Below are positions 1 to 64,000 of a stretch of 64,000 nt of DNA, piece by piece. The notes beneath the pieces are model-generated. The model did not search any database, was not told the origin of the DNA, and worked only from the letters and a program-made list of their open reading frames with translations. The DNA is from Lentisphaerae bacterium RIFOXYA12_FULL_48_11. GTDB lineage: Bacteria > Verrucomicrobiota > Kiritimatiellia > UBA8416 > YA12-FULL-48-11. Numbering within the stretch: position 1 is the first letter of the stretch; every line of letters begins with the position of its first letter. Position numbers and translations under genes: made by a program. The DNA is taken from NCBI GenBank assembly GCA_001804885.1, contig MHBM01000243.1:28119-92118 (forward strand), given 5' to 3'.

Positions 1-1617
1 TCCGGGACTGTGAGAACGCGTTTCCCCCCCGAACCCAACGGGTATCTGCATATTGGTCACGCAAAATCTATTTGTCTTAATTTCGGAATAGCTGCGGAAG
101 CAAATGGGGAATGCCATCTTCGTTATGATGACACGAATCCATCAACAGAGGACGTTGAATATGTTGACTCTATCAGAAATGATGTCAGATGGTTAGGATG
201 GGATTGGGGTGAGAATGAATTCTACGCTTCGGATTACTTTGAGCAAATGTACCTGTATGCGGTCAAACTGATCAAGAAGGGTAAAGCCTATGTATGCACT
301 CTTAGCCCTGAAGAATTCAAAGAGTACAGGGGAATACCCACCAAACCTGGCAAGGAAAGTCCCTGGCGGAATCGACCGATAGATGAGAACCTCGATCTTT
401 TTGAACGGATGAAAAAAGGTGAATTCCAGGATGGCGAATATGTCTTGAGGGCCAAGATTGACATGGCGTCTCCAAACATTCATATGCGCGATCCCGCAAT
501 TTACAGGATAAAACATGCGTCGCATCACCGTACATTGGATAAATGGTGTATTTACCCCATGTACGATTTTGCCCATTGTATAGAAGATTCCATTGAAAGG
601 ATAACGCATTCGATATGTACCCTTGAATTTGAAGTACATCGTCCGTTATATGACTGGATATTGAATGAATTGGAAGTCGAATGTCATCCCCAGCAGATTG
701 AATTTGCCCGTCTAAATTTAACATATACGGTCATGAGTAAGCGAAAACTTCTGGAACTTGTTAAAAATCAATATGTTGTAGGATGGGATGATCCGCGTTT
801 GCCTACAATATCGGGCTTGCGCCGCCGTGGTTATACACCAGAAGCTATAAGAGAATTCTGCAGACGTGTTGGTGTTACAAAGTTCAATAGCTATACAGAA
901 ATTGAGCTTCTCGAGTATTGCGTTCGCGAAGACTTGAACAAGCATGCGTTGAGGGTTATGGGGGTATTGGACCCTCTCAAGATAGTAATTGAAAATTACC
1001 CTGATGGGAAAACAGAGATGCTTGACGCCGTCAACAATCCGGAAGATCCATCGGCAGGCATCAGAAAAGTGCCATTCAGCCGTGAATTGTATGTTGACAG
1101 CGATGATTTCATGGAAAATCCGCCGAAAAAGTTTTTTCGATTGACTCCCGGAAATGAAGTGCGTTTGCGTTATGCATATTTCATAAAGTGCCATAAAATC
1201 ATAAAAGATATGAAAACCGGAAAGGTTATTGAACTTCGGTGTACCTATGATCCGGATACTCTGGGCGGGCAAGCTCCAGATGGCAGAAAAGTTAAAGGCA
1301 CAATACACTGGGTCTCTGCAAAACATTGTCTTGATGTAGAGGCCCGAATGTACGACCGCCTCTTAACACAGGAAAGACTTGATGAAGTCGATGAAAACAA
1401 GGATTTCAAGGATTATCTGAATCCTAAATCCATGCAGGTTATTCGCTGTAAAGTTGAACCATCTCTTGCTGAAACAAAAGCTGGGGCGCATTATCAATTT
1501 GAACGAAAGGGGTATTTCTTTGTAGATCCGGTTGATTCGAAACCTGGCACCCCTGTATTCAATCAAACCGTATCCCTAAAAGATGCTTGGGCAAAGATAC
1601 AAAAGAAAGGTTCGTGA
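1..1617 (+). CDS. glnS: glutaminyl-tRNA synthetase (5' end lies upstream of the window)
   Basis: The frame is open to base 1. [25 protein letters not shown] carries the HIGH motif and [10 protein letters not shown] the KMSKS-type motif. The sequence is GlnRS-like over its whole length. Confidence 0.95.
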
Positions 1618-1697
1618 TTCTTTTGTATAGCTAATAGTGTGCGCAAAATCCAATTATCATTATGTATCAAGTCTACCAGGAAATCCGGTGATGGAAT

Positions 1698-3056
1698 ATG
1701 TCGAACCAAGATAAAAAACGCAGGGTAGTGGTTATTGTAGGACGTCCCAATGTCGGTAAATCTGCACTCTTTAACCGGCTTGCCGGTGGACGTATTGCCA
1801 TTGTTCATCAAGAAAGTGGAGTAACCCGAGACAGGTTAATGCGTGAAATATCATGGGGCAGTGAACGCTTCGAGCTAATTGATACAGGAGGCATATGTAA
1901 CATTCAATTATCGACAAAGCAGGATGAAATCAACCTTGGCATACGTAAACAAGTCGAAATAGCACTTGAAGACGCTGCGGTTGTAATCCTTGTCGTAAAT
2001 ATTGAATCCGGAATTCTTCCTATGGATGAAGAGGTTGCCAGGTTACTGCACGGAAAGGGATGTTTCACTATTATTGCAGCCAATAAATCCGACAACCCTG
2101 CGAGGGATAACGGCGCAGCAGATTTTGAAAAATTCGGGTTCCCGGTCTTTCCCGTTTCCGCACTACATGACAGAGGTGTCGATATAATGATGCAGTCTGT
2201 GATCGCTTCTCTACCAGCGGCAGAAAATACCACGGTTTCAAAACCATTACGAATTGTGGTCGCAGGCAAACCGAACGCCGGAAAGTCAATGTATATCAAC
2301 AGGCTATTAAACAATGATCGTTTAATTGTATCCAATATTCCAGGAACAACGCGAGACAGTATTGATATACCTTTTACTATCGGGAAGGGAGAGCAGGCAA
2401 GACATTATCTTTTTGTTGATACTGCGGGGATGCGTCATCGCTCTAAAATCGATGACTCTGTCGAATGGTATAGCCATCTACGTTCCACTAACAGCATTGA
2501 GTCCGCGGATATAGTTCTTCTAGTAATGGATTGTACCGTGGGACCAACAGAGCAGGACAAGAAAATCGGATCATTTATCGCAAAAGAAAAAAAAGCCTGT
2601 ATCCTCCTTTTTAATAAATGGGATCTGGCTGAAGGAAAAGTTACACAAACGAAATACGCTCCTGCAGTCCTGGAGTCCATGCCGTTCTTGCGATACTGCC
2701 CGATGGTGTTTATATCCGCCAAAACAGGTTACAATATCCGAACAACTATAGATGTGATCGATCATGTGGCAGCACAACTTCAAATCTCTCTTCCTACTGG
2801 TATTTTAAACAGGGCAATCATTGATGCTTGCGAGCGGGTTCACGCGCCATCAGTTGGTGGAAGGCATCTCAAGATTTTCTATGTCACACAGGTCGGTCAT
2901 TCTCCTGTGAGAATAAATCTTTATGTGAACAATCCAAAGTTTGCCACACATGCGTATCGAGAGTATCTCTCAAAGCGGCTGCGTGAAAAATTTGGACTGG
3001 ATGGCGTTCCGATAGTGTTAAATTTCAGAGAGCGTACGCAAAAGGCAGAGAAATAA
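1698..3056 (+). CDS. der: ribosome-associated GTPase Der/EngA
   Basis: Two tandem GTPase domains with P-loops GRPNVGKSALFN and GKPNAGKSMYIN, DTGG/DTAG motifs and NKSD/NKWD motifs, followed by a C-terminal KH-like tail. Confidence 0.95.
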   Translation: MSNQDKKRRVVVIVGRPNVGKSALFNRLAGGRIAIVHQESGVTRDRLMREISWGSERFELIDTGGICNIQLSTKQDEINLGIRKQVEIALEDAAVVILVVNIESGILPMDEEVARLLHGKGCFTIIAANKSDNPARDNGAADFEKFGFPVFPVSALHDRGVDIMMQSVIASLPAAENTTVSKPLRIVVAGKPNAGKSMYINRLLNNDRLIVSNIPGTTRDSIDIPFTIGKGEQARHYLFVDTAGMRHRSKIDDSVEWYSHLRSTNSIESADIVLLVMDCTVGPTEQDKKIGSFIAKEKKACILLFNKWDLAEGKVTQTKYAPAVLESMPFLRYCPMVFISAKTGYNIRTTIDVIDHVAAQLQISLPTGILNRAIIDACERVHAPSVGGRHLKIFYVTQVGHSPVRINLYVNNPKFATHAYREYLSKRLREKFGLDGVPIVLNFRERTQKAEK

Positions 3057-3226
3057 CGTCTAGTTGTCTCTATCGAATGGCCATTTTTGGCCTGATTTAT
3101 GGGCTAAATAAAAAAAAGTATTTTTTTTCTTGTGGAGCACTACATATGGGGGTAATACAGAGGCGGTTTTAAAAACAAGTAGCACATACAGTATACAAGA
3201 AAATCTTGCTTTCTGGGGAGAATATC

Positions 3227-6157
3227 ATGTTGGAGGTTCGAGAATCCACCGAAACAAAGGATGGGCAGCAGACAGCTGTCAGAACTCGCGGTTTAAAAGG
3301 ACGAGGTTCCCGGAAGGCGGGAGATCAGGAGAGGCAGAAGAAACATATGGGGTTGAAGGTCGCACCATTTCTTGCAAAAAAAGAGATTAGCCCGTTCGAT
3401 GAAGTTGAGTGGGAAAAAAGGAAGGCATCTATCACCGATGACAAGGGTGGTGTCATATTTGTTCAAGACGATGTCGAAGTTCCCAAGTCATGGTCCATGC
3501 TTGCTACCAACGTTGTGGCTTCTAAGTATTTTTATGGCGGCACGGGAACAAAGGAGCGTGAATATTCTGTTCGCCAGTTGATACACCGTGTGGCACGTAC
3601 AATCGCTGATTGGGGACTGAATGGAGGCTACTTCGGAACCCCGGAAGATGCGGAAAACTTTTACAATGAACTGGTGTTTATCTGCCTGAATCAGTATGCG
3701 TCTTTCAACAGTCCAGTCTGGTTTAATGTGGGTCTATATCAGGTGTATGGTTATTCATCCAGTACTCGTACAAGCTTTTGCTGGGATGAAGAAGAGAAGC
3801 AGATATTGAAAATATCAAACACGTACAAAAATCCACAGGGATCTGCATGCTTTATCCAGTCAGTAGACGATACAATGGAAGACATCATGCGACTGGCCGC
3901 AACAGAAGCAATGCTCTTTAAGTATGGTTCCGGGACAGGAACAGACCTGAGTACGCTGCGTAGCAGCAGAGAAAAGTTATCAGGAGGGGGGGTTCCTTCT
4001 GGTCCTTTGAGCTTTATGCGCGTCTTTGATCAGGTGGCTGCAGTTATCAAATCAGGTGGCAAGACAAGACGTGCCGCAAAGATGCAGAGCTTGAAAATTT
4101 CACATCCAGATATAATGGACTTTATAAAGTGTAAGATGGATGAAGAGAAAAAGGCATGGGCTCTGATAGAACAGGGGTATGATGGATCTTTCGGCGGCGA
4201 AGCTTACTCTTCAGTGATGTTCCAGAATGCTAATCTTTCTGTGCGTGTAACAGATGAATTCATGCAGGCTGTAGAGAATGACAGTTCATGGCAAACAAAA
4301 GCCGTAGTGACTGGAGAGAATATCGACAGCTTCAAGGCAAGGGATATCCTCAGACAGATTGCCGATGCAACGTTTGTGTGCGGCGATCCTGGTCTGCAAT
4401 ATGATACAACAATCAACAAATGGAATACTTGTATCAATAGTGGGAGAATAAACGCCAGTAATCCATGCTCGGAATTCATGTTCCTGGACAATAGCGCATG
4501 TAACCTCGCTTCTATTAATTTAATGAAATTGGTTGATGATAGCGGAACTGTCGATCTTGAAAAACTCAGACATGTTTCCAGAATGCTGATCATTGCGCAG
4601 GAAATAATTGTGGATAGTAGCAGTTACCCTACGCAGGAGATTGCGGAGAATTCCCACCGGTATCGCCCTCTAGGCCTTGGTTACGCTAATCTTGGGGCGT
4701 TAATCATGAGGGAGGGGATGGCTTATGACAGTGACGAGGCAAGAGCATTCGCAGGCGCGTTGACAGCACTCATGACCGGATACGCTTATTCTACGTCTCA
4801 GGAACTTGCGGGTTCATGCGGCACGTTCAGTGATTATGCCGCAAACCGTGATTCGATGTTAAATGTTATGAAGATGCACAGGGAGGCTCTTGGTAATATT
4901 GATAGCACCATTTGTCCTCCATATTTAAGGAAGGCAGGAGAACAGATCTGGAGCCAGATCGTTGAGTCAGCTCCGCGGACCGGTTTCAGGAATGCACAAG
5001 TAACATTGCTCGCACCAACCGGAACGATAGGCTTCATGATGGATTGCGATACCACAGGAGTTGAACCGGATATAGCGCTGGTTAAATACAAACAGTTAGC
5101 TGGCGGTGGCATGATGAAACTCGTCAACAGGACACTGCGTCCGGCGCTCTCTCGCCTTGGTTATTCCGACGAAGAAGTTGAATCCATCATCAAGTTTGTC
5201 GATGAAAAGGATACAATTGAGGGTGCGCCAAAGCTGAAGCCTGAACATCTGAAAATATTCGATTGTGCCTTCAAGCCTAAGAATGGGAATCGATGTATAT
5301 CATATAAGGCACATCTAAAAATGATGGCCGCAGTTCAGTCGTTCCTCTCGGGAGCTATCAGCAAGACCGTAAATCTGCCCACAGATGTTGCTGTTAACGA
5401 TATAATACAGGTCTATATTGATGGATGGAAAATGGGACTCAAAGCTGTAGCTGTCTATAGAGATGGTTCCAAGAGAACCCAACCTTTGAATGTTACTAAC
5501 GTAACGGGTGATAAAAGGACCTCCGTAGCAGCAGCTGCTGCTGCCGAAGCTGCCCGCGTCGAGGCCCTGATGATGACTCCATTCAGAAAGAGAATGCCTC
5601 TCACACGACAATCCATAACGCATAAGTTCGAAGTCGCAGGACACGAGGGATATCTGACTGTTGGAATGTACGAAGATGGAGCTCCTGGAGAGTTGTTTAT
5701 TACTATGGCTAAAGAGGGTAGTACGGTAGGCGGCACAATGGATTCTTTTGGAACTGCTATATCACTTTGTCTGCAGTACGGCGTTCCGTTAAACGAACTG
5801 GTCAAGAAATTCGCGCATAGCCGGTTTGAACCCAGTGGTTTTACTAAGAATCCGGACATACCCATTGCAAAATCAATTATTGATTATATTTTCCGCTGGC
5901 TCGATATAACGTTCCCGGGAGGTAAGGCCCCTATTGCTGGTCAAGCAGTCACTCAGCCAGTTGAAGCAGAAAAAGCTATTGCGGTTTTGAAACCAGCCGC
6001 TTCGCACAACAATAAAGGTAAAGAGAAGCGGGTTGACGAACAATTTGAAACATTTCAAGAAGACGCACCAGCATGTGACGTATGTGGAGCTATTACCGTA
6101 AGAAATGGCGCATGTTACCGCTGCTATAATTGCGGTAATTCCATGGGATGTTCATAA
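3227..6157 (+). CDS. nrdJ: class II (adenosylcobalamin-dependent) ribonucleotide reductase
   Basis: Active-site region SNPCSEFMFLDNSACNLASINL and a C-terminal Cys cluster CDVCGAITVRNGACYRCYNCG. Start set at ATG 3227, with GGGGAG 6 nt upstream. TTG 3206 and ATG 3347 are alternative starts. Confidence 0.9.
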   Translation: MLEVRESTETKDGQQTAVRTRGLKGRGSRKAGDQERQKKHMGLKVAPFLAKKEISPFDEVEWEKRKASITDDKGGVIFVQDDVEVPKSWSMLATNVVASKYFYGGTGTKEREYSVRQLIHRVARTIADWGLNGGYFGTPEDAENFYNELVFICLNQYASFNSPVWFNVGLYQVYGYSSSTRTSFCWDEEEKQILKISNTYKNPQGSACFIQSVDDTMEDIMRLAATEAMLFKYGSGTGTDLSTLRSSREKLSGGGVPSGPLSFMRVFDQVAAVIKSGGKTRRAAKMQSLKISHPDIMDFIKCKMDEEKKAWALIEQGYDGSFGGEAYSSVMFQNANLSVRVTDEFMQAVENDSSWQTKAVVTGENIDSFKARDILRQIADATFVCGDPGLQYDTTINKWNTCINSGRINASNPCSEFMFLDNSACNLASINLMKLVDDSGTVDLEKLRHVSRMLIIAQEIIVDSSSYPTQEIAENSHRYRPLGLGYANLGALIMREGMAYDSDEARAFAGALTALMTGYAYSTSQELAGSCGTFSDYAANRDSMLNVMKMHREALGNIDSTICPPYLRKAGEQIWSQIVESAPRTGFRNAQVTLLAPTGTIGFMMDCDTTGVEPDIALVKYKQLAGGGMMKLVNRTLRPALSRLGYSDEEVESIIKFVDEKDTIEGAPKLKPEHLKIFDCAFKPKNGNRCISYKAHLKMMAAVQSFLSGAISKTVNLPTDVAVNDIIQVYIDGWKMGLKAVAVYRDGSKRTQPLNVTNVTGDKRTSVAAAAAAEAARVEALMMTPFRKRMPLTRQSITHKFEVAGHEGYLTVGMYEDGAPGELFITMAKEGSTVGGTMDSFGTAISLCLQYGVPLNELVKKFAHSRFEPSGFTKNPDIPIAKSIIDYIFRWLDITFPGGKAPIAGQAVTQPVEAEKAIAVLKPAASHNNKGKEKRVDEQFETFQEDAPACDVCGAITVRNGACYRCYNCGNSMGCS

Positions 6158-6313
6158 TATATCGATCATATCTGACGTTAAAGATGGTCATATCTTGTTT
6201 AGTGCAGCTAAGGAGTAGTTTTTATAAAATAGCGGTCAAATCATGCTTGATACTTATCGGAAGATTGCAGATACTCCACATCTTTCCTGAAATTTAATAC
6301 CGGAGGGTTAGTT

Positions 6314-6538
6314 ATGGGCAGAGATAGAATGTATGACAAAAAGCCGATCAACAGACTAAAGAAAGACGGTGTTGAGCGTAAGCGTCGGCAAAAAACACAA
6401 TTGAAAAGATTAATTGCGCTCGGCATGCCTGAGGCTGTGGCCAATAAGATGGATGCGAAAGCCGTCAGGGATATCCTGAAATATCCGGCTAAAGTCCCGC
6501 AGGCAGTCAAGTTGTACACTGGCGGAACAAAGAAGTAG
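6314..6538 (+). CDS. small basic hypothetical protein (74 aa)
   Basis: GGAGGG lies 6-7 nt upstream of the ATG. The protein is K/R-rich (MGRDRMYDKKPINRLKKDGVERKRRQKTQLKRL...). A strong intrinsic terminator follows. I recognise no family. Confidence 0.5.
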   Translation: MGRDRMYDKKPINRLKKDGVERKRRQKTQLKRLIALGMPEAVANKMDAKAVRDILKYPAKVPQAVKLYTGGTKK

Positions 6539-6568
6539 GATGTTCCATCTTATTTCGTGTATTGTATA

Positions 6569-6603
6569 CGCCGATAACCTCGCATGGTTATCGGCGTTTT
6601 TTT
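6569..6603 (+). terminator. rho-independent terminator
   Basis: Perfect 11-bp stem cgccgataacc / ggttatcggcg with a 6-nt loop, followed by T7. Confidence 0.85.
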
Positions 6604-6683
6604 ATGCTAAAAAACGAAAATATTCCAAGAATAACGGGGTTTCAATTTGACAATTGCAGGGACAGCAAGGAAAATTCATACTA

Positions 6684-7472
6684 ATGTTCAAGATGTTTAA
6701 AGATTTATCCTCCCACAAGGAATTGATGCTTATCCTTGTGCAGCGCAATATAAAAATTCGGTATAAAAATTCTGTACTTGGGTTCTTGTGGACATTGCTT
6801 GGTCCGATATTCCTTATCTGTATATATGCTATTTTCCTGAATCTGATGAAATTTGACATGAATCTTCCATCACTTGTAACTGGAATTATTGCTTGGCAGT
6901 TTCTGGCGATGTGTATGGGTGATTCGCTACATGCTATAATCGGGAATGCCAATCTGGTTACAAAGGCATCGTTTCCTCGAATCATTCTTCCGACATCAAT
7001 GGTTTTGGCAAATACAGTAAATTTCCTGCTGTCAATGATAGTTCTCATAATATACCTGATAATAGTAAAAGTCAGTTTCGGGCCCTTGATACTGCTGCCT
7101 GTCATAATTATTACTCAATTGGCGCTTTGCTTGGGAATGGCACTCATTATCTCAACACTGAATGTATTTTTCCGAGATACAGAACATGTCCTAAGCACAA
7201 TTATGCTGGCGTGGTTTTTCCTGACGCCGGTGATCTATGAGACAGGATATGTTATGCCACGGGCAACAGAACTTATTGGCCCCGCAGCTTATTTTTTGTT
7301 TTTCTCCAACCCGATGACCGGAATCTTGACGGCTTACCGTGCAGTATTCATGTCTTCTGGCATTACAGGACTTCACCTGGTTGGGATATCTTTTGCCGTT
7401 TCATGGGTATTATTTGTTATTGGGGTGATTTTTTTCCAGAAAGCCCAGGCTCGGTTTGGAGATGAATTATAG
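6684..7472 (+). CDS. wzm: ABC-2 type polysaccharide/O-antigen exporter permease
   Basis: Multi-span hydrophobic protein of ABC-2 permease type, followed directly by its ATPase. ATG 6684 is preferred over the TTG at 6654. Confidence 0.8.
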   Translation: MFKMFKDLSSHKELMLILVQRNIKIRYKNSVLGFLWTLLGPIFLICIYAIFLNLMKFDMNLPSLVTGIIAWQFLAMCMGDSLHAIIGNANLVTKASFPRIILPTSMVLANTVNFLLSMIVLIIYLIIVKVSFGPLILLPVIIITQLALCLGMALIISTLNVFFRDTEHVLSTIMLAWFFLTPVIYETGYVMPRATELIGPAAYFLFFSNPMTGILTAYRAVFMSSGITGLHLVGISFAVSWVLFVIGVIFFQKAQARFGDEL

Positions 7473-7475
7473 AAA

Positions 7476-8660
7476 ATGTCTGAGAACGTCATAACAGTAG
7501 AGAATATTGGGAAGATGTTCAGGCTGAAAAAAAGCGGATACAGAACGTTGAAATCTGCAATATTGGACTCCCTTCGTTTCAGAGGTAGCGCTATGCATGA
7601 CTTCTGGGCGCTGAAAGATATAAATTTTTCTGTGGGTAAAGGTGAATCTTTGGGCATTATCGGTATTAATGGGGCAGGGAAGAGCACTCTGTTATCACTC
7701 ATTGCTGGCACGAAACAGCCCACAGAAGGGCGAATCCAAACAAAAGGCAGTATGTCATGCCTTTTGGAACTTGGCGCCGGCTTTCACCCTGATTTAACGG
7801 GGCGAGAGAATGTCCTGCTTGCCGGTGCAATTATGGGAATTCCACAAGTCCAGATGAGGCAGAGAATTGATAGTATCATAGAATTTGCAGAATTGCAGGA
7901 ATTTATCGATCAGCCTGTTAAACACTATTCTTCAGGAATGTATGTGCGACTGGGGTTCGCTGTAGCAGTAGAAGTCAATCCTGATATACTTTTGATTGAT
8001 GAAGTCCTAGCGGTCGGGGATGCGGCTTTTCAGCGTAAGTGTATTCAGAAAATGGACGAGTTCCGCCAGAATGGCAAAACAATGTTAATCATTTCTCATG
8101 ACCTTCGTACCATACAGGCTATAAGTGATCGTATCCTATTTCTCAACGACGGTAAGGTTTTTGGCATAGGCGACCCTCAAAGCATGGTTCACTCATACGA
8201 ATCTCTATCACGCCAACTTGCCACACGCGGGCTTCGAAGAGAATGGGGCACTGGAGAGGTTAAGATTACCGGGGCAGAATTCTCCGATAAGAACGGAAAA
8301 CTGACAGACAGATTTAGATGGGGTGATTTACTGGATGCTAAAATATCGTATGATGCTCCAAAAATGATAAAGAATCCCGTTTTCGGTTTTGCAATATCTG
8401 ATTCCAATGGTCGCATAATTTATGGAAACAACACTCAGATAGAAAAATATGATATACCTTCCGTCCAAGGTAAAGGTTATGTATGCTTGCGAATAGACAA
8501 TATTCAAATGTCTCGAGGTAATTATCTTTTCTCGTTCTCGGTACATTCTTCTGATCATAAGGTGAATTACCATCGTCTTGATAATACTTTCCCCATAGCG
8601 GTGGAAAGTGATAAACCTTTTGAAGGTTTTTGTTACATGCCATGTCATTGGAAAAAATGA
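7476..8660 (+). CDS. wzt: polysaccharide ABC exporter ATPase with an extra C-terminal domain (Wzt-like)
   Basis: Walker A GINGAGKSTLL, signature YSSGMYVRLGF and Walker B ILLIDEVLAVGD. There is an additional C-terminal region of about 150 aa (EVKITGAEF...CYMPCHWKK), as in Wzt-type ATPases. Confidence 0.85.
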   Translation: MSENVITVENIGKMFRLKKSGYRTLKSAILDSLRFRGSAMHDFWALKDINFSVGKGESLGIIGINGAGKSTLLSLIAGTKQPTEGRIQTKGSMSCLLELGAGFHPDLTGRENVLLAGAIMGIPQVQMRQRIDSIIEFAELQEFIDQPVKHYSSGMYVRLGFAVAVEVNPDILLIDEVLAVGDAAFQRKCIQKMDEFRQNGKTMLIISHDLRTIQAISDRILFLNDGKVFGIGDPQSMVHSYESLSRQLATRGLRREWGTGEVKITGAEFSDKNGKLTDRFRWGDLLDAKISYDAPKMIKNPVFGFAISDSNGRIIYGNNTQIEKYDIPSVQGKGYVCLRIDNIQMSRGNYLFSFSVHSSDHKVNYHRLDNTFPIAVESDKPFEGFCYMPCHWKK

Positions 8661-9517
8661 AACTTCCAGAAATATCAGCAAAAAAAGAAGTGCGCACGCT
8701 AATCAAAAATGCCCTGAGGGAAGATATTGGTCAAGGAGATATAACCAGTAAAGCCTTAGTGGCCAGCAAAGCCAAGGCTAGGGCTGTGATCATAGCACGG
8801 AATAGTTGTATCGTTGCTGGCGGTACCATTGCCAGAGATGTTTTCCGACAGGTCGACGCCGGACTAAAATGCAGAATCTTCATTACAGACGGCTCAGTTG
8901 TTCAAAGAAACAAGCAAGTAATGGAAATAACAGGCAGTGTAGCTTCTATTCTTACAGCCGAACGGACTGCGCTGAATTTCCTCCAGAGGATGTCAGGAAT
9001 CGCCTCCCTGACTGCAGATTTCGTGAAGAAGACAAGAAAATATAATGTAATCATTCTGGACACACGAAAAACGACACCAACTTTAAGAAGCCTTGAGAAA
9101 TATGCCGTTTTATGCGGCGGCGGTTCAAACCACAGGATGGGCCTATACGACAGAATACTTATAAAAGACAATCATCTTAGATTTTGGACCACACAAGGAT
9201 TTCTGCCCTTAGACAAGGCAGTAGAAGAAGCACGGAAGCAATTCCCAAATACAGTCATAGAGATTGAGGTTGAGAATCTTATGCAACTTCAATGTGTATT
9301 AAGTGTAAAACCAGACTGGATATTGCTAGATAATATGACTACACGGCAATTACGGGAATGTGTCAAGGCATGTGCTGGCAAATGTCTCCTGGAAGCATCT
9401 GGTGGAATCAAATTATCAAATGTCGAATCAGTTGCAGCCACCGGTGTTGATGCCATCTCTCTGGGATGCCTGACGCATTCGGCAGCCGCTGCTGATTTCT
9501 CTCTTGAGCTGGATTAA
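8657..9517 (+). CDS. nadC: nicotinate-nucleotide (quinolinate) pyrophosphorylase
   Basis: TRKTTPTLRSLEKYAVLCGGGSNHRMGLYD and GVDAISLGCLTHS. ATG 8657 overlaps the wzt stop codon (ATGA). Confidence 0.9.
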   Translation: MKLPEISAKKEVRTLIKNALREDIGQGDITSKALVASKAKARAVIIARNSCIVAGGTIARDVFRQVDAGLKCRIFITDGSVVQRNKQVMEITGSVASILTAERTALNFLQRMSGIASLTADFVKKTRKYNVIILDTRKTTPTLRSLEKYAVLCGGGSNHRMGLYDRILIKDNHLRFWTTQGFLPLDKAVEEARKQFPNTVIEIEVENLMQLQCVLSVKPDWILLDNMTTRQLRECVKACAGKCLLEASGGIKLSNVESVAATGVDAISLGCLTHSAAAADFSLELD

Positions 9518-9539
9518 GAGCGTTCACATCATCTCGATC

Positions 9540-10307
9540 ATGAATAACGGAAATATTCTTTTGGTAGACGTTGGAAATACATCAACTTGTGTTGCTTTTC
9601 ATAATAAACGTTCGTTGTCATCTGTCGTCCGTATTGACACAAATCTTTGCAGTAAGTCGGTCGTTCGGAACATAATAAAAAAGAAGATGAAGGGCGCAAG
9701 GATTGCCATAGGGGTTTTATGTTCAGTCGTACCGCGCGTCAATCATATCTGGATTAAAGAGCTAAAGAGAATAACCAATAAAAATCCCCTTGTGGTGAAT
9801 TACAAAATGAACATCGGAGTTAAACTGGATTACCCAAAGCCCCAGTCAATAGGAGCTGACAGACTTGCCAACGTCTGTGCAGTTGTGGAGAAGTATGGAT
9901 ACCCTGTTATTGTTGCAGATTTTGGCACTGCTGTTACTTTTGATGTAGTTAATGCTGAATGTGCTTTTATCGGTGGTGTTATTGCGCCTGGGCTGCGAAT
10001 GATGACTGATTATATGGCCGATCGTACTGCACTGCTGCCTCGAATCGTTCTGAACGGTTCCGTGCGCAGAATAGGGCACAACACAAAAGAGGCTATGAAA
10101 ATAGGTGCCATAATAGGCTATCGAGGCCTTGTCCATGAAATTACACAATATATTATTAAGCATAATATGATAGGGGAACCTAAACTAGTGGCAACAGGCG
10201 GATTGGCTGAGACCGTTCTCAAGAATTACTGTGTGAAGTATCTAGTCGATAGAACTCTGACACTTCGAGGATTATATCGTATTTATCAATTGAATAATAA
10301 ACAGTGA
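9540..10307 (+). CDS. coaX: type III pantothenate kinase
   Basis: LLVDVGNTST and GADRLAN motifs. Start at ATG 9540. Confidence 0.9.
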   Translation: MNNGNILLVDVGNTSTCVAFHNKRSLSSVVRIDTNLCSKSVVRNIIKKKMKGARIAIGVLCSVVPRVNHIWIKELKRITNKNPLVVNYKMNIGVKLDYPKPQSIGADRLANVCAVVEKYGYPVIVADFGTAVTFDVVNAECAFIGGVIAPGLRMMTDYMADRTALLPRIVLNGSVRRIGHNTKEAMKIGAIIGYRGLVHEITQYIIKHNMIGEPKLVATGGLAETVLKNYCVKYLVDRTLTLRGLYRIYQLNNKQ

Positions 10308-10320
10308 AAAAGGAATTACA

Positions 10321-11406
10321 ATGAATGGGAAAACATTTGCGGTAATAATGGCAGGTGGAAAAGGTGAACGATTCTGGCCATTGAGTACATCGAAACACCC
10401 CAAGCAAATCTTATCGCTTATTGGCGGAAAACCTTTGCTGGCGCTGGCTGTTGACAGATTGAAAGGATTAATACCTCCATCCAGAATAATAATTATTACA
10501 AGTGCTGATCTTGTCACAGTAACCGCAAAAGCAGTTCCAGTGCTGCCGAAAAATAATATTATCGGAGAGCCTTGTGGACGTGATACAGCAGCTGTATGTG
10601 CGCTTGCCTCAGGAATCATAAAGGCACGCGACCCGAATGGAATATTCTGCATTCTTACCGCAGACCATATAATTAAAGAAATTCCCCGTTTTCAGCAAAT
10701 TCTGAAAGATTGTTTCAGACTTGCTGCTTCAGAGGATATATTGATTACAATTGGTGTTAAGCCGGTCTTCCCAAGTACTGGATTTGGTTACATTGAAACG
10801 GGTAAAAGTAGAAGAATGAAAGGGAAAACAAATTTTCTAGCAGCAAAGCGTTTCGTAGAGAAGCCGGACAAGAGGAAAGCACAAAAATATGTGCATGCCG
10901 GCAACTACTATTGGAATTCGGGAATGTTCATTTGGTCGGTAACAACTATTCAGAATTCTCTACGAATACACAGTCCTCAACTCTATAAAATGGCGAATCG
11001 CATGCAAAAAGTGGCAGGCACAAACCACTTTAATCCGGAACTGATCAAGGAATATGCCAAGTTGACTAAAATATCCATTGATTACGCCATTATGGAAAAA
11101 TCCACCAACATCGCCATGGCGAAAGCCAATTTCAGCTGGGATGATGTAGGCTCGTGGGCTGCTATCGAAAATCACTTTCCGAAAGATGATAAAGGGAATG
11201 TGATTATTGGAATGACAGAAGCGCTGGATTCAGGACATAACATAGTTCTTTCCAATGGGCGGTTAACTGCATTGCTCGGAGTACACGATTTGGTGGTTGT
11301 TCAGGCAGATTATGCAACACTAGTGTGCCACAAAAACAAGGTTCAGGATGTTAAGAAAATAGTACAACACCTTTCACAATATGGAAAATACAAAAAAGTC
11401 CTATAA
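10321..11406 (+). CDS. manC: mannose-1-phosphate guanylyltransferase (no isomerase domain)
   Basis: N-terminal nucleotidyltransferase motif MAGGKGERFWPLS. 361 aa. Confidence 0.85.
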   Translation: MNGKTFAVIMAGGKGERFWPLSTSKHPKQILSLIGGKPLLALAVDRLKGLIPPSRIIIITSADLVTVTAKAVPVLPKNNIIGEPCGRDTAAVCALASGIIKARDPNGIFCILTADHIIKEIPRFQQILKDCFRLAASEDILITIGVKPVFPSTGFGYIETGKSRRMKGKTNFLAAKRFVEKPDKRKAQKYVHAGNYYWNSGMFIWSVTTIQNSLRIHSPQLYKMANRMQKVAGTNHFNPELIKEYAKLTKISIDYAIMEKSTNIAMAKANFSWDDVGSWAAIENHFPKDDKGNVIIGMTEALDSGHNIVLSNGRLTALLGVHDLVVVQADYATLVCHKNKVQDVKKIVQHLSQYGKYKKVL

Positions 11407-11424
11407 ATCTTTACCAGGGAATTT

Positions 11425-11868
11425 ATGCGAATAATAGGCCTAGATTACGGAGATGTCAGAATGGGATTCGCCGTATGCGACCCAAGCGGATTATTCTCAA
11501 TGCCTTTATGTGTCGTTGAGTTAAAGAATAATCTAAAACCTGAAGATGAAGTGAAAAAGGTCTGCGATGAGAATGGGGCCGAAAAACTTGTCATAGGGTT
11601 TCCCATTAACATGAATGGAACGTGTGGCCCTATGGCCACAAAAGTTGATACATTTATCCAGAAGCTCCGCACAATTCTGGCAATCCCGATAGAGAAATAC
11701 GATGAACGCATGAGCACAAGCCAGGTAGAACGTATGCTTATTGAGTCCGATATGAGCCGCGCAAAAAGAAAAGGTGTCCGTGATAAACTGGCAGCTCAAG
11801 TCATTCTGCAGGGATATCTCGACAGTAAAAACATACAGAATGACACGTTTTATGACGAAAAGATATAA
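11425..11868 (+). CDS. ruvX: YqgF/RuvX putative pre-16S rRNA nuclease / Holliday junction resolvase-like
   Basis: N-terminus MRIIGLDYGDVRMGFAVCD. Size and layout fit the YqgF family. Confidence 0.9.
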   Translation: MRIIGLDYGDVRMGFAVCDPSGLFSMPLCVVELKNNLKPEDEVKKVCDENGAEKLVIGFPINMNGTCGPMATKVDTFIQKLRTILAIPIEKYDERMSTSQVERMLIESDMSRAKRKGVRDKLAAQVILQGYLDSKNIQNDTFYDEKI

Positions 11869-12592
11869 AATATCCATCGCGTATGATGGCAGTGAATATG
11901 CAGGCTGGCAGATACAACCTGATAACATGACTGTACAGGAACAACTTGAAAAGGCTATCGAGCAATTAACAAACGAGAAGGTTAAGATTCATGGCAGCGG
12001 ACGAACTGATCAGGGTGTTCATGCAAGAAGGCAAGTGGCACATTTTGATTTGGAAAAGCCATTTAAAACAGGGGTCTTAAAGAAAGCGTTGAATGCCATC
12101 CTGCCTGCGGATATCCGAGTTATGAAAATCGACATCGTGTATTCATCTTTCCATGCCAGGCGCAGTGCGGTTTCTAAAGAATATCGATATTTCATATGGA
12201 ACGCCGAGATAGTGCCACCTTTTTTGCGAAAATATCGCACTCACGTCAGAAAGAAACTGGATATAGCCGCAATGCGAAAAGCCGCTGTTCACCTGAGAGG
12301 TAGGCATGACTTTGCCTCCTTCACCGCCAATACCAGAAAAGAAATTGACGGCAAAGTAAGGAATTTGATGAAATTGACAGTTACAAAACGTGGCTCTGAG
12401 ATCATTATTGCGGCCAAAAGTGAGGGTTTTCTATATAAAATGGTGAGAAGCCTTGCAGGTTTTCTTATAAGGGTGGGGGAGGGTGCCCTTTCCCCGGATG
12501 ACGCACTGTCAATTCTTTACTCAAAACTGCGAACAGCAAAGGTTCCGACGGCACATCCTGAAGGTCTTTTTCTCTGGCGTGTCGACTATTGA
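11852..12592 (+). CDS. truA: tRNA pseudouridine(38-40) synthase
   Basis: YKISIAYDGSEYAGWQIQP and the catalytic-Asp motif GSGRTDQGVHA. Start is ATG 11852 or 11840, overlapping the end of ruvX. Confidence 0.9.
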   Translation: MTKRYKISIAYDGSEYAGWQIQPDNMTVQEQLEKAIEQLTNEKVKIHGSGRTDQGVHARRQVAHFDLEKPFKTGVLKKALNAILPADIRVMKIDIVYSSFHARRSAVSKEYRYFIWNAEIVPPFLRKYRTHVRKKLDIAAMRKAAVHLRGRHDFASFTANTRKEIDGKVRNLMKLTVTKRGSEIIIAAKSEGFLYKMVRSLAGFLIRVGEGALSPDDALSILYSKLRTAKVPTAHPEGLFLWRVDY

Positions 12593-12612
12593 TTTGGCAT
12601 TATCCCACGCCT

Positions 12613-13284
12613 ATGAAGATTCAAATACTTCCATCATTGTTGGCTGCGGATATCGGAAATCTCGAAGCGGCAGCCCGTCGGGCTGAGGAATGCGGAGCTG
12701 ATGCATTGCATATCGACATAATGGATGGGCATTTCGTTCCTAATATCAGTTTTGGCCCTAATGTTGTCCAAATGTGCAAAAAATGTATTAAAATCCCGCT
12801 GAGTGTTCATCTGATGCTCAGCAATCCGGATCAATATGTAAAAAGATTCCGGGATGCGGGTGCAGATTCACTTTCAATACATATCGAGGCTGAATGCGAT
12901 GTACCTGAAACTTTAGATCTCATCAGTGATCTTGGTATGAGATCGGGAATTACGCTGAATCCGGAAACTCCAGCTAAAATGATCTTTCCGGTTATTGATC
13001 AAGTGGACGAGGTTTTATGTATGACTGTCCATCCAGGGTATGGGGGGCAGTCATTCATTGCTGATGTTCTTCCTAAGATCCATGTAATAAGAGAGCGGGC
13101 GAAAGCTGCAGGCAAGAACCTTGATATAATGGTGGATGGAGGAATCAATTCTGATACCGCTGTGCTTTGCGCAGAACAGGGTGCAAACCTTCTTGTAGCT
13201 GGCACATCCCTGTATGCATTGAAGGATATGCGTGACGGCATATACCAAATGCGCCAGCGAGCCGCAGAAAAGCTTTTTGTGTAA
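12613..13284 (+). CDS. rpe: ribulose-phosphate 3-epimerase
   Basis: LPSLLAAD, HIDIMDGHFVPNISFGP and MTVHPGYGGQSF. Start at ATG 12613. Confidence 0.95.
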   Translation: MKIQILPSLLAADIGNLEAAARRAEECGADALHIDIMDGHFVPNISFGPNVVQMCKKCIKIPLSVHLMLSNPDQYVKRFRDAGADSLSIHIEAECDVPETLDLISDLGMRSGITLNPETPAKMIFPVIDQVDEVLCMTVHPGYGGQSFIADVLPKIHVIRERAKAAGKNLDIMVDGGINSDTAVLCAEQGANLLVAGTSLYALKDMRDGIYQMRQRAAEKLFV

Positions 13285-13290
13285 GGAATT

Positions 13291-15111
13291 ATGCAGTTTA
13301 TGACCACGCCTCTTCACCTGATTAGAAATTTCTCCATTATCGCACACGTTGACCATGGAAAATCAACGCTGGCAGATCGTCTGTTGCAGCTTACCCACAC
13401 TATCGAAGACAGGGTAATGAGGGAACAGGTGCTGGATGCTATGGATTTGGAAAGAGAACGTGGTATTACAATCAAGTCTCATCCGGTTACAATGAAATAC
13501 ACAGCCAAAGATGGATTAACATACGAGTTGAATCTTATTGACACCCCGGGACATGTTGATTTTTCATATGAGGTTTCGCGGAGCATGGCGGCATGTGAAG
13601 GCGCTATTCTTGTTGTTGATGCAGGGCAGGGGGTGGAGGCCCAAACTGTCGCCAATACTCATTTAGCAAGTGAACGCGGACTGGAAATTATCCCAGTTGT
13701 AAACAAAATTGATATGCCTGCTGCAAATGTGAAAGAAACAGCCAAGCAGATTGAAGATATACTTGCGATCAGTATGGATGATGGTTTTTATGTTAGCGCC
13801 AAGACCGGCTTGGGTGTTGAGGAACTCTTGGAAGCCGTCGTGAAGAGGATACCTCCGCCTAAACAAGCTGAATCGGCCAAAAGTACACGGGCGCTTGTTT
13901 TCGACTCTGTTTACGACGCATTTAGAGGCGTCGTCACGTATGTCCGCGTTTTTGAAGGGCAGCTTAAGTCCGGCGACAAGATAATGTTTATGGGCAATGG
14001 CCTTCAAACAGAACTCAAGGAAGTTGGAATATTTCATCCAAAACCAAAGCCTGTCGATGAACTTGGCGCAGGGCAGGTTGGTTATCTGATCGGCACACTT
14101 AAAGATCCCTCTGACATCAAGATTGGCGATACAATTACAATGTTATCCACCCCTGCAACCGAACCGCTCCCTGGATTCAAGGAGGTAAGGCCCATGGTTT
14201 TTGCAGGCCTCTATCCGGTGGTTAGTGAAGATTTTGAAAAGTTTAGACAGGCGTTGGACAAGCTTCGCCTTAATGATTCATCCCTCACTTATCATCCCGA
14301 ATCTTCCAGTGCACTTGGATTTGGTTTCAGGTGTGGATTCCTAGGCCTTCTTCATATGGAAATTGTTCAGGAAAGATTGCACCGGGAATTTGACATGGAC
14401 ATCATCAGTACGTATCCGAGCGTCATATATAAAGTGTATCAGCGAGACGGTACCGTTCTTGATGTCGACAATCCTATTCACTTACCGGACTGGACGCGAA
14501 TTGACCATATTGAAGAACCAATGATTCGCTCTTTTGTTATTTGCCAGAATGAACTAATAGGTGACCTGATGAAGCTCATTATGGACCGGCGGGGTGAGAT
14601 TGTAAAAACGGACTCAATCGATACCAAGCGTGTTATGCTTACATGTTCGATACCACTTAATGAGATTCTGACCGACTTCCATGACACGCTTAAGAGCATC
14701 AGCCGTGGTTATGCTTCAATGGACTATGAGCTTGCGGGGTACCAATCCAGCGATATAGTCAAAATGGATATCCTGCTTAACAGCGAAGTCGTGGATGCCT
14801 TTTCCTGTATGGTGCACCGTGATAAGGCGATTTATAAAGGCAGACAGATGTGTAAGGCGTTGAAGGAGACAATACCTCCTCATCAGTTCTCGTTGCCGGT
14901 ACAGGCGGCGTTGAACAAGACAATCATAGCCAGAGAAACCATTAAACCATTCCGAAAAGATGTTCTTGCCAAGCTTTACGGTGGAGATGTAACTCGTAAA
15001 CGTAAGGTACTGGAAAAACAAAAAGAAGGCAAGAAGCGCATGAAACAGTTTGGGACTGTTAATGTGCCACAGAAAGCGTTTGTTTCGGTCCTGAAAATGG
15101 GCTCACAATGA
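13291..15111 (+). CDS. lepA: elongation factor 4
   Basis: NFSIIAHVDHGKSTL, DTPGH and NKID motifs. 606 aa with the LepA-type C-terminus. Confidence 0.95.
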   Translation: MQFMTTPLHLIRNFSIIAHVDHGKSTLADRLLQLTHTIEDRVMREQVLDAMDLERERGITIKSHPVTMKYTAKDGLTYELNLIDTPGHVDFSYEVSRSMAACEGAILVVDAGQGVEAQTVANTHLASERGLEIIPVVNKIDMPAANVKETAKQIEDILAISMDDGFYVSAKTGLGVEELLEAVVKRIPPPKQAESAKSTRALVFDSVYDAFRGVVTYVRVFEGQLKSGDKIMFMGNGLQTELKEVGIFHPKPKPVDELGAGQVGYLIGTLKDPSDIKIGDTITMLSTPATEPLPGFKEVRPMVFAGLYPVVSEDFEKFRQALDKLRLNDSSLTYHPESSSALGFGFRCGFLGLLHMEIVQERLHREFDMDIISTYPSVIYKVYQRDGTVLDVDNPIHLPDWTRIDHIEEPMIRSFVICQNELIGDLMKLIMDRRGEIVKTDSIDTKRVMLTCSIPLNEILTDFHDTLKSISRGYASMDYELAGYQSSDIVKMDILLNSEVVDAFSCMVHRDKAIYKGRQMCKALKETIPPHQFSLPVQAALNKTIIARETIKPFRKDVLAKLYGGDVTRKRKVLEKQKEGKKRMKQFGTVNVPQKAFVSVLKMGSQ

Positions 15112-16202
15112 AAACTTTTTTCAGAAGAAGAAAAGCTAACAAGTTAGCAGAAGACATTTTGAAGCAATCGCAGCATCTTCGTAATATCAGAGAAGATCTG
15201 ATGCGTGAGACTGACTTAAAAAAGTTAATCGAATCAGAAGAAACGTTGAAAGAGGCCATCAGGGGCAGGGATCCTGTCGCCGTCGAGAATGCAAGTGAAT
15301 CTCTTTTTGCATTTCTAAACAAGGTTATCCCATCCGGCAGGCCAACAGCATTAGCTGAGAATTTCGAGATTCTGATCGTAGCTGTCGTCGTTGCCATGGG
15401 ATTTCGGACATACTTTATACAGCCTTTCAAAATCCCGACAGGTTCTATGGAACCGACTTTGAACGGTATTCACTCGGATGCCCATACAAACCCAACCATC
15501 ATGGACCAAGTTCCCCTTAAATATTTGAAGTGGATTGTTTTTGGAGAATGGTACATGGAGATACGTATACGTGAAGACGGTGTTTTGGGAGACCGTGCAG
15601 AAACAACACCGGACGAAACATCGATGTATGTGTATGTCGGGAATGTTCGGTACAAAATACCCAGAGGTGCAAGACCAAGAGTATTCCCGGGAACACTGAT
15701 GAAAAAAGGCGCAATTCTCTGGTCCGGCAAAGTAACCACAGGTGATCATGTTTTTGTTGACAAAGTAAGATGGAACTTTTCTAGACCAAAAAGAGGGCAA
15801 GTGATGGTTTTTCTCACGAAAAATATTCAATCACTTCCAGAGAATACGCACTATATAAAACGACTAATCGGGCTCCCAAATGAGTCTATTTCCATAAATC
15901 CACCCAATATTCTCATTAATGGTAAAATCGTTAATGAACCCGAAGGTATAAGGAGAATCTCACAACAAGCTCCAGGTTATTCGGGGTATACGATACCTTA
16001 TTCCTATGCTGGTACGGCTAATTTTATATCTTCGTCTAACGAAGTTCGAAAACTCGGACCGGCGGATTTCTTTGTTCTTGGCGATAATACCGGGAATAGC
16101 CGTGATGGACGTTACTGGGGGGCGGTTCCGGAAAAGAACACTATTGGACCTGCAGTACTTGTATATTGGCCTTACTCGCAAAGATGGGGCCGCATTAATT
16201 AA
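15108..16202 (+). CDS. lepB: signal peptidase I
   Basis: Catalytic Ser in GSMEPTL, catalytic Lys in YIKRLIGLPNE, and GDNTGNSRDGRYWG. ATGA overlap with lepA. Confidence 0.9.
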   Translation: MKTFFRRRKANKLAEDILKQSQHLRNIREDLMRETDLKKLIESEETLKEAIRGRDPVAVENASESLFAFLNKVIPSGRPTALAENFEILIVAVVVAMGFRTYFIQPFKIPTGSMEPTLNGIHSDAHTNPTIMDQVPLKYLKWIVFGEWYMEIRIREDGVLGDRAETTPDETSMYVYVGNVRYKIPRGARPRVFPGTLMKKGAILWSGKVTTGDHVFVDKVRWNFSRPKRGQVMVFLTKNIQSLPENTHYIKRLIGLPNESISINPPNILINGKIVNEPEGIRRISQQAPGYSGYTIPYSYAGTANFISSSNEVRKLGPADFFVLGDNTGNSRDGRYWGAVPEKNTIGPAVLVYWPYSQRWGRIN

Positions 16203-16264
16203 TAAAAAACATAAAGCTCAATCCTGATTATACAAAACCTACGGTTTCCAAGCCATTACAACCT

Positions 16265-16292
16265 ATGTCGCATAATATATCTTATGTCTACT
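16265..16292. other. candidate dif site (XerC/XerD chromosome-dimer resolution)
   Basis: ATGTCGCATAA-TATATC-TTATGTCTACT compares with E. coli dif GGTGCGCATAA-TGTATA-TTATGTTAAAT and B. subtilis dif ACTTCCTAGAA-TATATA-TTATGTAAACT. The inner dyad CATAA/TTATG is intact. The site lies in the convergent gap between the plus-strand and minus-strand gene trains. Confidence 0.5.
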
Positions 16293-16395
16293 ATCTGTGA
16301 TCTATTACCACTACATTTGGGATATTTTCGGTGAAAATGGTTTTTTCTATACAAAGATAACTTTACTCTGCCGGTAAGATCGATCGCTAATTCCA

Positions 16396-17310
16396 CTATC
16401 TGACTTGATAGACAAACTTCTCGGCTTTTCCAGCTCTTTCAATTTCAATAACAAAAGCATTAGCTCGGTCAGCAACAAATTCACTTATAAAATACTCAGC
16501 ACGATTCCGGCTCGTCATTTGCATGGAATTTACGCTTCGCACAATGTCTCCCTCCGAGAGCCCCACTGATTTAAAGAAATCAGCCTCGCCCTCTACACCG
16601 ACCCTATATCCAGTTATTCGGTTTGCCCCCTGTACGTAAACAGGCTTAAGTGAATCAAATACCTTCACGAGGCGTTCAGGCTCATCCCTGAGCTCCCTGT
16701 AATACTCTAAAAGCCTTTCCCTGCTAAATAACCACTTATTTTCCGAGGTCTGCTTACCACCGAACTTATCCAGACCTGCAAACGGATCTGCAACGGTAGT
16801 AGCTTTGTTTGTACCCGCAGAAGGTACGCCCAATGTACTGAACCCAGAAAAAGTCAGCCAGAGCGGTTCCTCGCTGCCAGCCCCCGTCCGTATGATGACA
16901 TGGTCTTTAAATATTTTCACAATTAACGTATCATCCAATCGTTCTCCCTCGACGACAATAGTCTGTTTCCCCGTTCTAATATCATCGATAATAGCTCTTC
17001 GTATATCAGAGACATCAGCTTTCACGGAATTAAATTCAAAAAAAGTTCCAGCCAGACGAAAACGGACTGACATTGATCCGCTAGGAGTTAAATGCTGACT
17101 GCCATCCCGACTCATGAAAACTGACCAATCAACAATTCTATTCACAGATGAAGGCGAATAGCTTATTAGTTTGGTTTTAAATAGTTCAGGAAGCGGTATT
17201 TGCGGAAATAAATAATATACCCTGACGAGCGACATGACCATTAAAGCGGTAATAATGATTGCCGCCCATGCGCATCGCTTTAGAATATAATATCGATAGA
17301 CAGAGGACAT
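16396..17310 (-). CDS. gspC: T2SS GspC-like protein (TM, HR/PilP-like region, PDZ-like C-terminus)
   Basis: N-terminal TM segment AWAAIIITALMVMSLV. HR-like block FRLAGTFFEF...RRAIIDDIRTGKQTIVVEGERLDDTLIVKIFKDHVIIRTGAGSEEPLWL. PDZ-like block GYRVGVEGEADFFKSVGLSEGDIVRSVNSMQM. Both candidate starts (ATG 17310 and ATG 17352) lie inside rnpB. Confidence 0.55.
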   Translation of the reverse strand: MSSVYRYYILKRCAWAAIIITALMVMSLVRVYYLFPQIPLPELFKTKLISYSPSSVNRIVDWSVFMSRDGSQHLTPSGSMSVRFRLAGTFFEFNSVKADVSDIRRAIIDDIRTGKQTIVVEGERLDDTLIVKIFKDHVIIRTGAGSEEPLWLTFSGFSTLGVPSAGTNKATTVADPFAGLDKFGGKQTSENKWLFSRERLLEYYRELRDEPERLVKVFDSLKPVYVQGANRITGYRVGVEGEADFFKSVGLSEGDIVRSVNSMQMTSRNRAEYFISEFVADRANAFVIEIERAGKAEKFVYQVR

Positions 17311-17668
17311 AAGCCAGATTCTGTTTCCCGTAAAACGGGATTGGTCATTCATCTTAGCGATCTACCCGAAACTGCATCATGATCTTTCGATCACGATTGA
17401 AGCGGGCCACCTCAAGCAGTCTCCTATTTGATCTTGCTCCGGGCGGGGTTTACCATGCGGTTTTCATTTCTGTCAACCCGGTGGTCTCTTACACCGCCAT
17501 TTCACCCTTACCCCGAGAATCGGGGCGGTATATTTTCTGTGGCACTTTCCATATCTTTCATTTTCATGAAAGATTTCCCGAACATCGGGACACCCTGCCC
17601 TGCGGAGTCTGGACTTTCCTCCCCGACAATAAATTGCCGGAGCGACCAATCGCCTCTGCCAATCGATA
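17290..17668 (-). ncRNA. rnpB: RNase P RNA, bacterial type A
   Basis: The minus strand carries GGAGGAAAGUCCAGACUCC, GCCACAGAAAAUAUACCGCC, GGUAAGGGUGAAAUGGCGGUGUAAGAGACCACC, GGUAAACCCCGCCCGGAGCAAGAUCAAAUAGG, CUAAGAUGAAUGACC and ACAGAAUCUGGCUUAU. P4 covaries (CCAGA/UCUGG versus E. coli CCGGG/CCCGG). P2 pairs GGCAGAGG with CCUCUGUC, and P1 pairs AUCGAU with AUCGAU. Confidence 0.92.
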
Positions 17669-17670
17669 AC

Positions 17671-18387
17671 CTAGTATAGCAGCCTTCCGCAGAAATCGCA
17701 AATAACCATATTGTTATCCATTCTTTTGGCCCTATGGATAACTGCAGGAGGGAGCGCCATGTGACAACCGCCGCATACTCCTTCCTCTATCTGAACAAGG
17801 CCCTTATCTTTCCTGGAAAAAATTCGATCATACTGAGCCAGCCACTTGCTATCAACACCCTTGGCCTCGGCAGTTCTAATTTCCTTGATCTTTGCTAATT
17901 CCTGTCCAATTGCTGAAAGCCTCTGAGCAAGGAACCCGACATCTTGCAGAACAGCCTTCTCTTCCTCGGAAAGTGCATTTTGTTTCTGCTGTACTTCAGC
18001 CCTGGCTTTTTCAACCTCTTCCATGACCAGCAACTGTTCGTCTTCAAGCTTGGAAATACTATCCTGAATAGTTTTTATTTCGCTCTGAATTGTTGAATAT
18101 TCCTTATTGGTCTTTACTTCAAGCTGCTGAGTCTTCAGTTTGGATATCTTTTCTTTACGGGAATCACTTTCAATTTCGAACTTCTTGGTTTCGGCCAGCT
18201 TAGCTTTAAGGCCCTCTTCAGCCTTCGCAAGAGCTTCCTTGTGTTCTTTCAGGCGTTGTTGTTCATCTTTCTTTCGTTTCGGAACATCGCGCAGTTCTTT
18301 CTCAAGTTCCCGGATAGAGCAATCGTGCTTCTGAACGACTAATAATGATTCTATTACATTCACTTCTAATTCCCCAATAATGTTCAT
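17671..18387 (-). CDS. coiled-coil protein with C-terminal C4 zinc ribbon (COG1579/DUF164-like)
   Basis: About 190 aa of E/K/Q-rich heptad-like sequence, then CGGCHMALPPAVIHRAKRMDNNMVICDFCGRLLY. Confidence 0.75.
   Translation of the reverse strand: MNIIGELEVNVIESLLVVQKHDCSIRELEKELRDVPKRKKDEQQRLKEHKEALAKAEEGLKAKLAETKKFEIESDSRKEKISKLKTQQLEVKTNKEYSTIQSEIKTIQDSISKLEDEQLLVMEEVEKARAEVQQKQNALSEEEKAVLQDVGFLAQRLSAIGQELAKIKEIRTAEAKGVDSKWLAQYDRIFSRKDKGLVQIEEGVCGGCHMALPPAVIHRAKRMDNNMVICDFCGRLLY
17673..17701 (-). promoter_or_regulatory. candidate sigma70-type promoter of rnpB
   Basis: TTGCGA-N17-TATACT on the minus strand. The -10 element ends 6-7 nt before the predicted RNase P RNA 5' end. The promoter lies within the last codons of the upstream gene. 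Confidence 0.45.
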
Positions 18388-18392
18388 AACGT

Positions 18393-18421
18393 TATATATA
18401 TTACAGCGAGCATCATGTCAA
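18393..18421 (-). promoter_or_regulatory. candidate sigma70-type promoter abutting the start codon
   Basis: TTGACA-N17-TATATA on the minus strand. Only 5 nt (ACGTT) separate the -10 element from ATG 18387. Confidence 0.4.
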
Positions 18422-18446
18422 TGTAGTCTTGACCACTTTAGATTTA

Positions 18447-19109
18447 CTAATTAACAAAACCGGCACTAGCAAGGCGATCATAATTAAGATCAACCTTATC
18501 TGTCCTGTTTCGCAAGTGTCTCATCACATACTTCCCGATTATATCGGTCTCTATATTTATTTTCGCGCCTTGATCCAAGACCGACCACGCAGTCATATTC
18601 CATGTAAACGGAATGATGTTTACCTCAAAAAAAGAATCCTCGAGGGATGAAATAGTAAGACTAACACCATCACATGCGACAGACCCTTTAAGAACCATGC
18701 CTCCGATAAGGTTTTCGTCACACGTAAATCTCAGTACTTTATCTCTTCCTATAGCCTTAATTGCAGAGACAGTTGCAATCCCATCCACATGACCTGAAAC
18801 AATGTGCCCACCAATACGATCGCCGACACGAAGAGATCTCTCAAGATTAACCAGCGAGCCGATAGTCTTATAATTAAGGTTTGTTTTAGAAAGTGTTTCG
18901 TCAAGCGCATCGCAAGTAAACGATGTTGCTGTTTGCCCCGTAACAGTGAAACATATACCATTTATCGCTACGCTTTCGCCCATTTCCAGAGGACAGATCC
19001 ATGGTTTATGTTCAATACACAAGGTAATACCTGCACCGATCTTTTGTCGGCTTTTTAAAGCCCCGACCTTTTCTATGAGTCCTGTAAACATATTTTCCTT
19101 TATCGGCAA
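18447..19109 (-). CDS. ribE: riboflavin synthase (alpha chain)
   Basis: MFTGLIEKVG N-terminus and an internal duplication with GDRIGGHIVSGHVDG, typical of riboflavin synthase. Confidence 0.9.
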   Translation of the reverse strand: MPIKENMFTGLIEKVGALKSRQKIGAGITLCIEHKPWICPLEMGESVAINGICFTVTGQTATSFTCDALDETLSKTNLNYKTIGSLVNLERSLRVGDRIGGHIVSGHVDGIATVSAIKAIGRDKVLRFTCDENLIGGMVLKGSVACDGVSLTISSLEDSFFEVNIIPFTWNMTAWSVLDQGAKINIETDIIGKYVMRHLRNRTDKVDLNYDRLASAGFVN

Positions 19110-20206
19110 GGGACTGCCCTAATCATTATATCGGCACCACTCTGTTCGTATCCTTTAAAAATAAGTCGTGGCGCAGACTTCAGCAACCATCCTTGTCCAG
19201 CAATAGCAGGTACGGATGCAGATCCTCCGATAATCAATGGCGCCACAAAAAATAAATATTCATCAACCTGTTTCTGGGCAATCAACGAATAAGCCAATGC
19301 CCCTCCTCCTTCACACAAGACATGCAAAACCCCCAGTCTGCCTAATTCTGCAAATAGATGATCAAGAGATACAAGGCCACTCTTCGTACACGGCAACCTC
19401 CAAACAATGGCACCTTTTTGAAGATATTGATTAAATTTTTTATCCGCACACCTTGCCGTTGTTGCAATAACAGTTCTCGCTACATAAGGGTCATTCAACA
19501 GTTTGGCGCAAACAGGAAGAATCCCTCTGGAATCGACAACGACACGGAAAGGCTTCTCCTTTCGCGCACAAAGAAGTGAAGGATTGTCAGTACGGGCAGT
19601 GCCAGCACCAACAAGTATGGCATCCACACCTTTGCGCAGATTCATGACAGCCTTTCGTGATTTTTCAGAAGATATCCATCGGGAGGACCCTTTTGAGTCA
19701 GCTATTTTACCATCTATGGACATAGCAAGCTTAAGGGTAAGGAAGGGATGTCCACAGCTGATCCACTTCTCAAAGGGCTTAATTAAATCCGCGCCATGTT
19801 GTCTGCACACGCCTTCGATAACATTAATACCCGCTTTCCTAAGTATCTGGATACCTCTTCCGTTGTGGAGTGGATTTGGATCGCGGGCAGCAATTACAAC
19901 CGTTTTCACTTTGCTCTGAATGATGGCCTGTGTACAGGGCCCGGTCCTGCCATGAGTGCTGCACGGTTCGAGCGTGACATAAAGAACAGCACCCTTGGCA
20001 AATCTACCAGCTGAACGTAAGGCAAATATTTCGGCATGAGGTCCGCCAGCCCGCTTGTGCAATCCTTTTCCAATGATCTTTCCTTCCGAGACAATAAGAG
20101 CAGCAACAGGAGGATTAGGCTTGGTCAAACCAATCCCTCTTCTAGCCAGTTCAATGGCTTGCATCATGAAGTGAACATGCAAATCCTGCCGTTCTTTTGT
20201 ATTCAC
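19100..20206 (-). CDS. ribD: bifunctional pyrimidine deaminase / uracil reductase
   Basis: Deaminase zinc motifs HAEIFAL and TLEPCSTHGRTGPC, followed by a reductase domain. 368 aa. Confidence 0.95.
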   Translation of the reverse strand: MNTKERQDLHVHFMMQAIELARRGIGLTKPNPPVAALIVSEGKIIGKGLHKRAGGPHAEIFALRSAGRFAKGAVLYVTLEPCSTHGRTGPCTQAIIQSKVKTVVIAARDPNPLHNGRGIQILRKAGINVIEGVCRQHGADLIKPFEKWISCGHPFLTLKLAMSIDGKIADSKGSSRWISSEKSRKAVMNLRKGVDAILVGAGTARTDNPSLLCARKEKPFRVVVDSRGILPVCAKLLNDPYVARTVIATTARCADKKFNQYLQKGAIVWRLPCTKSGLVSLDHLFAELGRLGVLHVLCEGGGALAYSLIAQKQVDEYLFFVAPLIIGGSASVPAIAGQGWLLKSAPRLIFKGYEQSGADIMIRAVPCR

Positions 20207-20229
20207 GGCTAAACTCCAATTTTAAGGTA

Positions 20230-20661
20230 TTATTCATCTTTACTACGTGCGGGCCTGTCAATATCTTTACGAATGCGGTCCAGTATGCCATTTACAAACC
20301 TGCCTGACTCTTTGCTTCCGAAATACTTGGCAATATCAACAGCTTCGTTAATTGAAACTATCGGAGGAATATCTTTGCAAAACAGCATCTCATATACTGC
20401 CATACGCATTACATTTCTATCTACGGCAGCCATGCGATCCATATGCCAGTTATCTGCGTATTTCTGTATAGTGTTATCAATCTCTATAAGGTTGTTCCGA
20501 ACACCACACAGCAACTTCTCCGCAAACTCTTTCATGGCAGAGTCTGGTTGCTTGTCCACCCAAAACCGTGTAACTGCATTATTAATATTTTCAGTTGGAT
20601 TCAGATCCAATTGAAACAACATCTGCGTACACCATTCTCTAGCTTCTCGTCTTGTTGCCAT
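20230..20661 (-). CDS. nusB: transcription antitermination factor NusB
   Basis: 143 aa. TRREAREWCTQMLFQLD N-terminus and AVDRNVMRMAVYEM core typical of NusB. Confidence 0.9.
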   Translation of the reverse strand: MATRREAREWCTQMLFQLDLNPTENINNAVTRFWVDKQPDSAMKEFAEKLLCGVRNNLIEIDNTIQKYADNWHMDRMAAVDRNVMRMAVYEMLFCKDIPPIVSINEAVDIAKYFGSKESGRFVNGILDRIRKDIDRPARSKDE

Positions 20662-20664
20662 GGG

Positions 20665-21138
20665 CTATATTGCCATTTCTTTATACAAGTTTGCCATTTC
20701 AATGGCAGCTTCCACTGCATGCCACCCTTTATTCCCTGCCTTTGTTCCGCACCTTTCAATTGCCTGCTCTAGGTTACTGGCACAGACAACTCCATTAATT
20801 ACAGGGATATTGTTATCCATTGCTACTTTGGCAACAGATCTTGAAACCTGACTATTGATTAGATCGGCATGAGGCGTGGCTCCCTGAATTACTGCACCAA
20901 TGACAACTAAAGCATCCATCTTCCCTGTTTTTGCCATTTTATGTGCGGCTAAAGGAGTTTCATTGGCACCAGGAACCCAGACTACTGTTATATCCTTGTC
21001 GGAACCTCCATGTCTTACGAAACAATCCAGAGCACCACTCAACAACTGTTTGCTCAAAAAGTCATTAAAACGGCTTACAATGATTCCAATCTTTAACCCT
21101 TTTGCAACTAGATTACCTGACACCTCTTTTATATTCAT
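20665..21138 (-). CDS. ribH: 6,7-dimethyl-8-ribityllumazine synthase
   Basis: KIGIIVSRFNDFLS, VWVPGANETP and ALVVIGAVIQGATPHAD. AAGGAGG lies 7 nt before ATG 21138. Confidence 0.95.
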   Translation of the reverse strand: MNIKEVSGNLVAKGLKIGIIVSRFNDFLSKQLLSGALDCFVRHGGSDKDITVVWVPGANETPLAAHKMAKTGKMDALVVIGAVIQGATPHADLINSQVSRSVAKVAMDNNIPVINGVVCASNLEQAIERCGTKAGNKGWHAVEAAIEMANLYKEMAI

Positions 21139-21151
21139 GATCGACCTCCTT

Positions 21152-22345
21152 TTACAGAATATGACCCAACTTCTCTTTCTTTGTTCTAAGATATCTTTCA
21201 CTGTATTTATTCGCCGGACAGATTATGGGAATACGTTCAACAATTTTAAGGCAATACCCTTCAAGACCGACAATCTTTCTTGGGTTGTTGGTCATCAAAC
21301 GTATTTTCTTTAAACCAAGCGCACATAATATCTGCGCACCGACGCCATAGTCTCTCAAATCAGCGTCAAAACCAAGTTTTTCATTGGCTTCAACTGTATC
21401 AAGCCCCATATCTTGAAGCTCATACGCGTGGATTTTGTTAGCCAAACCAATACCCCTGCCCTCCTGCATCATGTACAGTACGACGCCCACCCCCTCTTGC
21501 TGTATCATTTTCATGGCATGGTCAAGTTGGGATCCACAATCACAACGCAAAGATCCTAAAACATCACCCGTGAGACATTGACTGTGTACCCTGACAAGAG
21601 GTGATCGCGCCTTTAAAATATCGCCCATTACCAATGCAACATGGTGTTCACCATCGACAATAGACTTGAAAAGTTTAAGTTTAAATGTCCCATGTTTTGT
21701 TGGAAAAGCCACTTCCCTTTCAAGTGTAACAAGATTCTCTGTTTTACCACGATAGGCAATAAGATCGGCGATGGAAGTCATCTTGATGTTGTGTTTTTTA
21801 GCAAAAACGACAAGATTAGGAAGTCTGGCCATTGTCCCATCTTCATTTAAAATTTCACATATAACCCCAGCCGGCTTGAACCCTGCCAGCCTCGACAGAT
21901 CAACGGCAGCCTCAGTATGTCCAGCGCGTCGTAAAACACCTCCAGCCATCGCCTCAAGAGGGAAAGTATGTCCAGGACTGACAAAATCATCACTCCTACT
22001 TTTTGCATCGACCAGACGACGTATTGTCATTGCCCTGTCATGAGCACTTATTCCTGTTGTGATTCCGTGAGATGCATCTACAGATTCCATGAATGCCGTG
22101 CGGAATGCATCACCAGTTCCCTTTAATGCCATACGCTTCAAACCCAAATGTTGCAAGCGTTGAGCCGTTAAAGCTACACAGACGAGTCCTCTGCCAAATT
22201 TTGTCATGAAATTGATAGCCCTGGCTGAAACCCTTTCTGCCGCCATGACTAGATCACCCTCGTTCTCTCTTTTCTCATCATCGGTGATAATTACCATATG
22301 TCCCTGCTTTATGGCTTTGATAACAGTCGATACGGGGTCTAACAT
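21152..22345 (-). CDS. ribBA: bifunctional DHBP synthase / GTP cyclohydrolase II
   Basis: DDEKRENEGDLVMAAE (RibB part) and CLTGDVLGSLRCDCG (RibA zinc site). GGAG lies 9 nt before ATG 22345. The longer ORF-track start would be encoded by the riboswitch terminator. Confidence 0.95.
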   Translation of the reverse strand: MLDPVSTVIKAIKQGHMVIITDDEKRENEGDLVMAAERVSARAINFMTKFGRGLVCVALTAQRLQHLGLKRMALKGTGDAFRTAFMESVDASHGITTGISAHDRAMTIRRLVDAKSRSDDFVSPGHTFPLEAMAGGVLRRAGHTEAAVDLSRLAGFKPAGVICEILNEDGTMARLPNLVVFAKKHNIKMTSIADLIAYRGKTENLVTLEREVAFPTKHGTFKLKLFKSIVDGEHHVALVMGDILKARSPLVRVHSQCLTGDVLGSLRCDCGSQLDHAMKMIQQEGVGVVLYMMQEGRGIGLANKIHAYELQDMGLDTVEANEKLGFDADLRDYGVGAQILCALGLKKIRLMTNNPRKIVGLEGYCLKIVERIPIICPANKYSERYLRTKKEKLGHIL

Positions 22346-22356
22346 ATTTTTCACTC

Positions 22357-22390
22357 CAAAAAAAATGCCCGGGAGAAGACTCCCGGGCAT
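22357..22390 (-). terminator. intrinsic terminator (FMN riboswitch expression platform)
   Basis: On the minus strand, AUGCCCGGGAG-UCUU-CUCCCGGGCAU forms an 11-bp stem followed by U8. Its CUUCUCCC segment can alternatively pair with GGGAGAAG from aptamer helix P1. Confidence 0.85.
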
Positions 22391-22403
22391 ACTCTTAAAA
22401 GCA

Positions 22404-22555
22404 TGGCCTCAATGTCTTCTCCCATCCAGACTTTACTGTCGGCTATGGACTTTCACCATATCAGTCCGGGCACTAAACATACCCAGAGTCGCGGGCTATA
22501 CCGCCGGTCAGGAGTTTTCTGCTCATTGATTGCAGAATCACCTGATCCTGAAGAC
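22404..22555 (-). promoter_or_regulatory. FMN riboswitch (RFN element) aptamer
   Basis: The minus strand reads GUCUUCAGGAUCAGG...CUCCUGACCGGCGGUAUAGCCCGCGA...GAUAUGGUGAAAGUCCAUAGCCGACAGUAAAGUCUGGAUGGGAGAAGAC. This matches the conserved RFN core. P1 pairs GUCUUC with GAAGAC. Confidence 0.9.
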
Positions 22556-22578
22556 TCAATATAAATATATCTGCAAAA

Positions 22579-22974
22579 CTATCTCTTAGAGAACTGGAAT
22601 CTCTTTCTGGCACCAGGTCTACCCGGTTTTTTACGCTCTTTCATACGCGAATCCCTAGTCAAGCAGCCACTACTCTTCAGAACCTCGCGAAGCGATTTAT
22701 CTGAAGATGACAACGCACGAGCCAGAGCATGACGAAGGGCTCCAGCCTGTCCAGAAATTCCACCACCTGAAAGGTTCGCAATAACATCGTACTTATCACC
22801 CATATTGGTGAGTTTTATTGGTTGTTCAATATAATGAAGCAATGCCTCTGCGTGAAAATAGTCCTTCAGATTTCGGCCATCTATATTCCATTTGCCAGAT
22901 CCCTGAACCAGCCTGACCCTGCACACTGCATTCTTCCTGCGACCTGTTGCACAATATTCTGTTTTGCTTTCCAC
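22579..22974 (-). CDS. rpsI: 30S ribosomal protein S9
   Basis: With a GTG 22974 start, (M)ESKTEYCATGRRKNAVCRV aligns with the E. coli S9 N-terminus MAENQYYGTGRRK. GGGAG lies 8 nt upstream. The C-terminus is PGARKRFQFSKR. Confidence 0.9.
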   Translation of the reverse strand: MESKTEYCATGRRKNAVCRVRLVQGSGKWNIDGRNLKDYFHAEALLHYIEQPIKLTNMGDKYDVIANLSGGGISGQAGALRHALARALSSSDKSLREVLKSSGCLTRDSRMKERKKPGRPGARKRFQFSKR

Positions 22975-23008
22975 TACTTCTACTCCCTGCCGCAAAAAAG
23001 CGGCACAG

Positions 23009-23434
23009 TTAATCGGCATTCTTAGGGTTCTGCGCCAGATGGGGGTGTTTATCCCCGGCATAAACCTTGAGCCTTGTAATTACTTTTCTGCTCGTATGAT
23101 TCTTGGGTAGCATCCGCTTTACTGCCTGAACTATTAGGCGGTCAGGATGTCTTTCTCTTATTACATTCGCAGCCAACCTCTGTTGACCACTTCTGTAACC
23201 GCTATATCGCTGGTAGATCTTCTGGTCTTCCTTTTTGCCGGTAAGCTTTACCTTGTTAGCATTCAGGACCACGACATAATCGCCGTTGTCGACCTGAGGT
23301 GCAAAAATAGGTTTCCCCTTACCCCTAAGCGCATTAGCTATTTTTACGGCCACTCTTCCCAACGGCTTGTTTGACGCATCAATAAGCAGCCAGGCACGAT
23401 CTTTTTCTGTAATTTTCGGTATAGATGTTTTCAC
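23009..23434 (-). CDS. rplM: 50S ribosomal protein L13
   Basis: 141 aa. WLLIDASNKPLGRVAVKIANALRGK and MLPKNHTSRKVITRLKVYAG. Confidence 0.95.
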   Translation of the reverse strand: MKTSIPKITEKDRAWLLIDASNKPLGRVAVKIANALRGKGKPIFAPQVDNGDYVVVLNANKVKLTGKKEDQKIYQRYSGYRSGQQRLAANVIRERHPDRLIVQAVKRMLPKNHTSRKVITRLKVYAGDKHPHLAQNPKNAD

Positions 23435-23468
23435 TAATTAATTGCCCCAGATTATGAAATAAGCGCGA

Positions 23469-23497
23469 ACAGTAATGAAAGTCGCACACCCTGTCAA
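23469..23497 (-). promoter_or_regulatory. candidate promoter upstream of rplM
   Basis: Perfect -35 element TTGACA, a 17-nt spacer, and a weak -10 element TACTGT on the minus strand, located between the gspD stop codon and rplM. Confidence 0.3.
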
Positions 23498-23505
23498 CCA
23501 CATAT

Positions 23506-26244
23506 TCATGGATTATTTTCAATTTTTTTGTCGAGAATTTCTTTTTGTATCCTCATATCAATTTGTTTGAGATTTTTCTCAAACTTTTTGTCATTTCTCT
23601 TAATGAAGTCAGCTATTGCTGGATCAAGATTTGAAGTCATAGGCATGCCAGGTATTGTATTTCCACTTACATTTAGGGTGGGATTGACCGGAATCTTCTC
23701 CACCTCTGACATATTTTCGATATCCGGAGATTGGACATCAGCCATCTTTTTCCTGTTTTTGGCTTCAGACTCAAGCTTCTTAACAGCAGATCTTGCATTC
23801 TTTTCCAGCTCTCTTTCCCTTTTCTCCTCCTCGCGGATTTCTTCTTTTGTAGGTTGCCCCATGTTGCTATTGGACCACCCCCTGCTCCAGTTGCCGTCAG
23901 TACCGAGTGCGGCCTGCCTTCTGAGCGCATCAGCCTCGATCTCGTCCGGTGAATCCATCACATATGGTGTAAGGAAAACAAGTATTTCGTGCCGTGTTTT
24001 ATTTTTCTCACTAGATCCAAACAACAAACCAAGCAGCGGAAGATCGCCAAGAACTGGTATCTTGGAATGATTGATAGATTTATTTTCATTCGCGAGGCCT
24101 CCCAGAACTATAGTCATTCCACTCCTTACGGAAACCGAAGCCTCAAACTTGTTCTGCTGCATTACAGGCCATAAAACCCCATCTTTACCAATCGCCTGTT
24201 TATTGTCAGCATTTGATATTTCCTGAGATATATCCATATACACGTTACGCTTGAGATTGATATGCGGGGTAACGGAAAGCTTAATACCAACTGATTTCAT
24301 ATCAACATTATCAACAGGATTATAACTTCCTATACCAGTCGAGACGTAATTCTGCCCCTTGTAGAAATATTTTTCGGTAGTCACATCAAGGGTGGCTTTT
24401 TTGTTGTCTGTAGTTAATATTATTGGAGATGAAAGAACCCTGGACCTCCCATCCTTTGCACTCATCCTTGCAACAATGTCGGCATTAAGCCCGTAATATG
24501 TCAGGTAATACGTTAACCCAGCACCAGGGGAAAAAGGTTTTGTAAGATCAGACAGACTCGCTGTCTGCCCACCACCACCACCACCACCGGCAAAACCAAC
24601 TAATGGCTTCCTTGATCCATCACTGTTCTGGTTGTAAGCAACCAATGACCGCTGAATCCAGTCAATGCCGGTCTGAATTTCATTACTCAAGTTCACATCA
24701 AGGATTAGAACTTCTATCAACACCTGTGAAACAGACATATCCATTTCTTTGATAATTTCCTCGATAGTTCCCATGTCCAGACGGCTGGCCATAATAATCA
24801 GCGAATTGATTCTTTTGTCCGCCAGAATCTTGATATTTTGAGCAGATAATTCGCCCATTTTTGATTTAAGCCCCTCACCTCCGGCAACACGTGAAAGAGC
24901 TTCACTCTGCTGTTTGGCGAACTCATCAAGTGCAGCACTTCTAGTCTCTTTTCCCGTTGCTGCATCGACCTTCCCTGCAACACCTGGCTTTCCAGATTCT
25001 TTCTGCTGTTGTTGAGCACCTATCAACGTATTCAGCATTGTTGCAACTTGCTCTGCGTCCGCGAATTCCAACCTCATAACTTTAACCATAACATCAGGTT
25101 CTGTCGGCACATCCAAAACTTTTACGATTTTATCAAAAAACTGCATGTTTTCAGGCCTGGTAATAATAATAAGGACGTTCGTTCGATCATCAGCGACTAT
25201 TTTCACCTTACCGCGTATAATACCTCTCTCAGCCTCATCCATTATTCTTGCGAGGACAGACTCTGCCGTAGATGCCACTGCATCAGTTTTACCTGCAGCA
25301 ACTGTGGGTCGTATAACTCCGGGTGGAGCAATGGGTGGCGTATAGGTCGGAGTTGAGGGGGTTCCTGTTACAACCCCAGGCGATCCACGATCCTTTGTTC
25401 GTGGTATCGTGGACTGATCTTTCTGAGATTCCTGAATTATTTCTTCAAGTTTCTGTTTGATCAGAGAAGCTTTTGCATGCCTTATTGCAACAACTTTCGG
25501 CTCTTCCCGTGATTCGATAGGCTGATCAACATATTTAAGTACATCAAGAATTCTGCTTACATTTGCGCCTGTATCGGTTAGAAGAATACAGTTAGTCCGC
25601 TCAAATGCATGAATCTTCCCGTATGGATGATGGAATTTTAGTGTGTCAATTAATTTTGATGCTTCTGCAACATCGATATTTTTCAATTGTATCATCTGGC
25701 TTACAAGTTCATCGGTATCCTTTAATGTTGTACTCTCATCAAAATCCCTTATCCCCATTCCCTCCTGTCTTACAGAATCAATCGGAACAACCTTGAGGAA
25801 TTTATCGCCAACTTTGACCAAGCCAATACCATTCATTGCCAGTACAGTTTCAATGGCCTGCAGATATTCATCCATTGTCAACTCGCCTTCGTTACGAAGC
25901 GTTATTCCTTTCGCAGGCGCCGGCAATTTGGGATCAAGAAGAAGTGTTCTTTTGGTTGCCTCGCTATAATCCTTTAGTATCATTTCGAGTTTGGCTTCCT
26001 CATATTTCAACTGCGGAGCAGTCTGGTTAGTGGTGGCTGACTTGGCTATAGCAGGAATCGCTGGTGTCCGCGCTGGAATGGCTGTATTCGGTATGGGTAC
26101 ACCCGGAGGGACCACCTGAGCAGGAGCAAGCAGTATTATCCAAAACAATGCGATCATTCCACAGAAGAAGCTTAAATTCAGGTTTCTTCTGCTATTTTGC
26201 ACGTTTTTTCTCACCGTTATTTTTTTTCTGTTTTGCATATGCAC
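23506..26244 (-). CDS. gspD: type II secretion system secretin
   Basis: Signal-peptide-like N-terminus, N-domains, and a secretin core ending in IPVLGDLPLLGLLFGS...ILVFLTPYVM. 912 aa with extra linkers and a charged tail. Confidence 0.9.
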   Translation of the reverse strand: MHMQNRKKITVRKNVQNSRRNLNLSFFCGMIALFWIILLAPAQVVPPGVPIPNTAIPARTPAIPAIAKSATTNQTAPQLKYEEAKLEMILKDYSEATKRTLLLDPKLPAPAKGITLRNEGELTMDEYLQAIETVLAMNGIGLVKVGDKFLKVVPIDSVRQEGMGIRDFDESTTLKDTDELVSQMIQLKNIDVAEASKLIDTLKFHHPYGKIHAFERTNCILLTDTGANVSRILDVLKYVDQPIESREEPKVVAIRHAKASLIKQKLEEIIQESQKDQSTIPRTKDRGSPGVVTGTPSTPTYTPPIAPPGVIRPTVAAGKTDAVASTAESVLARIMDEAERGIIRGKVKIVADDRTNVLIIITRPENMQFFDKIVKVLDVPTEPDVMVKVMRLEFADAEQVATMLNTLIGAQQQQKESGKPGVAGKVDAATGKETRSAALDEFAKQQSEALSRVAGGEGLKSKMGELSAQNIKILADKRINSLIIMASRLDMGTIEEIIKEMDMSVSQVLIEVLILDVNLSNEIQTGIDWIQRSLVAYNQNSDGSRKPLVGFAGGGGGGGQTASLSDLTKPFSPGAGLTYYLTYYGLNADIVARMSAKDGRSRVLSSPIILTTDNKKATLDVTTEKYFYKGQNYVSTGIGSYNPVDNVDMKSVGIKLSVTPHINLKRNVYMDISQEISNADNKQAIGKDGVLWPVMQQNKFEASVSVRSGMTIVLGGLANENKSINHSKIPVLGDLPLLGLLFGSSEKNKTRHEILVFLTPYVMDSPDEIEADALRRQAALGTDGNWSRGWSNSNMGQPTKEEIREEEKRERELEKNARSAVKKLESEAKNRKKMADVQSPDIENMSEVEKIPVNPTLNVSGNTIPGMPMTSNLDPAIADFIKRNDKKFEKNLKQIDMRIQKEILDKKIENNP
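24569..24586 (-). repeat. (GGT)6 trinucleotide repeat inside gspD (poly-Gly)
   Basis: The plus strand reads CCA x6, then CCG. It encodes AGGGGGGGQ in the secretin. Confidence 0.95.
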
Positions 26245-26746
26245 AGTAAAGCGAAAAATATCCTCTCAGCACATCACCCGCCTTGGGTTTCACCTGTAGT
26301 TGCCTTATATCAAGCATAGCACCTTGGCTTTGCAAATCAAAGAGGAAATGAATGATAGCATTAAGGTTTCCCTCCCACTCCTTACACTCAATCGGCAATT
26401 CGTAGACATCCCCTACAACCTTTTCCTCTCCCGCCTGGCGTTTGAGAATTTTAACGCCATGCTTGGTTGCCAATTGGTCCATGGCTGAAAGCCATTGAAC
26501 ATCCATTTTTTTGTCTACAGGATACTCAGGCAGGGCTTTTTGAAGTTCATTGAGCTTTTTCTCCCATATTTCCCTGCTGTTTATTATTTCACGATTCCTT
26601 TGGATCTGGGCAGACAGCTCTTCCTGTTTTTTGACTATCTCTTTCCACTCCTCAATCTTGGATTTGGACAATATAACCGATAAGCCAAAAAGCACCACAG
26701 CACCGGTTGCCATTGCCAGTATTAGCTCTCTTTGTGACAGCCTCAT
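26192..26746 (-). CDS. gspM: T2SS assembly protein GspM / PilO-like
   Basis: Short N-terminus, a single TM segment (LILAMATGAVVLFGLSVIL), a coiled coil and a small C-terminal domain. It sits between gspL and gspD. Confidence 0.6.
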   Translation of the reverse strand: MRLSQRELILAMATGAVVLFGLSVILSKSKIEEWKEIVKKQEELSAQIQRNREIINSREIWEKKLNELQKALPEYPVDKKMDVQWLSAMDQLATKHGVKILKRQAGEEKVVGDVYELPIECKEWEGNLNAIIHFLFDLQSQGAMLDIRQLQVKPKAGDVLRGYFSLYCAYAKQKKNNGEKKRAK

Positions 26747-28185
26747 TCTTCTCCACCCACCGGTAATTTCATATCAATCTGGAACGCCTGTTTATCTTTC
26801 TGAGTAATGGGTCCTTTCAATGTACCTTTTAGAAATAATTTGGATCCATCCAACCCGTTCTTAAATTCGTAGACGGAATCAACGGCTGTGGCCAAAGCGT
26901 TTATCGTAACTGTAGGCGGCCCCGAAGCACGCTTGTATTCAAAAGATGTAAGATCAATACCTTCTGGTAGGATTCCAACAACCTCTCGGAGGCATTCCAA
27001 GACAGAGTAAGTTCTGTCGCTGTATCTCTTGACTATGTTAACCCGCCTTCGCATATCCATGACTTCTTTAGCAGGTTTTTGTGTTATCTCAAACTCTGCC
27101 TGTAAAACTTCAAGCTTGTTCTGTTGATAAAATAGGCCGCCGAGGAAGATAATTATGCTGAGTGCCCATGCTCCAATTATCCCCCCCGCAGCAATCATCA
27201 CTCTCTGTTTAAAAAGTTTTTCACCACCAGTTACGCGCCAGGAAAGAGGTGTCAGATCAAGTAACTGCCCTCCTTCAGCACTCCTCCGCGCAAAACCTCC
27301 AGAAACGGGCGGAAGCTCTGTAATAGACCGGATTGATAACTCGTAAGGACATGCCTGTCGCAGGTTCTCTTCCAGTTTTTCAGGAAGGGCATCATGATGC
27401 CAGACTGATAATGAGCATGACTTACTTACTCCATGCTCCAGCTCGAGCGACATAATGGTACTGGCCGTTTCCCCTGCTATTTCAGAGGCGAATTCATCGT
27501 CACTCAACGGCCCCTGACCACTTAAAGAACGAAACACTATTGGCAACCCATCCTGAAAAACAATTATTTCAGGCACTACTTCGGCGAGCAATATAACTAT
27601 TTGCCGGCCTGCTTCCGTCACCATGTTTGATTCTTTCAGCAACTTTGCCCAGCCGAGAACATCAGCATCAACTCTTGACGGGAATATGTCCGCATTGGCG
27701 AGTAATTTACCAAGCTGATCGACAACATCATTTTTAATCGCAGCTACGAGCACATGATAAAAATCTTTGCCCTTTTCAAGTATTTCATATGAAACCACCA
27801 TGTTCTCAACTGGAAACGGAGAAAGTTTGTCGATTTGAAGGTCAACCATTCCCCTCAATTCATCATCCGGAACAGCAGGAAGCTTAATAACACGAAGTAG
27901 GATCTGCTCAGATGACAAGCCAAGGGTGACTGTCCCCTGGAAATATTTTTTGTTTTTCGAAATAAGAGCCGTCAATCCCTGATCCGAGACCTTAACGTCC
28001 TCTCCCTCTGCAGCAATATGGCTTTCTAGATCAGCTTTTCCTGAATCAACAGTTTTAAAGCCATCCTTGATCTTTTCCAGGGAAGTCCATTCCAAACTGT
28101 TGTTAGTTATCTTTAACCCGGTTATAATTTCCCTAGACATAATATTTTGCCAATCAGGAGATCCATCTATTCTTCTTCTCTCCAC
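26743..28185 (-). CDS. gspL: T2SS assembly protein GspL-like (cytoplasmic domain, TM, periplasmic domain)
   Basis: A cytoplasmic domain of about 300 aa, a TM segment VMIAAGGIIGAWALSIIIFLGGLFY, and a periplasmic domain of about 130 aa. It sits between gspK and gspM. The start could be GTG 28185 or ATG 28140. Confidence 0.6.
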   Translation of the reverse strand: MERRRIDGSPDWQNIMSREIITGLKITNNSLEWTSLEKIKDGFKTVDSGKADLESHIAAEGEDVKVSDQGLTALISKNKKYFQGTVTLGLSSEQILLRVIKLPAVPDDELRGMVDLQIDKLSPFPVENMVVSYEILEKGKDFYHVLVAAIKNDVVDQLGKLLANADIFPSRVDADVLGWAKLLKESNMVTEAGRQIVILLAEVVPEIIVFQDGLPIVFRSLSGQGPLSDDEFASEIAGETASTIMSLELEHGVSKSCSLSVWHHDALPEKLEENLRQACPYELSIRSITELPPVSGGFARRSAEGGQLLDLTPLSWRVTGGEKLFKQRVMIAAGGIIGAWALSIIIFLGGLFYQQNKLEVLQAEFEITQKPAKEVMDMRRRVNIVKRYSDRTYSVLECLREVVGILPEGIDLTSFEYKRASGPPTVTINALATAVDSVYEFKNGLDGSKLFLKGTLKGPITQKDKQAFQIDMKLPVGGEE

Positions 28186-29216
28186 TGCAGGATGACCATC
28201 TGTTTATTCGCATACCTGACAATACACCAAACATTTCGCTTTACTCCGCGCACATTGCCTATAGATATAATTCTGAAAATCCCGGAATCCGTCGATACAT
28301 AATTTCGCACAGCCGGATCAAGACCTGGGATTCTTGCAAAAAGATCATTTACATCTCTATATGAACTATCTTCCTTCTTACCTTCAGAATCAGATATTCC
28401 CTCGCGTTCCTCAATAATTGCTCCAGCAAATATTTCATCCACATTTGGCAGCGTCATCAAAACCCTTTGGGACGCGGCATTTACATTTACTTTTCCATCC
28501 CCATAAGTTGTCAGGATATCATCGATACCATCGACTGTGAATGCTTCCTGATTGGCATCGTTTGTTCCAATCAAGCCCCCCGATAATATCGCTTTTGTGA
28601 ACCCTTTTACAAGCAGAAGCTCGCCAACAGTATCAAGAGGACCATTCTTAACCCTGTACGGAGGTTCAAGCTGAGCATAATAGTCATCAGTTTCTGCACC
28701 ATTAAAACGAGGTGTATCATCACCATCGATCCAATCAAGGAATGCGGCAATTAGCTCTCCCCACATTTCCTGAGGAATGCCTCCGACATCAAGCAATCGT
28801 TCCCAGTCATCTTCCTTAAGAAGGTTAACATTTCGTCTTGCGGGTTCCGGGACAATATCGAGCGTTATAGTGCCGGCACCCAAAGGTTGTTCTAATCCCC
28901 GTATTGGCAACCCCTGTGCTAATCTTTTTGAATACTGGTACCACCATTCAGATTGCTGAACATCGCCCTCAGGAATATTCTTGGCATTCAGACTTTTATA
29001 CATAAGTAGTTCTGCCAGTTCTATTCCTGATTTAGCCAGATATTCGGCTTTTGTACGGCAACGGTAATAAGAGGTAATCCGCGCCTCAAGATGAGCATCA
29101 AACGCAAATGCACTAACCAGTAAGCCAAGAAGCCCAATGACCCAAATTACGACTATAAGGGCCGAGCCTTTGTTATAATTCTTCTTTTGAAGATCAATCT
29201 GACTATTTGTGATCAT
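28167..29216 (-). CDS. gspK: T2SS minor pseudopilin GspK
   Basis: Pilin-like N-terminus GSALIVVIWVIGLLGLLVSAF lacking Glu at +5, which is a GspK hallmark. A helix-hairpin-helix-like block VNVNAASQRVLMTLPNV follows. Confidence 0.8.
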   Translation of the reverse strand: MITNSQIDLQKKNYNKGSALIVVIWVIGLLGLLVSAFAFDAHLEARITSYYRCRTKAEYLAKSGIELAELLMYKSLNAKNIPEGDVQQSEWWYQYSKRLAQGLPIRGLEQPLGAGTITLDIVPEPARRNVNLLKEDDWERLLDVGGIPQEMWGELIAAFLDWIDGDDTPRFNGAETDDYYAQLEPPYRVKNGPLDTVGELLLVKGFTKAILSGGLIGTNDANQEAFTVDGIDDILTTYGDGKVNVNAASQRVLMTLPNVDEIFAGAIIEEREGISDSEGKKEDSSYRDVNDLFARIPGLDPAVRNYVSTDSGIFRIISIGNVRGVKRNVWCIVRYANKQMVILQWREEE

Positions 29217-29235
29217 CTTTGGCTATAACAATCAA

Positions 29236-29916
29236 TTACTGCCAGGATAGAGGTGCTGCCGGTATTCCTACAGCTCTTTTCAACTCCACTGGACTTTCAC
29301 CGTCATGCAGTGGTTCGAGATAAAACGTCAATTCGACAAGAGTTGGTATCCTGTTTGTCTCCTCCCAGTCATCCAGCCAGTCAATCTGATCGTTGACCTT
29401 CTGCCAAGCTGTTCTGCAATTAAATCCTATAATCTTACTTGGCAGAAATGTTGGTAATATCTGATCTGGATCAAAGTCTTCATCTTTGTCAAGTATCTGT
29501 CCTTGGAGTCTCCATGCTCTGATTGCAACACCTTGGATGCCATTCTCGTCCCGTTCAACAGAGAATTTAATCCTGTGAGGACTACCTGCAAAAGGGCAAT
29601 CACTCCCTACAAGGGCTGAACCGACTTTTACCCAGCAGATACTGTCACTCGCAGATTCGCCGCCCCCCTCATCTTTGGTCCATAACCCGTATTGAATCGA
29701 TCCACCACGAACTTCAGGGCAATAGGCAGATCGTAATCCCATAACAAGCTGTTCAATAACAAAATCTCCGTGGTGTAAATCGTCACTAAGAGTCATTCCT
29801 TTCTTCCATGCCGTTATTACTGTGGAAAAAACGAGATAAGTCACAGTCGTTACGGCACCAAGTATCGTGACTGCAAGCATCAGCTCCAGAAGTGTAAATC
29901 CCCGGATATTCTTCAT
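29236..29916 (-). CDS. gspJ: T2SS minor pseudopilin GspJ-like
   Basis: Prepilin motif MKNIRG/FTLLELMLAVTILG. Its operon position between gspI and gspK fits GspJ. Confidence 0.65.
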   Translation of the reverse strand: MKNIRGFTLLELMLAVTILGAVTTVTYLVFSTVITAWKKGMTLSDDLHHGDFVIEQLVMGLRSAYCPEVRGGSIQYGLWTKDEGGGESASDSICWVKVGSALVGSDCPFAGSPHRIKFSVERDENGIQGVAIRAWRLQGQILDKDEDFDPDQILPTFLPSKIIGFNCRTAWQKVNDQIDWLDDWEETNRIPTLVELTFYLEPLHDGESPVELKRAVGIPAAPLSWQ

Positions 29917-29920
29917 AGTT

Positions 29921-30322
29921 TTACGGCTGTTTTGGTAATTCAAGAACATAACGCACTACTTCTTCACTCATTTCATGGCTGTGATCTGACCAAGATACTT
30001 TGGTCCGCATTACGTAAAGAGTATCCTTGTCTTCATCATCTTCAACAACACGAGAGAATGTAAACCCTCCAGGATATTCAACGGGAGAGACTTCAAGCTG
30101 TTTAACGTCGTTTGTAGGCACAATAGGATAATCAAGGTCGCCTTTGTTCAAAGTCCACTGCGCAGTCTGATAATTTTTGGCAGATTTCATAACAGCGAGG
30201 CAACGCGAAGCTGCAGTCAGCAGAACAACAAGCCCTGTACTTAGGATAACAACAGCGATAAAGACTTCAATCAAAGTCATTCCTGCCTGGGAATGTTTTT
30301 TGAGACATAATTGGTTGTTCAC
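29921..30322 (-). CDS. gspI: T2SS minor pseudopilin GspI-like
   Basis: Prepilin motif SQAG/MTLIEVFIAVVILS. 133 aa. GTGA overlap with gspH. Confidence 0.65.
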   Translation of the reverse strand: MNNQLCLKKHSQAGMTLIEVFIAVVILSTGLVVLLTAASRCLAVMKSAKNYQTAQWTLNKGDLDYPIVPTNDVKQLEVSPVEYPGGFTFSRVVEDDEDKDTLYVMRTKVSWSDHSHEMSEEVVRYVLELPKQP

Positions 30323-30933
30323 TGGCTTCCCTCTGTTTTGGCAGAACCCAAAGCATCGACACTAATAATAGTGAAAGCCCCTCTTTCATCTGCTATTTTC
30401 ACGCTGTACGGAGAACATGTCCCATTGCTTCGATAAACAACCATGCAAGAACCCTTGGTTTGCTGACTACCCTTTGATGACTCAACATAGGCGAACCCGA
30501 CACCATCAAGTTTTCTTGTAAATTCGGGAACACCCCCGGTAGTCGATGTGCCTGGAACCATATTTGTATCTGTATCAAGACCAGATTCCTGATTAGGAGC
30601 GGTCGACGATACTTTTACAATACTACCATCAGGATTTACCGGATCATTTACAACCAAGACATCTGCAGCTGGCACAAGAAGAAGCTTGGAGGTATTTATA
30701 TCAAACACAAGCGCATGTTCTTTCTGTTTTAACAAAGACATTGTCCTTGCGTACTTCCCCATCATCACAACTGTACGCGACGCAGTCCGTAGCCTGTTGC
30801 CACGCATGGATTTCACGAAAACAGGGACAGTGACAGCCGCCATAATGCCTACGATTGCCATCACAAGCAGCACTTCCACAAGAGTAAAACCACCCACTAT
30901 GCGTTTTTCTCGCATTTTCATGTAGGCTGACAA
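30319..30933 (-). CDS. gspH: T2SS minor pseudopilin GspH-like
   Basis: Prepilin motif RIVGG/FTLVEVLLVMAIVG. It lies directly downstream of gspG. Confidence 0.6.
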   Translation of the reverse strand: MSAYMKMREKRIVGGFTLVEVLLVMAIVGIMAAVTVPVFVKSMRGNRLRTASRTVVMMGKYARTMSLLKQKEHALVFDINTSKLLLVPAADVLVVNDPVNPDGSIVKVSSTAPNQESGLDTDTNMVPGTSTTGGVPEFTRKLDGVGFAYVESSKGSQQTKGSCMVVYRSNGTCSPYSVKIADERGAFTIISVDALGSAKTEGSQ

Positions 30934-30966
30934 GCCATCGAGAAATCGACGATCAGAATTAATTGA

Positions 30967-31425
30967 TCAGGTTCCATCATTTGTGAAGCTTGTAATATCA
31001 TCTTCTGATCCCACCTGCTTGTCTGGCCCACCAGATCTCACCTCGTAGTTATTATCCCCCTTGGGCGTATAAGAGAAGGAGGTTCCCCATGCATCAACCG
31101 GCATACCACCTTTAAGATATGGTCCATTCCAGTTCGGTTCTCCTGCACTGCTTATGAGCGACTGCAGGGATGATGGATATTTCCCTGTATCTACCTCGTA
31201 TAAGTCAATAGCAGTGCAAATGGCGGAAATGCTTGCGCGTGTCGCCTTGATCATGGCACCCTTTTGTTTCCCTCCCACGCTTACCACAACAACGCTGGCA
31301 AGAATCCCGAGGATAACTACAACAAGAAGAACTTCAACCAGCGTGAAACCTGCACGGCATAACCTTCTGTTTTTTGAATTTATTTGTGCACTCTTCCTCA
31401 TACCAACTCTCCTTTCATCATACAT
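30967..31425 (-). CDS. gspG: T2SS major pseudopilin
   Basis: CRAG/FTLVEVLLVVVILGILASVVV, then IDLYEVDTGKYPSSLQSL and NWNGPYLK...DAWGTSFSY, which is typical of GspG. ATG 31401 is an alternative start. Confidence 0.9.
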   Translation of the reverse strand: MYDERRVGMRKSAQINSKNRRLCRAGFTLVEVLLVVVILGILASVVVVSVGGKQKGAMIKATRASISAICTAIDLYEVDTGKYPSSLQSLISSAGEPNWNGPYLKGGMPVDAWGTSFSYTPKGDNNYEVRSGGPDKQVGSEDDITSFTNDGT

Positions 31426-32656
31426 TCAGTCCGTTCGTCAAATTGAATACCGCCATTAAAATACTTACAGCCACAAAACCGACCATGGCAGCAACAAAAA
31501 CGATCAGGATTGGTTCAAGTGCTGTTGTAAATATCTTCACATTTCTATTAAGTTCTGTTTCGTAACGAGATGCTATGTGTGTAAGTGATCCCACCATATC
31601 TCCTGTCTGTTCCCCTATAGCCAGCATATCAGTCATTAGCGGAGGGAAAATCTTGCCTGCGGCAAGCGGTCCGGATATTGTAGTTCCGTCAGTCACCCTG
31701 TCCTTGGCTTTTCTTATTTCCCCTCCGATAACAAGATTTCCAACCGTTTGTTCAACAATACCAAGAGCCTGAAGAACTGGGACTCCGTTAGTAAGCAGTG
31801 TGCCAAGAGTTCGGGCAAAGTTTGAATAAATCGCAGATGCTACTATCCCCCTCACAAGAGGAACTTTCAGGACAAAACCGTCCCACCATAACCGCCCACG
31901 CTCAGTCTTTAATCCCCTTGCCGCCATCACACACAAAAAAGTGCCGGTCGCAATCATAAGCCAGCCATATTTTCCGATAATATTACTCGTTCCAATCAGA
32001 ATTCTTGTTGGTAAAGGCAGGGTCTGCCCCAGTTGCTGGAAAACTGCCTGGAATTTCGGAACAACAAAAACCATGGAAAAGATTAATGTAAGAATTCCCA
32101 AGGCTATAACAATTGCCGGGTATACCATCGCCATTACTACTTTTTCTTTTACATCCTGAACACGCTCATAATGCTCAACCAGTCGGCTCAATACCTCGTC
32201 CAATGCACCACTGGCCTCACCTGCCTTGATCATGCTGACATACAACTTGGAAAAAGTCGCAGGGTGTTTAGCCATAGCATCTGAAAGACTTGTACCCTGT
32301 AGAATCTCATCGCGAAGACCGACAACTATTTTATCAGATGGTCTGCCCGTCTTTCTGTTTGCAAGGGCATTAAGAGCGTTTCCCAGAGTCATTCCGGAAG
32401 CCAGAAGGTCGCTTAGTTCCGTTGTGAATATAAGCACCTCTCTGGGCCTCATTTTATTGGTTCTGCCGTGCCAGGAAAAATGTTCCACGGCATCAGGATT
32501 TTTAGCTGCGGCAGCAGCCCCCCGTTCGACTACTGATATTGGAATATGTCCGAGCTTTTCAATAGCCAAAAGGGCCGAACGTTTCTCGTTTGCTTCTATT
32601 GTGCCCTCAATCTTGTCGCCCTTTTTTGTACGAGCAGTATATACGAAAATAGCCAT
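31418..32656 (-). CDS. gspF: T2SS inner-membrane platform protein
   Basis: 412 aa with two repeated GspF/PilC-type domains and three TM regions. Confidence 0.93.
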   Translation of the reverse strand: MAIFVYTARTKKGDKIEGTIEANEKRSALLAIEKLGHIPISVVERGAAAAAKNPDAVEHFSWHGRTNKMRPREVLIFTTELSDLLASGMTLGNALNALANRKTGRPSDKIVVGLRDEILQGTSLSDAMAKHPATFSKLYVSMIKAGEASGALDEVLSRLVEHYERVQDVKEKVVMAMVYPAIVIALGILTLIFSMVFVVPKFQAVFQQLGQTLPLPTRILIGTSNIIGKYGWLMIATGTFLCVMAARGLKTERGRLWWDGFVLKVPLVRGIVASAIYSNFARTLGTLLTNGVPVLQALGIVEQTVGNLVIGGEIRKAKDRVTDGTTISGPLAAGKIFPPLMTDMLAIGEQTGDMVGSLTHIASRYETELNRNVKIFTTALEPILIVFVAAMVGFVAVSILMAVFNLTNGLNV

Positions 32657-32704
32657 ATTAGAAACCAGACATGAATACAGTCTGTCAAACGCAGATCATA
32701 AACC

Positions 32705-34408
32705 TCAATCATTCTCTTCCGAAGCTCTTAACACTTCCTCAATCGTCGTAATTCCATCCAGGACTTTATTCCAACCATCATCCCTCAAAGTACACATCCC
32801 CTCTGATATTGCCTTCTGTTTTATTACATTCATCGGGGCTCGCTGAATAACAAGAGACCTTATAGCTTCCGTGACCTCCAGCACCTCGAAAATACCTCTT
32901 CTCCCCTTGAATCCTGTCATCCTGCATTTCTCACATGTACCAGGGGCATAGATGATATTCCCGTTTAATCTGGATATGGGAAATTTAACTTCTTCAAGAA
33001 AGGTTGTTTCTGGGAAGACGACTTTCCTACAGTTCTCACACAATTTCCTTACCAGACGCTGGGCAACCACTGTTTCCACGGCTGAAGCAAGCAGAAACGA
33101 CTCAACGCCCATATCCAGTAAACGGGTAAATGCCCCTGCAGCATCATTGGTATGCAAGGTGCTGAAAACAAGATGACCTGTTAAGGCTGCCTGAATTGAA
33201 ATTTCGGCGGTTTCAAGATCACGTATTTCTCCGACCATTATGATGTCGGGATCCTGTCTTAGAAATGAACGCAGAGTGCGTCCAAAAGTAAGTCCGATTT
33301 CTGGCCTGACAAGCACCTGATTAATTCCAGGCATTTCATACTCAATAGGCTCTTCTGCGGTAAGAATACGCTGATCGATCGTATTGATTTCATGAAGGTA
33401 TGCATACAGTGATGTCGACTTACCTGAACCTGTGGGACCAGTCACAAGTATAATGCCGTTAGGCCTCTCTATTATCTTCCTGATCAGCTTGGCGTCACGA
33501 TCATTCATGCCAAGCTCTTTAAGTTGTATGAAAGCCCCACCCCTTTGAAGGAGACGCAAGCTTACACTCTCCCCATACACTGTAGGCATGGTCGAGACAC
33601 GTATATCGACATCTTGCCCTTGGACGCGAAGGCCAATCCTGCCATCCATCGGAAGGCGTTTTTCTGCTATGTCGAGGTTTGCCATGACCTTTATACGGGA
33701 AATAATGGCCGCTTGAAAACGGTTTAACTGTGCAGGAACAGGAGTTTCATGCAAGACGCCGTCAACTCTGTACCGTATGCGAAGTTTTTTTTCCATCGGT
33801 TCAAGATGAATGTCCGTGGCTCCCTGCTGACACGCCTCCCAAATTATCTGGTTAACAAACTTTACTATCGAAGCTTCCTGATCAAGGTCCCCGAGATCCA
33901 CTTTGCCCAAAGCTTCATCAGGTGCGAGTTCGAAACGATCATCCTGCATCATTTTATCTACAGTTTCTGCACCTACCCCATAAAACTTTTTTGCAGTTTT
34001 GACAATATCAGCTGAAGTACTTAGATTGAGCCTAATCCGAGTTCCCGCAGCAAGACGTAAAACATCCATTAAACCCGGATTAAGTGGATCATTGGTAGCA
34101 ACAATGAGCATTCCCCTGTCAAGGGACAATGGAATGACATTATACTGAAAAACAGCTTTAGTAGGCAACCGCTCCAGAACGTCAGAAGGAATGTCGGTTG
34201 CACCAAGACGAAGAAAAGGAATATTAATAACTTTCCCTATTGCTTGAAGAAAAGGTTCCTCCTCCGCAAATCCTTCCTTTACAACTATATCTGTAATATT
34301 CGCTTCGCCGCCACGGATGGTTACAAGTAGCGTTTCAATCTGTTCATCGGTAAACAGACCCGTTCTCTTCAAGATATCAGTCAAATACGATGTAGAAATT
34401 CCCGCCAT
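32705..34408 (-). CDS. gspE: T2SS ATPase
   Basis: Walker A GPTGSGKST, Asp/His boxes, and a tetracysteine motif CENCRK...CEKCRMTGFKGRRG. Confidence 0.95.
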   Translation of the reverse strand: MAGISTSYLTDILKRTGLFTDEQIETLLVTIRGGEANITDIVVKEGFAEEEPFLQAIGKVINIPFLRLGATDIPSDVLERLPTKAVFQYNVIPLSLDRGMLIVATNDPLNPGLMDVLRLAAGTRIRLNLSTSADIVKTAKKFYGVGAETVDKMMQDDRFELAPDEALGKVDLGDLDQEASIVKFVNQIIWEACQQGATDIHLEPMEKKLRIRYRVDGVLHETPVPAQLNRFQAAIISRIKVMANLDIAEKRLPMDGRIGLRVQGQDVDIRVSTMPTVYGESVSLRLLQRGGAFIQLKELGMNDRDAKLIRKIIERPNGIILVTGPTGSGKSTSLYAYLHEINTIDQRILTAEEPIEYEMPGINQVLVRPEIGLTFGRTLRSFLRQDPDIIMVGEIRDLETAEISIQAALTGHLVFSTLHTNDAAGAFTRLLDMGVESFLLASAVETVVAQRLVRKLCENCRKVVFPETTFLEEVKFPISRLNGNIIYAPGTCEKCRMTGFKGRRGIFEVLEVTEAIRSLVIQRAPMNVIKQKAISEGMCTLRDDGWNKVLDGITTIEEVLRASEEND

Positions 34409-34439
34409 ATCAAATTAACACCCATTCTCAGTTAAAAAA

Positions 34440-34468
34440 ATTATATACCAGTCTTGTAAAATAGCCAA
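34440..34468 (-). promoter_or_regulatory. candidate sigma70-type promoter of the T2SS operon
   Basis: TTGGCT-N17-TATAAT on the minus strand, about 30 nt upstream of the gspE ATG. Confidence 0.4.
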
Positions 34469-34477
34469 ATGGCAAAA

Positions 34478-35230
34478 TCACATTTCGGAGGTATCTACAT
34501 TTTCACTTCTTTCTCTTGATCCAGCAGCCCATGCTGCCTGTTTGGCTATGCCCATAAGAATTTTGATATCATCCATGGTCAGAGTACCCCGCGAAAGAAT
34601 TCGGCGTACACCTTGCATCATGTGATCCGCCTTGTCTTCTTTCATAAAACCAATCCGCAGAAGAGTGTCGCGCCACATCGCGAACATTCGTTCCCTCGCA
34701 TCTGAAGGTGCTTCAGGCGACATCTCCATGATCGGCTCATACGTCCCGAATGCCAGGAAAATTTCATAACAACATATAAGTACTGCCTGAGCAATGTTCA
34801 ATGATTTGAAGTCGAGCGTGGTAGGAATCTGGATGATCTGTGTGCACAGGGCGAGATCTTCATTGGACAATCCATTGTCTTCTCGTCCAAAAACTATAGC
34901 CACTTTGCCTGTTTTTGCCACATCAACAGCTTTTTGAGCCCATGCACGAGGTGTTTTGGCATGCTGACGATAGAGTCCATCTCTGGCAGTAGTCCCCATT
35001 ACTGCGCCGCAATTAGCAATGGCCTCCGCCAAGTTTGCATATTCTGTCTTGGATTCCAGGATATGGACTGCATGACACGCCATTTTCCGTGCTTCTTCCA
35101 TATTCAAATTAAGAGGCTTAACCAAAGCCAAATCAGAGATCCCCATGTTAGCCATTGCGCGACATGTTGAGCCGACATTTCCACCGTAAATCGGGTTAAC
35201 AAGAACGATCCTTATATTATCAAGACTCAT
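34478..35230 (-). CDS. trmJ: SpoU/TrmH-class RNA 2'-O-methyltransferase, TrmJ-like
   Basis: The N-terminus IRIVLVNPIYGGNVGSTCRAMANMGISDLALVKP parallels E. coli TrmJ ([26 protein letters not shown]). Confidence 0.75.
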   Translation of the reverse strand: MSLDNIRIVLVNPIYGGNVGSTCRAMANMGISDLALVKPLNLNMEEARKMACHAVHILESKTEYANLAEAIANCGAVMGTTARDGLYRQHAKTPRAWAQKAVDVAKTGKVAIVFGREDNGLSNEDLALCTQIIQIPTTLDFKSLNIAQAVLICCYEIFLAFGTYEPIMEMSPEAPSDARERMFAMWRDTLLRIGFMKEDKADHMMQGVRRILSRGTLTMDDIKILMGIAKQAAWAAGSRERSENVDTSEM

Positions 35231-35339
35231 TATGATTCCTTTAACTAACAGCCCATCAAGTTTCCATATATACGCTTTTTTGTGGCCTTTAAGTAAAAGT
35301 TGATGTTATAACAACACACGAAAGTTGTAAATTAAGGAG

Positions 35340-35825
35340 ATGAAAATGGATGAATTACTTAAACTCCTGAGGAAAAATGCACTGGAATCGCCGTCTAACA
35401 TTGCAAAAATGTTAGGTCTTACCGAGAAAGAAGTTAAGGCTAAGATAGCCGAATATGAGAAAAAAGGTATAATTCGTGGTTATCAGGCTATAGTTAACAA
35501 GGATCAATTGGATCTGAATACCGTTCGCGCAGTAATTGAGGTTAAGATCACACCTGAACGTGAAGGGGGATTTGATCGTATTGCCGCACGTCTTGGCAAA
35601 TTCCCGGAAGTTGAGTCGCTTTCCCTGATGTCAGGAGGATACGATCTTCTGGTATTTGTAACCGGAGCGCACCTGAAAGACGTAGCATTGTTTGTAAGCG
35701 AGAAACTGGCGACAATAGAAGGCGTGTTATCCACATCAACACATTTTATGTTAAAAACTTACAAGGACCAGGGGGTCCTAATGGAAACGGAAAAAGAAGA
35801 TGAAAGGCTCAAAGTTTCACCGTAA
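35340..35825 (+). CDS. Lrp/AsnC family transcriptional regulator
   Basis: N-terminal helix-turn-helix (LLRKNALESPSNIAKMLGLTEKEVKAKIAEYEKKGIIRGY) plus a C-terminal RAM-like domain. AAGGAG ribosome-binding site. Confidence 0.9.
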   Translation: MKMDELLKLLRKNALESPSNIAKMLGLTEKEVKAKIAEYEKKGIIRGYQAIVNKDQLDLNTVRAVIEVKITPEREGGFDRIAARLGKFPEVESLSLMSGGYDLLVFVTGAHLKDVALFVSEKLATIEGVLSTSTHFMLKTYKDQGVLMETEKEDERLKVSP

Positions 35826-36984
35826 TTTTATTGCATCACACTTGCAGGGCATTCCAAAGTCAGGTATCCGCGATTTCTTTGATATTGTCAGTACAAGGAA
35901 AGACATAATCAGTTTGAGTATTGGCGAACCTGATTTTGTTACACCGTGGCATATTCGTGAAGCCTCAATATTTGCGTTGGACCGAGGAGCCACTGCGTAC
36001 ACGGCAAACCTCGGACTACTTGAACTACGACTGCTACTTTCAAAATACATAACGAAGTCATTCCATGTAGAATACGATCCAACTTCCGAGGTTCTTGTTA
36101 CAGTTGGTGTAAGCGAAGCCATGGATCTTGCCATACGTGCAATTACCGAACCTGGTGATGAAATCATTTATCACGAACCGTGTTTCGTGTCGTATGCGCC
36201 TGTTATTATTATGGCCCACGGAAAACCTGTACCAGTAATAACCAAACGTGAAGACTCTTTTAAGCTTAAGCCTGATATGCTGAAGAAAAAAATAACAAAC
36301 AGAACAAAGGCTATTATCCTGAATTTTCCAAACAATCCAACTGGGGCAGTTCTGGAACGTAAGGACGTTGAAGACATCGCAGACATTGTCATTAAAAATG
36401 ATCTATTGGTAATAACTGATGAAATTTATTCCGAGTTGACTTACGAAGGCGAACGGGTTTGCATTGCATCCCTGCCGGGAATGAGAGAACGAACTATATT
36501 TCTCAATGGATTCTCAAAAACTTGGGCAATGACAGGCTTCCGTGTGGGCTTTGCCTGCGCCCCAGCCCCTCTCACAGATGCCATGATGAAAATACACCAG
36601 TATATAATGATGTGTGCGCCTATTCTTAGCCAGAAGGCAGCAATAGAAGCCCTGAAAAATGGAGATTCAGATATAATCGAAATGTGTTCGGAATACAGGA
36701 AAAGGCGAAACTTTATCTGCAGCTCACTAAACGATATGGGGTTGCCTTGTCACATTCCCAAAGGTGCATTTTATGCTTTTCCTTACATCGGTGATTATGG
36801 CATGACGTCAAAAGACTTTTCACTAAAGCTTCTTGATAAAGAAAACGTGGCTTGTGTTCCAGGAACCGCTTTTGGGCAAAGCGGGGAAGGATTCCTGCGT
36901 TGTTCATATGCCACAAATATGGATGATATCAAAGAAGCCATAATCCGAATCGCACGCTTTGTTAAACTGCTAAAGAAAGGTTAA
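35800..36984 (+). CDS. class I/II pyridoxal-phosphate aminotransferase (AspC/AlaT-like)
   Basis: SGIRDFFD, LSIGEPDFVTP, and the PLP-binding Lys in NGFSKTWAMTGFRVG. It overlaps the Lrp gene by 26 nt. Confidence 0.9.
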   Translation: MKGSKFHRNFIASHLQGIPKSGIRDFFDIVSTRKDIISLSIGEPDFVTPWHIREASIFALDRGATAYTANLGLLELRLLLSKYITKSFHVEYDPTSEVLVTVGVSEAMDLAIRAITEPGDEIIYHEPCFVSYAPVIIMAHGKPVPVITKREDSFKLKPDMLKKKITNRTKAIILNFPNNPTGAVLERKDVEDIADIVIKNDLLVITDEIYSELTYEGERVCIASLPGMRERTIFLNGFSKTWAMTGFRVGFACAPAPLTDAMMKIHQYIMMCAPILSQKAAIEALKNGDSDIIEMCSEYRKRRNFICSSLNDMGLPCHIPKGAFYAFPYIGDYGMTSKDFSLKLLDKENVACVPGTAFGQSGEGFLRCSYATNMDDIKEAIIRIARFVKLLKKG

Positions 36985-36988
36985 CAAC

Positions 36989-37834
36989 CTATTTTACGGT
37001 CAATCGCGTAGCCTTGATCAAGGCCTTCCAGAGACCTTCCTGATCCTTCTCGGCCATGATTGCCTTGCGTACTTCAGGCTTAATAAACGATTCAGTAAGG
37101 CCAGCCAGCAGTTTCAGGTAAAAGGCACTTGCCGCTGTTGGTATTACGAGAAAAAAAACCATTTTAGTCAGGCTCTTCTCATCATCACCATTGGCGGTAA
37201 ACTTTATCCCTTTTTTGCTGATACCTAAAGAAAGAGTAAGACTGCCTCCTTCTATACCCCTTACATGAGGAAACGCAATCCCGTGATCAACCGCGGTGCT
37301 AACAACTGCCTCACGTTTTAAAGCACGCTCTACGAGCTTGTCAGCCTTATCGACGAATCCTTCAGCCTCCATTTTATAGGCAAGTTCCCTAATAGCACCT
37401 TCGACATCGGTCGATTCAAGGCTTGGCACCATCAGTGATTGTGCTGAAAAACGCTGGATTCCTGGTTTTCTGGGCTCGCTCCGTCGCGGTGTTCCGCGGA
37501 CATGACGAGGAGCAGATTCCGGATAATAGAGAATTCGCGCACAATTAGGACAATTGTGAATAGCCTTGGCAAGCCTTACAGCCTGAACGAGACTGATAGG
37601 CAGCTTCAAACCGCACACAGAACAAATTCCATCAGAAATTGGAACAATCACATTGAAATCTTTTTTCTGGAGCTTCTCGAACATAATACGGTGCTCACTA
37701 ACAAGTCCTGTCGCCATTGCCTTTATTGATGCATCCAGTTCTTCGAGCCTCTCCCCTCCCCGTGCAATCTTCTGCTCGTGTCTGATTAACGTCAACTCTT
37801 GCAATTGAATCATCTGATTGATTATGGAATGCAT
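36989..37834 (-). CDS. fusion protein: coiled coil + C4 zinc ribbon + PTS EIIA-2 (PtsN-like) domain
   Basis: The N-terminal CSVCGLKLPISLVQAVRLAKAIHNCPNCARILYY is paralogous to the ribbon of the 17671-18387 gene. The C-terminal domain has the EIIA-2 His motif in AVDHGIAFPHVRG. Confidence 0.7.
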   Translation of the reverse strand: MHSIINQMIQLQELTLIRHEQKIARGGERLEELDASIKAMATGLVSEHRIMFEKLQKKDFNVIVPISDGICSVCGLKLPISLVQAVRLAKAIHNCPNCARILYYPESAPRHVRGTPRRSEPRKPGIQRFSAQSLMVPSLESTDVEGAIRELAYKMEAEGFVDKADKLVERALKREAVVSTAVDHGIAFPHVRGIEGGSLTLSLGISKKGIKFTANGDDEKSLTKMVFFLVIPTAASAFYLKLLAGLTESFIKPEVRKAIMAEKDQEGLWKALIKATRLTVK

Positions 37835-37979
37835 TTAATCTCCAGAAATACTAATTAAGGCTATTAATGATTATTGTTAAGCATTAGTGCTCCAAACCAG
37901 TTATAGTATTTCATGTCAACAGAAAGTCAATCTATAAGGACAGGAATTCAAATTAAAATCTGGAACAGATTGAAACTAA

Positions 37980-37988
37980 TGGTATATT
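37980..37988 (+). promoter_or_regulatory. candidate extended -10 promoter for tRNA-Ser
   Basis: TGgTATATT lies about 25 nt upstream of the mature tRNA 5' end. There is no convincing -35 element. Confidence 0.3.
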
Positions 37989-38012
37989 CTATGGTTTCAA
38001 AATTACATTCAT

Positions 38013-38103
38013 GGAGAGGTGGCCGAGTGGCCTAAGGCGCAGCACTGGAAATGCTGTGTGCTCCTAAAGGGCACCGTGGGTTCAAATCCCACCCTCTCCG
38101 CCA
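38013..38103 (+). tRNA. tRNA-Ser (anticodon GGA), CCA encoded
   Basis: Acceptor stem GGAGAGG/CCTCTCC, anticodon stem-loop CAGCA-CTGGAAA-TGCTG, a long variable arm, a T-arm GGGTTCAAATCCC, discriminator G, and an encoded CCA. Confidence 0.95.
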
Positions 38104-38125
38104 CTTTGGTATATTTAGGGTATAT

Positions 38126-38377
38126 TCAGTACTTTTTCTCGTACTCGCCTTTGCCAAGCTTTTTGAGTTTATGAAATCCGGCAGCTTTAGCACGGGCATC
38201 GAAGCCACTTTTTGATGAACCAACCGAGGTTACAGATACTTTCTTTCCGATCTGATTACCGCATTTTGGACATATAACTAAATGAGGATCTGAAAACTTC
38301 ATCAGCAATTCGAACCCTGATTTGCAGTATTCACAACTTTTATCTTCATCAATTGCCTGAAATTCATATATGGGCAT
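38126..38377 (-). CDS. FmdB-family zinc-ribbon protein
   Basis: MPIYEFQ...CEYC...CPKCG is the CxxC-CxxC FmdB signature. Start at ATG 38377. Confidence 0.8.
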   Translation of the reverse strand: MPIYEFQAIDEDKSCEYCKSGFELLMKFSDPHLVICPKCGNQIGKKVSVTSVGSSKSGFDARAKAAGFHKLKKLGKGEYEKKY

Positions 38378-38428
38378 AAAAAATAACCTCTTCAAATTAT
38401 AATAGGCCGCACGATGTACGCAACCCTG

Positions 38429-39901
38429 CTAATCAATTTTCAAGGGAACGAAATAGTGCATTCGGCCATCCGTTATGCGTAGTAAGACACGTTTTTTAGC
38501 TGACTCTAAGGCTTTCTTGAATTCAGTAACATTTGATACCGATTTGGTATTGACGCCAGTAATGACGTGACCTGCTTGGATTCCAGCCCTTGCCGCATCA
38601 CTGTCAGGATCAACTTCGACGATCACAACACCATACTCGAGATCGATCTCGAATCTCTCTGCTAATTCTTTCGACAGGTTTTTAACGTTGATGCCAAGCT
38701 TTTCAATGCTCTTTTCCCCTTCAGGGAATGTCAAAACTCCAGCGCCGGCAACGGAGTCATCCTGTAATTCTGCGGTTGTAATAGAGAACTTCTCTTCCTT
38801 TCCATCTCTTGAGATTGTCACGTTTAGCTTTGTACCGGGTGCTTTTGATGAAACTTCGTTTCGAAACTCTACTGGACTTTTAACATCTTGTCCGTTTAAT
38901 TTGACTATGATATCACCATGTTTAATTCCCGCCTTTTCAGCTGGAGAGCCCTTCATCACATTGGAAATTATAATTCCCTGGTGATCTTTAATTCCAAGAG
39001 CATCTGCCATGTCTGATGTTATTTCTTGAGGATATACGCCAATATAGCTCCTTATGACCTTTCCAGATTTAACAATTTGATCTTTTATATTCTTTGCCAT
39101 GTTGATAGGTATCGCGAACCCTATACCCATGGAACCTCCGTTTTGGCTGTAAATAGCTGTATTGATGCCTACGACTTCAGCGTCAATATTGAGTAATGGC
39201 CCTCCAGAATTACCCGGATTTATAGCTGCATCTGTCTGAATAAAATCTTCATAATCGGCTATCCCCATTCCGCTTCGTCCTTTTGCACTTACTACACCTA
39301 CAGTTAGTGTCTCACTAAGCCCAAATGGATTTCCTACAGCAATGACCCATTCACCTATCTCCAAAGCCGCCGAGTCCCCCATTTTTAAGTATGGAAAGTT
39401 CTCGCCCTCAATTTTTATGACCGCAACTTCCGTCTTGGGATCAGAACCAATTTTTTTCGCCGCAAACTCACGGCCATCATGAAGTCGAACAGTTATCTTG
39501 TCGGCATCACCGACTACATGGTTATTTGTAAGTATGAAACCATCCTTTGAGATCAAAAAACCCGATCCCTGCCCCTGCTGTTTGAATTCCTTAGGCATAG
39601 GACGTCTATTACGCATTCCACCTCCAAAAAATCGTTCTAAAAGCTCGTCACCAAAATAGTCATATGGATTATTGAAATTATAACCATTCGGAGAACCCAT
39701 ACGTAAATTGATTGATTTTTCTACCTTGAGAAATACAACAGCCGGAATTGCTTTTTTCGCTGTCTCTGAGAAACCAGGAGAAGCTTTTTGAGGATGCACA
39801 ACATCTGATGAAGATGCACTCTTTACAATATTAGCGTTCAGAAAACATAAAATAAACAAAGTAATCGTACCCAACTGTCCAAAATTATACATAGCTTTCA
39901 T
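38429..39901 (-). CDS. htrA: periplasmic serine endoprotease DegP/HtrA (two PDZ domains)
   Basis: Signal peptide. Catalytic His in TNNHVV and catalytic Ser in GNSGGPLLN. Two PDZ-like blocks (GDIIVKLNG and GHVITGVN). Confidence 0.95.
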   Translation of the reverse strand: MKAMYNFGQLGTITLFILCFLNANIVKSASSSDVVHPQKASPGFSETAKKAIPAVVFLKVEKSINLRMGSPNGYNFNNPYDYFGDELLERFFGGGMRNRRPMPKEFKQQGQGSGFLISKDGFILTNNHVVGDADKITVRLHDGREFAAKKIGSDPKTEVAVIKIEGENFPYLKMGDSAALEIGEWVIAVGNPFGLSETLTVGVVSAKGRSGMGIADYEDFIQTDAAINPGNSGGPLLNIDAEVVGINTAIYSQNGGSMGIGFAIPINMAKNIKDQIVKSGKVIRSYIGVYPQEITSDMADALGIKDHQGIIISNVMKGSPAEKAGIKHGDIIVKLNGQDVKSPVEFRNEVSSKAPGTKLNVTISRDGKEEKFSITTAELQDDSVAGAGVLTFPEGEKSIEKLGINVKNLSKELAERFEIDLEYGVVIVEVDPDSDAARAGIQAGHVITGVNTKSVSNVTEFKKALESAKKRVLLRITDGRMHYFVPLKID

Positions 39902-40238
39902 AAAATGTCTCCTTTATGCGTAAATAACTTTTACATTTAAAATCTTAGCATTCTTTATACCAAAAGCAATTCCGGCTAATCGACTCAATAAATACGCCTT
40001 TGCTACTGCTTGATTTCGTTTTTATTTTCCTTATGGTAAAATTGTGTATTTGATTTATTGTGTCAGATTGTCACAGCAAATATGACATATCGTCCAAAGC
40101 ACAATTTTCGACCGAAGCATTTTGCAAATCTATAAACAGATTCCATGACTGCTCCTCTTTGCAAAAGCTTCTAAATGAGAAATCACTTGTTTTTGCAATG
40201 TGGTTAGTTTAAACAAATCCGAAACAAAGGACAAATTT

Positions 40239-42086
40239 ATGTGCGGAATCGTAGGATATGTGGGGCCACGGAATTCTATTAACATTATTGTTTCGGGGTT
40301 GCACCGACTGGAGTACAGAGGTTACGATTCTGCAGGAATCGCTCTTTGCCTCAAGAATAACGAGAAGTTAGTCCTTGTTAAAACTCCGGGAAAGATTTCT
40401 GATCTCGAAACAGCAATAAGTAAGGCTCTTCCGGTCAAAGATAACAGGACTTTCACCCTAGGAATAGGTCACACGCGATGGGCAACACATGGTGTGCCGA
40501 ATCAAGTCAACGCGCACCCCCACCTCAGCCGAAGTGGTGAATTTGCAATAGTTCACAATGGAATAATAGAGAACTACGCTGATCTTAAGTCTAGACTTAT
40601 TAAACAGGGATATACGTTCAAAAGCGACACAGATTCCGAAGTAATCGCGCACCTCATCGAGCAATGCTACGAGGGTAACCTCAAAGGGGCCGTGGCAGCA
40701 ACGATGGAAAGATTAGAGGGGACTTACGGTATAGCAGTCATATCATCCAAGCATCCAGATACAATTGTTGCGGCTCGGAAGGGTAGCCCAATTGCAGTTG
40801 GTATTTGTGATGGAGAAACTATAATCGCTTCAGATATCAGCGCTATTATCAATTACACCAAGCAGGTCATTTTTCTGAATGATGGAGACATCATTACGGC
40901 AACGGCAAGCAATATCGACATTTCATCTGTAAAGAATATTCCTGTCTCACGCGAAATGACACATATTGACTGGGATATTCGTGACATCGAAAAAGGTGGT
41001 TACGAACATTTCATGTTGAAGGAAATTCACGAACAACCTCTCACAATCGCGAATGCTATTCGCGGGCGACTCATGGAGGCAGAAGGCACGGCGAAATTAA
41101 GTGGTATGCAGATGGATCCTCGCGAAATGGCACGGATCGACCGCATTGCCATAGCAGCCTGTGGAACATCCTACCACGCAGGTATGGTTGGAAAATATTA
41201 TTTTGAAGATATTGCGGGAATGTCTTCAGAAATTCAACAGGCTGCAGAATTCCGCGACCGTAACCCCATCATTCAACGTGATACATGCCTTGTTGCTATC
41301 AGCCAGTCGGGTGAAACCGCAGATACGCTCGCTGCAGTACGCGAAGCTCACCAGAAAGGAGCGACCGTACTCGGGATCTGCAATGTCGTTGGATCCACAA
41401 TAGCGCGTGAAGCAGGATGTGGGGTGTATTTGCATGCCGGTCCTGAAATCGGGGTAGCTTCTACGAAAGCATTTACGAGCCAAGTTTCCGTGCTGGCCAT
41501 GCTCGCGATAGCTTTTGCCAGAACTCGCCGTCTGTCTGTCAATGCTGGTCGTGAAATGATTCATCAGCTGTCAGTAATGCCAAAGATTGCGGAACAGGTT
41601 ATTGCCCAAGAATCAATAATTATCAAGATAGCAGAGAAGTACGCGGGCTCACGTGATTTCTTCTACATTGGGCGAGGTTACATGTACCCGGCAGCACTCG
41701 AAGGCGCTTTGAAACTGAAAGAAATATCATATATACATGCAGAGGGTTACCATGCTTCAGAACTGAAACACGGCCCTATCGCATTGCTTGAAAAGAATGT
41801 ACCTGTTGTCGCGCTTGTACCAAATGTCCCTGCGAAGATAAAAACCATGGGTAACATACAGGAATGCAAGGCACGAAATGCGCCAGTAATTGCAATTGCA
41901 ACAGAAGGAGACAACGACGTTAGGAGCCTGTGTGATGATGTTATATTCATTCCTCCATGCGATGAATTCCTTACACCTATTCCGGTCACAATCGCAGAAC
42001 AATTGCTTGCATACCATATTGCCAGAATCCGAGGATGCCCTATTGATCAACCAAGAAACCTTGCAAAATCAGTAACCGTCGAATGA
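40239..42086 (+). CDS. glmS: glutamine--fructose-6-phosphate aminotransferase
   Basis: The obligatory N-terminal MCGIVGYVG fixes the start at 40239. Two SIS domains and a C-terminal KSVTVE. Confidence 0.97.
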   Translation: MCGIVGYVGPRNSINIIVSGLHRLEYRGYDSAGIALCLKNNEKLVLVKTPGKISDLETAISKALPVKDNRTFTLGIGHTRWATHGVPNQVNAHPHLSRSGEFAIVHNGIIENYADLKSRLIKQGYTFKSDTDSEVIAHLIEQCYEGNLKGAVAATMERLEGTYGIAVISSKHPDTIVAARKGSPIAVGICDGETIIASDISAIINYTKQVIFLNDGDIITATASNIDISSVKNIPVSREMTHIDWDIRDIEKGGYEHFMLKEIHEQPLTIANAIRGRLMEAEGTAKLSGMQMDPREMARIDRIAIAACGTSYHAGMVGKYYFEDIAGMSSEIQQAAEFRDRNPIIQRDTCLVAISQSGETADTLAAVREAHQKGATVLGICNVVGSTIAREAGCGVYLHAGPEIGVASTKAFTSQVSVLAMLAIAFARTRRLSVNAGREMIHQLSVMPKIAEQVIAQESIIIKIAEKYAGSRDFFYIGRGYMYPAALEGALKLKEISYIHAEGYHASELKHGPIALLEKNVPVVALVPNVPAKIKTMGNIQECKARNAPVIAIATEGDNDVRSLCDDVIFIPPCDEFLTPIPVTIAEQLLAYHIARIRGCPIDQPRNLAKSVTVE

Positions 42087-43306
42087 TACACCTTCCCGAA
42101 CAAGTCCAAAAACTCATACAAAACGGAGCTGTAATACACAGTCCTTATTCTGTTGATATAGATTCATCTGTTGACCTGACTCGTATTTCACCAGATATTA
42201 CCATTCATGCAGGATGCCGTATCAAAGGAAAGACAACATCGATTGGACCTGGGACTGTCATCGGAGAAGAAGGACCAGTCACTATTGCGGACTGTCAACT
42301 GGCGGCTAACGTTACTCTTAAAGGAGGATCGTTTACAAGGGCAGTGATGATGGCAAACATGTCTTTCGGCTCATGCGCACACGTGAGAGAGGGTACTCTA
42401 CTGGAAGAACAGGTCTCTTGTGCACATTCAGTTGGATTGAAACAAACGATACTGATGCCATACGTTACTCTCGGAAGCCTTATCAATTTCTGTGATTGCC
42501 TGATGGCAGGAGGCACTGATAGAAAGAATCACAGCGAGGTTGGGTCATCTTATATTCACTTTAATTATACACCAAACCAAGACAAGGCTACTGCATCCCT
42601 TATCGGCGATGTACCTCGAGGCGTAATGATAAATCAAAGACCCATTTTCCTTGGTGGACAGGGAGGCTTGGTCGGTCCCTCCAGAATTGAATACGGAACA
42701 GTTATAGCTGCCGGCACAATCTGTAGAAAAGATAATCTTGAGGCAAATATGCTGCTTTTTGGAACAGGGCCACGTAATTCCGGCGCCTTGCATTATGATT
42801 CAACAATTTATGGAAACATCTCCCGTACCCTGTCAAACAACTTTATTTATATTGGCAATCTTCATGCCCTTTATCATTGGTACAAACACTTCCGCCGACT
42901 ATATCTCATGAAGGACTCATTCGACCGTGCTTGTTACGAAGGTGCCATTACCGTCCTTCAATCAATATTGCAGGAGCGTATTAAGCATCTTGGCAAGCTG
43001 GCGGACAACATGGATCGTTCTATTACGGCTGCAAAACATAAATTCGCAAACAAACTTCCGGATCAACCATACGCACTTCAGAAGAAATTCGCAAAGCAAT
43101 GGCCAAGGCTGTCTTCACGCCTTGAATACGACGCCAACGCAGGTCTCGCTACGACCATGAGGAAGAACTTCATGAAGGCCATAGACAAGAATTCTAAAGC
43201 ATCATATCTCGACACAATAAAGCACCTACCTGCTGAAACGAAGACAGCAGGAACATTGTGGCTGCAATCCGTGGTGGATTCGATTTCGGCACTCTGTATT
43301 TCCTGA
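42083..43306 (+). CDS. left-handed beta-helix (hexapeptide-repeat) protein with helical C-terminal half
   Basis: About 230 aa of hexapeptide-like repeats (IHAGCRIKGKTTSIGPGTVIGEEGPVTIADCQL...), then a helical region of about 170 aa. ATGA overlap with the glmS stop codon. It occupies the glmU position between glmS and glmM but has no nucleotidyltransferase domain. Confidence 0.55.
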   Translation: MIHLPEQVQKLIQNGAVIHSPYSVDIDSSVDLTRISPDITIHAGCRIKGKTTSIGPGTVIGEEGPVTIADCQLAANVTLKGGSFTRAVMMANMSFGSCAHVREGTLLEEQVSCAHSVGLKQTILMPYVTLGSLINFCDCLMAGGTDRKNHSEVGSSYIHFNYTPNQDKATASLIGDVPRGVMINQRPIFLGGQGGLVGPSRIEYGTVIAAGTICRKDNLEANMLLFGTGPRNSGALHYDSTIYGNISRTLSNNFIYIGNLHALYHWYKHFRRLYLMKDSFDRACYEGAITVLQSILQERIKHLGKLADNMDRSITAAKHKFANKLPDQPYALQKKFAKQWPRLSSRLEYDANAGLATTMRKNFMKAIDKNSKASYLDTIKHLPAETKTAGTLWLQSVVDSISALCIS

Positions 43307-43402
43307 ACTTATCAGCAATTCTTGCTGGAACTATAACCAGTCCGCATAGTATGTTTATTTCTACTCGTATGACGCAAAAGCTGACTGAGAAAGGAATCGA
43401 AA

Positions 43403-44755
43403 ATGGGACGACTTTTCGGAACTGATGGTATTCGGGGTGTTGCGAACACTCCTCCAATGACCGCGGAAGTAGCTCTTGCAGTCGGAAGAGCTACGGCATA
43501 TGTCTTTAGAAATCACAACAAACATCACCACCGAATAGTTATTGGAAAGGATACACGTCTTAGCGGTTACATGCTTGAAAATGCACTCGCTTCAGGGATT
43601 ATATCGATGGGCGTAGATGTCCTGCTTACTGGTCCAATGCCCACGCCCGGTATTGCCTTTACAACGAGAAGCATGCGAGCAGATGCAGGAATTGTGATTT
43701 CTGCCTCACATAATCCCTATCAAGATAATGGCATAAAGATATTCTCCAGTGATGGATTCAAAGTTTCCGAAAGTATCGAGAGACAAATCGAAGAGTTGGT
43801 AGTATCTGGTAAAATCAATAATATAAGGCCAACCGCTGACAAGATCGGCAAGGCGCATAGGATTGATGATGCTATCGGCCGTTACATTGAACTTTGTAAA
43901 AGTACGTTTCCTGCTGACCTTACGTTGGATGGAATGAAACTCGTTGTGGATTGTGCGAATGGTGCAACTTACAAGATAGCGCCAACCATTTTCTCCGAAC
44001 TTGGTGCAGATGTCAGAGCCATTCACTGCGAGCCTGACGGAAAGAATATCAACGACAACTGCGGGTCTCAGTTCACAAGAGACCTTTCAATTGTTGTAAG
44101 GAAGACACGCGCTGATGCGGGACTGGCTTTCGATGGCGATGGGGATCGCCTTATCGCCATCGATGAAAAAGGAGCCGAAATGACAGGCGACCATCTTATA
44201 GCCATTTGTGCCGAAAAAATGAAAATGCGTGGAACCTTGGGGAAACCAATGGTAGTAATTACTCCCATGAGCAATATCGGCCTGCGAATCGCCCTTAACA
44301 AAATGGGCATAAAATACAAAGAGGCTGATGTAGGTGACCGTAACGTTCTTGAATTGATGCAGAAAAATAACATCACCTTGGGCGGAGAACAATCAGGACA
44401 CATCATATTCAGAAACCTCCACACGACGGGTGACGGCATCATATCGGCTTTGCAGGTCATGGCCGCTGTAAAAAGGCGTAAAAAACCGCTTTCTGAAATG
44501 GCGCGTATTATAAAAGTCGCCCCTCAACAACTCATCAACATCGATGTAGTGCAAAAACCACCCATAAATTCTATTAGCTCACTGAAGGCTGCAATTGCAC
44601 GAGCGGAATCAAAGCTTGGGAAGCAAGGACGTGTATTAATTCGCTACTCAGGCACACAAATGCTGTGCCGTGTGATGGTTGAAGGCCCTACAAAACGACT
44701 TACAAACCATATCGCGTCTTATCTAGCGGATACGGTTCGAAAAGCAATAGCATGA
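43403..44755 (+). CDS. glmM: phosphoglucosamine mutase
   Basis: MGRLFGTDGIRG N-terminus, active-site Ser in ISASHNP, and the FDGDGDR metal loop. Confidence 0.95.
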   Translation: MGRLFGTDGIRGVANTPPMTAEVALAVGRATAYVFRNHNKHHHRIVIGKDTRLSGYMLENALASGIISMGVDVLLTGPMPTPGIAFTTRSMRADAGIVISASHNPYQDNGIKIFSSDGFKVSESIERQIEELVVSGKINNIRPTADKIGKAHRIDDAIGRYIELCKSTFPADLTLDGMKLVVDCANGATYKIAPTIFSELGADVRAIHCEPDGKNINDNCGSQFTRDLSIVVRKTRADAGLAFDGDGDRLIAIDEKGAEMTGDHLIAICAEKMKMRGTLGKPMVVITPMSNIGLRIALNKMGIKYKEADVGDRNVLELMQKNNITLGGEQSGHIIFRNLHTTGDGIISALQVMAAVKRRKKPLSEMARIIKVAPQQLINIDVVQKPPINSISSLKAAIARAESKLGKQGRVLIRYSGTQMLCRVMVEGPTKRLTNHIASYLADTVRKAIA

Positions 44756-44906
44756 CATCATAAATACTGATTGATCCAATACCATGGTCCCGACTTAGTT
44801 CCCCTGTCAGTTATTTCTGTTAAATTATCAATCAATTCTGCTATTCCCAATAAATAATCATTCTGATAATTTTAAACAGTCACTAATACTGGATAAAAAA
44901 AGATAT

Positions 44907-45761
44907 ATGAAATTACACAATTCCAATGCAGAAATTTTTGTGCCTGATGGTGTAACAACCGAGAATGCGCTTTCGAGAAGCACGCATATGGGGTTCGGAG
45001 CACATCAGGATGACATTGAAATACTCGGATTTCATGGAATCCTGGAATGTATGAACACACCTGGAAACTGGTTTACAGCCGTCACATGTACTGACGGAGC
45101 CGGAAGTCCAAGAACAGGTCGATATACCGCTTACAGCAATGAACAGATGCAGGAAGTAAGATGGCAAGAACAGCGTAATGCCGCAATGATTGGACGTTTC
45201 TCCGCTGCAGTTCAGCTGAAGCACCCCAGTTCTGAGATCAGAGCACCCAAAAACACCTCAGTCCTTGACGATTTCAGGAATATCTTGTCACAGGCCAATC
45301 CCACAGTCATTTACACTCACAACCTGGCCGACAAACATGACACACATTTAGGTGTAGTTCTAAAACTGATTACCGCGCTACGTGAACTACCTCACGAAAA
45401 ACGGCCCAAGAAAGTGTACGGCGTGGAAATATGGCGTGGTCTCGATTGGATGCCGGACGATGCAAAGATTATTCTCGATGTTAGCGGTGCCGATCATACT
45501 GCTGCAGCCCTGCTCGGTGCTTATGATTCGCAGATTGCAGGCGGTAAGAGGTATGATCTGGCCACAATGGGACGCTGGCGGGCCAATACAACATATTTTG
45601 ACGGTTATAGCGTGGACAAAGTTCAGTTGACCTCTTTCGCCATGGATTTAAGCCCTTTGATAATGAAAAGCACTCTTGATATTGTTGATTATGCTGCAGA
45701 GTATATTAACAAATTCAGGAATGACGTGATCGACAGACTTCACAAACAAATTGTACAATAA
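44907..45761 (+). CDS. PIG-L/LmbE-family N-acetyl-sugar deacetylase
   Basis: GAHQDDIE matches the family motif (A/P)H(P/Q)DDxE. A downstream His-Asp-His type motif is present in ADKHDTHLG. Confidence 0.7.
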   Translation: MKLHNSNAEIFVPDGVTTENALSRSTHMGFGAHQDDIEILGFHGILECMNTPGNWFTAVTCTDGAGSPRTGRYTAYSNEQMQEVRWQEQRNAAMIGRFSAAVQLKHPSSEIRAPKNTSVLDDFRNILSQANPTVIYTHNLADKHDTHLGVVLKLITALRELPHEKRPKKVYGVEIWRGLDWMPDDAKIILDVSGADHTAAALLGAYDSQIAGGKRYDLATMGRWRANTTYFDGYSVDKVQLTSFAMDLSPLIMKSTLDIVDYAAEYINKFRNDVIDRLHKQIVQ

Positions 45762-45862
45762 ATAACATGGAGAAAAAATGTACTTAGCAGGCAGGTCTAA
45801 ACATCATTGTAAATTATCTTTGTTGAATGATTGAATTAAACAATACAAATGAGGAGAAACAA

Positions 45863-46987
45863 ATGCAGGTTCCATTCTACGGTCATGTAAAACAATATCA
45901 CAATATCAAAGCAGAAATTGACAAGAACATCAGCGAAGTGCTGGAAAGTGGTCAGTATGTTATGGGCCCGATGCTTACTCGGTTTGAGAAGGAACTGGCA
46001 GTTTATTGCGGTACTAAATATGCAATAGGTGTCGGTAACGGTACTGATGCAATATGGCTCGTTCTTATGGCTCTAGGTGTCGGTCCTGGTGACGAATGTA
46101 TTACAACGACAAATACTTTCTTTGCTACAGCCGAAGCTATCTGGATCGCTGGAGCAAAGGCCGTTTTTGTCGATTGTGACCCCATGACAAAGTGCATTGA
46201 TCCAAACAAGCTAGAAAAGGCCATCAACAAGAAAACAAAGGCTATCATCCCCGTACATCTCTACGGTCAATGTGCCGATATGCGCGCGATTCGAGCCATT
46301 GCCGACAAACACAAGCTTTTCGTTATTGAAGACAATGCGCAGGGAATTGATGGCCACGGGGGAGACTTTAAACAGGGTGAACTAAGCGATGCAGTCACAA
46401 CAAGTTTCATTATCCAGAAGAACTTAGGCACATTTGGAGACAGCGGGGCTATTGTCACAAATAATTCTGAAATTGATAGACAAGTCCGCAAAATGCGAAA
46501 TCATGGCTCGGAGAAGCGGTCTTGTCACAGCTATGGTTTTAACAGTCGTCTAGACGATATTCATGCCGGCATTCTCTCAGCAAAACTAAAATATATTACA
46601 AAATGGACTGACCAAAGACGGGCTTGGGCCGCTAAATATACTGAAGGTCTGCGAAGTGTTAAGAATTTTACACTGCCATACGAAACTCCAGGCTATCGCC
46701 ATGTCTATCACCTGTATGTGATCGAGACTAAAAAGCCGGAGAAACGTGATGTGCTGCTCAAATTCCTTAACGATAACGGAATTGACGCAAAATGCCATTA
46801 TCCGATAGCAATCCATCAGCAGGAAGGCTTTCCGTGGGGTAAGAAGGCTCGCATTTGCGGAAAACAGAAACACTCCGAAAGGAATGCAGCTACGTGTGTA
46901 AGTTTGCCTATGTTCCCTGAACTGACTTCAGAAGAAGTTAATTACACCATAGCCAAACTTATCGAATGGGACAAAGCACAGAAATAG
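45863..46987 (+). CDS. DegT/DnrJ/EryC1/StrS-family sugar aminotransferase
   Basis: GVGNGTDAIWL, IIPVHLYGQ, FVIEDNAQ and a Lys in SFIIQKNLGTFGDSGA. GAGGAG ribosome-binding site before ATG 45863. Confidence 0.88.
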   Translation: MQVPFYGHVKQYHNIKAEIDKNISEVLESGQYVMGPMLTRFEKELAVYCGTKYAIGVGNGTDAIWLVLMALGVGPGDECITTTNTFFATAEAIWIAGAKAVFVDCDPMTKCIDPNKLEKAINKKTKAIIPVHLYGQCADMRAIRAIADKHKLFVIEDNAQGIDGHGGDFKQGELSDAVTTSFIIQKNLGTFGDSGAIVTNNSEIDRQVRKMRNHGSEKRSCHSYGFNSRLDDIHAGILSAKLKYITKWTDQRRAWAAKYTEGLRSVKNFTLPYETPGYRHVYHLYVIETKKPEKRDVLLKFLNDNGIDAKCHYPIAIHQQEGFPWGKKARICGKQKHSERNAATCVSLPMFPELTSEEVNYTIAKLIEWDKAQK

Positions 46988-47017
46988 AAGGACAGAGTCT
47001 TCCATCAGGAGTCAGAG

Positions 47018-48088
47018 ATGAGTAACGTTTACAAAGTGGTTGTAATTGGTATGGGAAAGCGGGGAAAGCATCACGCAGCTGCATTTCATGCAAATCCTCG
47101 CTTCAAGGTCGTGGGAATCTGCGACATAGACCGTGCAAAGGTCGATGCTGCGGCTCCACAACTGGGAAATCCTCAGGTTGATACTGACGCGTCCGCTCTT
47201 ACCTCATCATTGAAACCGGATGTGTTCTGCTTTTGTACCCTCCCCTCTATCAGGCTCGACCTGATAAAGCTGGGAATAAAATGCCGCGCAAAACTTATTG
47301 CCTTTGAAAAACCTGTAGCGATGTCAAGTGTTGAAGCCATTAAAATCAAGAAAATTCTCGACCGGAGTGGCGTGAAAGTGGTTGTAAGTCATCAGCATCG
47401 TTATGGAGAACATTATCGCAAGGTCAAGGAAATCATCGATAGTGGTGTCCTTGGGCGTGTGCACACTATCCACAGCGTGGCTAGTGGATGGATGATGCAT
47501 ATGATGAGTCATCTCATCGACTATACCAGGTGGTATAACAATGAAGCTGAAGCAGATTGGGTTATGGGACAGGCAGCAGGAGTTGGGAAATTCAGGGATG
47601 TCCACGCTTCGCCGGATTATATCGGTGGATTCGTTCAGTTTGCCAATGGCGTCAGAGGAATTGTGGAATGTGGGGCGGGAGCGCCTGATGTTCCAGAGGT
47701 GGACTACTGGTGGCGTAAATGCCGGATCAACGTACAGGGCACAGAAGGTTATGCAGAAGTCCTAACTGGTGGGGGTTGGCGTGCCGTTACAAAGGATGGA
47801 ATCGCATCAGGTGGCGGATGTATGAATTATGACAACGATATGCCGCCTTATATCCAGGAAATGGCTGACTGGCTGGATAATGACAGCAAGGTGCATTCTT
47901 GCAATTTTTCAAGTGCATACAAGGGGTTTGAAATCATGATGGGGCTCTGTCGTTCCGTCATAGAAGGTGGACAGATCGCCCTGCCATTGACAAAAGGTTC
48001 CAGAGAGCTGGAAAAGCTTCAAAAGAAAATTCCCAAAGTAAAGGTCATGGCATCTACACCTGCAAATGCGAAAGAATATGGTGTTTAA
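47018..48088 (+). CDS. Gfo/Idh/MocA-family NAD(P)-dependent sugar oxidoreductase
   Basis: N-terminal Rossmann motif VVVIGMGKRGKHH and FEKP. 356 aa. Confidence 0.85.
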   Translation: MSNVYKVVVIGMGKRGKHHAAAFHANPRFKVVGICDIDRAKVDAAAPQLGNPQVDTDASALTSSLKPDVFCFCTLPSIRLDLIKLGIKCRAKLIAFEKPVAMSSVEAIKIKKILDRSGVKVVVSHQHRYGEHYRKVKEIIDSGVLGRVHTIHSVASGWMMHMMSHLIDYTRWYNNEAEADWVMGQAAGVGKFRDVHASPDYIGGFVQFANGVRGIVECGAGAPDVPEVDYWWRKCRINVQGTEGYAEVLTGGGWRAVTKDGIASGGGCMNYDNDMPPYIQEMADWLDNDSKVHSCNFSSAYKGFEIMMGLCRSVIEGGQIALPLTKGSRELEKLQKKIPKVKVMASTPANAKEYGV

Positions 48089-48876
48089 TGGAAGTCATAA
48101 TCCAAAAAGACGAGATTACTGCGACTACCTTTGTTGCTAAGATCATTGCGAAGAAACTCAAGGAAAAACCCAAACTGGTTCTTGGTCTTGCAACCGGTCG
48201 AACTATGGAACAGGTTTATGCCATTCTTGCTCAGATGCATAAGGAGGAAGGATTGGATTTTTCTTTGTGCTGCACTTTCAATCTGGACGAATATGTGGGC
48301 CTCGAACCCGACAATGAAGACTCGTATCATTCTTTCATGAGAAAAAACTTATTCAATAAGATCAATATTGATATACGCAATACTCATCTTCCAAATGGAA
48401 TGGCAGCCGATCTTGCGAAAGAATGTGCAGATTACGAGCGTCTGATTATTGCTACAGGAGGCATTGATCTACAGTTACTGGGGATTGGTTCAGATGGCCA
48501 CATTGGATTCAACGAGCCCCTATCAGCGCTTCGATCACGTACTAGAGAAAAGGCACTTACTCCCGCTACTATCAAACAAAACGGACCATTATTCAAAAAT
48601 CCAAGCATGATGCCAAGGAGAGGGCTCACAATGGGCGTCGGTACAATACTGGAGTCCAAACAGTGTTTATTATTGGCCACTGGAGTGGAAAAGTCATCCA
48701 TGCTGGCACGTGCTGTTGAGGGTCCAATAACGTCAATGATTTCAGCGTCAGCGCTTCAATTACATCAGCATTGCTGTGTTGTCGCAGACGAAGCTGCTGC
48801 GAGCAAACTGCAAGAACAAGATTATTACCGTTGGATATTCCAGAATGAGCCTGAATGGGCCGATTTCCGCAAATAA
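48088..48876 (+). CDS. nagB: glucosamine-6-phosphate deaminase
   Basis: LGLATGRT, FNLDEYVGL and GIGSDGHIGFNEP are collinear with E. coli NagB. TAATG overlap with the oxidoreductase gene. Confidence 0.9.
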   Translation: MEVIIQKDEITATTFVAKIIAKKLKEKPKLVLGLATGRTMEQVYAILAQMHKEEGLDFSLCCTFNLDEYVGLEPDNEDSYHSFMRKNLFNKINIDIRNTHLPNGMAADLAKECADYERLIIATGGIDLQLLGIGSDGHIGFNEPLSALRSRTREKALTPATIKQNGPLFKNPSMMPRRGLTMGVGTILESKQCLLLATGVEKSSMLARAVEGPITSMISASALQLHQHCCVVADEAAASKLQEQDYYRWIFQNEPEWADFRK

Positions 48877-49196
48877 GATATGTTCTGAATCCCGACTGCA
48901 AGTTTCTGTGACACATCCCTATTGCTATGACATTTCTGCATTATAACTCCTATTTGTTTAAAGGGGATGCAGCAAATAGTTATCTAAGCAATTCTTGATG
49001 TTCCTTCTATTGCAGAATCTCTTCGGAAGGCAGAGACCATACCACTCGAGAGAACTCGATAATAATGGAGTATCCTTGCCAGATGATCATTAATCGTATA
49101 ACCTTGATCAATCTGATGGAACAGGAGTTATGTGAATGTATTACTGGCAAATACTTTTTCAGTAGAGATTAGGCAATCGCCCCCCCACACTTACCT

Positions 49197-50471
49197 ATGC
49201 AACCCATGACATCCATAATTAATGCCGTAAAAAGTAAACTTGGCGAGCTTGGATGGGGTGCACTGGTTGTTTTCATTATCTTCCGCTTTAACGACCTAGC
49301 CAGCATGTTCTATAAATTCTATATGGGGCATTTACTGCCGAACGCTGATTATGGTGCTCTTGATCCAGTCTACGCTGCAGCCACACTGTTTTCTATTCCT
49401 GCTGTAGCAATCTTCATGGTGGCCACCAAATCTATAAGTCGCCTGGATGCCATGGGAATGCAAAAAGAGAAGAACGCTTTGATTGCTGATTTGTTACGTA
49501 TGACTTTTGCCGGCAGCGTAGTTGCATTCATCGCAACCTTTGTTTTTCAATCAATTATCATTAACCGGCTCCATCTTTCTGGTCAATATTCATATATATT
49601 ATTTCTTGTCGTTCTTCTTATGTGGTGGCAACCAATGGCAATGGCTATATTTCAGGGAGAACGAAATTATACTTTACTTGCATTAAATGCTCTTTTCTCG
49701 GCAATAGTGCTGATCTTCGCATCAAGGCTACTGGTTGTTAATTTCGGATTTGGTCTGCATGGTGCGTTTCTTGCAAAAATCATAAGTGGCTGTGTTGTTC
49801 TTGTCATCTTAACGCTCTCTCTCAACAAACTTAAGAGAAATGTTCACGCTGATTATCAAAACGAGAAGACTGTCATGCGCGAGACCTTAATACCAATAAT
49901 GATATATCAAGCCTGTATTGTAGCACTTTTCCATAGTGATAAATTATTCGTAAGGAATTTTCTCTGTCCTGACTCGGGTGGATATGGTGCAATCGCAACA
50001 CTTGGCTCTATACCTGCTTACTTTATCAATGCCATGTCATTTGTCGTATTCCCCCTTGCTTCTGCGGATCATGCTGAAGGAAAAACAATGGTGAGATATT
50101 ATAAACAAACCATAATGTTATGCTTCGCAGTAATGATCACATGCTCGGGTACATTTTATTATCTCGCTCCGATTATTATTAAATTATGGAATACATCTTT
50201 CTCCGCTTATGCCGGCTATGTATGGATATATTCCGCCGTTATGAGCATCCATGGAGTTATTGTTGTATTCGCCAGCATCGAAATTGCATCACACAGATAT
50301 AAGTTTCTGTGGTTTATGGCGCCGGCCTCCTTGGTTACAGTCATAATTCTTTATTTATTCAGAGCGCAGTTAACTATTCCTGTAATTATTTCATGTTTAT
50401 TCGTCGTAAATGTATTTATCGCCAGTAGCCTGATATACTCAGCCACCATGAGATATAAGAACGCTCAGTAG
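49197..50471 (+). CDS. MOP/Wzx-like polysaccharide exporter (flippase)
   Basis: 424-aa polytopic membrane protein, with at least 10 hydrophobic segments by eye. Its size and pattern fit polysaccharide-biosynthesis (Wzx-type) transporters. Confidence 0.65.
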   Translation: MQPMTSIINAVKSKLGELGWGALVVFIIFRFNDLASMFYKFYMGHLLPNADYGALDPVYAAATLFSIPAVAIFMVATKSISRLDAMGMQKEKNALIADLLRMTFAGSVVAFIATFVFQSIIINRLHLSGQYSYILFLVVLLMWWQPMAMAIFQGERNYTLLALNALFSAIVLIFASRLLVVNFGFGLHGAFLAKIISGCVVLVILTLSLNKLKRNVHADYQNEKTVMRETLIPIMIYQACIVALFHSDKLFVRNFLCPDSGGYGAIATLGSIPAYFINAMSFVVFPLASADHAEGKTMVRYYKQTIMLCFAVMITCSGTFYYLAPIIIKLWNTSFSAYAGYVWIYSAVMSIHGVIVVFASIEIASHRYKFLWFMAPASLVTVIILYLFRAQLTIPVIISCLFVVNVFIASSLIYSATMRYKNAQ

Positions 50472-50559
50472 AGATAATTAATGATGAGACCGCCATTCAT
50501 AGATTCACAAAAAAACAGGCGAGAGAAAATAATTTAGTTGTACTATAGGAGCCCCCCCA

Positions 50560-51183
50560 ATGATTGCACGCCATGATGAAATCATTAATAATGAATTAAG
50601 AAGAATAAGCAATGATTACAAGGATCACAAAAGATTGGTTGATTTTGGCTGTGGCAACGGCGAGCGAACCTTACTGTTTGATGAATTTGGAAGGGAACTT
50701 ATAGGTTTAGACTATATAAGTTATGAATTAAGAGAGAACGATGAGAAAATTAAATTCTATAAAAGAAACTTCCTTAATTCAGAATTACCTGACAGTTTTG
50801 CAGACATGGTTATGTGTTTTGATGTTGTCGAACATATGGAGCAACCGGAGAATCTTTTAAAGGAAATTTATCGCGTAATGACTTCAAAAGGAATATTAAT
50901 ATTAGCAACACCAAACCGGAACCGGCTGACTAACTGGCCATTACTAGTTCTGGGACTTAAAAAATATCCAGCCCGAATCTCCAAAGAATTTGATCAATAT
51001 CCAGAATATTGGCATCTCACAGAGTATTCAGAAAAGCAACTACGGGCGTTGGTTGAGAAACATGCATTCATAATTCTTGAGTGGAAGAAAGTATACTACG
51101 GTTTGGCGGGAGGAACAGGTATTGACAACTTAAAGGGATTACCATTATACCACAATCACATCCTGGTACTGGGAAAGAAATGA
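50560..51183 (+). CDS. class I SAM-dependent methyltransferase
   Basis: Motif I LVDFGCGNGERT. Acidic post-I residue in LIGLDY. Motif II/III VMCFDVVEH...GILILATPN. Confidence 0.8.
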   Translation: MIARHDEIINNELRRISNDYKDHKRLVDFGCGNGERTLLFDEFGRELIGLDYISYELRENDEKIKFYKRNFLNSELPDSFADMVMCFDVVEHMEQPENLLKEIYRVMTSKGILILATPNRNRLTNWPLLVLGLKKYPARISKEFDQYPEYWHLTEYSEKQLRALVEKHAFIILEWKKVYYGLAGGTGIDNLKGLPLYHNHILVLGKK

Positions 51184-51201
51184 CCAGCATCTTTCCTGGT
51201 T

Positions 51202-53478
51202 CTACTTGACCTCAAAACGTTTCCGAAAATAAATAGTCTTACCTGCCGGCCAGGATATTGGATGATAAAGCAATTGCTTCTGATTCTGAGCATTAATAAA
51301 TGCATTAGGTTTGAACTGAAAGTAAGGCATCCAAGGTAGTGGCCCGCCGCAAGGACTGTTTGACCAGGATGAATCGTCAAAATTTACCGCATTCCAACTT
51401 GGTGTCTCGGCCTCTGACATCTTCCATGTACTATCGGTCCACATTTCCATTGAATGCCCTCGGAGATACATGGAAACCCAAGGATCTCGATGTGTACCAG
51501 TCACCTCAGCACATACAACATGAGTACCAGGGATAAGAACAAGTGGAATAACGCTCGCATTTATAAAATCGTCCCCAGCCATTACCAGGTTTCCATCATA
51601 GTAGATTCTTTTAGCGCCATTAATATGAGCCAATAAATACCCATTTGTCAGAGACGAATTGAACCAATTCAGTAATTTTGCCTGACTACGAACAGTTTCG
51701 CTATTTGCAGTCTTTTCGAATTCTTTATAAACTTCTTTTGAACGCGTATTCAAAATCCCCAGTCTTTCCTGATATGCAATAATCCTTAATTGCATCATTT
51801 CTGCCTCAGCAGTTCCCGCATATTTCTCAGCATACTCTTTACAATAATCAATTGCATCGGAGAACAAACCTAACCGCTCCTTCTCCCACAATTCACAGAA
51901 GAAAGAATCTTTCTCGAGAGGATCACGCGGAATATGACGTTCACAAACGTTCGGCATTGTTTCATTACAAGCACCAGGAGTTTGCATGTAATAATATGCA
52001 ACGCTCGACATATAACCGCGCGATACATTATTACCATGAGGACTACTACCAAACTCGATATTCATCTTAAAGGACTTTGCAAAATTGACAGGGTCCGGAA
52101 GATGGAACCTGTATTGGGTTGTTCGGATGCCTGATCTTTCCAATACTGCAGCCAAGGGCGATTGGAAAATCCCATAATTATAATACCACCCACCGTTGAA
52201 ATAATCTTCAAGGCCTGTCCCATGTAGCGAAGACATTACCTCACCATCCAGAAACATAGATTCATCGCTTTCGAGAATATTCCATGAACCGTCCATCCCG
52301 ATAGATGTAAGATATGTACCTGCATAATGACCTGCGCCTTGAACTGAGATAATATCATGAGGTTTGCCAGGAGTATGGCTCTGGTTCCAAAATGCATGGA
52401 AGTACCGCAATCGAGTATCCCAGTGCTTGAGTTTATCAGATCGTGCAACAATCTCCATTTCTAACGGAATACTACTTTCGTTATGTATTTCTATTCGCAT
52501 TTGTTGCCGAAAAGGCATCGGGAATCTGGATGTGAATGAACTTAAATGCCGGGAAAGATACATGGAATTATAAGTTGTCAATCTAACCCCATTGCAAAAG
52601 AAATCACCAAAAGGTACTTCGACACTAGGACTCTGAGCATTATTCCAAAATATTCGCAGAACCAACTCTCTGAGGAGACGATTTCTGTTATTAACAGATA
52701 TTTCTTTAGGAAATTGTAAATTGAAATCCAGTTCATGGACAATAGCAGGACCCTTTTCTTCCCAAACAGCGGTCTTTGTCATAGGTTGCAGAACAATCCT
52801 TTTCCCCGTAATCCCCTCCGGCTGTGAGCGCATACGCAATGTGTTTATTGAAATATTGTGCCAACAATTAGAAATATCCTCAAATTTCCATCGCAGTCTC
52901 TCGGCTGTTTCCATGCTGAATGATTCCACACCAACATTATTCGAGAATGTTTCATAATTAACCTGATAAAAGAAACAGAAGGGACCAGGCAATGGTTCGG
53001 CTGTAATAATCAGACGCTTCTTGAACAACAATGGGACATAGGATATTCCGGCGCCGCTTGGATCATGTGCCAATGGTATTATAAATGGAAATCTCTTTGC
53101 ATACCGCAAGTCGCCACACGTAATAATAAGAGACGGCGCCTGTTCTCCATCAAATCTGAAATATAGTTTGGCATCGGGATGCATACCGGTGAACCAAAAC
53201 CTTCTGACACATCCGGGACCTGTTAGATCGGCTATTATCGGCCGGCCGTCGTCCCCGAAACGTTGAAACGAGTGGCCGTCGTTGTTGCCACCGGAACGAT
53301 CATAGCTGGACTCCATTCTAACTATTCCAAGGGGGGCATATGCTATCTGAGAATAATTTGTTAAATCATTTAAGCACGACTCGAGATCCATTTTGATGGG
53401 AACATTTTGACTACATCCCGAAAGAATAATATTTAAAATAACAAATAAGTAAAAAGCTAGATTGTAACACTTCGGCAT
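51202..53478 (-). CDS. lipoprotein with DUF2961 / GH172-like domain plus a C-terminal beta-rich domain
   Basis: Lipobox ILSGC. The core block GAGHYAGTYL...ESDESMFLDGE...HGTGLEDYFNGGWYY resembles the DUF2961 (CAZy GH172) signature. About 250 extra C-terminal residues end in YFRKRFEVK. Confidence 0.65.
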   Translation of the reverse strand: MPKCYNLAFYLFVILNIILSGCSQNVPIKMDLESCLNDLTNYSQIAYAPLGIVRMESSYDRSGGNNDGHSFQRFGDDGRPIIADLTGPGCVRRFWFTGMHPDAKLYFRFDGEQAPSLIITCGDLRYAKRFPFIIPLAHDPSGAGISYVPLLFKKRLIITAEPLPGPFCFFYQVNYETFSNNVGVESFSMETAERLRWKFEDISNCWHNISINTLRMRSQPEGITGKRIVLQPMTKTAVWEEKGPAIVHELDFNLQFPKEISVNNRNRLLRELVLRIFWNNAQSPSVEVPFGDFFCNGVRLTTYNSMYLSRHLSSFTSRFPMPFRQQMRIEIHNESSIPLEMEIVARSDKLKHWDTRLRYFHAFWNQSHTPGKPHDIISVQGAGHYAGTYLTSIGMDGSWNILESDESMFLDGEVMSSLHGTGLEDYFNGGWYYNYGIFQSPLAAVLERSGIRTTQYRFHLPDPVNFAKSFKMNIEFGSSPHGNNVSRGYMSSVAYYYMQTPGACNETMPNVCERHIPRDPLEKDSFFCELWEKERLGLFSDAIDYCKEYAEKYAGTAEAEMMQLRIIAYQERLGILNTRSKEVYKEFEKTANSETVRSQAKLLNWFNSSLTNGYLLAHINGAKRIYYDGNLVMAGDDFINASVIPLVLIPGTHVVCAEVTGTHRDPWVSMYLRGHSMEMWTDSTWKMSEAETPSWNAVNFDDSSWSNSPCGGPLPWMPYFQFKPNAFINAQNQKQLLYHPISWPAGKTIYFRKRFEVK

Positions 53479-53500
53479 GATAAATCTCCCATTATTATTC

Positions 53501-54559
53501 TTAAAGAATATTTAGATATTTTGAACATCGCTTACAAAAGGGTGTCGGGTCAGTAATCATTTGCCTACGGAACGACATTGCACGGTTCCCGTTCCAAATA
53601 TCATTTATATCTTCAGTAAAGATATTTCCAAAGCTGTAATCACGTATCATCTCACTATATGCACCAAATTGGGGTAAAATACAGCATGGCAGCACATCAC
53701 CAAAAACCGTAATGTATGGATATACCCATGGATAGAAGCATGAAGACTTCATGATGCACGGCTGTGGTATTGAAATCTCCACCTTATTCTCTTCGGCATA
53801 CAACTTGATTCGGCGGAATATATCTTTGATGGTTGCGCCGTGACAATCATACAAGGAGGCGGTATTCTGAGAAAATACATCATGGACATTTTGAAAAGTT
53901 ACACCGGAAATCGATGGATATCGTGACGCCAGATCAACAACCGATCTTACGTTATTCAGATCGTCAAGCAAGTCCTTGACCAGAACCGTATTCAGGTATA
54001 TCAAGATTTCCGAGTTCGAACTTATTGCAGCATTATCAAGCAACCTTAAATTTTCCAGCAACTTTTCAATGCTGCCCCCCAGGCGGATCTTTTCATAAAT
54101 TCCAGGCACAGCACTTTCAATTGAAATCGTAATACTTCTCAATGATGTTGAGAGCAGTGAATTAATACGGTCCTCTGTCATCAACAAACCATTGGTAATA
54201 AAACCAACATCTATCCCTCTTCTAGCGGCCAGGCCAATCAGCTTCTCAAGGTCATTATTTAGTAGCCCTTCTCCCATTCCCGTAAGGTTTATTCCCTTCA
54301 GCGTGCCAAGCTTATCTAAAATATACTCAAACTGTTCAGGTTTTAAGAAAGCTTTCCGCGTACCTTTGTTTAGTCCGCACATCCGGCAATGCAAGTTACA
54401 TACAGAAGAAGGCTCGATCTGAATTTCAACAGGAAGAGGTAATTGTAATTTCCTGAAATAGGCGCCCTGATAATTCATTAAAGCTTTTATCGCTACTCGC
54501 AATCCGTACTTTGACATTACGTGAAGAATGTTCCGCGCACCTTTAAGAAGGAAATTCAT
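53501..54559 (-). CDS. radical SAM enzyme with reduced SPASM/twitch-type C-terminal Cys motif
   Basis: CNLHCRMC is the CX3CX2C motif. GMGEGLLN is a SAM-binding motif. The C-terminal CX12GX4C (CFYPWVYPYITVFGDVLPC) is followed by a terminal CKRC. Confidence 0.85.
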   Translation of the reverse strand: MNFLLKGARNILHVMSKYGLRVAIKALMNYQGAYFRKLQLPLPVEIQIEPSSVCNLHCRMCGLNKGTRKAFLKPEQFEYILDKLGTLKGINLTGMGEGLLNNDLEKLIGLAARRGIDVGFITNGLLMTEDRINSLLSTSLRSITISIESAVPGIYEKIRLGGSIEKLLENLRLLDNAAISSNSEILIYLNTVLVKDLLDDLNNVRSVVDLASRYPSISGVTFQNVHDVFSQNTASLYDCHGATIKDIFRRIKLYAEENKVEISIPQPCIMKSSCFYPWVYPYITVFGDVLPCCILPQFGAYSEMIRDYSFGNIFTEDINDIWNGNRAMSFRRQMITDPTPFCKRCSKYLNIL

Positions 54560-55812
54560 AAAATACGATGCTCCATCTGATCATTAAAGATGGATTTGAA
54601 TATTACATCAGCACGTTTATCCCAATCCCATTTCTCCTCAATCAGCGCAAATGCATCATTAGATAACTTTGAATACAGAGCCTGATCGTTGAGAAGTTTT
54701 AATATGTTTGCAGCGAAATCCGACAAGTCCCCAATCTTCGTTTTAAGTATACCTTTGGGATAATAAGTTTTCAATGCATCAAGATCATACGAAACACCTG
54801 GCAACCGCCACGCCATGCCTTCCGCAGCCGCCATGCCACCGCTGTCATATGTAGCAGGATGAAGCATTAGCCTGCTATTCTTGAATACTTCATATTTTGG
54901 TTCCCCATCAAGAAACCCAAACAATCTAACGTTTTTGGTAAGGCCATAACTATCAATTTTTTGTCGCACCTCTGCCTCCAAAGGTCCTACACCTATCATC
55001 GCCAATTGCGCGTCTGGTTTGACCTTACAAACGATTTTCCATATTTCAATAAGATCTAGAACCCCCTTCTGATAATGAAAACGTCCCAAAAAGCATGCAT
55101 CATATTGTTTTTGTTTGTCCTGAACGACCTGATTTGATGAGAAATATTTTTTCGATGGGCAGACATCAACCCCTCCCTGAACAACAATCACTCTTGATGA
55201 ATCTATTCGTCCTGATACAAATCTACTTACATCAGGAGCGGAAGTAACAAGAACATAATCTGCATATCTCCGGACAACAGATAGCGTATATTGCTGCATA
55301 AGCCAGTAAAGTAATCCCCTGAACCTTTGAATCCCCTTATATGGGGATTCGGATGCCCATGGAGATGGAGCGAAAAGAAAATATGACGCAATCCACTTTA
55401 TTCTCTTAAATCTTTTCTTAACATCATATGCCGGGATCAGATCAGGAAAAAAATCCGATAAAGAGTAAACATAATCGCAATCCTCTATTAAACTATTATT
55501 CTTACGGAAATAATTGACGGCTATAGCGGTTCGAGTCATTGCATGCTTTGCAAGGGTAATCGGGCTGTGTAAAATATTCTCAGGCGTTTGGCTCGCAGGG
55601 GAAATGACATGGCATTCAACACCAGAAATACCATATCGCACCATGGCATTTATTGTATGCTCATCAGCGCATACTTTTAATCTGGCCTTTGATTGCCATC
55701 GACGAACCAATTCCATGAAAATTCGAGACCCGCCGCTCAGGCCGATCATTGGTATGTCGTAATTCCCGACAAAAACTATGCTTGGTTTATCAGAAATAAT
55801 TGGAGTATTCAT
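54556..55812 (-). CDS. GT-B glycosyltransferase (GT4-like)
   Basis: C-terminal GT-B domain FLGRFHYQKG...LHPATYDSGGMAAAEGMAWRLPGV. 4-nt overlaps with both neighbouring genes. Confidence 0.8.
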   Translation of the reverse strand: MNTPIISDKPSIVFVGNYDIPMIGLSGGSRIFMELVRRWQSKARLKVCADEHTINAMVRYGISGVECHVISPASQTPENILHSPITLAKHAMTRTAIAVNYFRKNNSLIEDCDYVYSLSDFFPDLIPAYDVKKRFKRIKWIASYFLFAPSPWASESPYKGIQRFRGLLYWLMQQYTLSVVRRYADYVLVTSAPDVSRFVSGRIDSSRVIVVQGGVDVCPSKKYFSSNQVVQDKQKQYDACFLGRFHYQKGVLDLIEIWKIVCKVKPDAQLAMIGVGPLEAEVRQKIDSYGLTKNVRLFGFLDGEPKYEVFKNSRLMLHPATYDSGGMAAAEGMAWRLPGVSYDLDALKTYYPKGILKTKIGDLSDFAANILKLLNDQALYSKLSNDAFALIEEKWDWDKRADVIFKSIFNDQMEHRIL

Positions 55813-57032
55813 TTAACGTAATGCTTAATGATTAAATCGAGGTTTGCGGAACCAAAATTTCTTTCAGCATATGGCCTGCAATTAGCAACCATTTCCAGAT
55901 ATCTCGACTTATTATTAACAAGCCAAGAAATAGCAGTTTTGATGTTCTCGACCGTCGGATCGACAAGAATAGAAACGGAATCATCCAGTGCATCAGGTAT
56001 ACCACCCTTATTTGCACCGACAACTGGTGTTCCACAAGCGACTGCCTCCATAACAACACGGCCGAGGCCTTCTTCATATTGTGACGGAATACAGAGTAAA
56101 TCAGCAGCACTATAGTACTTCGTCAACTCGTTATTCGGAACAGGTCCGGCATGAATGATGTTCTTATGATGCCTGGAAACCTCGGCTAGCATCTCAGTAT
56201 CTTCACCGATACCAACAAATACAAAATTCACATCAGGCAGTAATTTCGCAACGTTAATCAAGACGCTTGTACCCTTTTTCTGCATGAGTCGGCCGACAAA
56301 CAACACCATAAACTTTTCATCCAGCCCAAGTATTGTCCGACATTTTTCTTTGCCCGCATTTCGAAAGTGGTATAGGTCAACCCAATAACGGTGACGGCTT
56401 AATCGATCTTCAGCAACCCCATAATTACGCATCTGAAGGAATGAAGAATTTGATACAGCCATCACAACATCTGCATGTCGCACAATCCAGCCTGCCACTC
56501 TTTCCGATATTGAGCGTGGAGGCATTTCGTAAATGGCATGAGTACTGAGTATCATTTTTTTCCTAAACAATACCTTGAAAATCACTCCCATAAAACCAGT
56601 ACTGAGTCCCTGTGCATGAATGATATCAATATCTCCGCAGTGTTTTAACAACCACAGGAAAGAACGGATCATCATGTATGGGGCCATGTACAAGAATGCC
56701 AAGAAAGGATATTTTTCAATCTTGTCATACACGCCACCGCTGATCCACTTGAACCGGAAGATTTCAGCACATCTCCCAATACGTTCATATAAAGGTGCAG
56801 GCAGACGATCGACGCCTATAGGCGAGTGAGTTAACAGGAAGAGCTTATAGCCGTTACCATCAAGAGCATAAACGAGATCAGAAAGATGCGTTTCAACCCC
56901 ACCGAGGCTCGGAGCAAATGTTGGTGATAGAATCAATATTCTAGGCTTATACTCCACATGATTGCAGAAATCCTGCCTATCGGATTGTTCACCAACATTA
57001 TCAGCTAAGTTCTTTGGCATACACTTGCCCAT
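55809..57032 (-). CDS. GT-B glycosyltransferase (GT4-like)
   Basis: SLGGVETHLSDL at the N-terminus. FVGRLMQKKG...IPSQYEEGLGRVVMEAVACGTPVV is an EX7E-type motif. Confidence 0.88.
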   Translation of the reverse strand: MGKCMPKNLADNVGEQSDRQDFCNHVEYKPRILILSPTFAPSLGGVETHLSDLVYALDGNGYKLFLLTHSPIGVDRLPAPLYERIGRCAEIFRFKWISGGVYDKIEKYPFLAFLYMAPYMMIRSFLWLLKHCGDIDIIHAQGLSTGFMGVIFKVLFRKKMILSTHAIYEMPPRSISERVAGWIVRHADVVMAVSNSSFLQMRNYGVAEDRLSRHRYWVDLYHFRNAGKEKCRTILGLDEKFMVLFVGRLMQKKGTSVLINVAKLLPDVNFVFVGIGEDTEMLAEVSRHHKNIIHAGPVPNNELTKYYSAADLLCIPSQYEEGLGRVVMEAVACGTPVVGANKGGIPDALDDSVSILVDPTVENIKTAISWLVNNKSRYLEMVANCRPYAERNFGSANLDLIIKHYVK

Positions 57033-57047
57033 GAATCTTCAGAAGGA

Positions 57048-58568
57048 TCATGACTGAAGAACATATCTCCACATAACACGTATTTTCTCTATTACTCCGG
57101 CAATCCCCTGCCCCTGCATAACTTTTAAAATCAAACGAAACTGCCGCAAGAACCAGCGAGGATTAGTAAGTTTACTTCTGAGCCATCTTTTCATGGCCGA
57201 CTGGTAGAACGCAACAACATCTTTTTGATCCATATCGCAATAACGGACTACAGACTGGTTATTACCGTCATAGTCCTCCCAGTTCTGGCTCATCAATCGA
57301 CCTTCTTTCTTCAATTCGTCATAGAAAGCCGTCCCGGGAAAAGGTGTCGCAATACTGAATTGCGCAGTATCACTGTCAATTGACATAGCTAACTGCATTG
57401 TTTCTTCCATGGTCTGTCGAGTCTCTCCTGACAATCCGAAACAGAATGTGGCATGAGTCTTGAGTCCAAGCCGAGCGGCTATCCTGCAATTCTCAACGAG
57501 TTTTGATCGATTTATGGGCTTGCATATACGCTTCAACACTTCATCGCTTCCACTTTCCACTCCGAATTTCAGGCCTATGCATCCTGCCTCTCTCATTTTA
57601 ACCAGCATTTCCTCGTCTGTAATCATAAAATCAGCCATTGCAGACCAGTAAACACGTTTATTTAAATCTCGGCGAATCATTTCATCACAAAACTGCATTA
57701 CATGCTTCTTGTTCCCTGTAAAAGTGTCATCATCAAAATATATTTCCCTTGCACCATACTTAGCAATCACTTCTTCAATCTCGTTGCATATCAGGCCAAC
57801 ATCCCTGCTACGATATGCCGCATTACAGTACATCACCTGATTCCAAACACAAAAATTACATCTAAACGGACATCCTCTGGAACCGTGCATTTGCACCGCT
57901 GGTTTGTACTGGCAAAATGAATCCCAATAGACATCAATATCAGGAATCTTGTTCGATGGAAATAAATGACGGGCCGGAAATGGAAGCATATTGATATCAA
58001 TGACTCCAGTAGACTCCTGAAGAACTAATTCATGGTTCTTCACGTATGCAATACCAGGAATAGAAGAAATATCCACTTGATCTCGCAAAGCACGGACAAG
58101 AGCAGAAAAATTAAATTCATATTCTCGAAGCAGAATAAAGTCAATCACACCAGGAGCAAGACTAATAGTCTCTTTGGGCAACGCGGTTGCATGGAAGCCT
58201 GCCATACAGATTTTTATTTCAGGAATTTGCGCTTTTATTCTGGTAGCCATATCGACATCATGCCTAATACAGCCAGTTGCTGTCTCAAAAAGCATGATAT
58301 CCGGACGCAGAGCAAATACTTTCTCCAGAAACAATGATTCAGCGTCATTAAGAGCTATACTATCCTCCACGAACACTTCGACATTGCCCTCCCTTTCCAA
58401 TAAAGCTGCAGTGTATGCAAGGTAAAATGGAAACGGCATATACAGTGATTTCTTGGACTTTTGCTTAACAATAGAAAAAGGCCAGCGCGAGCCAGCGCGA
58501 ATGTAGAATTGTTCCTCATTCTCGTTAATCTCATTTCGATAGACAGGATTTGCTAATAATACTTTCAT
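57048..58568 (-). CDS. cobalamin-binding-domain radical SAM enzyme (class B type)
   Basis: N-terminal Rossmann-like domain (KVLLANP...KICMAGFHATALP), then GSRGCPFRCNFC (CX3CX2C). 506 aa. Confidence 0.82.
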   Translation of the reverse strand: MKVLLANPVYRNEINENEEQFYIRAGSRWPFSIVKQKSKKSLYMPFPFYLAYTAALLEREGNVEVFVEDSIALNDAESLFLEKVFALRPDIMLFETATGCIRHDVDMATRIKAQIPEIKICMAGFHATALPKETISLAPGVIDFILLREYEFNFSALVRALRDQVDISSIPGIAYVKNHELVLQESTGVIDINMLPFPARHLFPSNKIPDIDVYWDSFCQYKPAVQMHGSRGCPFRCNFCVWNQVMYCNAAYRSRDVGLICNEIEEVIAKYGAREIYFDDDTFTGNKKHVMQFCDEMIRRDLNKRVYWSAMADFMITDEEMLVKMREAGCIGLKFGVESGSDEVLKRICKPINRSKLVENCRIAARLGLKTHATFCFGLSGETRQTMEETMQLAMSIDSDTAQFSIATPFPGTAFYDELKKEGRLMSQNWEDYDGNNQSVVRYCDMDQKDVVAFYQSAMKRWLRSKLTNPRWFLRQFRLILKVMQGQGIAGVIEKIRVMWRYVLQS

Positions 58569-59731
58569 AGAGCAAGAAAGACTTCTCCGACAATTCGTTC
58601 ACCGATATTGTTCCAATTCATTTCATTTTCCGCAAGTTTACGAGCATTAGATGCTATTCTTTCAGAAAGCTCGTCGTCATTCAGAACCTTGATCATATTT
58701 TCAGCCAACTCAAAAGCATCACTCGGATTAGACGTTAACCCCGCATTATAACGTTCAAGATATCTTTTTACTTCGCCAACCGCATTGGAGACGATTGGTC
58801 GTTGCGCACACAGGTAATCTCCTAACCTCATAGGAAAGCGTGCATGTTCTATTGGATTGTTTTCCATGGGCAATATTAAACAGTCGGCGGCACCAAGGTA
58901 TAAAGGAACACGATCAAACGGTTGTGCTCCCTCGAAAATGACAGCCGCCTTGATATTCTCAAGCAAAGAACTATACTGCGGCCCCACATTGCAATCCCCA
59001 ACCATCACAAGACATACGTCATCTATTTCTTTCTTAACTATCTCAAAAGCTCTAAACATTACCCCTACACTCTCGGTATATGTATTCCCTATCGACACAA
59101 AGTATCTTCGTCCAGGCAGCAATCCCAAGGATTGCTGTGCACTTATTTTTTCAATCACCGGAACAGATTCCACCGCTGCTCCATTAATGACTTTGATCTT
59201 GGGTGCAGTTATGCACTTGATAGCATCAATTCGGGCTCCTATCGACTCGGAAACATATGTAATTCTGTCAGCATATCTCAGAAAGAATACCTCACAGAAT
59301 GACAAAACAGCTCTCACTGCAGAACCATGCATATCCGCAAAGCCACCGCCCCACATATCATCCCAGTCAATGATTAGAGGCTTCCTCCTCAATGTCTTTG
59401 AAATCCATGCGGGAATTCCAATCTGCGGCTGTGCCACTGTAAAAGCATAACAAACGTCGAAACGGCCAAATAAAACAATAAAAGCTGTTAGAAACAGGCG
59501 CAATATCTGCCCCGAAAAATATTTATGGTATTTAAATCTCGGTAGCGTAACTATTGTAAACCCTTTTGCAACAGATTTACGCCTTATTTTGAAGTCGCAA
59601 GTTGAACCTGATGCACAGATCATACTCACATCGTAACCCAATCGCACTAATTGAGATCCAATATTCTTACAACGCCAATAAGTGCCAAACCATTCCTGGT
59701 TATGATTTATTATTAGAATATGCTTTCTCAT
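58565..59731 (-). CDS. GT-B glycosyltransferase
   Basis: ILIINHNQEWFGTYWRCKNIGSQLVRLGYDV at the N-terminus. The C-terminal domain has VGDCN...LILPMENNPIEHARFPMRLGDYLCAQRPIV. Confidence 0.75.
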   Translation of the reverse strand: MRKHILIINHNQEWFGTYWRCKNIGSQLVRLGYDVSMICASGSTCDFKIRRKSVAKGFTIVTLPRFKYHKYFSGQILRLFLTAFIVLFGRFDVCYAFTVAQPQIGIPAWISKTLRRKPLIIDWDDMWGGGFADMHGSAVRAVLSFCEVFFLRYADRITYVSESIGARIDAIKCITAPKIKVINGAAVESVPVIEKISAQQSLGLLPGRRYFVSIGNTYTESVGVMFRAFEIVKKEIDDVCLVMVGDCNVGPQYSSLLENIKAAVIFEGAQPFDRVPLYLGAADCLILPMENNPIEHARFPMRLGDYLCAQRPIVSNAVGEVKRYLERYNAGLTSNPSDAFELAENMIKVLNDDELSERIASNARKLAENEMNWNNIGERIVGEVFLAL

Positions 59732-59740
59732 TTACCTTCT

Positions 59741-60835
59741 TCACGAACATCTGAAACAAATTGGATGAGGGCGCGACTTTCTTAGAATTCTGAATTTTAC
59801 AGCTCTATCACTGTTCCATATTTCCGACAGTCTCTGAGTCCTTACATTGCCAAGCGAATAATTATGACAAAGGAACACTTCGCCATACGCATCAATCAAC
59901 ATCCCGGAATAGAGAGAATTGCAATATTTTACATCAAAGGGCATAGAGGAAAAGTATTTTCGATAGAACGCATGATCAGCATTTTTATATACATCGACAT
60001 TTTTGTTCTTTTTCGCATTATCCAGGAACTCTATATATTGTTCTATCTTGTTTGAAATAAACGTATAATTATCAGGAAGCTTCACCCCAAAAGGTTCACC
60101 CGAATATTGATAACGTTCTATGAAGTCTTTCTGTTCAGACGGCAAAGACTCCATGTAAAAATGTACTGGATAAAAAGAGAGTTTATCCCATCTCAATTCT
60201 TGAAACAGGCCAAGAATCCGTTTCGGAACCCGCAAGTCATCTTCCAGATCAATGTGGCAGGAAACATTAACCCTTGGATATGCCGACCTTATCCTCGCCC
60301 TTACGTTTAGCATATTTATTAATCCCGTCACAGCTGATGATGAATCGACATTATCCTCATTGGCTCCTGCAAGGTGAGACGAATCCAGTGATATTGATAT
60401 AAAATCAAGTCCTGCCTTTATCAAATCTTCCGCAACTCGTTCCGTCAATAAACCTCCATTCGTCGCGAGGTTACAGATCAATCCCCTTGATTTTGCATAG
60501 CGAATCATGTCACTGACATCATCGCGAATCAGAGGTTCACCGCCGCCAAAGGACAATATCGAGGAAAAACCAGCTATTTGATTGATCAACACATGATACT
60601 CTTCGAGGGAGAGCTCTTTTTGAATTGAAGCATCAACACCGCAAGCTTTCTTGGCATAGCACATTGCACACCGAAAATTGCATCGCATGCTCGGGCAAAC
60701 AATTACAGTTTCAGGAAACAAGCTTCTACCATGCATAAAATGGTAGTCAAACTTCATTCCCCTGAGTATTCTTTTTGCAACCAATTGAACCATTTTACAA
60801 GGATGACTCAGGGCCAATTTAAAATAATACCACAT
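59741..60835 (-). CDS. radical SAM enzyme with reduced SPASM/twitch-type C-terminal Cys motif
   Basis: CNFRCAMC is the CX3CX2C motif. FGGGEPLI is a SAM-binding motif. The C-terminal CX12GX4C (CNSLYSGMLIDAYGEVFLC) is followed by a terminal CFRC. Confidence 0.85.
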   Translation of the reverse strand: MWYYFKLALSHPCKMVQLVAKRILRGMKFDYHFMHGRSLFPETVIVCPSMRCNFRCAMCYAKKACGVDASIQKELSLEEYHVLINQIAGFSSILSFGGGEPLIRDDVSDMIRYAKSRGLICNLATNGGLLTERVAEDLIKAGLDFISISLDSSHLAGANEDNVDSSSAVTGLINMLNVRARIRSAYPRVNVSCHIDLEDDLRVPKRILGLFQELRWDKLSFYPVHFYMESLPSEQKDFIERYQYSGEPFGVKLPDNYTFISNKIEQYIEFLDNAKKNKNVDVYKNADHAFYRKYFSSMPFDVKYCNSLYSGMLIDAYGEVFLCHNYSLGNVRTQRLSEIWNSDRAVKFRILRKSRPHPICFRCS

Positions 60836-60855
60836 ATTATTTCCTGATAATAACG

Positions 60856-61560
60856 CTAAGGTTTTCTCGCCTCAACATGAAGGCTTCCCGTCATGTGTAC
60901 ATCCAGTTTTTCAACATCATCCATTTCACCCTTCCGGAAATCACACAAATTGATATTTATGAATCCAGCATACCTCAGCAACGCACACATGCTTTCATAG
61001 TCATACATCCACTTGTGATGACGAAGGAAATATTCGGTAAAACGTCTCTTGAATTTCGGTTTCACAGACATATTCATGTCAACTGGAAGAAATTGAGCAG
61101 AGAACCAGTCGCATCGCGTAAACGATATACAACAGTCATCAGGCAACGGAGGATCAAAGTCGTCGCTCGTCGAGAGGTATTTTTGTGCAATCTGTTTTCC
61201 ATCAGGAACCACAACCCTGATCAACCCTCCTGGCTTTAAAACACGATACGCTTCTTTAAGCATTGCAATAACTTCATGACGGTACAGGTGCTCCAGGAAA
61301 TGACTTGTATATACACAATCAACGGCATTATCTCCCTTTGGTATTCCCCGACGACAATCATGACATACAACAGGAGGCCACTTTAGGCCCAGGTACCCTG
61401 GCACGAGCAAACCAAGTCTTACACATACTCTAATTAAAAAAGGAAAACGTGAAAAACGTGCAACAATTGAATTATCATAATTCAACCATTGAGGCAGGCC
61501 TGAAAATCCACTGCCAAGATTTATTTTAACTTTTCCACAACCTGTCTGTGAAGAATTCAT
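60856..61560 (-). CDS. SAM-dependent methyltransferase-like protein
   Basis: INLGSG, SHFLEHL and LKPGGLIRVVVPD blocks are typical of Methyltransf_11/23-type enzymes found in glycan loci. Confidence 0.7.
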   Translation of the reverse strand: MNSSQTGCGKVKINLGSGFSGLPQWLNYDNSIVARFSRFPFLIRVCVRLGLLVPGYLGLKWPPVVCHDCRRGIPKGDNAVDCVYTSHFLEHLYRHEVIAMLKEAYRVLKPGGLIRVVVPDGKQIAQKYLSTSDDFDPPLPDDCCISFTRCDWFSAQFLPVDMNMSVKPKFKRRFTEYFLRHHKWMYDYESMCALLRYAGFININLCDFRKGEMDDVEKLDVHMTGSLHVEARKP

Positions 61561-61566
61561 AACCCC

Positions 61567-62769
61567 TCAAGCTTTAGTACAACCATCATCGATCAACATG
61601 CCAATTCTGTCTCTATAGGCTTTTTGAGCCATTTCGTTTTGTTCTTTGACAAACTTTGCAATATTAGCCTGAAAATCGATCATGGATTCATTCATGGCAA
61701 GTCCTAGGACATTAACCAGGGCTGACTCATCAACCGGTATGATATACCCTAAACTTAGTTGCCGTATTGTTCCCGCAAATTCGGTAATATCCGAAGCAAT
61801 AACCGGGAGTCCAAATGAAAAATACTGAATAATCTTTGTCGGAAAACCATAATAGGAATAATTCTCTGTCCCAACGGTCCTGTACAACGCAAACCCCATA
61901 TTACAACGTGAAACTATCGTATCGAGTTCGGGGCCAGGCAAAATCATACCATGAAATGTGACCATCTTTTCCATCCCGTATTTCTGTACATATTCCCTAA
62001 GATGCGACACATAGTCACTATGGCCAACGATATCCAGATGGATTGACGCCTTTGTTCTTGAATAAATTTGATACATACCCCTTATCAACATTTCAAGACA
62101 ATGGTCTTCCCTCGGAATTCCTATATAAAGAATCTGTATACCATCAGTATTTCCACGTTTTTTAGGAATTTTAAAAGCCATGGGATACTTAAGCATCTTG
62201 TTCGCATTCAGCAAATCAGCAGCATATTCCGCACGTATCGCATTCAACCGGTCAGACACACTCCACACCATATCTGCGTTTCGCGCACAAATAATATCCA
62301 ATCTTTTGTAAATATGTTTCCTGAAAAGTCTCTGCAAGAATGACAGACTTGTATCATGCCACGGGAACCAATCCCCACAAAAGTATACGACCTTTTTAAT
62401 CATGCCTTTGCCGCGTAGGCGAAGAGCCCAGGTACACATGTAGATTGAATCAGCAACCACAACATCGATTGGAGGCGTGATACAGGAGAAGACTTTCCTG
62501 AAAATAAGATAACCATTCAGCAATGGTCGCAAAGGTGATGGAACGTAACCAATAGGAAACTCTTTTGATACACGGCGCTCACCATCGAAGTATATAAACC
62601 TACACTTCTGGTTGATGGACGCAAGGAATAGTGCAGGCACATAAGAATCACGAAGAAAATCAAAAATACATTCTTCGTTATTACCTCCCCCCGCTACGCA
62701 TACAATTTTTGGCTTAATCATTGATATGTTACCAATTGTTTCAAATAAAAGATGCAACGGTCGAATCAA
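61567..62769 (-). CDS. GT-B glycosyltransferase-like protein
   Basis: Two-domain size (400 aa). The C-terminal block YIGIPREDHCLEMLI...YGFPTKIIQYFSFGLPVIASD resembles a GT-B donor-binding domain. The assignment is weaker than for the other GTs. Confidence 0.65.
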   Translation of the reverse strand: MIRPLHLLFETIGNISMIKPKIVCVAGGGNNEECIFDFLRDSYVPALFLASINQKCRFIYFDGERRVSKEFPIGYVPSPLRPLLNGYLIFRKVFSCITPPIDVVVADSIYMCTWALRLRGKGMIKKVVYFCGDWFPWHDTSLSFLQRLFRKHIYKRLDIICARNADMVWSVSDRLNAIRAEYAADLLNANKMLKYPMAFKIPKKRGNTDGIQILYIGIPREDHCLEMLIRGMYQIYSRTKASIHLDIVGHSDYVSHLREYVQKYGMEKMVTFHGMILPGPELDTIVSRCNMGFALYRTVGTENYSYYGFPTKIIQYFSFGLPVIASDITEFAGTIRQLSLGYIIPVDESALVNVLGLAMNESMIDFQANIAKFVKEQNEMAQKAYRDRIGMLIDDGCTKA

Positions 62770-64000
62770 AATTTATTGTTGATAAACTCCCGCACAAGCA
62801 AGCCTACCCCACGCAGGTAATCAAGCTTGCGTTGTGAGTGACATATTGTACGCCAATATTTGGGAGAAACGTAGAAGCGGATATGTGGCCAGACTTTATT
62901 CTGCGTCCGCCAGTGCTTGTGGACCCATACTGACAGATCGATATTATGCTGCGCAAAACGCAACGACTTTATCATCCCATCAGAGCCTGGGTTAGCAAAA
63001 CTGAGTAATCCATATTCTTCCCTTGTGAATTTACGGTCCCAGTTATTATATATTTCAGTGCCGGGATATGGAACAAAAGTATTAATTGCAACAATTTCCG
63101 ACTTTAACCGTTTTAATAATTGCAGAATATCTTCAAGATCCTGCTCCTGCTCCTGAGGCAGATTCACCAGCATGTTTGCATATGTTCGAATTCCGTACTT
63201 ATGGCAAATATCAAAAACATTTATAATTTCTTCAATAGTAATACCTTTCTTGATCAACTTGAGGGCACGGTTAGACCCGCGCTCGACACCAAATTCAATC
63301 TGGATACATCCGGCCTCTGCCATTTTCTTTATCATTTCCTCGTCGAGTGTTGATACCTTTGAAATACAACTCCATGGCATTTTAATATTATCCCTGAGAA
63401 TGAGGTTGCAAAAATCGATAGTATTTTTCTTATCAAGAGTAAAAAGATCATCGAGGAAAAGAAAGGCATCAACTTCGTACTTTTCCTTAAGTAGTTTCAC
63501 CTCAAGAAAAAGACTTTCGGCAGTGCGCATTCGCAGGTATTTCGCACCACCCGAGGCTTTTCTAACATATTTCGCCACACAAAATGTGCATTGCGATGGA
63601 CATCCACGCCCACCCATGATATGGGCAGCCCTGAGCAAAACACCTTTAATGGCATACGGAGAAGCGGTCGAGTAATACTGCATATCCACCAAATCGTACG
63701 CAGGAAAGGAAATCGAATCTAGATCATGAACAATATTCCGTGGTCTTGTCTGAATCATTCTTCCTGAAATGTCGTCGTAAAAAGCTATTCCATCGACTTG
63801 AGCATAATCAGATTGACTGCTAAGAATTTTTTTCGAAAGATCACACATGGTAATCTCGCCATCACCGATGACGGCAAAATCTATCGGTCGTCCAGGTTCT
63901 TCAAAAATACTTTCCGGATAGAGTGTTGGGTGCGCCCCCCCTACAACGATTTTCACGTTCGGATTTATTGCCTTGAAACGGTTTGCTAGATTCGTAACCT
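62766..64000 (-). CDS. cobalamin-binding-domain radical SAM enzyme (5' end beyond the window)
   Basis: The frame stays open through base 64000 (…VTNLANRFKAINPNVKIVVGGAHPT). GGRGCPSQCTFC is the CX3CX2C motif. 4-nt overlap with the downstream GT. Confidence 0.8.
   Translation of the reverse strand, partial: VTNLANRFKAINPNVKIVVGGAHPTLYPESIFEEPGRPIDFAVIGDGEITMCDLSKKILSSQSDYAQVDGIAFYDDISGRMIQTRPRNIVHDLDSISFPAYDLVDMQYYSTASPYAIKGVLLRAAHIMGGRGCPSQCTFCVAKYVRKASGGAKYLRMRTAESLFLEVKLLKEKYEVDAFLFLDDLFTLDKKNTIDFCNLILRDNIKMPWSCISKVSTLDEEMIKKMAEAGCIQIEFGVERGSNRALKLIKKGITIEEIINVFDICHKYGIRTYANMLVNLPQEQEQDLEDILQLLKRLKSEIVAINTFVPYPGTEIYNNWDRKFTREEYGLLSFANPGSDGMIKSLRFAQHNIDLSVWVHKHWRTQNKVWPHIRFYVSPKYWRTICHSQRKLDYLRGVGLLVREFINNKF

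Follow-up and report, generated by a model that had tools for sequence, protein, structure and literature searches.

Radical SAM enzymes paired with glycosyltransferases in a putative glycoconjugate locus of a Lentisphaerae bacterium

What might be built by a locus in which radical SAM (rSAM) enzymes alternate with glycosyltransferases (GTs)? The question arises from a 64,000-nt stretch of DNA, hereafter the window, of the groundwater Lentisphaerae bacterium RIFOXYA12_FULL_48_11, an anaerobe. The NCBI product names of the locus proteins are all 'hypothetical' or generic.

Gene content and extent of the locus

On the minus strand, from position 64000 down to 51202, ten genes are joined, according to their ORF coordinates, either by 4-nt overlaps (62766/62769, 58565/58568, 55809/55812 and 54556/54559) or by gaps of at most 22 nt (6, 20, 9, 15 and 22 nt). 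They code for two B12-type rSAM enzymes, two SPASM/twitch rSAM enzymes, four GT-B enzymes, one methyltransferase and one GH172 lipoprotein, and all four rSAMs possess the CX3CX2C motif. The Pfam profiles gave the order B12-binding+Radical_SAM, Glycos_transf_1, Methyltransf_11, Radical_SAM+SPASM and GT4 for the first half, and B12+Radical_SAM, GT4, Glycos_transf_1, Radical_SAM+SPASM and DUF2961/GH172 for the second. From the plus strand, genes for a second methyltransferase and for a flippase of the MOP/Wzx fold converge on this operon. The features are as follows.

40200..42086, plus strand: glutamine-fructose-6-phosphate transaminase GlmS, first gene of the plus-strand block (NCBIfam glmS 790 bits, cutoff 418)
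42083..43306, plus strand: 407-aa left-handed beta-helix protein (LbH acyltransferase), similar to the acetyltransferase half of GlmU alone
43403..44755, plus strand: phosphoglucosamine mutase GlmM (NCBIfam glmM 583 bits, cutoff 447.6)
44907..45761, plus strand: PIG-L family de-N-acetylase (Pfam PIG-L 55.7 bits)
45827..46987, plus strand: DegT/DnrJ/EryC1 sugar aminotransferase (Pfam DegT 363.5 bits)
47018..48088, plus strand: GFO/IDH/MocA sugar oxidoreductase (Pfam GFO_IDH_MocA)
48088..48876, plus strand: NagB-like glucosamine-6-phosphate deaminase/isomerase (NCBIfam nagB 260.5 bits, cutoff 236.9)
49197..50471, plus strand: polytopic MOP-superfamily (Wzx-like) flippase, 424 aa (AF2/Foldseek fold match)
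50560..51183, plus strand: class I SAM-dependent methyltransferase, pointing towards the operon (Pfam Methyltransf_23, Methyltransf_11, Methyltransf_31)
51202..53478, minus strand: GH172 (DUF2961) glycoside hydrolase-like lipoprotein, at the end of the operon (Pfam DUF2961 201.5 bits)
53501..54559, minus strand: SPASM B, rSAM enzyme with C-terminal SPASM/twitch domain (Pfam Radical_SAM+SPASM)
54556..55812, minus strand: GT-B glycosyltransferase, conserved partner of SPASM B, 4-nt overlap (Pfam Glycos_transf_1 81.6 bits)
55809..57032, minus strand: GT4 glycosyltransferase (Pfam Glycos_transf_1 105 bits, Glyco_transf_4)
57048..58568, minus strand: rSAM B, B12-type rSAM enzyme from a large family that spans many phyla and is associated with glycan loci (Pfam Radical_SAM+B12-binding)
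58565..59731, minus strand: GT4 glycosyltransferase, conserved partner of rSAM B, 4-nt overlap (Pfam GT4 N- and C-terminal domains)
59741..60835, minus strand: SPASM A, rSAM enzyme with C-terminal SPASM/twitch Fe-S domain (Pfam Radical_SAM+SPASM)
60856..61560, minus strand: class I SAM-dependent methyltransferase, MT11 (Pfam Methyltransf_11 36.2 bits)
61567..62769, minus strand: GT-B glycosyltransferase, 4-nt overlap with rSAM A (Pfam Glyco_trans_1_4+Glycos_transf_1)
62766..64000, minus strand: rSAM A, B12-type (class B) rSAM enzyme cut by the window edge (Pfam Radical_SAM+B12-binding)

The packing, gene order and convergent genes described in an earlier note on this DNA were thus borne out, whereas the absence of nucleotide-sugar genes from the window, also claimed there, was contradicted by the sugar-precursor block at 40200-48876. 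Concerning the initiating phosphoglycosyltransferase, Wzy and the chain-length regulator, none was found among the annotated ORFs of the window, in agreement with that note, or in the 7 kb beyond.

The precursor block is co-directional with the flippase. In a close relative (L098; 76-91% protein identity), GlmM, PIG-L, DegT, GFO, NagB, a B12-rSAM and the flippase form one string, with synteny kept for the DegT aminotransferase (90% identical), the GFO/IDH/MocA oxidoreductase (91%) and the NagB-like gene; the contig of this relative begins just upstream of GlmM. As for the 407-aa protein, the NCBIfam GlmU models cover only its residues 6-224, all below cutoff, and the Hexapep_GlmU match is weak.

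The operon was said to run off the window edge, and identical DNA from another assembly, which allowed about 7 kb more to be read, confirms this: the full rSAM A gene (506 aa; identical DNA in L001/L092) would end near window coordinate 64286 and is preceded by a TylF-type methyltransferase gene. Further putative glycan genes lie there, namely those of two CDP-tyvelose-2-epimerase-like SDRs just past 64000 (nearest PDB match CDP-tyvelose 2-epimerase), one GT2 and an 854-aa YfhO-related membrane protein. The latter is 35% identical, over its full length, to a weakly YfhO-like protein encoded directly upstream of a flippase homologue. Orthologues of the SDRs (46-47% and 62-66% identity) are found beside rSAM B homologues in Moranbacteria, a metagenome contig and plasmid p5 of Azospirillum brasilense.

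The flippase belongs to a small family (19 homologues) that has no Pfam model, and neither Pfam nor NCBIfam searches gave a match. Its AlphaFold (AF2) model (pLDDT 89.8) matched MOP-superfamily transporters in Foldseek, including MATE (E 7e-8) and MurJ, with the highest TM-score for the lipid III flippase WzxE (0.76/0.78), and the designation 'Wzx-like' therefore holds at the fold level. One homologue (P0136) is located within a Wza/Wzc/Bac_transf locus.

Among the remaining proteins, the GT4 at 55809..57032 has sub-threshold NCBIfam matches to TuaC, MshA and GlcNAc-phosphatidylglycerol synthase, and MT11 weakly matches the mycofactocin oligosaccharide methyltransferase MftM. The GH172 protein, whose GH172 domains also appear in the precomputed annotation, has an N-terminal lipobox (LSGC, residues 19-22). 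No homologue of it was found in the 86 related loci, among which the TylF and MT11 methyltransferases are not conserved either.

The radical SAM enzymes and their relatives

The Radical_SAM domain scored 84.7 bits in rSAM A (motif CPSQCTFC) and 70.7 bits in rSAM B, while the B12-binding matches (29.5 and 23.1 bits) remain below the Pfam gathering score of 32.1. The subfamily of rSAM A is rare: of the 50%-identity cluster representatives, no more than three are full-length and ≥42% identical to it. The family of rSAM B is large, with over 4,800 relatives at E≤1e-20; cultured carriers of a homologue include Eleftheria terrae (N7L95_RS24805), Azospirillum brasilense (D3869_RS32825) and Methylomonas sp. 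TEB. One rSAM B relative, 45% identical, is fused to a sugar-phosphate nucleotidyltransferase and preceded by a bona fide phosphonopyruvate decarboxylase and an Fe-ADH, a layout that we take to mirror that of Fom3. Fom3 C-methylates cytidylyl-2-hydroxyethylphosphonate. A class II B12-dependent ribonucleotide reductase is also encoded in the window, which shows that the organism uses cobalamin.

The best NCBIfam models for the two B12-rSAMs are HpnJ, ApyD and BchE. A 2026 review of B12-dependent rSAM enzymes lists HpnJ and BchE under other or unknown transformations and not as methyltransferases, so that C-methylation is not the sole option for this pair. The words polysaccharide, glycan, sugar and capsule are absent from that review, where carbohydrates come up only in general terms, exemplified by fosfomycin and gentamicin.

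As regards the SPASM/twitch enzymes, SPASM A (Radical_SAM 62.2 bits, SPASM 51.7 bits) has a CNFRCAMC motif and only four C-terminal cysteines (C305, C323, C360 and C363), its nearest PDB sequences being BlsE, the Fe-S radical SAM protein 8wm2, MoaA, GDGT-MAS and DesII. In SPASM B (63.8 and 55.1 bits, respectively), the cysteines at 54, 58, 61, 274, 292, 293, 342 and 345 are invariant across the family, and the C-terminal domain is closest in the PDB to BtrN (E 1.7e-10). Its four to five conserved auxiliary cysteines are twitch-like, as in BtrN, whereas peptide maturases typically carry a seven-cysteine SPASM domain. The fold neighbours of its AF2 model (pLDDT 90.3) are SuiB, DesII, CteB, BlsE, SkfB and BtrN, RiPP maturases (SuiB, CteB and SkfB) coming up as readily as sugar enzymes. 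By sequence, the nearest solved structures of the rSAMs include the sugar-acting AprD4, BtrN, BlsE and DesII.

The repeated order of B12-rSAM, GT(s) and Cys-rich rSAM had suggested a duplicated module. A recent duplication was rejected: the B12-rSAMs share 32% identity, the SPASM enzymes about 30% in the N-terminal stretch of ~115 residues and 43% in a C-terminal one of ~49, and the GTs scarcely match one another. Moreover, for each rSAM there are proteins in other phyla that are more closely related to it than the paralogue in the locus, and the conserved unit of the GT4 at 58565-59731 and the B12-rSAM at 57048-58568 straddles both proposed modules.

Recurrence of the rSAM-GT pairs

The relatives of rSAM B sit in glycan loci of many, mostly uncultured, phyla. 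Their contexts were surveyed in 80 GTDB species loci (±10 kb), with genes called by a crude longest-ORF method. SDR epimerases/dehydratases are present in 51 of the 80 loci, three GT4 protein clusters in 21, 9 and 7, GT2 in 15, and a PIG-L protein cluster in 12. DegT and WecG each turned up in 8 loci, as did one PMT_2 GT-C cluster, a second such cluster being present in 6. A second B12-rSAM occurs in 31 of these loci, and three to five rSAMs in 11; loci of the latter kind are found again in Saccharibacteria, Endomicrobiia and Elusimicrobia.

In about 25 of 86 loci, the gene immediately next to that of the rSAM B homologue codes for a GT4 homologue (≤54% identity). Two loci (L094 and L095) repeat the operon's order of a GT (~400-419 aa) followed by the SPASM B homologue, with a 4-nt overlap between the genes, and in a third (L093) at least three B12-rSAMs accompany two SPASM rSAMs amid GTs and AftD-like GT-C proteins; all three SPASM B homologue contexts examined are GT-rich. 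As GT-rSAM pairs are found again in distantly related phyla, the operon is more than a chance arrangement. The earlier note had considered that the rSAM genes might be unlinked passengers, which does not hold, as they are tied to GTs and sugar-nucleotide enzymes in many unrelated lineages. Homology and neighbourhood searches placed the gene set in no characterised locus. The interpretation given in that note therefore stands as far as the linkage of rSAMs with GTs and sugar genes is concerned, though without its duplicated module. The recurrent, uncharacterised rSAM-GT pairs point to an unstudied chemical remodelling of cell-surface sugars.

Proposed function and alternative readings

The region from ~40.2 kb to ~7 kb past the window end probably constitutes one glycoconjugate locus, whose surface glycan or glycolipid would be made, tailored by rSAM enzymes and exported. 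From the observed gene content, gene order and conserved pairs and cassettes, we infer the following functional steps. GlmS, the LbH acyltransferase, GlmM, the GFO oxidoreductase, the DegT aminotransferase, PIG-L and the NagB-like protein would provide amino-sugar building blocks, and the two SDRs epimerised NDP-hexoses. The four GT-Bs of the window and the GT2 beyond it would build an oligosaccharide on a lipid acceptor on the cytoplasmic side of the membrane, each rSAM working with its translationally coupled GT. The rSAM chemistry is probably C-methylation plus oxidation or epimerisation: the two cobalamin-type enzymes would alter the sugar carbon skeleton, most likely by methylating an unactivated carbon while the sugar is NDP-activated or has just been transferred. 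Oxidation or epimerisation at a sugar carbon would fall to the two twitch-type enzymes, in the manner of BtrN; among enzymes of this type, NeoN and HygY are epimerases. Three class I methyltransferases may add O- or N-methyl groups, the MOP/Wzx-fold protein would flip the lipid-linked product, and the 854-aa protein and the GH172 lipoprotein could finish or trim it outside the cytoplasm.

When membership was tested, the locus fell outside the HpnJ, aminoglycoside and RiPP systems. An HpnJ- or calditol synthase-like role of the B12-rSAMs is unlikely; here a GT4 would add GlcNAc, PIG-L would deacetylate it and the rSAM would contract the pyranose to a carbocyclic cyclitol, giving a product with acid-stable carbasugar units. 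HpnJ is indeed the top NCBIfam model for both enzymes (223 bits for rSAM B and 164 bits), but these scores are far below the cutoff of 577.6, rSAM B is only 28-29% identical to PGAP-named HpnJ, and the phosphonate-context family member scores higher (258 bits), which makes HpnJ-likeness a property of the clade and not of the chemistry. The hopanoid route proceeds from HpnI (GT) through HpnK (deacetylase) to HpnJ, whose reaction is itself inferred from genetics only (PMC13459092). A PIG-L deacetylase is encoded in the window, several of the related loci with PIG-L carry it just upstream of the rSAM pair, and the GT4s match, below threshold, MshA and BshA, both GlcNAc transferases, as well as GlcNAc-phosphatidylglycerol synthase; hopanoid genes, however, were not found in the window.

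Slightly less credible still is the reading that the product is not a cell-surface polymer but a diffusible secondary metabolite, aminoglycoside-like or otherwise glycosylated, and the locus its biosynthetic gene cluster. The aminoglycoside enzymes AprD4 and BtrN are among the nearest solved structures, a MOP/MATE-fold exporter is present, and so are a GT4, a PIG-L deacetylase, a DegT aminotransferase, a sugar oxidoreductase and a class B rSAM, the toolkit of butirosin, neomycin and gentamicin. Nevertheless, no cyclitol synthase (DOIS, inositol-phosphate synthase) or resistance gene was found among the annotated window ORFs, and the five GTs, the lipoprotein glycoside hydrolase, the YfhO-related protein and the WzxE match point to a lipid-linked glycan. 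Related loci contain WecG/TagA, PMT_2, AftD-type GT-C, an ABC-2 membrane/ATPase pair or Wza/Wzc/Bac_transf, and members of the rSAM B family are frequent among small-genome Patescibacteria.

Finally, maturation of a glycosylated RiPP or a glycoprotein by the SPASM/twitch rSAMs, perhaps with the B12-rSAMs, is very improbable: in spite of the maturase folds near SPASM B, the many NCBIfam matches to peptide maturases (ApyD, rSAM_ocin_1, PqqE, mycofactocin rSAM) and the weak matches of the beyond-window GT2 and of MT11 to the mycofactocin-associated MftF and MftM, the maturase matches are all far below cutoff, the operon packing leaves no room for a precursor gene, no precursor-like features were seen in the ORFs of ≥25 aa near the convergence point or in the 57-aa ORF upstream of the SDRs, RiPP recognition, protease and transporter components were not seen, and the cysteines and GT-rich contexts of SPASM B also argue against it.

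Elsewhere in the window, a ManC gene and a Wzm/Wzt pair are located at 6.6-11.4 kb.

Gene content of the locus and its continuation

As described in the earlier note, the ORF listing gives ten packed minus-strand genes between 64000 and 51202, with 4-nt overlaps at four junctions (62766/62769, 58565/58568, 55809/55812 and 54556/54559) and remaining gaps of 6, 20, 9, 15 and 22 nt. Their Pfam domains match the gene order of that note, and two plus-strand genes are convergent with the operon.

Genes of the operon, in order from 64000 to 51202 and with their Pfam domains, and the two convergent genes
Gene 1, 62766-64000, minus: B12-binding and Radical_SAM (B12-type radical SAM enzyme, rSAM A)
Gene 2, minus: Glycos_transf_1 (glycosyltransferase, GT)
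Gene 3, minus: Methyltransf_11
Gene 4, 59741-60835, minus: Radical_SAM and SPASM (SPASM A)
Gene 5, 58565-59731, minus: GT4
Gene 6, 57048-58568, minus: B12-binding and Radical_SAM (rSAM B)
Gene 7, minus: GT4
Gene 8, minus: Glycos_transf_1
Gene 9, 53501-54559, minus: Radical_SAM and SPASM (SPASM B)
Gene 10, minus: DUF2961 (GH172)
50560-51183, plus: methyltransferase
49197-50471, plus: polytopic 424-aa protein (flippase)

The GH172 protein carries a lipobox (LSGC) near its N-terminus, and its family membership is given by 201.5 bits against a Pfam DUF2961 gathering score of 27, together with three precomputed GH172 domains. All the locus proteins looked up in the source MAG, which is from the Rifle aquifer, are annotated as 'hypothetical'. 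A promoter and terminator scan at the convergence point gave fewer matches than shuffled sequence and is uninformative. The GC content is 0.41 in the radical SAM/GT part (49197-64000) vs. 0.435 in 1-40199 and 0.45 in the amino-sugar block upstream of the flippase; a modest dip of this kind is typical of variable glycan loci.

The operon does run off the window edge, rSAM A being truncated at 64000. The earlier note had asked for an extension of the contig, and identical DNA from other assemblies reaches past this position: the complete rSAM A has 506 aa and is preceded by a TylF-type methyltransferase gene, the first of the operon. Upstream of the latter lie a divergent gene for an 854-aa polytopic protein, a 278-aa GT2, two SDR epimerase/dehydratase genes and then SMC. 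The 854-aa protein has no Pfam or NCBIfam match. A full-length alignment at 35% identity relates it to an 832-aa protein whose precomputed YfhO match is weak; the gene for the latter immediately precedes a flippase homologue, and Wza, a Wzc-like protein and Bac_transf are encoded in the same locus. A relationship to the ca. 890-aa Pfam-less proteins of Patescibacteria loci was rejected (BLASTP E 0.28). As for the two SDRs, their orthologues (46-47% and 62-66% identity) are found beside rSAM B homologues in Moranbacteria, on another contig and on the Azospirillum brasilense plasmid p5, and the nearest solved structure for both is CDP-tyvelose 2-epimerase.

The absence of nucleotide-sugar genes from the window, claimed in the earlier note, proved wrong: seven sugar-precursor genes, co-directional with the flippase, are present at 40200-48876.

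Sugar-precursor genes upstream of the flippase
40200-42086, plus: GlmS
42083-43306, plus: GlmU-C-terminal-like LbH protein, overlapping glmS by 4 nt and followed by glmM
43403-44755, plus: GlmM
44907-45761, plus: PIG-L deacetylase
45827-46987, plus: DegT aminotransferase
47018-48088, plus: GFO/IDH/MocA oxidoreductase
48088-48876, plus: NagB-like protein

Residues 6-224 of the 407-aa LbH protein match only the left-handed beta-helix acetyltransferase half of GlmU; the protein is without a nucleotidyltransferase domain and its ca. 180 C-terminal residues have no assignment. A closely related contig (L098; 76-91% protein and 72-79% DNA identity to the window) carries GlmM, PIG-L, DegT, GFO, NagB, a 475-aa B12-type radical SAM protein and the flippase, in this order, a string that ties the GlmM-to-NagB block to the radical SAM and flippase system. 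That contig begins just upstream of GlmM, and the link of GlmS and the LbH gene is one of co-direction and adjacency only. The extra radical SAM gene lies at 5819-7246 in L098 and its product shares 31% identity with rSAM A; no trace of the gene was found in the corresponding 320-bp non-coding gap of the window (48877-49196); the radical SAM content thus varies here between related genomes.

Concerning the flippase itself, there is no Pfam or NCBIfam match even at E <= 10, Polysacc_synt included, and no PDB sequence match. An AlphaFold (AF2) model built from 18 homologues (pLDDT 89.8) shows a MOP fold of about 12 transmembrane helices, with Foldseek probabilities of 1.0 to MATE, WzxE and MurJ; the highest TM-score (0.76/0.78) is to the lipid III flippase WzxE. 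At the level of the predicted fold, the 'Wzx-like' label of the earlier note is therefore correct.

Radical SAM families

All four radical SAM proteins score 62-85 bits with PF04055 (cutoff 29.5) and have the CX3CX2C motif (at residues 229, 233, 52 and 54). With the B12-binding model PF02310, the window sequences of rSAM A and rSAM B reach 29.5 and 23.1 bits (gathering cutoff 32.1); a precomputed PF02310 match is present in full-length rSAM A and in nearly all homologues. At E <= 1e-20, upwards of 4,800 relatives of rSAM B were retrieved, many of them full-length and 45-60% identical, and all with generic names. rSAM A falls into a separate, rare subfamily. Among PDB sequences, AprD4 and MgmA match these B12-type enzymes best, and the top NCBIfam model for both is HpnJ (TIGR03471). 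Membership of HpnJ was rejected: the scores are 223.4 bits for rSAM B and 164.1 bits for rSAM A vs. a cutoff of 577.6, and identity to PGAP-named HpnJ is 28-29%. The organism uses cobalamin, as shown by a class II B12-dependent ribonucleotide reductase (TSCPD domain; 3206-6157, plus), a point relevant to its B12-type radical SAM enzymes.

One member of the rSAM B family (P0098, 45% identity) is fused to a nucleotidyltransferase and follows genes for a phosphonopyruvate decarboxylase (Ppd, 456.7 bits vs. the NCBIfam cutoff of 312.5) and an Fe-ADH. We take this layout to be that of Fom3, the cobalamin-dependent radical SAM C-methyltransferase of fosfomycin biosynthesis, whose substrate is cytidylyl-2-hydroxyethylphosphonate. 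By this analogy, there are hints that the rSAM B clade may act on nucleotide-activated substrates and can methylate. On two Rifle groundwater contigs (L100, 201-6133, and L101), the decarboxylase, the Fe-ADH and the P0098 nucleotidyltransferase::B12-rSAM fusion are followed, in this order, by a second B12-type radical SAM gene and a GT4. Here a Fom3-like phosphonate layout adjoins a glycosyltransferase, possibly for a C-methylated, phosphonate-decorated glycan. Several other homologues (P0173, P0174, P0177, P0196, P0212 and P0225, among others) are very long, with ca. 1,000-2,600 aa and two to four separate matches to the B12-rSAM query; their sequences suggest class B radical SAM proteins built of several modules in tandem.

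SPASM A and SPASM B match PF13186 with 51.7 and 55.1 bits (cutoff 21.5); neither has the seven-Cys SPASM motif of two auxiliary clusters. SPASM A has four C-terminal cysteines and the SPASM B family, a small one with 19 matches, conserves five (274, 292, 293, 342 and 345), with a spacing that resembles the single-cluster twitch domain of BtrN. BtrN is the best PDB sequence match of SPASM B, over the C-terminal ca. 85 residues only (E 1.7e-10), and ranks 17th in its fold search (TMq 0.49). The neighbours in that search include both RiPP maturases and sugar enzymes, and it confirms the fold only. For SPASM A, the best PDB sequence matches are BlsE, the Fe-S radical SAM protein 8wm2, MoaA, GDGT-MAS and DesII.

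The earlier note had also suggested a duplicated module from the repeated order of B12-type radical SAM, GT and SPASM genes. A recent duplication is rejected by the identity between paralogues: 32% for rSAM A vs. rSAM B; ca. 30% over the N-terminal ca. 115 residues and 43% over ca. 49 C-terminal residues for SPASM A vs. SPASM B; and, among the GTs, one significant match only (24% over 244 aa). Moreover, the conserved pair formed by gene 5 (GT4) and rSAM B crosses the boundary of the two proposed modules.

Recurrence of radical SAM genes in glycan loci

The radical SAM genes are not unlinked passengers, the outcome that would have spoken against the earlier note, as radical SAM-GT pairs recur in relatives. 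A scan of rSAM B neighbourhoods, with one genome per GTDB species, yielded 80 loci, from Patescibacteria (Moranbacteria, Saccharibacteria, Shapirobacteria, WWE3), Verrucomicrobia, Elusimicrobia/Endomicrobia, Omnitrophota, Acidobacteria, Myxococcota, Desulfobacterota, methanotrophs, DPANN archaea and two isolates. Neighbours were counted from crude ORF calls within +-10 kb, which were clustered and their representatives annotated with Pfam.

Neighbours of rSAM B homologues (loci out of 80)
SDR epimerase/dehydratase: 51
GT4, three clusters: 21, 9 and 7
GT2: 15
PIG-L: 12
PMT_2-type GT-C, two clusters: 8 and 6
DegT: 8
WecG/TagA: 8

By phmmer, these ORFs include two or more B12-type radical SAM proteins in 31 of the 80 loci, with three or more in 7 loci and four or more in 3; 7 loci also contain a SPASM-type enzyme. 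Three to five radical SAM proteins occur, for example, on a Saccharibacteria contig (L016/L093), in L021, and on an Endomicrobiia (L064) and an Elusimicrobia (L043) contig. The homologue of gene 5 directly adjoins the rSAM B homologue in about 25 loci: in the closest relatives it precedes the radical SAM gene (gap 27-43 nt, identity 48-54%), and in more distant ones it follows immediately downstream. The three SPASM B homologues whose context was examined all lie in loci rich in GT and B12-type radical SAM genes, and two of these loci show the 4-nt overlap seen in the window, here between the SPASM B homologue and a GT of 397-419 aa.

The Saccharibacteria contig (CAYMJO010000002.1; L093 11078-20636, L016 4159-10032) encodes GT-C proteins of 827 and ca. 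1,955 aa, both with N-terminal domains of AftD (arabinofuranosyltransferase), among at least five B12-type and two SPASM radical SAM proteins. GH172 is a family active on alpha-D-furanosides, and the AftD-domain proteins and the GH172 gene of the window hint at furanose-containing glycans.

In Eleftheria terrae, the teixobactin producer, a compact operon on a 784-kb replicon (NZ_CP106952.1; L096 9627-18468) consists of PIG-L, an oxidoreductase, WecG/TagA, a 'radical SAM protein', a 'cobalamin-dependent protein', SDR, GT4 and GT4. Its radical SAM protein is 40% identical to rSAM B and has a generic annotation only; that of A. brasilense is likewise without a specific name. The same operon order recurs in Methylomonas, Methylomagnum and Terriglobales loci.

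Comparison with known systems and proposed function

The locus is a real and unusually radical SAM-rich example of a recurrent, uncharacterised class of glycan loci. The genomic context gives good support to the general reading that it makes a surface glycan or glycolipid whose sugars are tailored by radical chemistry; the individual reactions are an inference.

Among known systems, Wzx/Wzy O-antigen, capsule and EPS loci share with it a GT cluster, sugar-nucleotide genes, a MOP/Wzx-fold flippase, whose homologue sits in a Wza/Wzc/Bac_transf locus, and a slightly lower GC content. Four radical SAM genes and a GH172 lipoprotein are, however, atypical of these loci, and a classic Wzx/Wzy assignment fails: as the earlier note had observed for the initiating phosphoglycosyltransferase, Wzy and chain-length regulator, neither these (Wzz/Wzc included) nor Wza were found among the annotated ORFs of the window and the 7-kb extension. 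The 278-aa GT2 beside the 854-aa protein, which has a weakly YfhO-like relative, and the PMT_2 and AftD GT-C proteins of related loci, recall the CsbB/GtcA/YfhO-type systems (GT2, flippase and YfhO/GT-C), although the 854-aa protein has no Pfam match and its YfhO relationship is second-hand and weak.

In the hopanoid side-chain route, HpnI, HpnK and HpnJ are a GT, a deacetylase and a B12-domain radical SAM enzyme acting on the attached hexosamine (PMC13459092). This logic, together with HpnJ as top NCBIfam model, likens the locus to that route and to the archaeal calditol synthase Cds; the locus, however, has four radical SAM genes and five GTs instead of one of each, and no hopanoid genes (shc, hpnH, hpnG, hpnI, hpnK) were found among the annotated ORFs of the window and extension.

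The radical SAM enzymes of aminoglycoside pathways include class B C-methyltransferases (GenK, GenD1), a dehydratase (AprD4), a twitch dehydrogenase (BtrN) and twitch epimerases (NeoN, HygY). In both cases genes for class B-type and twitch-type enzymes adjoin those for GT4, PIG-L, DegT and sugar oxidoreductases, sugar carbons being the presumed targets, and AprD4 and BtrN are best PDB sequence matches. The similarity is nevertheless at superfamily level only (E 1e-10 to 1e-21, partial lengths), and the flippase, the putatively YfhO-like protein and the lipoprotein GH place the locus in a lipid-linked surface glycan context. The family was encountered in Patescibacteria, Elusimicrobia, Verrucomicrobia and other groups rather than in actinomycete antibiotic clusters. 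An aminoglycoside cluster was rejected, as no cyclitol synthase (2-deoxy-scyllo-inosose synthase or inositol-phosphate synthase domains) was found among the annotated ORFs of the window and extension.

The likeness to Fom3 lies in the P0098 fusion and gene layout, whereas the presumed substrate here is an NDP-sugar or glycoside; a phosphonate pathway fails, since PEP mutase and phosphonopyruvate decarboxylase are absent from the window and the decarboxylase was found only next to P0098. A RiPP reading was rejected for lack of a plausible precursor among the short ORFs around the convergence point and upstream of the SDRs.

The gentamicin, butirosin, apramycin and moenomycin pathways and the hopanoid and calditol head groups are the cases in which sugar tailoring by radical SAM enzymes has been elucidated to date. 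Returning to radical tailoring of a surface glycan, a broader scenario, which we consider possible but rather unlikely, is a widespread and unrecognised route in anaerobes and candidate phyla, in which each GT would have its own radical SAM enzyme rewriting the carbon skeleton or stereochemistry of the added sugar. This enzyme would introduce C-methyl branches, contract the ring to give a carbasugar, or epimerise or oxidise the sugar by radical chemistry. The polysaccharides or glycolipids would then contain sugars uncatalogued in bacterial glycan chemistry, and the Lentisphaerae locus, which has two pairs of either kind, would rank among the richest examples.

The radical SAM family found in these pairs comprises thousands of sequences, from Patescibacteria, Elusimicrobia, Verrucomicrobia, Acidobacteria, methanotrophs and DPANN archaea. 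If the GT-radical SAM pairs act on surface glycans, a large enzyme family of broad phylogenetic range would make sugar modifications undescribed by standard glycan analysis, with consequences for the stability of the envelope, for recognition by phages and hosts, and for biomarker chemistry. Cultured carriers (Eleftheria terrae, Azospirillum brasilense, Methylomonas sp. TEB and Aquabacterium sp. A7-Y) make the question testable, and the two CDP-tyvelose-2-epimerase-like SDRs, GT4 and B12-type radical SAM enzyme offer enzymologists a defined cassette.

In the full-text literature, where few subscription journals are covered, no description of this radical SAM family in polysaccharide, O-antigen, capsule or candidate-phyla glycan loci was found. 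The words polysaccharide, glycan, sugar and capsule do not occur in a 2026 review of B12-dependent radical SAM enzymes, where carbohydrates are mentioned once, in general terms and with fosfomycin and gentamicin as the examples. GenK, GenD1 and MoeK5 are listed there among methyltransferases and AprD4 among 'unrelated enzymes'.

Two further gene sets were observed in the window. A Wzm/Wzt ABC-2 exporter pair (6654-8660, plus), with a C-terminal glycan-binding domain in Wzt, and a ManC-type mannose-1-phosphate guanylyltransferase (10321-11406, plus), ca. 40 kb from the radical SAM locus, point to a second, ABC-dependent surface glycan route. Finally, a type II secretion/type IV pilus-like set (23506-34408, minus) comprises a secretin, a PilM-like protein, GspK, pseudopilins, GspG, GspF and the GspE ATPase.

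Follow-up and report, generated by a model that had tools for sequence, protein, structure and literature searches.

Two genes of a glycosyltransferase-rich operon in a Lentisphaerae bacterium encode radical SAM enzymes, designated rSAM_A and rSAM_B, whose conserved C-terminal cysteines identify them, very probably, as members of the twitch class with one auxiliary cluster each. Their sequences and gene neighbourhoods indicate that the substrate is probably a carbohydrate; modification of a sugar is the most likely activity when set against modification of a peptide. The best explanation of the whole, which we favour on balance, is that both are twitch enzymes tailoring a sugar in a glycan operon. 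They represent a lead for follow-up and no new kind of enzyme. Within the window (the whole 64,000-nucleotide stretch of DNA analysed), the two genes and their diagnostic segments were located as follows:

53501..54559, minus strand: rSAM_B, a radical SAM enzyme of 352 aa whose C-terminal domain is of the twitch type (Pfam Radical_SAM 2.9e-17, SPASM 9.6e-15)
54377..54400, minus strand: rSAM_B cluster motif CNLHCRMC (C54-X3-C58-X2-C61), invariant in 19/19 homologues
53525..53740, minus strand: rSAM_B twitch segment C274-X12-G287-X4-C292, C293 ... C342-X2-C345
59741..60835, minus strand: rSAM_A, a radical SAM enzyme of 364 aa whose C-terminal domain is of the twitch type (Pfam Radical_SAM 9e-17, SPASM 1.1e-13)
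60659..60682, minus strand: rSAM_A cluster motif CNFRCAMC (C52-X3-C56-X2-C59), invariant in 61/61 relatives
59747..59923, minus strand: rSAM_A twitch segment C305-X12-G318-X4-C323 ... C360-X2-C363

A sequence-only reading of this DNA had attributed a single layout to both proteins, and the layout was borne out: each combines CX3CX2C, a GGE-type SAM motif (GMGEGL at residues 94-99 of rSAM_B, GGGEPL at residues 97-102 of rSAM_A), CX12GX4C and a terminal CX2C. rSAM_B ends in C342-KR-C345 followed by SKYLNIL and the stop, and rSAM_A in C360-FR-C363 followed by a single S and the stop. That reading's counts of about four and six C-terminal cysteines also agree with ours, since the last ~85 residues contain four in rSAM_A (305, 323, 360 and 363) and six in rSAM_B (268, 274, 292, 293, 342 and 345), C293 coming immediately after C292. 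Lack of conservation of these residues had been named as a possible refutation; they proved invariant, as C274, C292, C293, C342 and C345 were present in all 19 rSAM_B homologues and C305, C323, C360 and C363 in all 61 rSAM_A relatives, as well as in 21/21 sequences of a second set.

The Pfam search returned solely Radical_SAM, SPASM and Fer4_12 domains in the two proteins. All Radical_SAM and SPASM matches were above the curated cut-offs and far beyond chance, with Radical_SAM (PF04055) scoring 63.8 bits in rSAM_B and 62.2 bits in rSAM_A (cut-off 29.5). The SPASM model (PF13186) ends at CX2C and therefore cannot tell SPASM from twitch domains. The first half of the seven-Cys motif (CX9-15GX4C) was present from residue 274 of rSAM_B and residue 305 of rSAM_A. 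The second half, CX2CX5CX3C, which had been described as absent, gave no regular-expression match in either protein and was likewise missing from all the cluster-linked relatives examined. Since the proteins end 1 (rSAM_A) or 7 (rSAM_B) residues after CX2C, a second auxiliary cluster would be left without canonical ligands. TIGR04085 reached 26.8 bits in rSAM_A (cut-off 27), covering model positions 1-65 of 93 alone, and gave no match to rSAM_B at E <= 0.1; rSAM_B matched the twitch part of NF033640.

The predicted structures agreed with this assignment. In a twitch domain, a beta-hairpin is flanked by cysteines on both sides and followed by a helix, past which further cysteines lie (PMC6231123). 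The AlphaFold model of rSAM_B had a pLDDT of 90.3, and that of rSAM_A a moderate 73, being poor exactly near the cysteines. Both displayed alternating strands and helices, consistent with a partial (beta/alpha)6 barrel. In rSAM_B, strands 282-283 and 288-290 form a hairpin between C274 and C292 and helix 325-336 lies ahead of C342/C345; in rSAM_A, the corresponding elements are strands 311-314 and 319-321 between C305 and C323 and helix 343-354 ahead of C360/C363. This arrangement of hairpin, helix and cysteines is the canonical twitch layout. Together with the cysteine spacing, the early protein ends and the partial or missing TIGR04085 match, this upholds the twitch arrangement originally proposed. 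The top Foldseek matches were SuiB, DesII, CteB, BlsE, BtrN, SkfB, MoaA, SpeY and AbmM, all of them SPASM/twitch or sugar-acting radical SAM enzymes.

Among solved structures, BtrN was the best sequence match of rSAM_B (E 1.7e-10 with the single sequence, 1.6e-17 with the family profile), although SuiB and DesII ranked higher by Foldseek. The alignment extended over core and twitch domain alike, and C274, C292, C342 and C345 aligned with the four twitch cysteines of BtrN. The rSAM_A family profile matched SkfB best (8.8e-24) and also recovered BlsE and BtrN. BtrN, the 2-deoxy-scyllo-inosamine dehydrogenase of butirosin biosynthesis (4M7T), has a non-peptide substrate and shares with both proteins the radical SAM core, the C-terminal twitch domain and the identical spacing CX12GX4C ... 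CX2C, which would allow a fully ligated single auxiliary cluster. In BtrN itself the auxiliary cluster is fully ligated and a role as electron acceptor has been proposed (PMC6231123, PMC9012708). Nevertheless, the similarity between BtrN and the rSAM_B family profile is low (67 bits in two short stretches), and BtrN is an enzyme of ~250 aa with an abridged barrel, whereas rSAM_B is 100 aa longer with a full-length core, and both proteins carry a 40-aa N-terminal helical extension. The extra invariant C293 also sets rSAM_B apart. Furthermore, BtrN belongs to a 2-deoxystreptamine pathway, while rSAM_A and rSAM_B have GT4 glycosyltransferases, B12-binding radical SAM enzymes and methyltransferases as neighbours; annotation of all genes between 43.4 kb and the end of the window, and of another 10 kb past it, revealed no 2-DOI synthase. 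The earlier pointer to BtrN thus stood as regards the four-Cys pattern, dehydrogenase chemistry being just one of several possibilities.

The two proteins had also been called paralogous, which holds loosely. They aligned with 65.8 bits, sharing ~30% of 115 residues at the N-terminus and 43% of 49 at the C-terminus, but they are not close paralogues, as more than 150 database cluster representatives are nearer to rSAM_A than rSAM_B is. Closer orthologues of each were found in other genomes.

Both genes belong to an 11-gene operon, which would build and tailor a methylated glycan. From the far contig end, its order is TylF-like O-methyltransferase, B12-binding radical SAM enzyme, GT4, methyltransferase, rSAM_A, GT4, B12-binding radical SAM enzyme, GT4, GT4, rSAM_B and GH172. 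The neighbouring genes in the window are:

51202..53478, minus strand: GH172 (DUF2961) protein with a lipoprotein-like signal LSGC (PF11175 1.9e-59), the last gene of the operon
54556..55812, minus strand: GT418, a GT4 glycosyltransferase (Pfam Glycos_transf_1 6.2e-23)
55809..57032, minus strand: GT407, a GT4 glycosyltransferase (Pfam 3.1e-30)
57048..58568, minus strand: B12-binding-type (class B) radical SAM enzyme of 506 aa (Radical_SAM 2.1e-19, weak B12-binding match)
58565..59731, minus strand: GT388, a GT4 glycosyltransferase (Pfam)
60856..61560, minus strand: MT234, a class I SAM methyltransferase (Methyltransf_11 9.5e-09)
61567..62769, minus strand: GT400, a GT4 glycosyltransferase (Pfam)
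62766..64000, minus strand: second B12-binding radical SAM enzyme, cut off by the end of the window; on the full contig the protein has 506 aa

The neighbours had been described as glycosyltransferases, methyltransferases and radical SAM enzymes only. These were indeed GT4 enzymes, class I methyltransferases and B12-binding radical SAM enzymes, but the operon also includes the GH172/DUF2961 protein. Intergenic gaps, claimed to be 25 nt or less, did not exceed 22 nt between 51202 and 63956, and 4-nt ATGA/TTGA overlaps occurred at four junctions, the ATGA overlap of GT418 and rSAM_B representing translational coupling. The gaps had been argued to leave no room for a precursor peptide; every ORF of at least 20 aa in 51202-63956 overlaps a large gene.

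The linkage to glycosyltransferases and B12-binding radical SAM enzymes is conserved. Orthologous loci were found in candidate-phyla bacteria, DPANN archaea and other uncultivated bacteria, and both lineages recur there beside GT4 glycosyltransferases, B12-binding radical SAM enzymes and methyltransferases. On the rSAM_B side, the block GT407-MT234-GT418-rSAM_B is kept in loci L001, L003 and L006, where MT234 is likewise syntenic, and GT407 is syntenic in these three as well as in L043 and L046. In L001, L003, L006, L040 and L042, the gene immediately upstream of the rSAM_B orthologue is an orthologue of GT418; in L040 this pair is kept together with a B12-binding radical SAM enzyme. Orthologues of the second such enzyme of the operon (56-64% identity) adjoin rSAM_B orthologues in L040 and L043, and the GT388 and GT407 orthologues are fused in L043. 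Overall, 20 of the 33 distinct loci with rSAM_B-like genes had a B12-binding radical SAM enzyme within the flanks (up to 10 kb each side). On the rSAM_A side, L045 and L046 present the order methyltransferase, B12-binding radical SAM enzyme, GT4, rSAM_A; the radical SAM enzyme is a 43% orthologue of that at 57048..58568, and a GT4 gene takes the position of GT400 upstream of rSAM_A. A more distant locus (L032) contains DegT, GT2, a twitch radical SAM enzyme, several B12-binding ones, GT9 and a second radical SAM/SPASM gene. Relatives of rSAM_A also include two fusion proteins (P0054 and P0072) consisting of a GT2 and two radical SAM-twitch modules. The conserved glycosyltransferase linkage and these fusions strengthen the carbohydrate idea.

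No functional family can be assigned to either enzyme, since every NCBIfam match was far below the curated cut-off, and in the SPASM/twitch subfamily sequence similarity cannot predict fold or function (PMC6231123). Each protein would bind a SAM-cleaving [4Fe-4S] cluster on CX3CX2C and one auxiliary [4Fe-4S] cluster with four Cys ligands, one before the beta-hairpin, one after it and two past the following helix. The putative substrate would be a sugar residue, which could be attached to a nucleotide or a lipid or have been transferred already by the coupled glycosyltransferase. SAM would be cleaved by the reduced radical SAM cluster, the resulting 5'-deoxyadenosyl radical would take a hydrogen from a sugar carbinol carbon and the substrate radical would be oxidised to a keto-sugar, with the electron passing to the auxiliary cluster as in BtrN and SpeY; alternatively, a cysteine would re-quench the radical on the opposite face to yield the epimer, as in HygY and NeoN. 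BtrN/SpeY-type oxidation would be our first choice, above all for rSAM_A, whose family has exactly four invariant C-terminal cysteines, and even so dehydrogenation is put forward as a tentative outcome. The DegT aminotransferase encoded nearby is already paired with a GFO-type oxidoreductase, and hence a radical dehydrogenase would not be needed to feed it.

Other radical chemistry on a sugar or glycolipid, such as dehydration, decarboxylation, ring contraction, sulfur insertion or C-C bond formation, is taken together a possible though doubtful alternative, in which the enzymes might work in tandem with the neighbouring B12-binding radical SAM enzymes. The nearest solved relatives include the decarboxylase BlsE, DesII and AbmM, all sugar-acting and engaged in such other chemistries, and the twitch and B12-binding radical SAM genes are tightly linked. 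Moreover, HpnJ is the best NCBIfam match of the B12-binding enzymes (223 bits for that at 57048..58568, below the cut-off of 577), and large polytopic membrane proteins beside rSAM_B orthologues, namely AftD-like GT-C proteins in L043 and a homologue of an 854-aa protein in L002, hint at lipid-linked sugar chemistry. However, the sequences point specifically to none of these reactions, and an auxiliary cluster fully ligated by cysteines, as we infer here, would have no open iron site and would suit electron transfer over substrate ligation or sulfur donation.

Redox-neutral epimerisation, in which the same enzymes would act on a sugar and a cysteine thiol would quench the radical on the opposite face, is likewise a possible though doubtful alternative, conceivable for rSAM_B, in which the extra C293 is invariant (19/19) beside the cluster ligand C292. 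The same CC pair occurs in L043_337, which represents a third cluster-linked lineage. Nonetheless, C293 may itself ligate the cluster, as an alternative or a redundant residue. In rSAM_A, close orthologues retain C121 and C193, but these residues are just 56% and 38% conserved, respectively, in the wider family. Quenching of this kind is the mode of the twitch epimerases HygY and NeoN, of AviX12 on the avilamycin oligosaccharide and of EpeE on peptides, and EpeE is among the fold matches of rSAM_A. In EpeE, Cys223 is placed across the substrate from SAM, on the opposite side (PMC13012085). A further source describes HygY as a twitch epimerase that a single Cys mutation turns into a dehydrogenase, the use of Cys249 by the epimerase NeoN and the employment of a radical SAM epimerase in avilamycin biosynthesis (PMC10991966).

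Peptides are the substrates of most characterised SPASM and SPASM-like enzymes, the closest solved relatives include SkfB, SuiB and CteB, and L046 has a sulfatase gene 4 kb from its rSAM_A orthologue, yet a RiPP- or anSME-type peptide or protein maturase whose substrate is encoded elsewhere or is an operon protein is very improbable: no RRE/PqqD peptide-recognition domain was detected in either protein (by Pfam, or in the models, which have two short helices of ~40 aa before the core), the operon has no free small ORF, anSME requires two auxiliary clusters, its model matches weakly and no sulfatase lies in the window's operon, and the GT2 fusions of relatives point to sugars. A conserved small ORF, peptidase or transporter in orthologous loci had been named as evidence that would overturn the proposal, and none was found; no peptidase or ABC transporter was present in any of the eight loci examined. 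The sole small ORF conserved between loci was shared by two whose DNA is 79% identical, and it proved to be the 5' end of a gene for a methyltransferase.

SuiB, CteB, PqqE, AlbA and anSME share the radical SAM core and the first SPASM-motif half with rSAM_A and rSAM_B, but their seven-Cys motif and two auxiliary clusters are missing here, as are the peptide-recognition domain and adjacent precursor gene that SPASM maturases usually have. The twitch sactisynthase SkfB (6EFN) resembles both proteins in its twitch domain with one auxiliary cluster and differs in its N-terminal peptide-recognition domain, its substrate peptide SkfA and a CXC pair, as rSAM_A and rSAM_B have neither domain nor peptide gene. 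Radical tailoring of carbohydrates is performed by the dehydrogenase SpeY (7WZX), the epimerases HygY and NeoN, AbmM (8WM2), BlsE (7VOB) and DesII (8HZV), enzymes with one auxiliary cluster or none. SpeY, AbmM, BlsE and DesII were recovered as sequence or fold relatives; none of the six displays evident orthology to rSAM_A or rSAM_B, the similarity being mostly within the SAM-binding core. To our knowledge, all six act on small-molecule antibiotic intermediates of actinomycete secondary metabolism, and we know of none coupled or fused to a glycosyltransferase in a glycan-assembly operon. More generally, every characterised sugar-acting twitch radical SAM enzyme known to us belongs to an antibiotic pathway in cultured actinomycetes or bacilli.

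Operon structure, translational coupling and the gene fusion of relatives link the two distinct twitch lineages described here with glycosyltransferases and B12-binding radical SAM enzymes. That twitch enzymes coupled or fused to glycosyltransferases form, with B12-dependent radical SAM enzymes and methyltransferases, a widespread and undescribed radical glycan-tailoring module is a bold proposal with rather low odds of being correct. Acting jointly, such a module may oxidise, epimerise or C-methylate sugars of lipid-linked or nascent cell-surface glycans, and it may be O2-independent, possibly NAD(P)-independent too. In a speculative variant, radical chemistry would supply epimerised polyprenyl-phosphate sugars to the GT-C-like membrane proteins encoded nearby. 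For genome mining, a Pfam SPASM match should not be taken for evidence of a peptide natural-product cluster. If the glycan-tailoring reading is true, radical chemistry would be a common way, so far overlooked, in which anaerobes diversify their cell-envelope sugars, and these compact enzymes would serve for inverting or oxidising unactivated sugar positions. If the module exists, it would provide candidate-phyla bacteria, DPANN archaea and other anaerobes with unusual surface sugars.

The sequence-only reading had described two paralogous radical SAM enzymes with a reduced, twitch-like SPASM domain and no precursor peptide gene, and had pointed to BtrN as the best-known twitch enzyme with a carbohydrate-like substrate. 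Both open reading frames were present at the coordinates claimed, and the motif layout was confirmed:

53501-54559, minus strand, rSAM_B, radical SAM protein of 352 aa
59741-60835, minus strand, rSAM_A, radical SAM protein of 364 aa

In rSAM_B, the SAM-cluster cysteines (C54-X3-C58-X2-C61) and GMGEGL at 94-99 are followed by a tail carrying C274-X12-G-X4-C292, then C293, and C342-KR-C345 seven residues before the stop. rSAM_A carries C52-X3-C56-X2-C59, GGGEPL at 97-102, C305-X12-G-X4-C323 and C360-FR-C363 with one residue remaining. Both matched the Pfam Radical_SAM and SPASM families clearly over the cut-offs. A SPASM domain is defined as binding two clusters through a seven-Cys motif (CX9-15GX4C-gap-CX2CX5CX3C-gap-C), and twitch is its truncated form, a beta-hairpin and then a helix, with one cluster; that of BtrN is fully ligated by four Cys, of which two flank the hairpin and two follow the helix (PMC6231123). 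A motif check of both sequences found CX2CX5CX3C in neither of them and, since both stop at CX2C, they have no canonical ligands for a second cluster. rSAM_A and rSAM_B match this account of twitch and of the BtrN Cys pattern. A database copy of rSAM_A (P0023) has a 288-aa product that is identical to residues 1-288, without the twitch domain, and is probably a contig-end fragment of another assembly; unlike this copy, the gene is whole in the window and in its full contig (L124).

The TIGR04085 profile covered only model positions 1-65 of 93 on rSAM_A (26.8 bits; cut-off 27) and did not match rSAM_B, whose tail matched the twitch portion of NF033640. The predicted models of rSAM_B (pLDDT 90.3) and rSAM_A (pLDDT 73) placed a hairpin between the first two C-terminal Cys, and in both the last two were preceded by a helix. 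BtrN was the top match of rSAM_B in a PDB sequence search (1.7e-10; 1.6e-17 with the family profile), and its twitch Cys aligned with C274, C292, C342 and C345 at identical CX12GX4C spacing. The rSAM_A family profile matched the twitch enzyme SkfB as well as BlsE, CteB, PqqE, MoaA and BtrN in the PDB. Foldseek grouped both models with SPASM/twitch and sugar-acting radical SAM enzymes, the neighbours being SuiB, DesII, CteB, BlsE, BtrN, SkfB, MoaA, SpeY and AbmM. Motifs, TIGR04085 coverage, models and the BtrN alignment were all in favour of a single auxiliary cluster, and independent lines of evidence support a twitch, non-peptide reading of both enzymes. Orthology to BtrN was rejected on the grounds of low similarity and the lack of a 2-deoxystreptamine pathway context. 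An anSME-like sulfatase maturase, raised by a sulfatase gene at one rSAM_A locus (L046), was rejected because the window operon contains no sulfatase, only one auxiliary-cluster motif is present and the model matches were weak.

The C-terminal Cys proved to be conserved among homologues. C274, C292, C293, C342 and C345 were invariant across 19 rSAM_B-family members (30-69% identity to rSAM_B), among which C268 varied, and the four C-terminal Cys of rSAM_A were invariant in 61 of 61 sequences (its 60 best full-length relatives). Close relatives of rSAM_A were few, with 15 representatives at E <= 1e-30 among 1.84 billion; the 150th-best representative match still reached 91.7 bits. The two enzymes are homologous and have a common twitch layout, yet they matched each other with only 65.8 bits, and nearer orthologues were found in other genomes (39-69% identity for rSAM_B and 40-46% for rSAM_A). 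The term paralogous applies only in a loose sense: rSAM_A and rSAM_B represent two old lineages rather than a local duplication. Two different twitch enzymes per cluster, one B-like and one of another lineage, also occurred at two other loci (L043 and L032), where all twitch enzymes lacked the seven-Cys block. Two rSAM_A relatives outside the window (P0054 and P0072) were fusions of 1134 and 1167 aa that joined a GT2 to two rSAM-twitch modules, and further relatives carried two or three rSAM-SPASM modules fused in tandem.

Intergenic gaps between 51202 and 63956 were at most 22 nt, with a 4-nt ATGA/TTGA overlap at four junctions. On the full contig, the operon order was a TylF-like O-methyltransferase, a B12-binding-type (class B) radical SAM enzyme (B12-rSAM), the GT4 glycosyltransferase GT400, the class I methyltransferase MT234, rSAM_A, GT388 (GT4), B12-rSAM506, GT407 and GT418 (both GT4), rSAM_B and a GH172/DUF2961 lipoprotein:

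62766-64000, B12-rSAM truncated at the window edge, 506 aa when complete on L124
57048-58568, minus strand, B12-rSAM506, weak Pfam B12-binding match (23 bits, cut-off 32)
51202-53478, minus strand, GH172 (DUF2961) protein of 758 aa, last operon gene, LSGC lipoprotein-type signal

The operon runs beyond the window end (62766-64000 and beyond, L124 7751-10004), and the TylF-like sugar O-methyltransferase precedes the edge-cut gene. None of its proteins reached the curated NCBIfam cut-offs. The top NCBIfam match of B12-rSAM506 was HpnJ, a hopanoid-biosynthesis-associated radical SAM protein (223 bits; cut-off 577), and this enzyme may not be a simple methyltransferase. Membership of the GT4 proteins in TIGR04157 ('glyco_rSAM_CFB') was rejected, since they reached 26-61 bits and the cut-off is 400. 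Finding a glycoside hydrolase family among biosynthetic genes suggests that the glycan is trimmed or remodelled. An Rfam search for riboswitches or other RNA control returned nothing in the window operon or at the rSAM_A loci L045 and L046.

The absence of a precursor peptide gene was upheld. When all ORFs of at least 20 aa were listed, none lay free between the genes of the window operon. Small intergenic ORFs were also compared across eight loci, and the sole match between loci (L045 and L046, 48% over 44 aa) was dismissed because it is the 5′ end of a methyltransferase gene of 251-277 aa; at the DNA level, L045 and L046 share 79% identity. No precursor peptide, peptidase or transporter was found at any of the orthologous loci examined.

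Glycosyltransferase and B12-rSAM genes recurred at these loci. The GT407-MT234-GT418-rSAM_B block was also found in two Gammaproteobacteria MAGs (L001 and L006) and a Shapirobacteria MAG (L003), while L040 to L042 carried GT418-rSAM_B with a convergent B12-rSAM gene, 64% identical to that of the window. The Saccharibacteria locus L043 combined its two twitch enzymes with three B12-rSAM genes, glycosyltransferases, methyltransferases and AftD-like GT-C proteins. The rSAM_A orthologues of L045 and L046 followed the order methyltransferase, B12-rSAM (43% to B12-rSAM506), GT4, rSAM_A, with GT418 and GT407 orthologues, two further B12-rSAM genes, a methyltransferase and a GT2 in the vicinity. L032 encoded DegT, GT2, a twitch rSAM, two B12-rSAM, GT9, a third (split) B12-rSAM and an rSAM/SPASM protein. 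Distant B-like genes (25-32% identity) from DPANN archaea and other MAGs mostly had a B12-rSAM in the fetched flanks, as did 20 of 33 distinct loci in total.

On the plus strand, both inside the window and past its far end, the surroundings encode glmS, glmM, a PIG-L deacetylase, a DegT aminotransferase, a GFO-type oxidoreductase, a NagB-like protein, two NAD-dependent epimerase/dehydratases, a GT2 and two polytopic membrane proteins without family match:

49197-50471, plus strand, membrane protein of 424 aa, about 9 hydrophobic segments, no Pfam/NCBIfam match
L124 4951-7515, outside the window and divergent from the operon, polytopic membrane protein of 854 aa, no Pfam/NCBIfam match

The 424-aa protein may be a flippase or polymerase; at the Woesearchaeota loci L021, L023 and L027, weak homologues adjoin B12-rSAM and twitch rSAM genes. 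The 854-aa protein combines about 10 TM segments with a large loop domain and a C-terminal TM segment. A Verrucomicrobiia MAG encodes a homologue (E 1e-23; L002 1455-3983) immediately downstream of its rSAM_B orthologue, and AftD-like GT-C proteins occupy this position in the Saccharibacteria locus. The 854-aa protein may act as a so far unrecognised transferase of the GT-C type that uses lipid-linked sugars. Elsewhere in the window we noted:

3206-6157, class II B12-dependent ribonucleotide reductase
17294-17661, minus strand, bacterial RNase P RNA class A (228 bits)
22410-22559, minus strand, FMN riboswitch (91 bits), upstream of the ORF 21152-22390
23506-26244, secretin
38013-38103, plus strand, tRNA-Ser(GGA)

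The secretin and the reductase indicate that the host is a diderm bacterium that probably has access to cobalamin. The GC skew changed sign near 16 kb and again near 40 kb, in step with the strand on which the gene blocks are encoded.

BtrN takes hydrogen from its aminocyclitol substrate, and its fully ligated auxiliary cluster is the proposed electron acceptor in a two-electron oxidation (PMC9012708, PMC6231123). Twitch enzymes can epimerise instead, a Cys re-donating the hydrogen, as in the HygY, NeoN and avilamycin enzyme examples cited in PMC10991966, and HygY is reported to turn from epimerase into dehydrogenase when a single Cys is mutated; Cys223 of EpeE is a described example for Cys-based epimerisation (PMC13012085). 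Based on these precedents, we propose that rSAM_A and rSAM_B would abstract a sugar C-H hydrogen from a glycan intermediate on which the coupled glycosyltransferases act, and that this carbon would next be oxidised to a ketone or inverted. With exactly four invariant C-terminal Cys, the rSAM_A family fits the BtrN pattern, while the extra invariant C293 could allow rSAM_B to epimerise. Other radical sugar chemistries are conceivable for both, and function is not predictable from similarity within the SPASM/twitch subfamily (PMC6231123). The non-peptide twitch reading is supported; a specific BtrN-like chemistry is plausible but unproven.

Literature searches combining radical SAM with glycosyltransferases or polysaccharides returned no description of this module, and 'twitch' queries were dominated by twitching motility. 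Altogether, rSAM_A and rSAM_B are uncharacterised new members within the known twitch radical SAM class, and their notable feature is that the coupling to glycosyltransferases and B12-radical SAM enzymes is conserved among uncultivated lineages that are very distant from one another.
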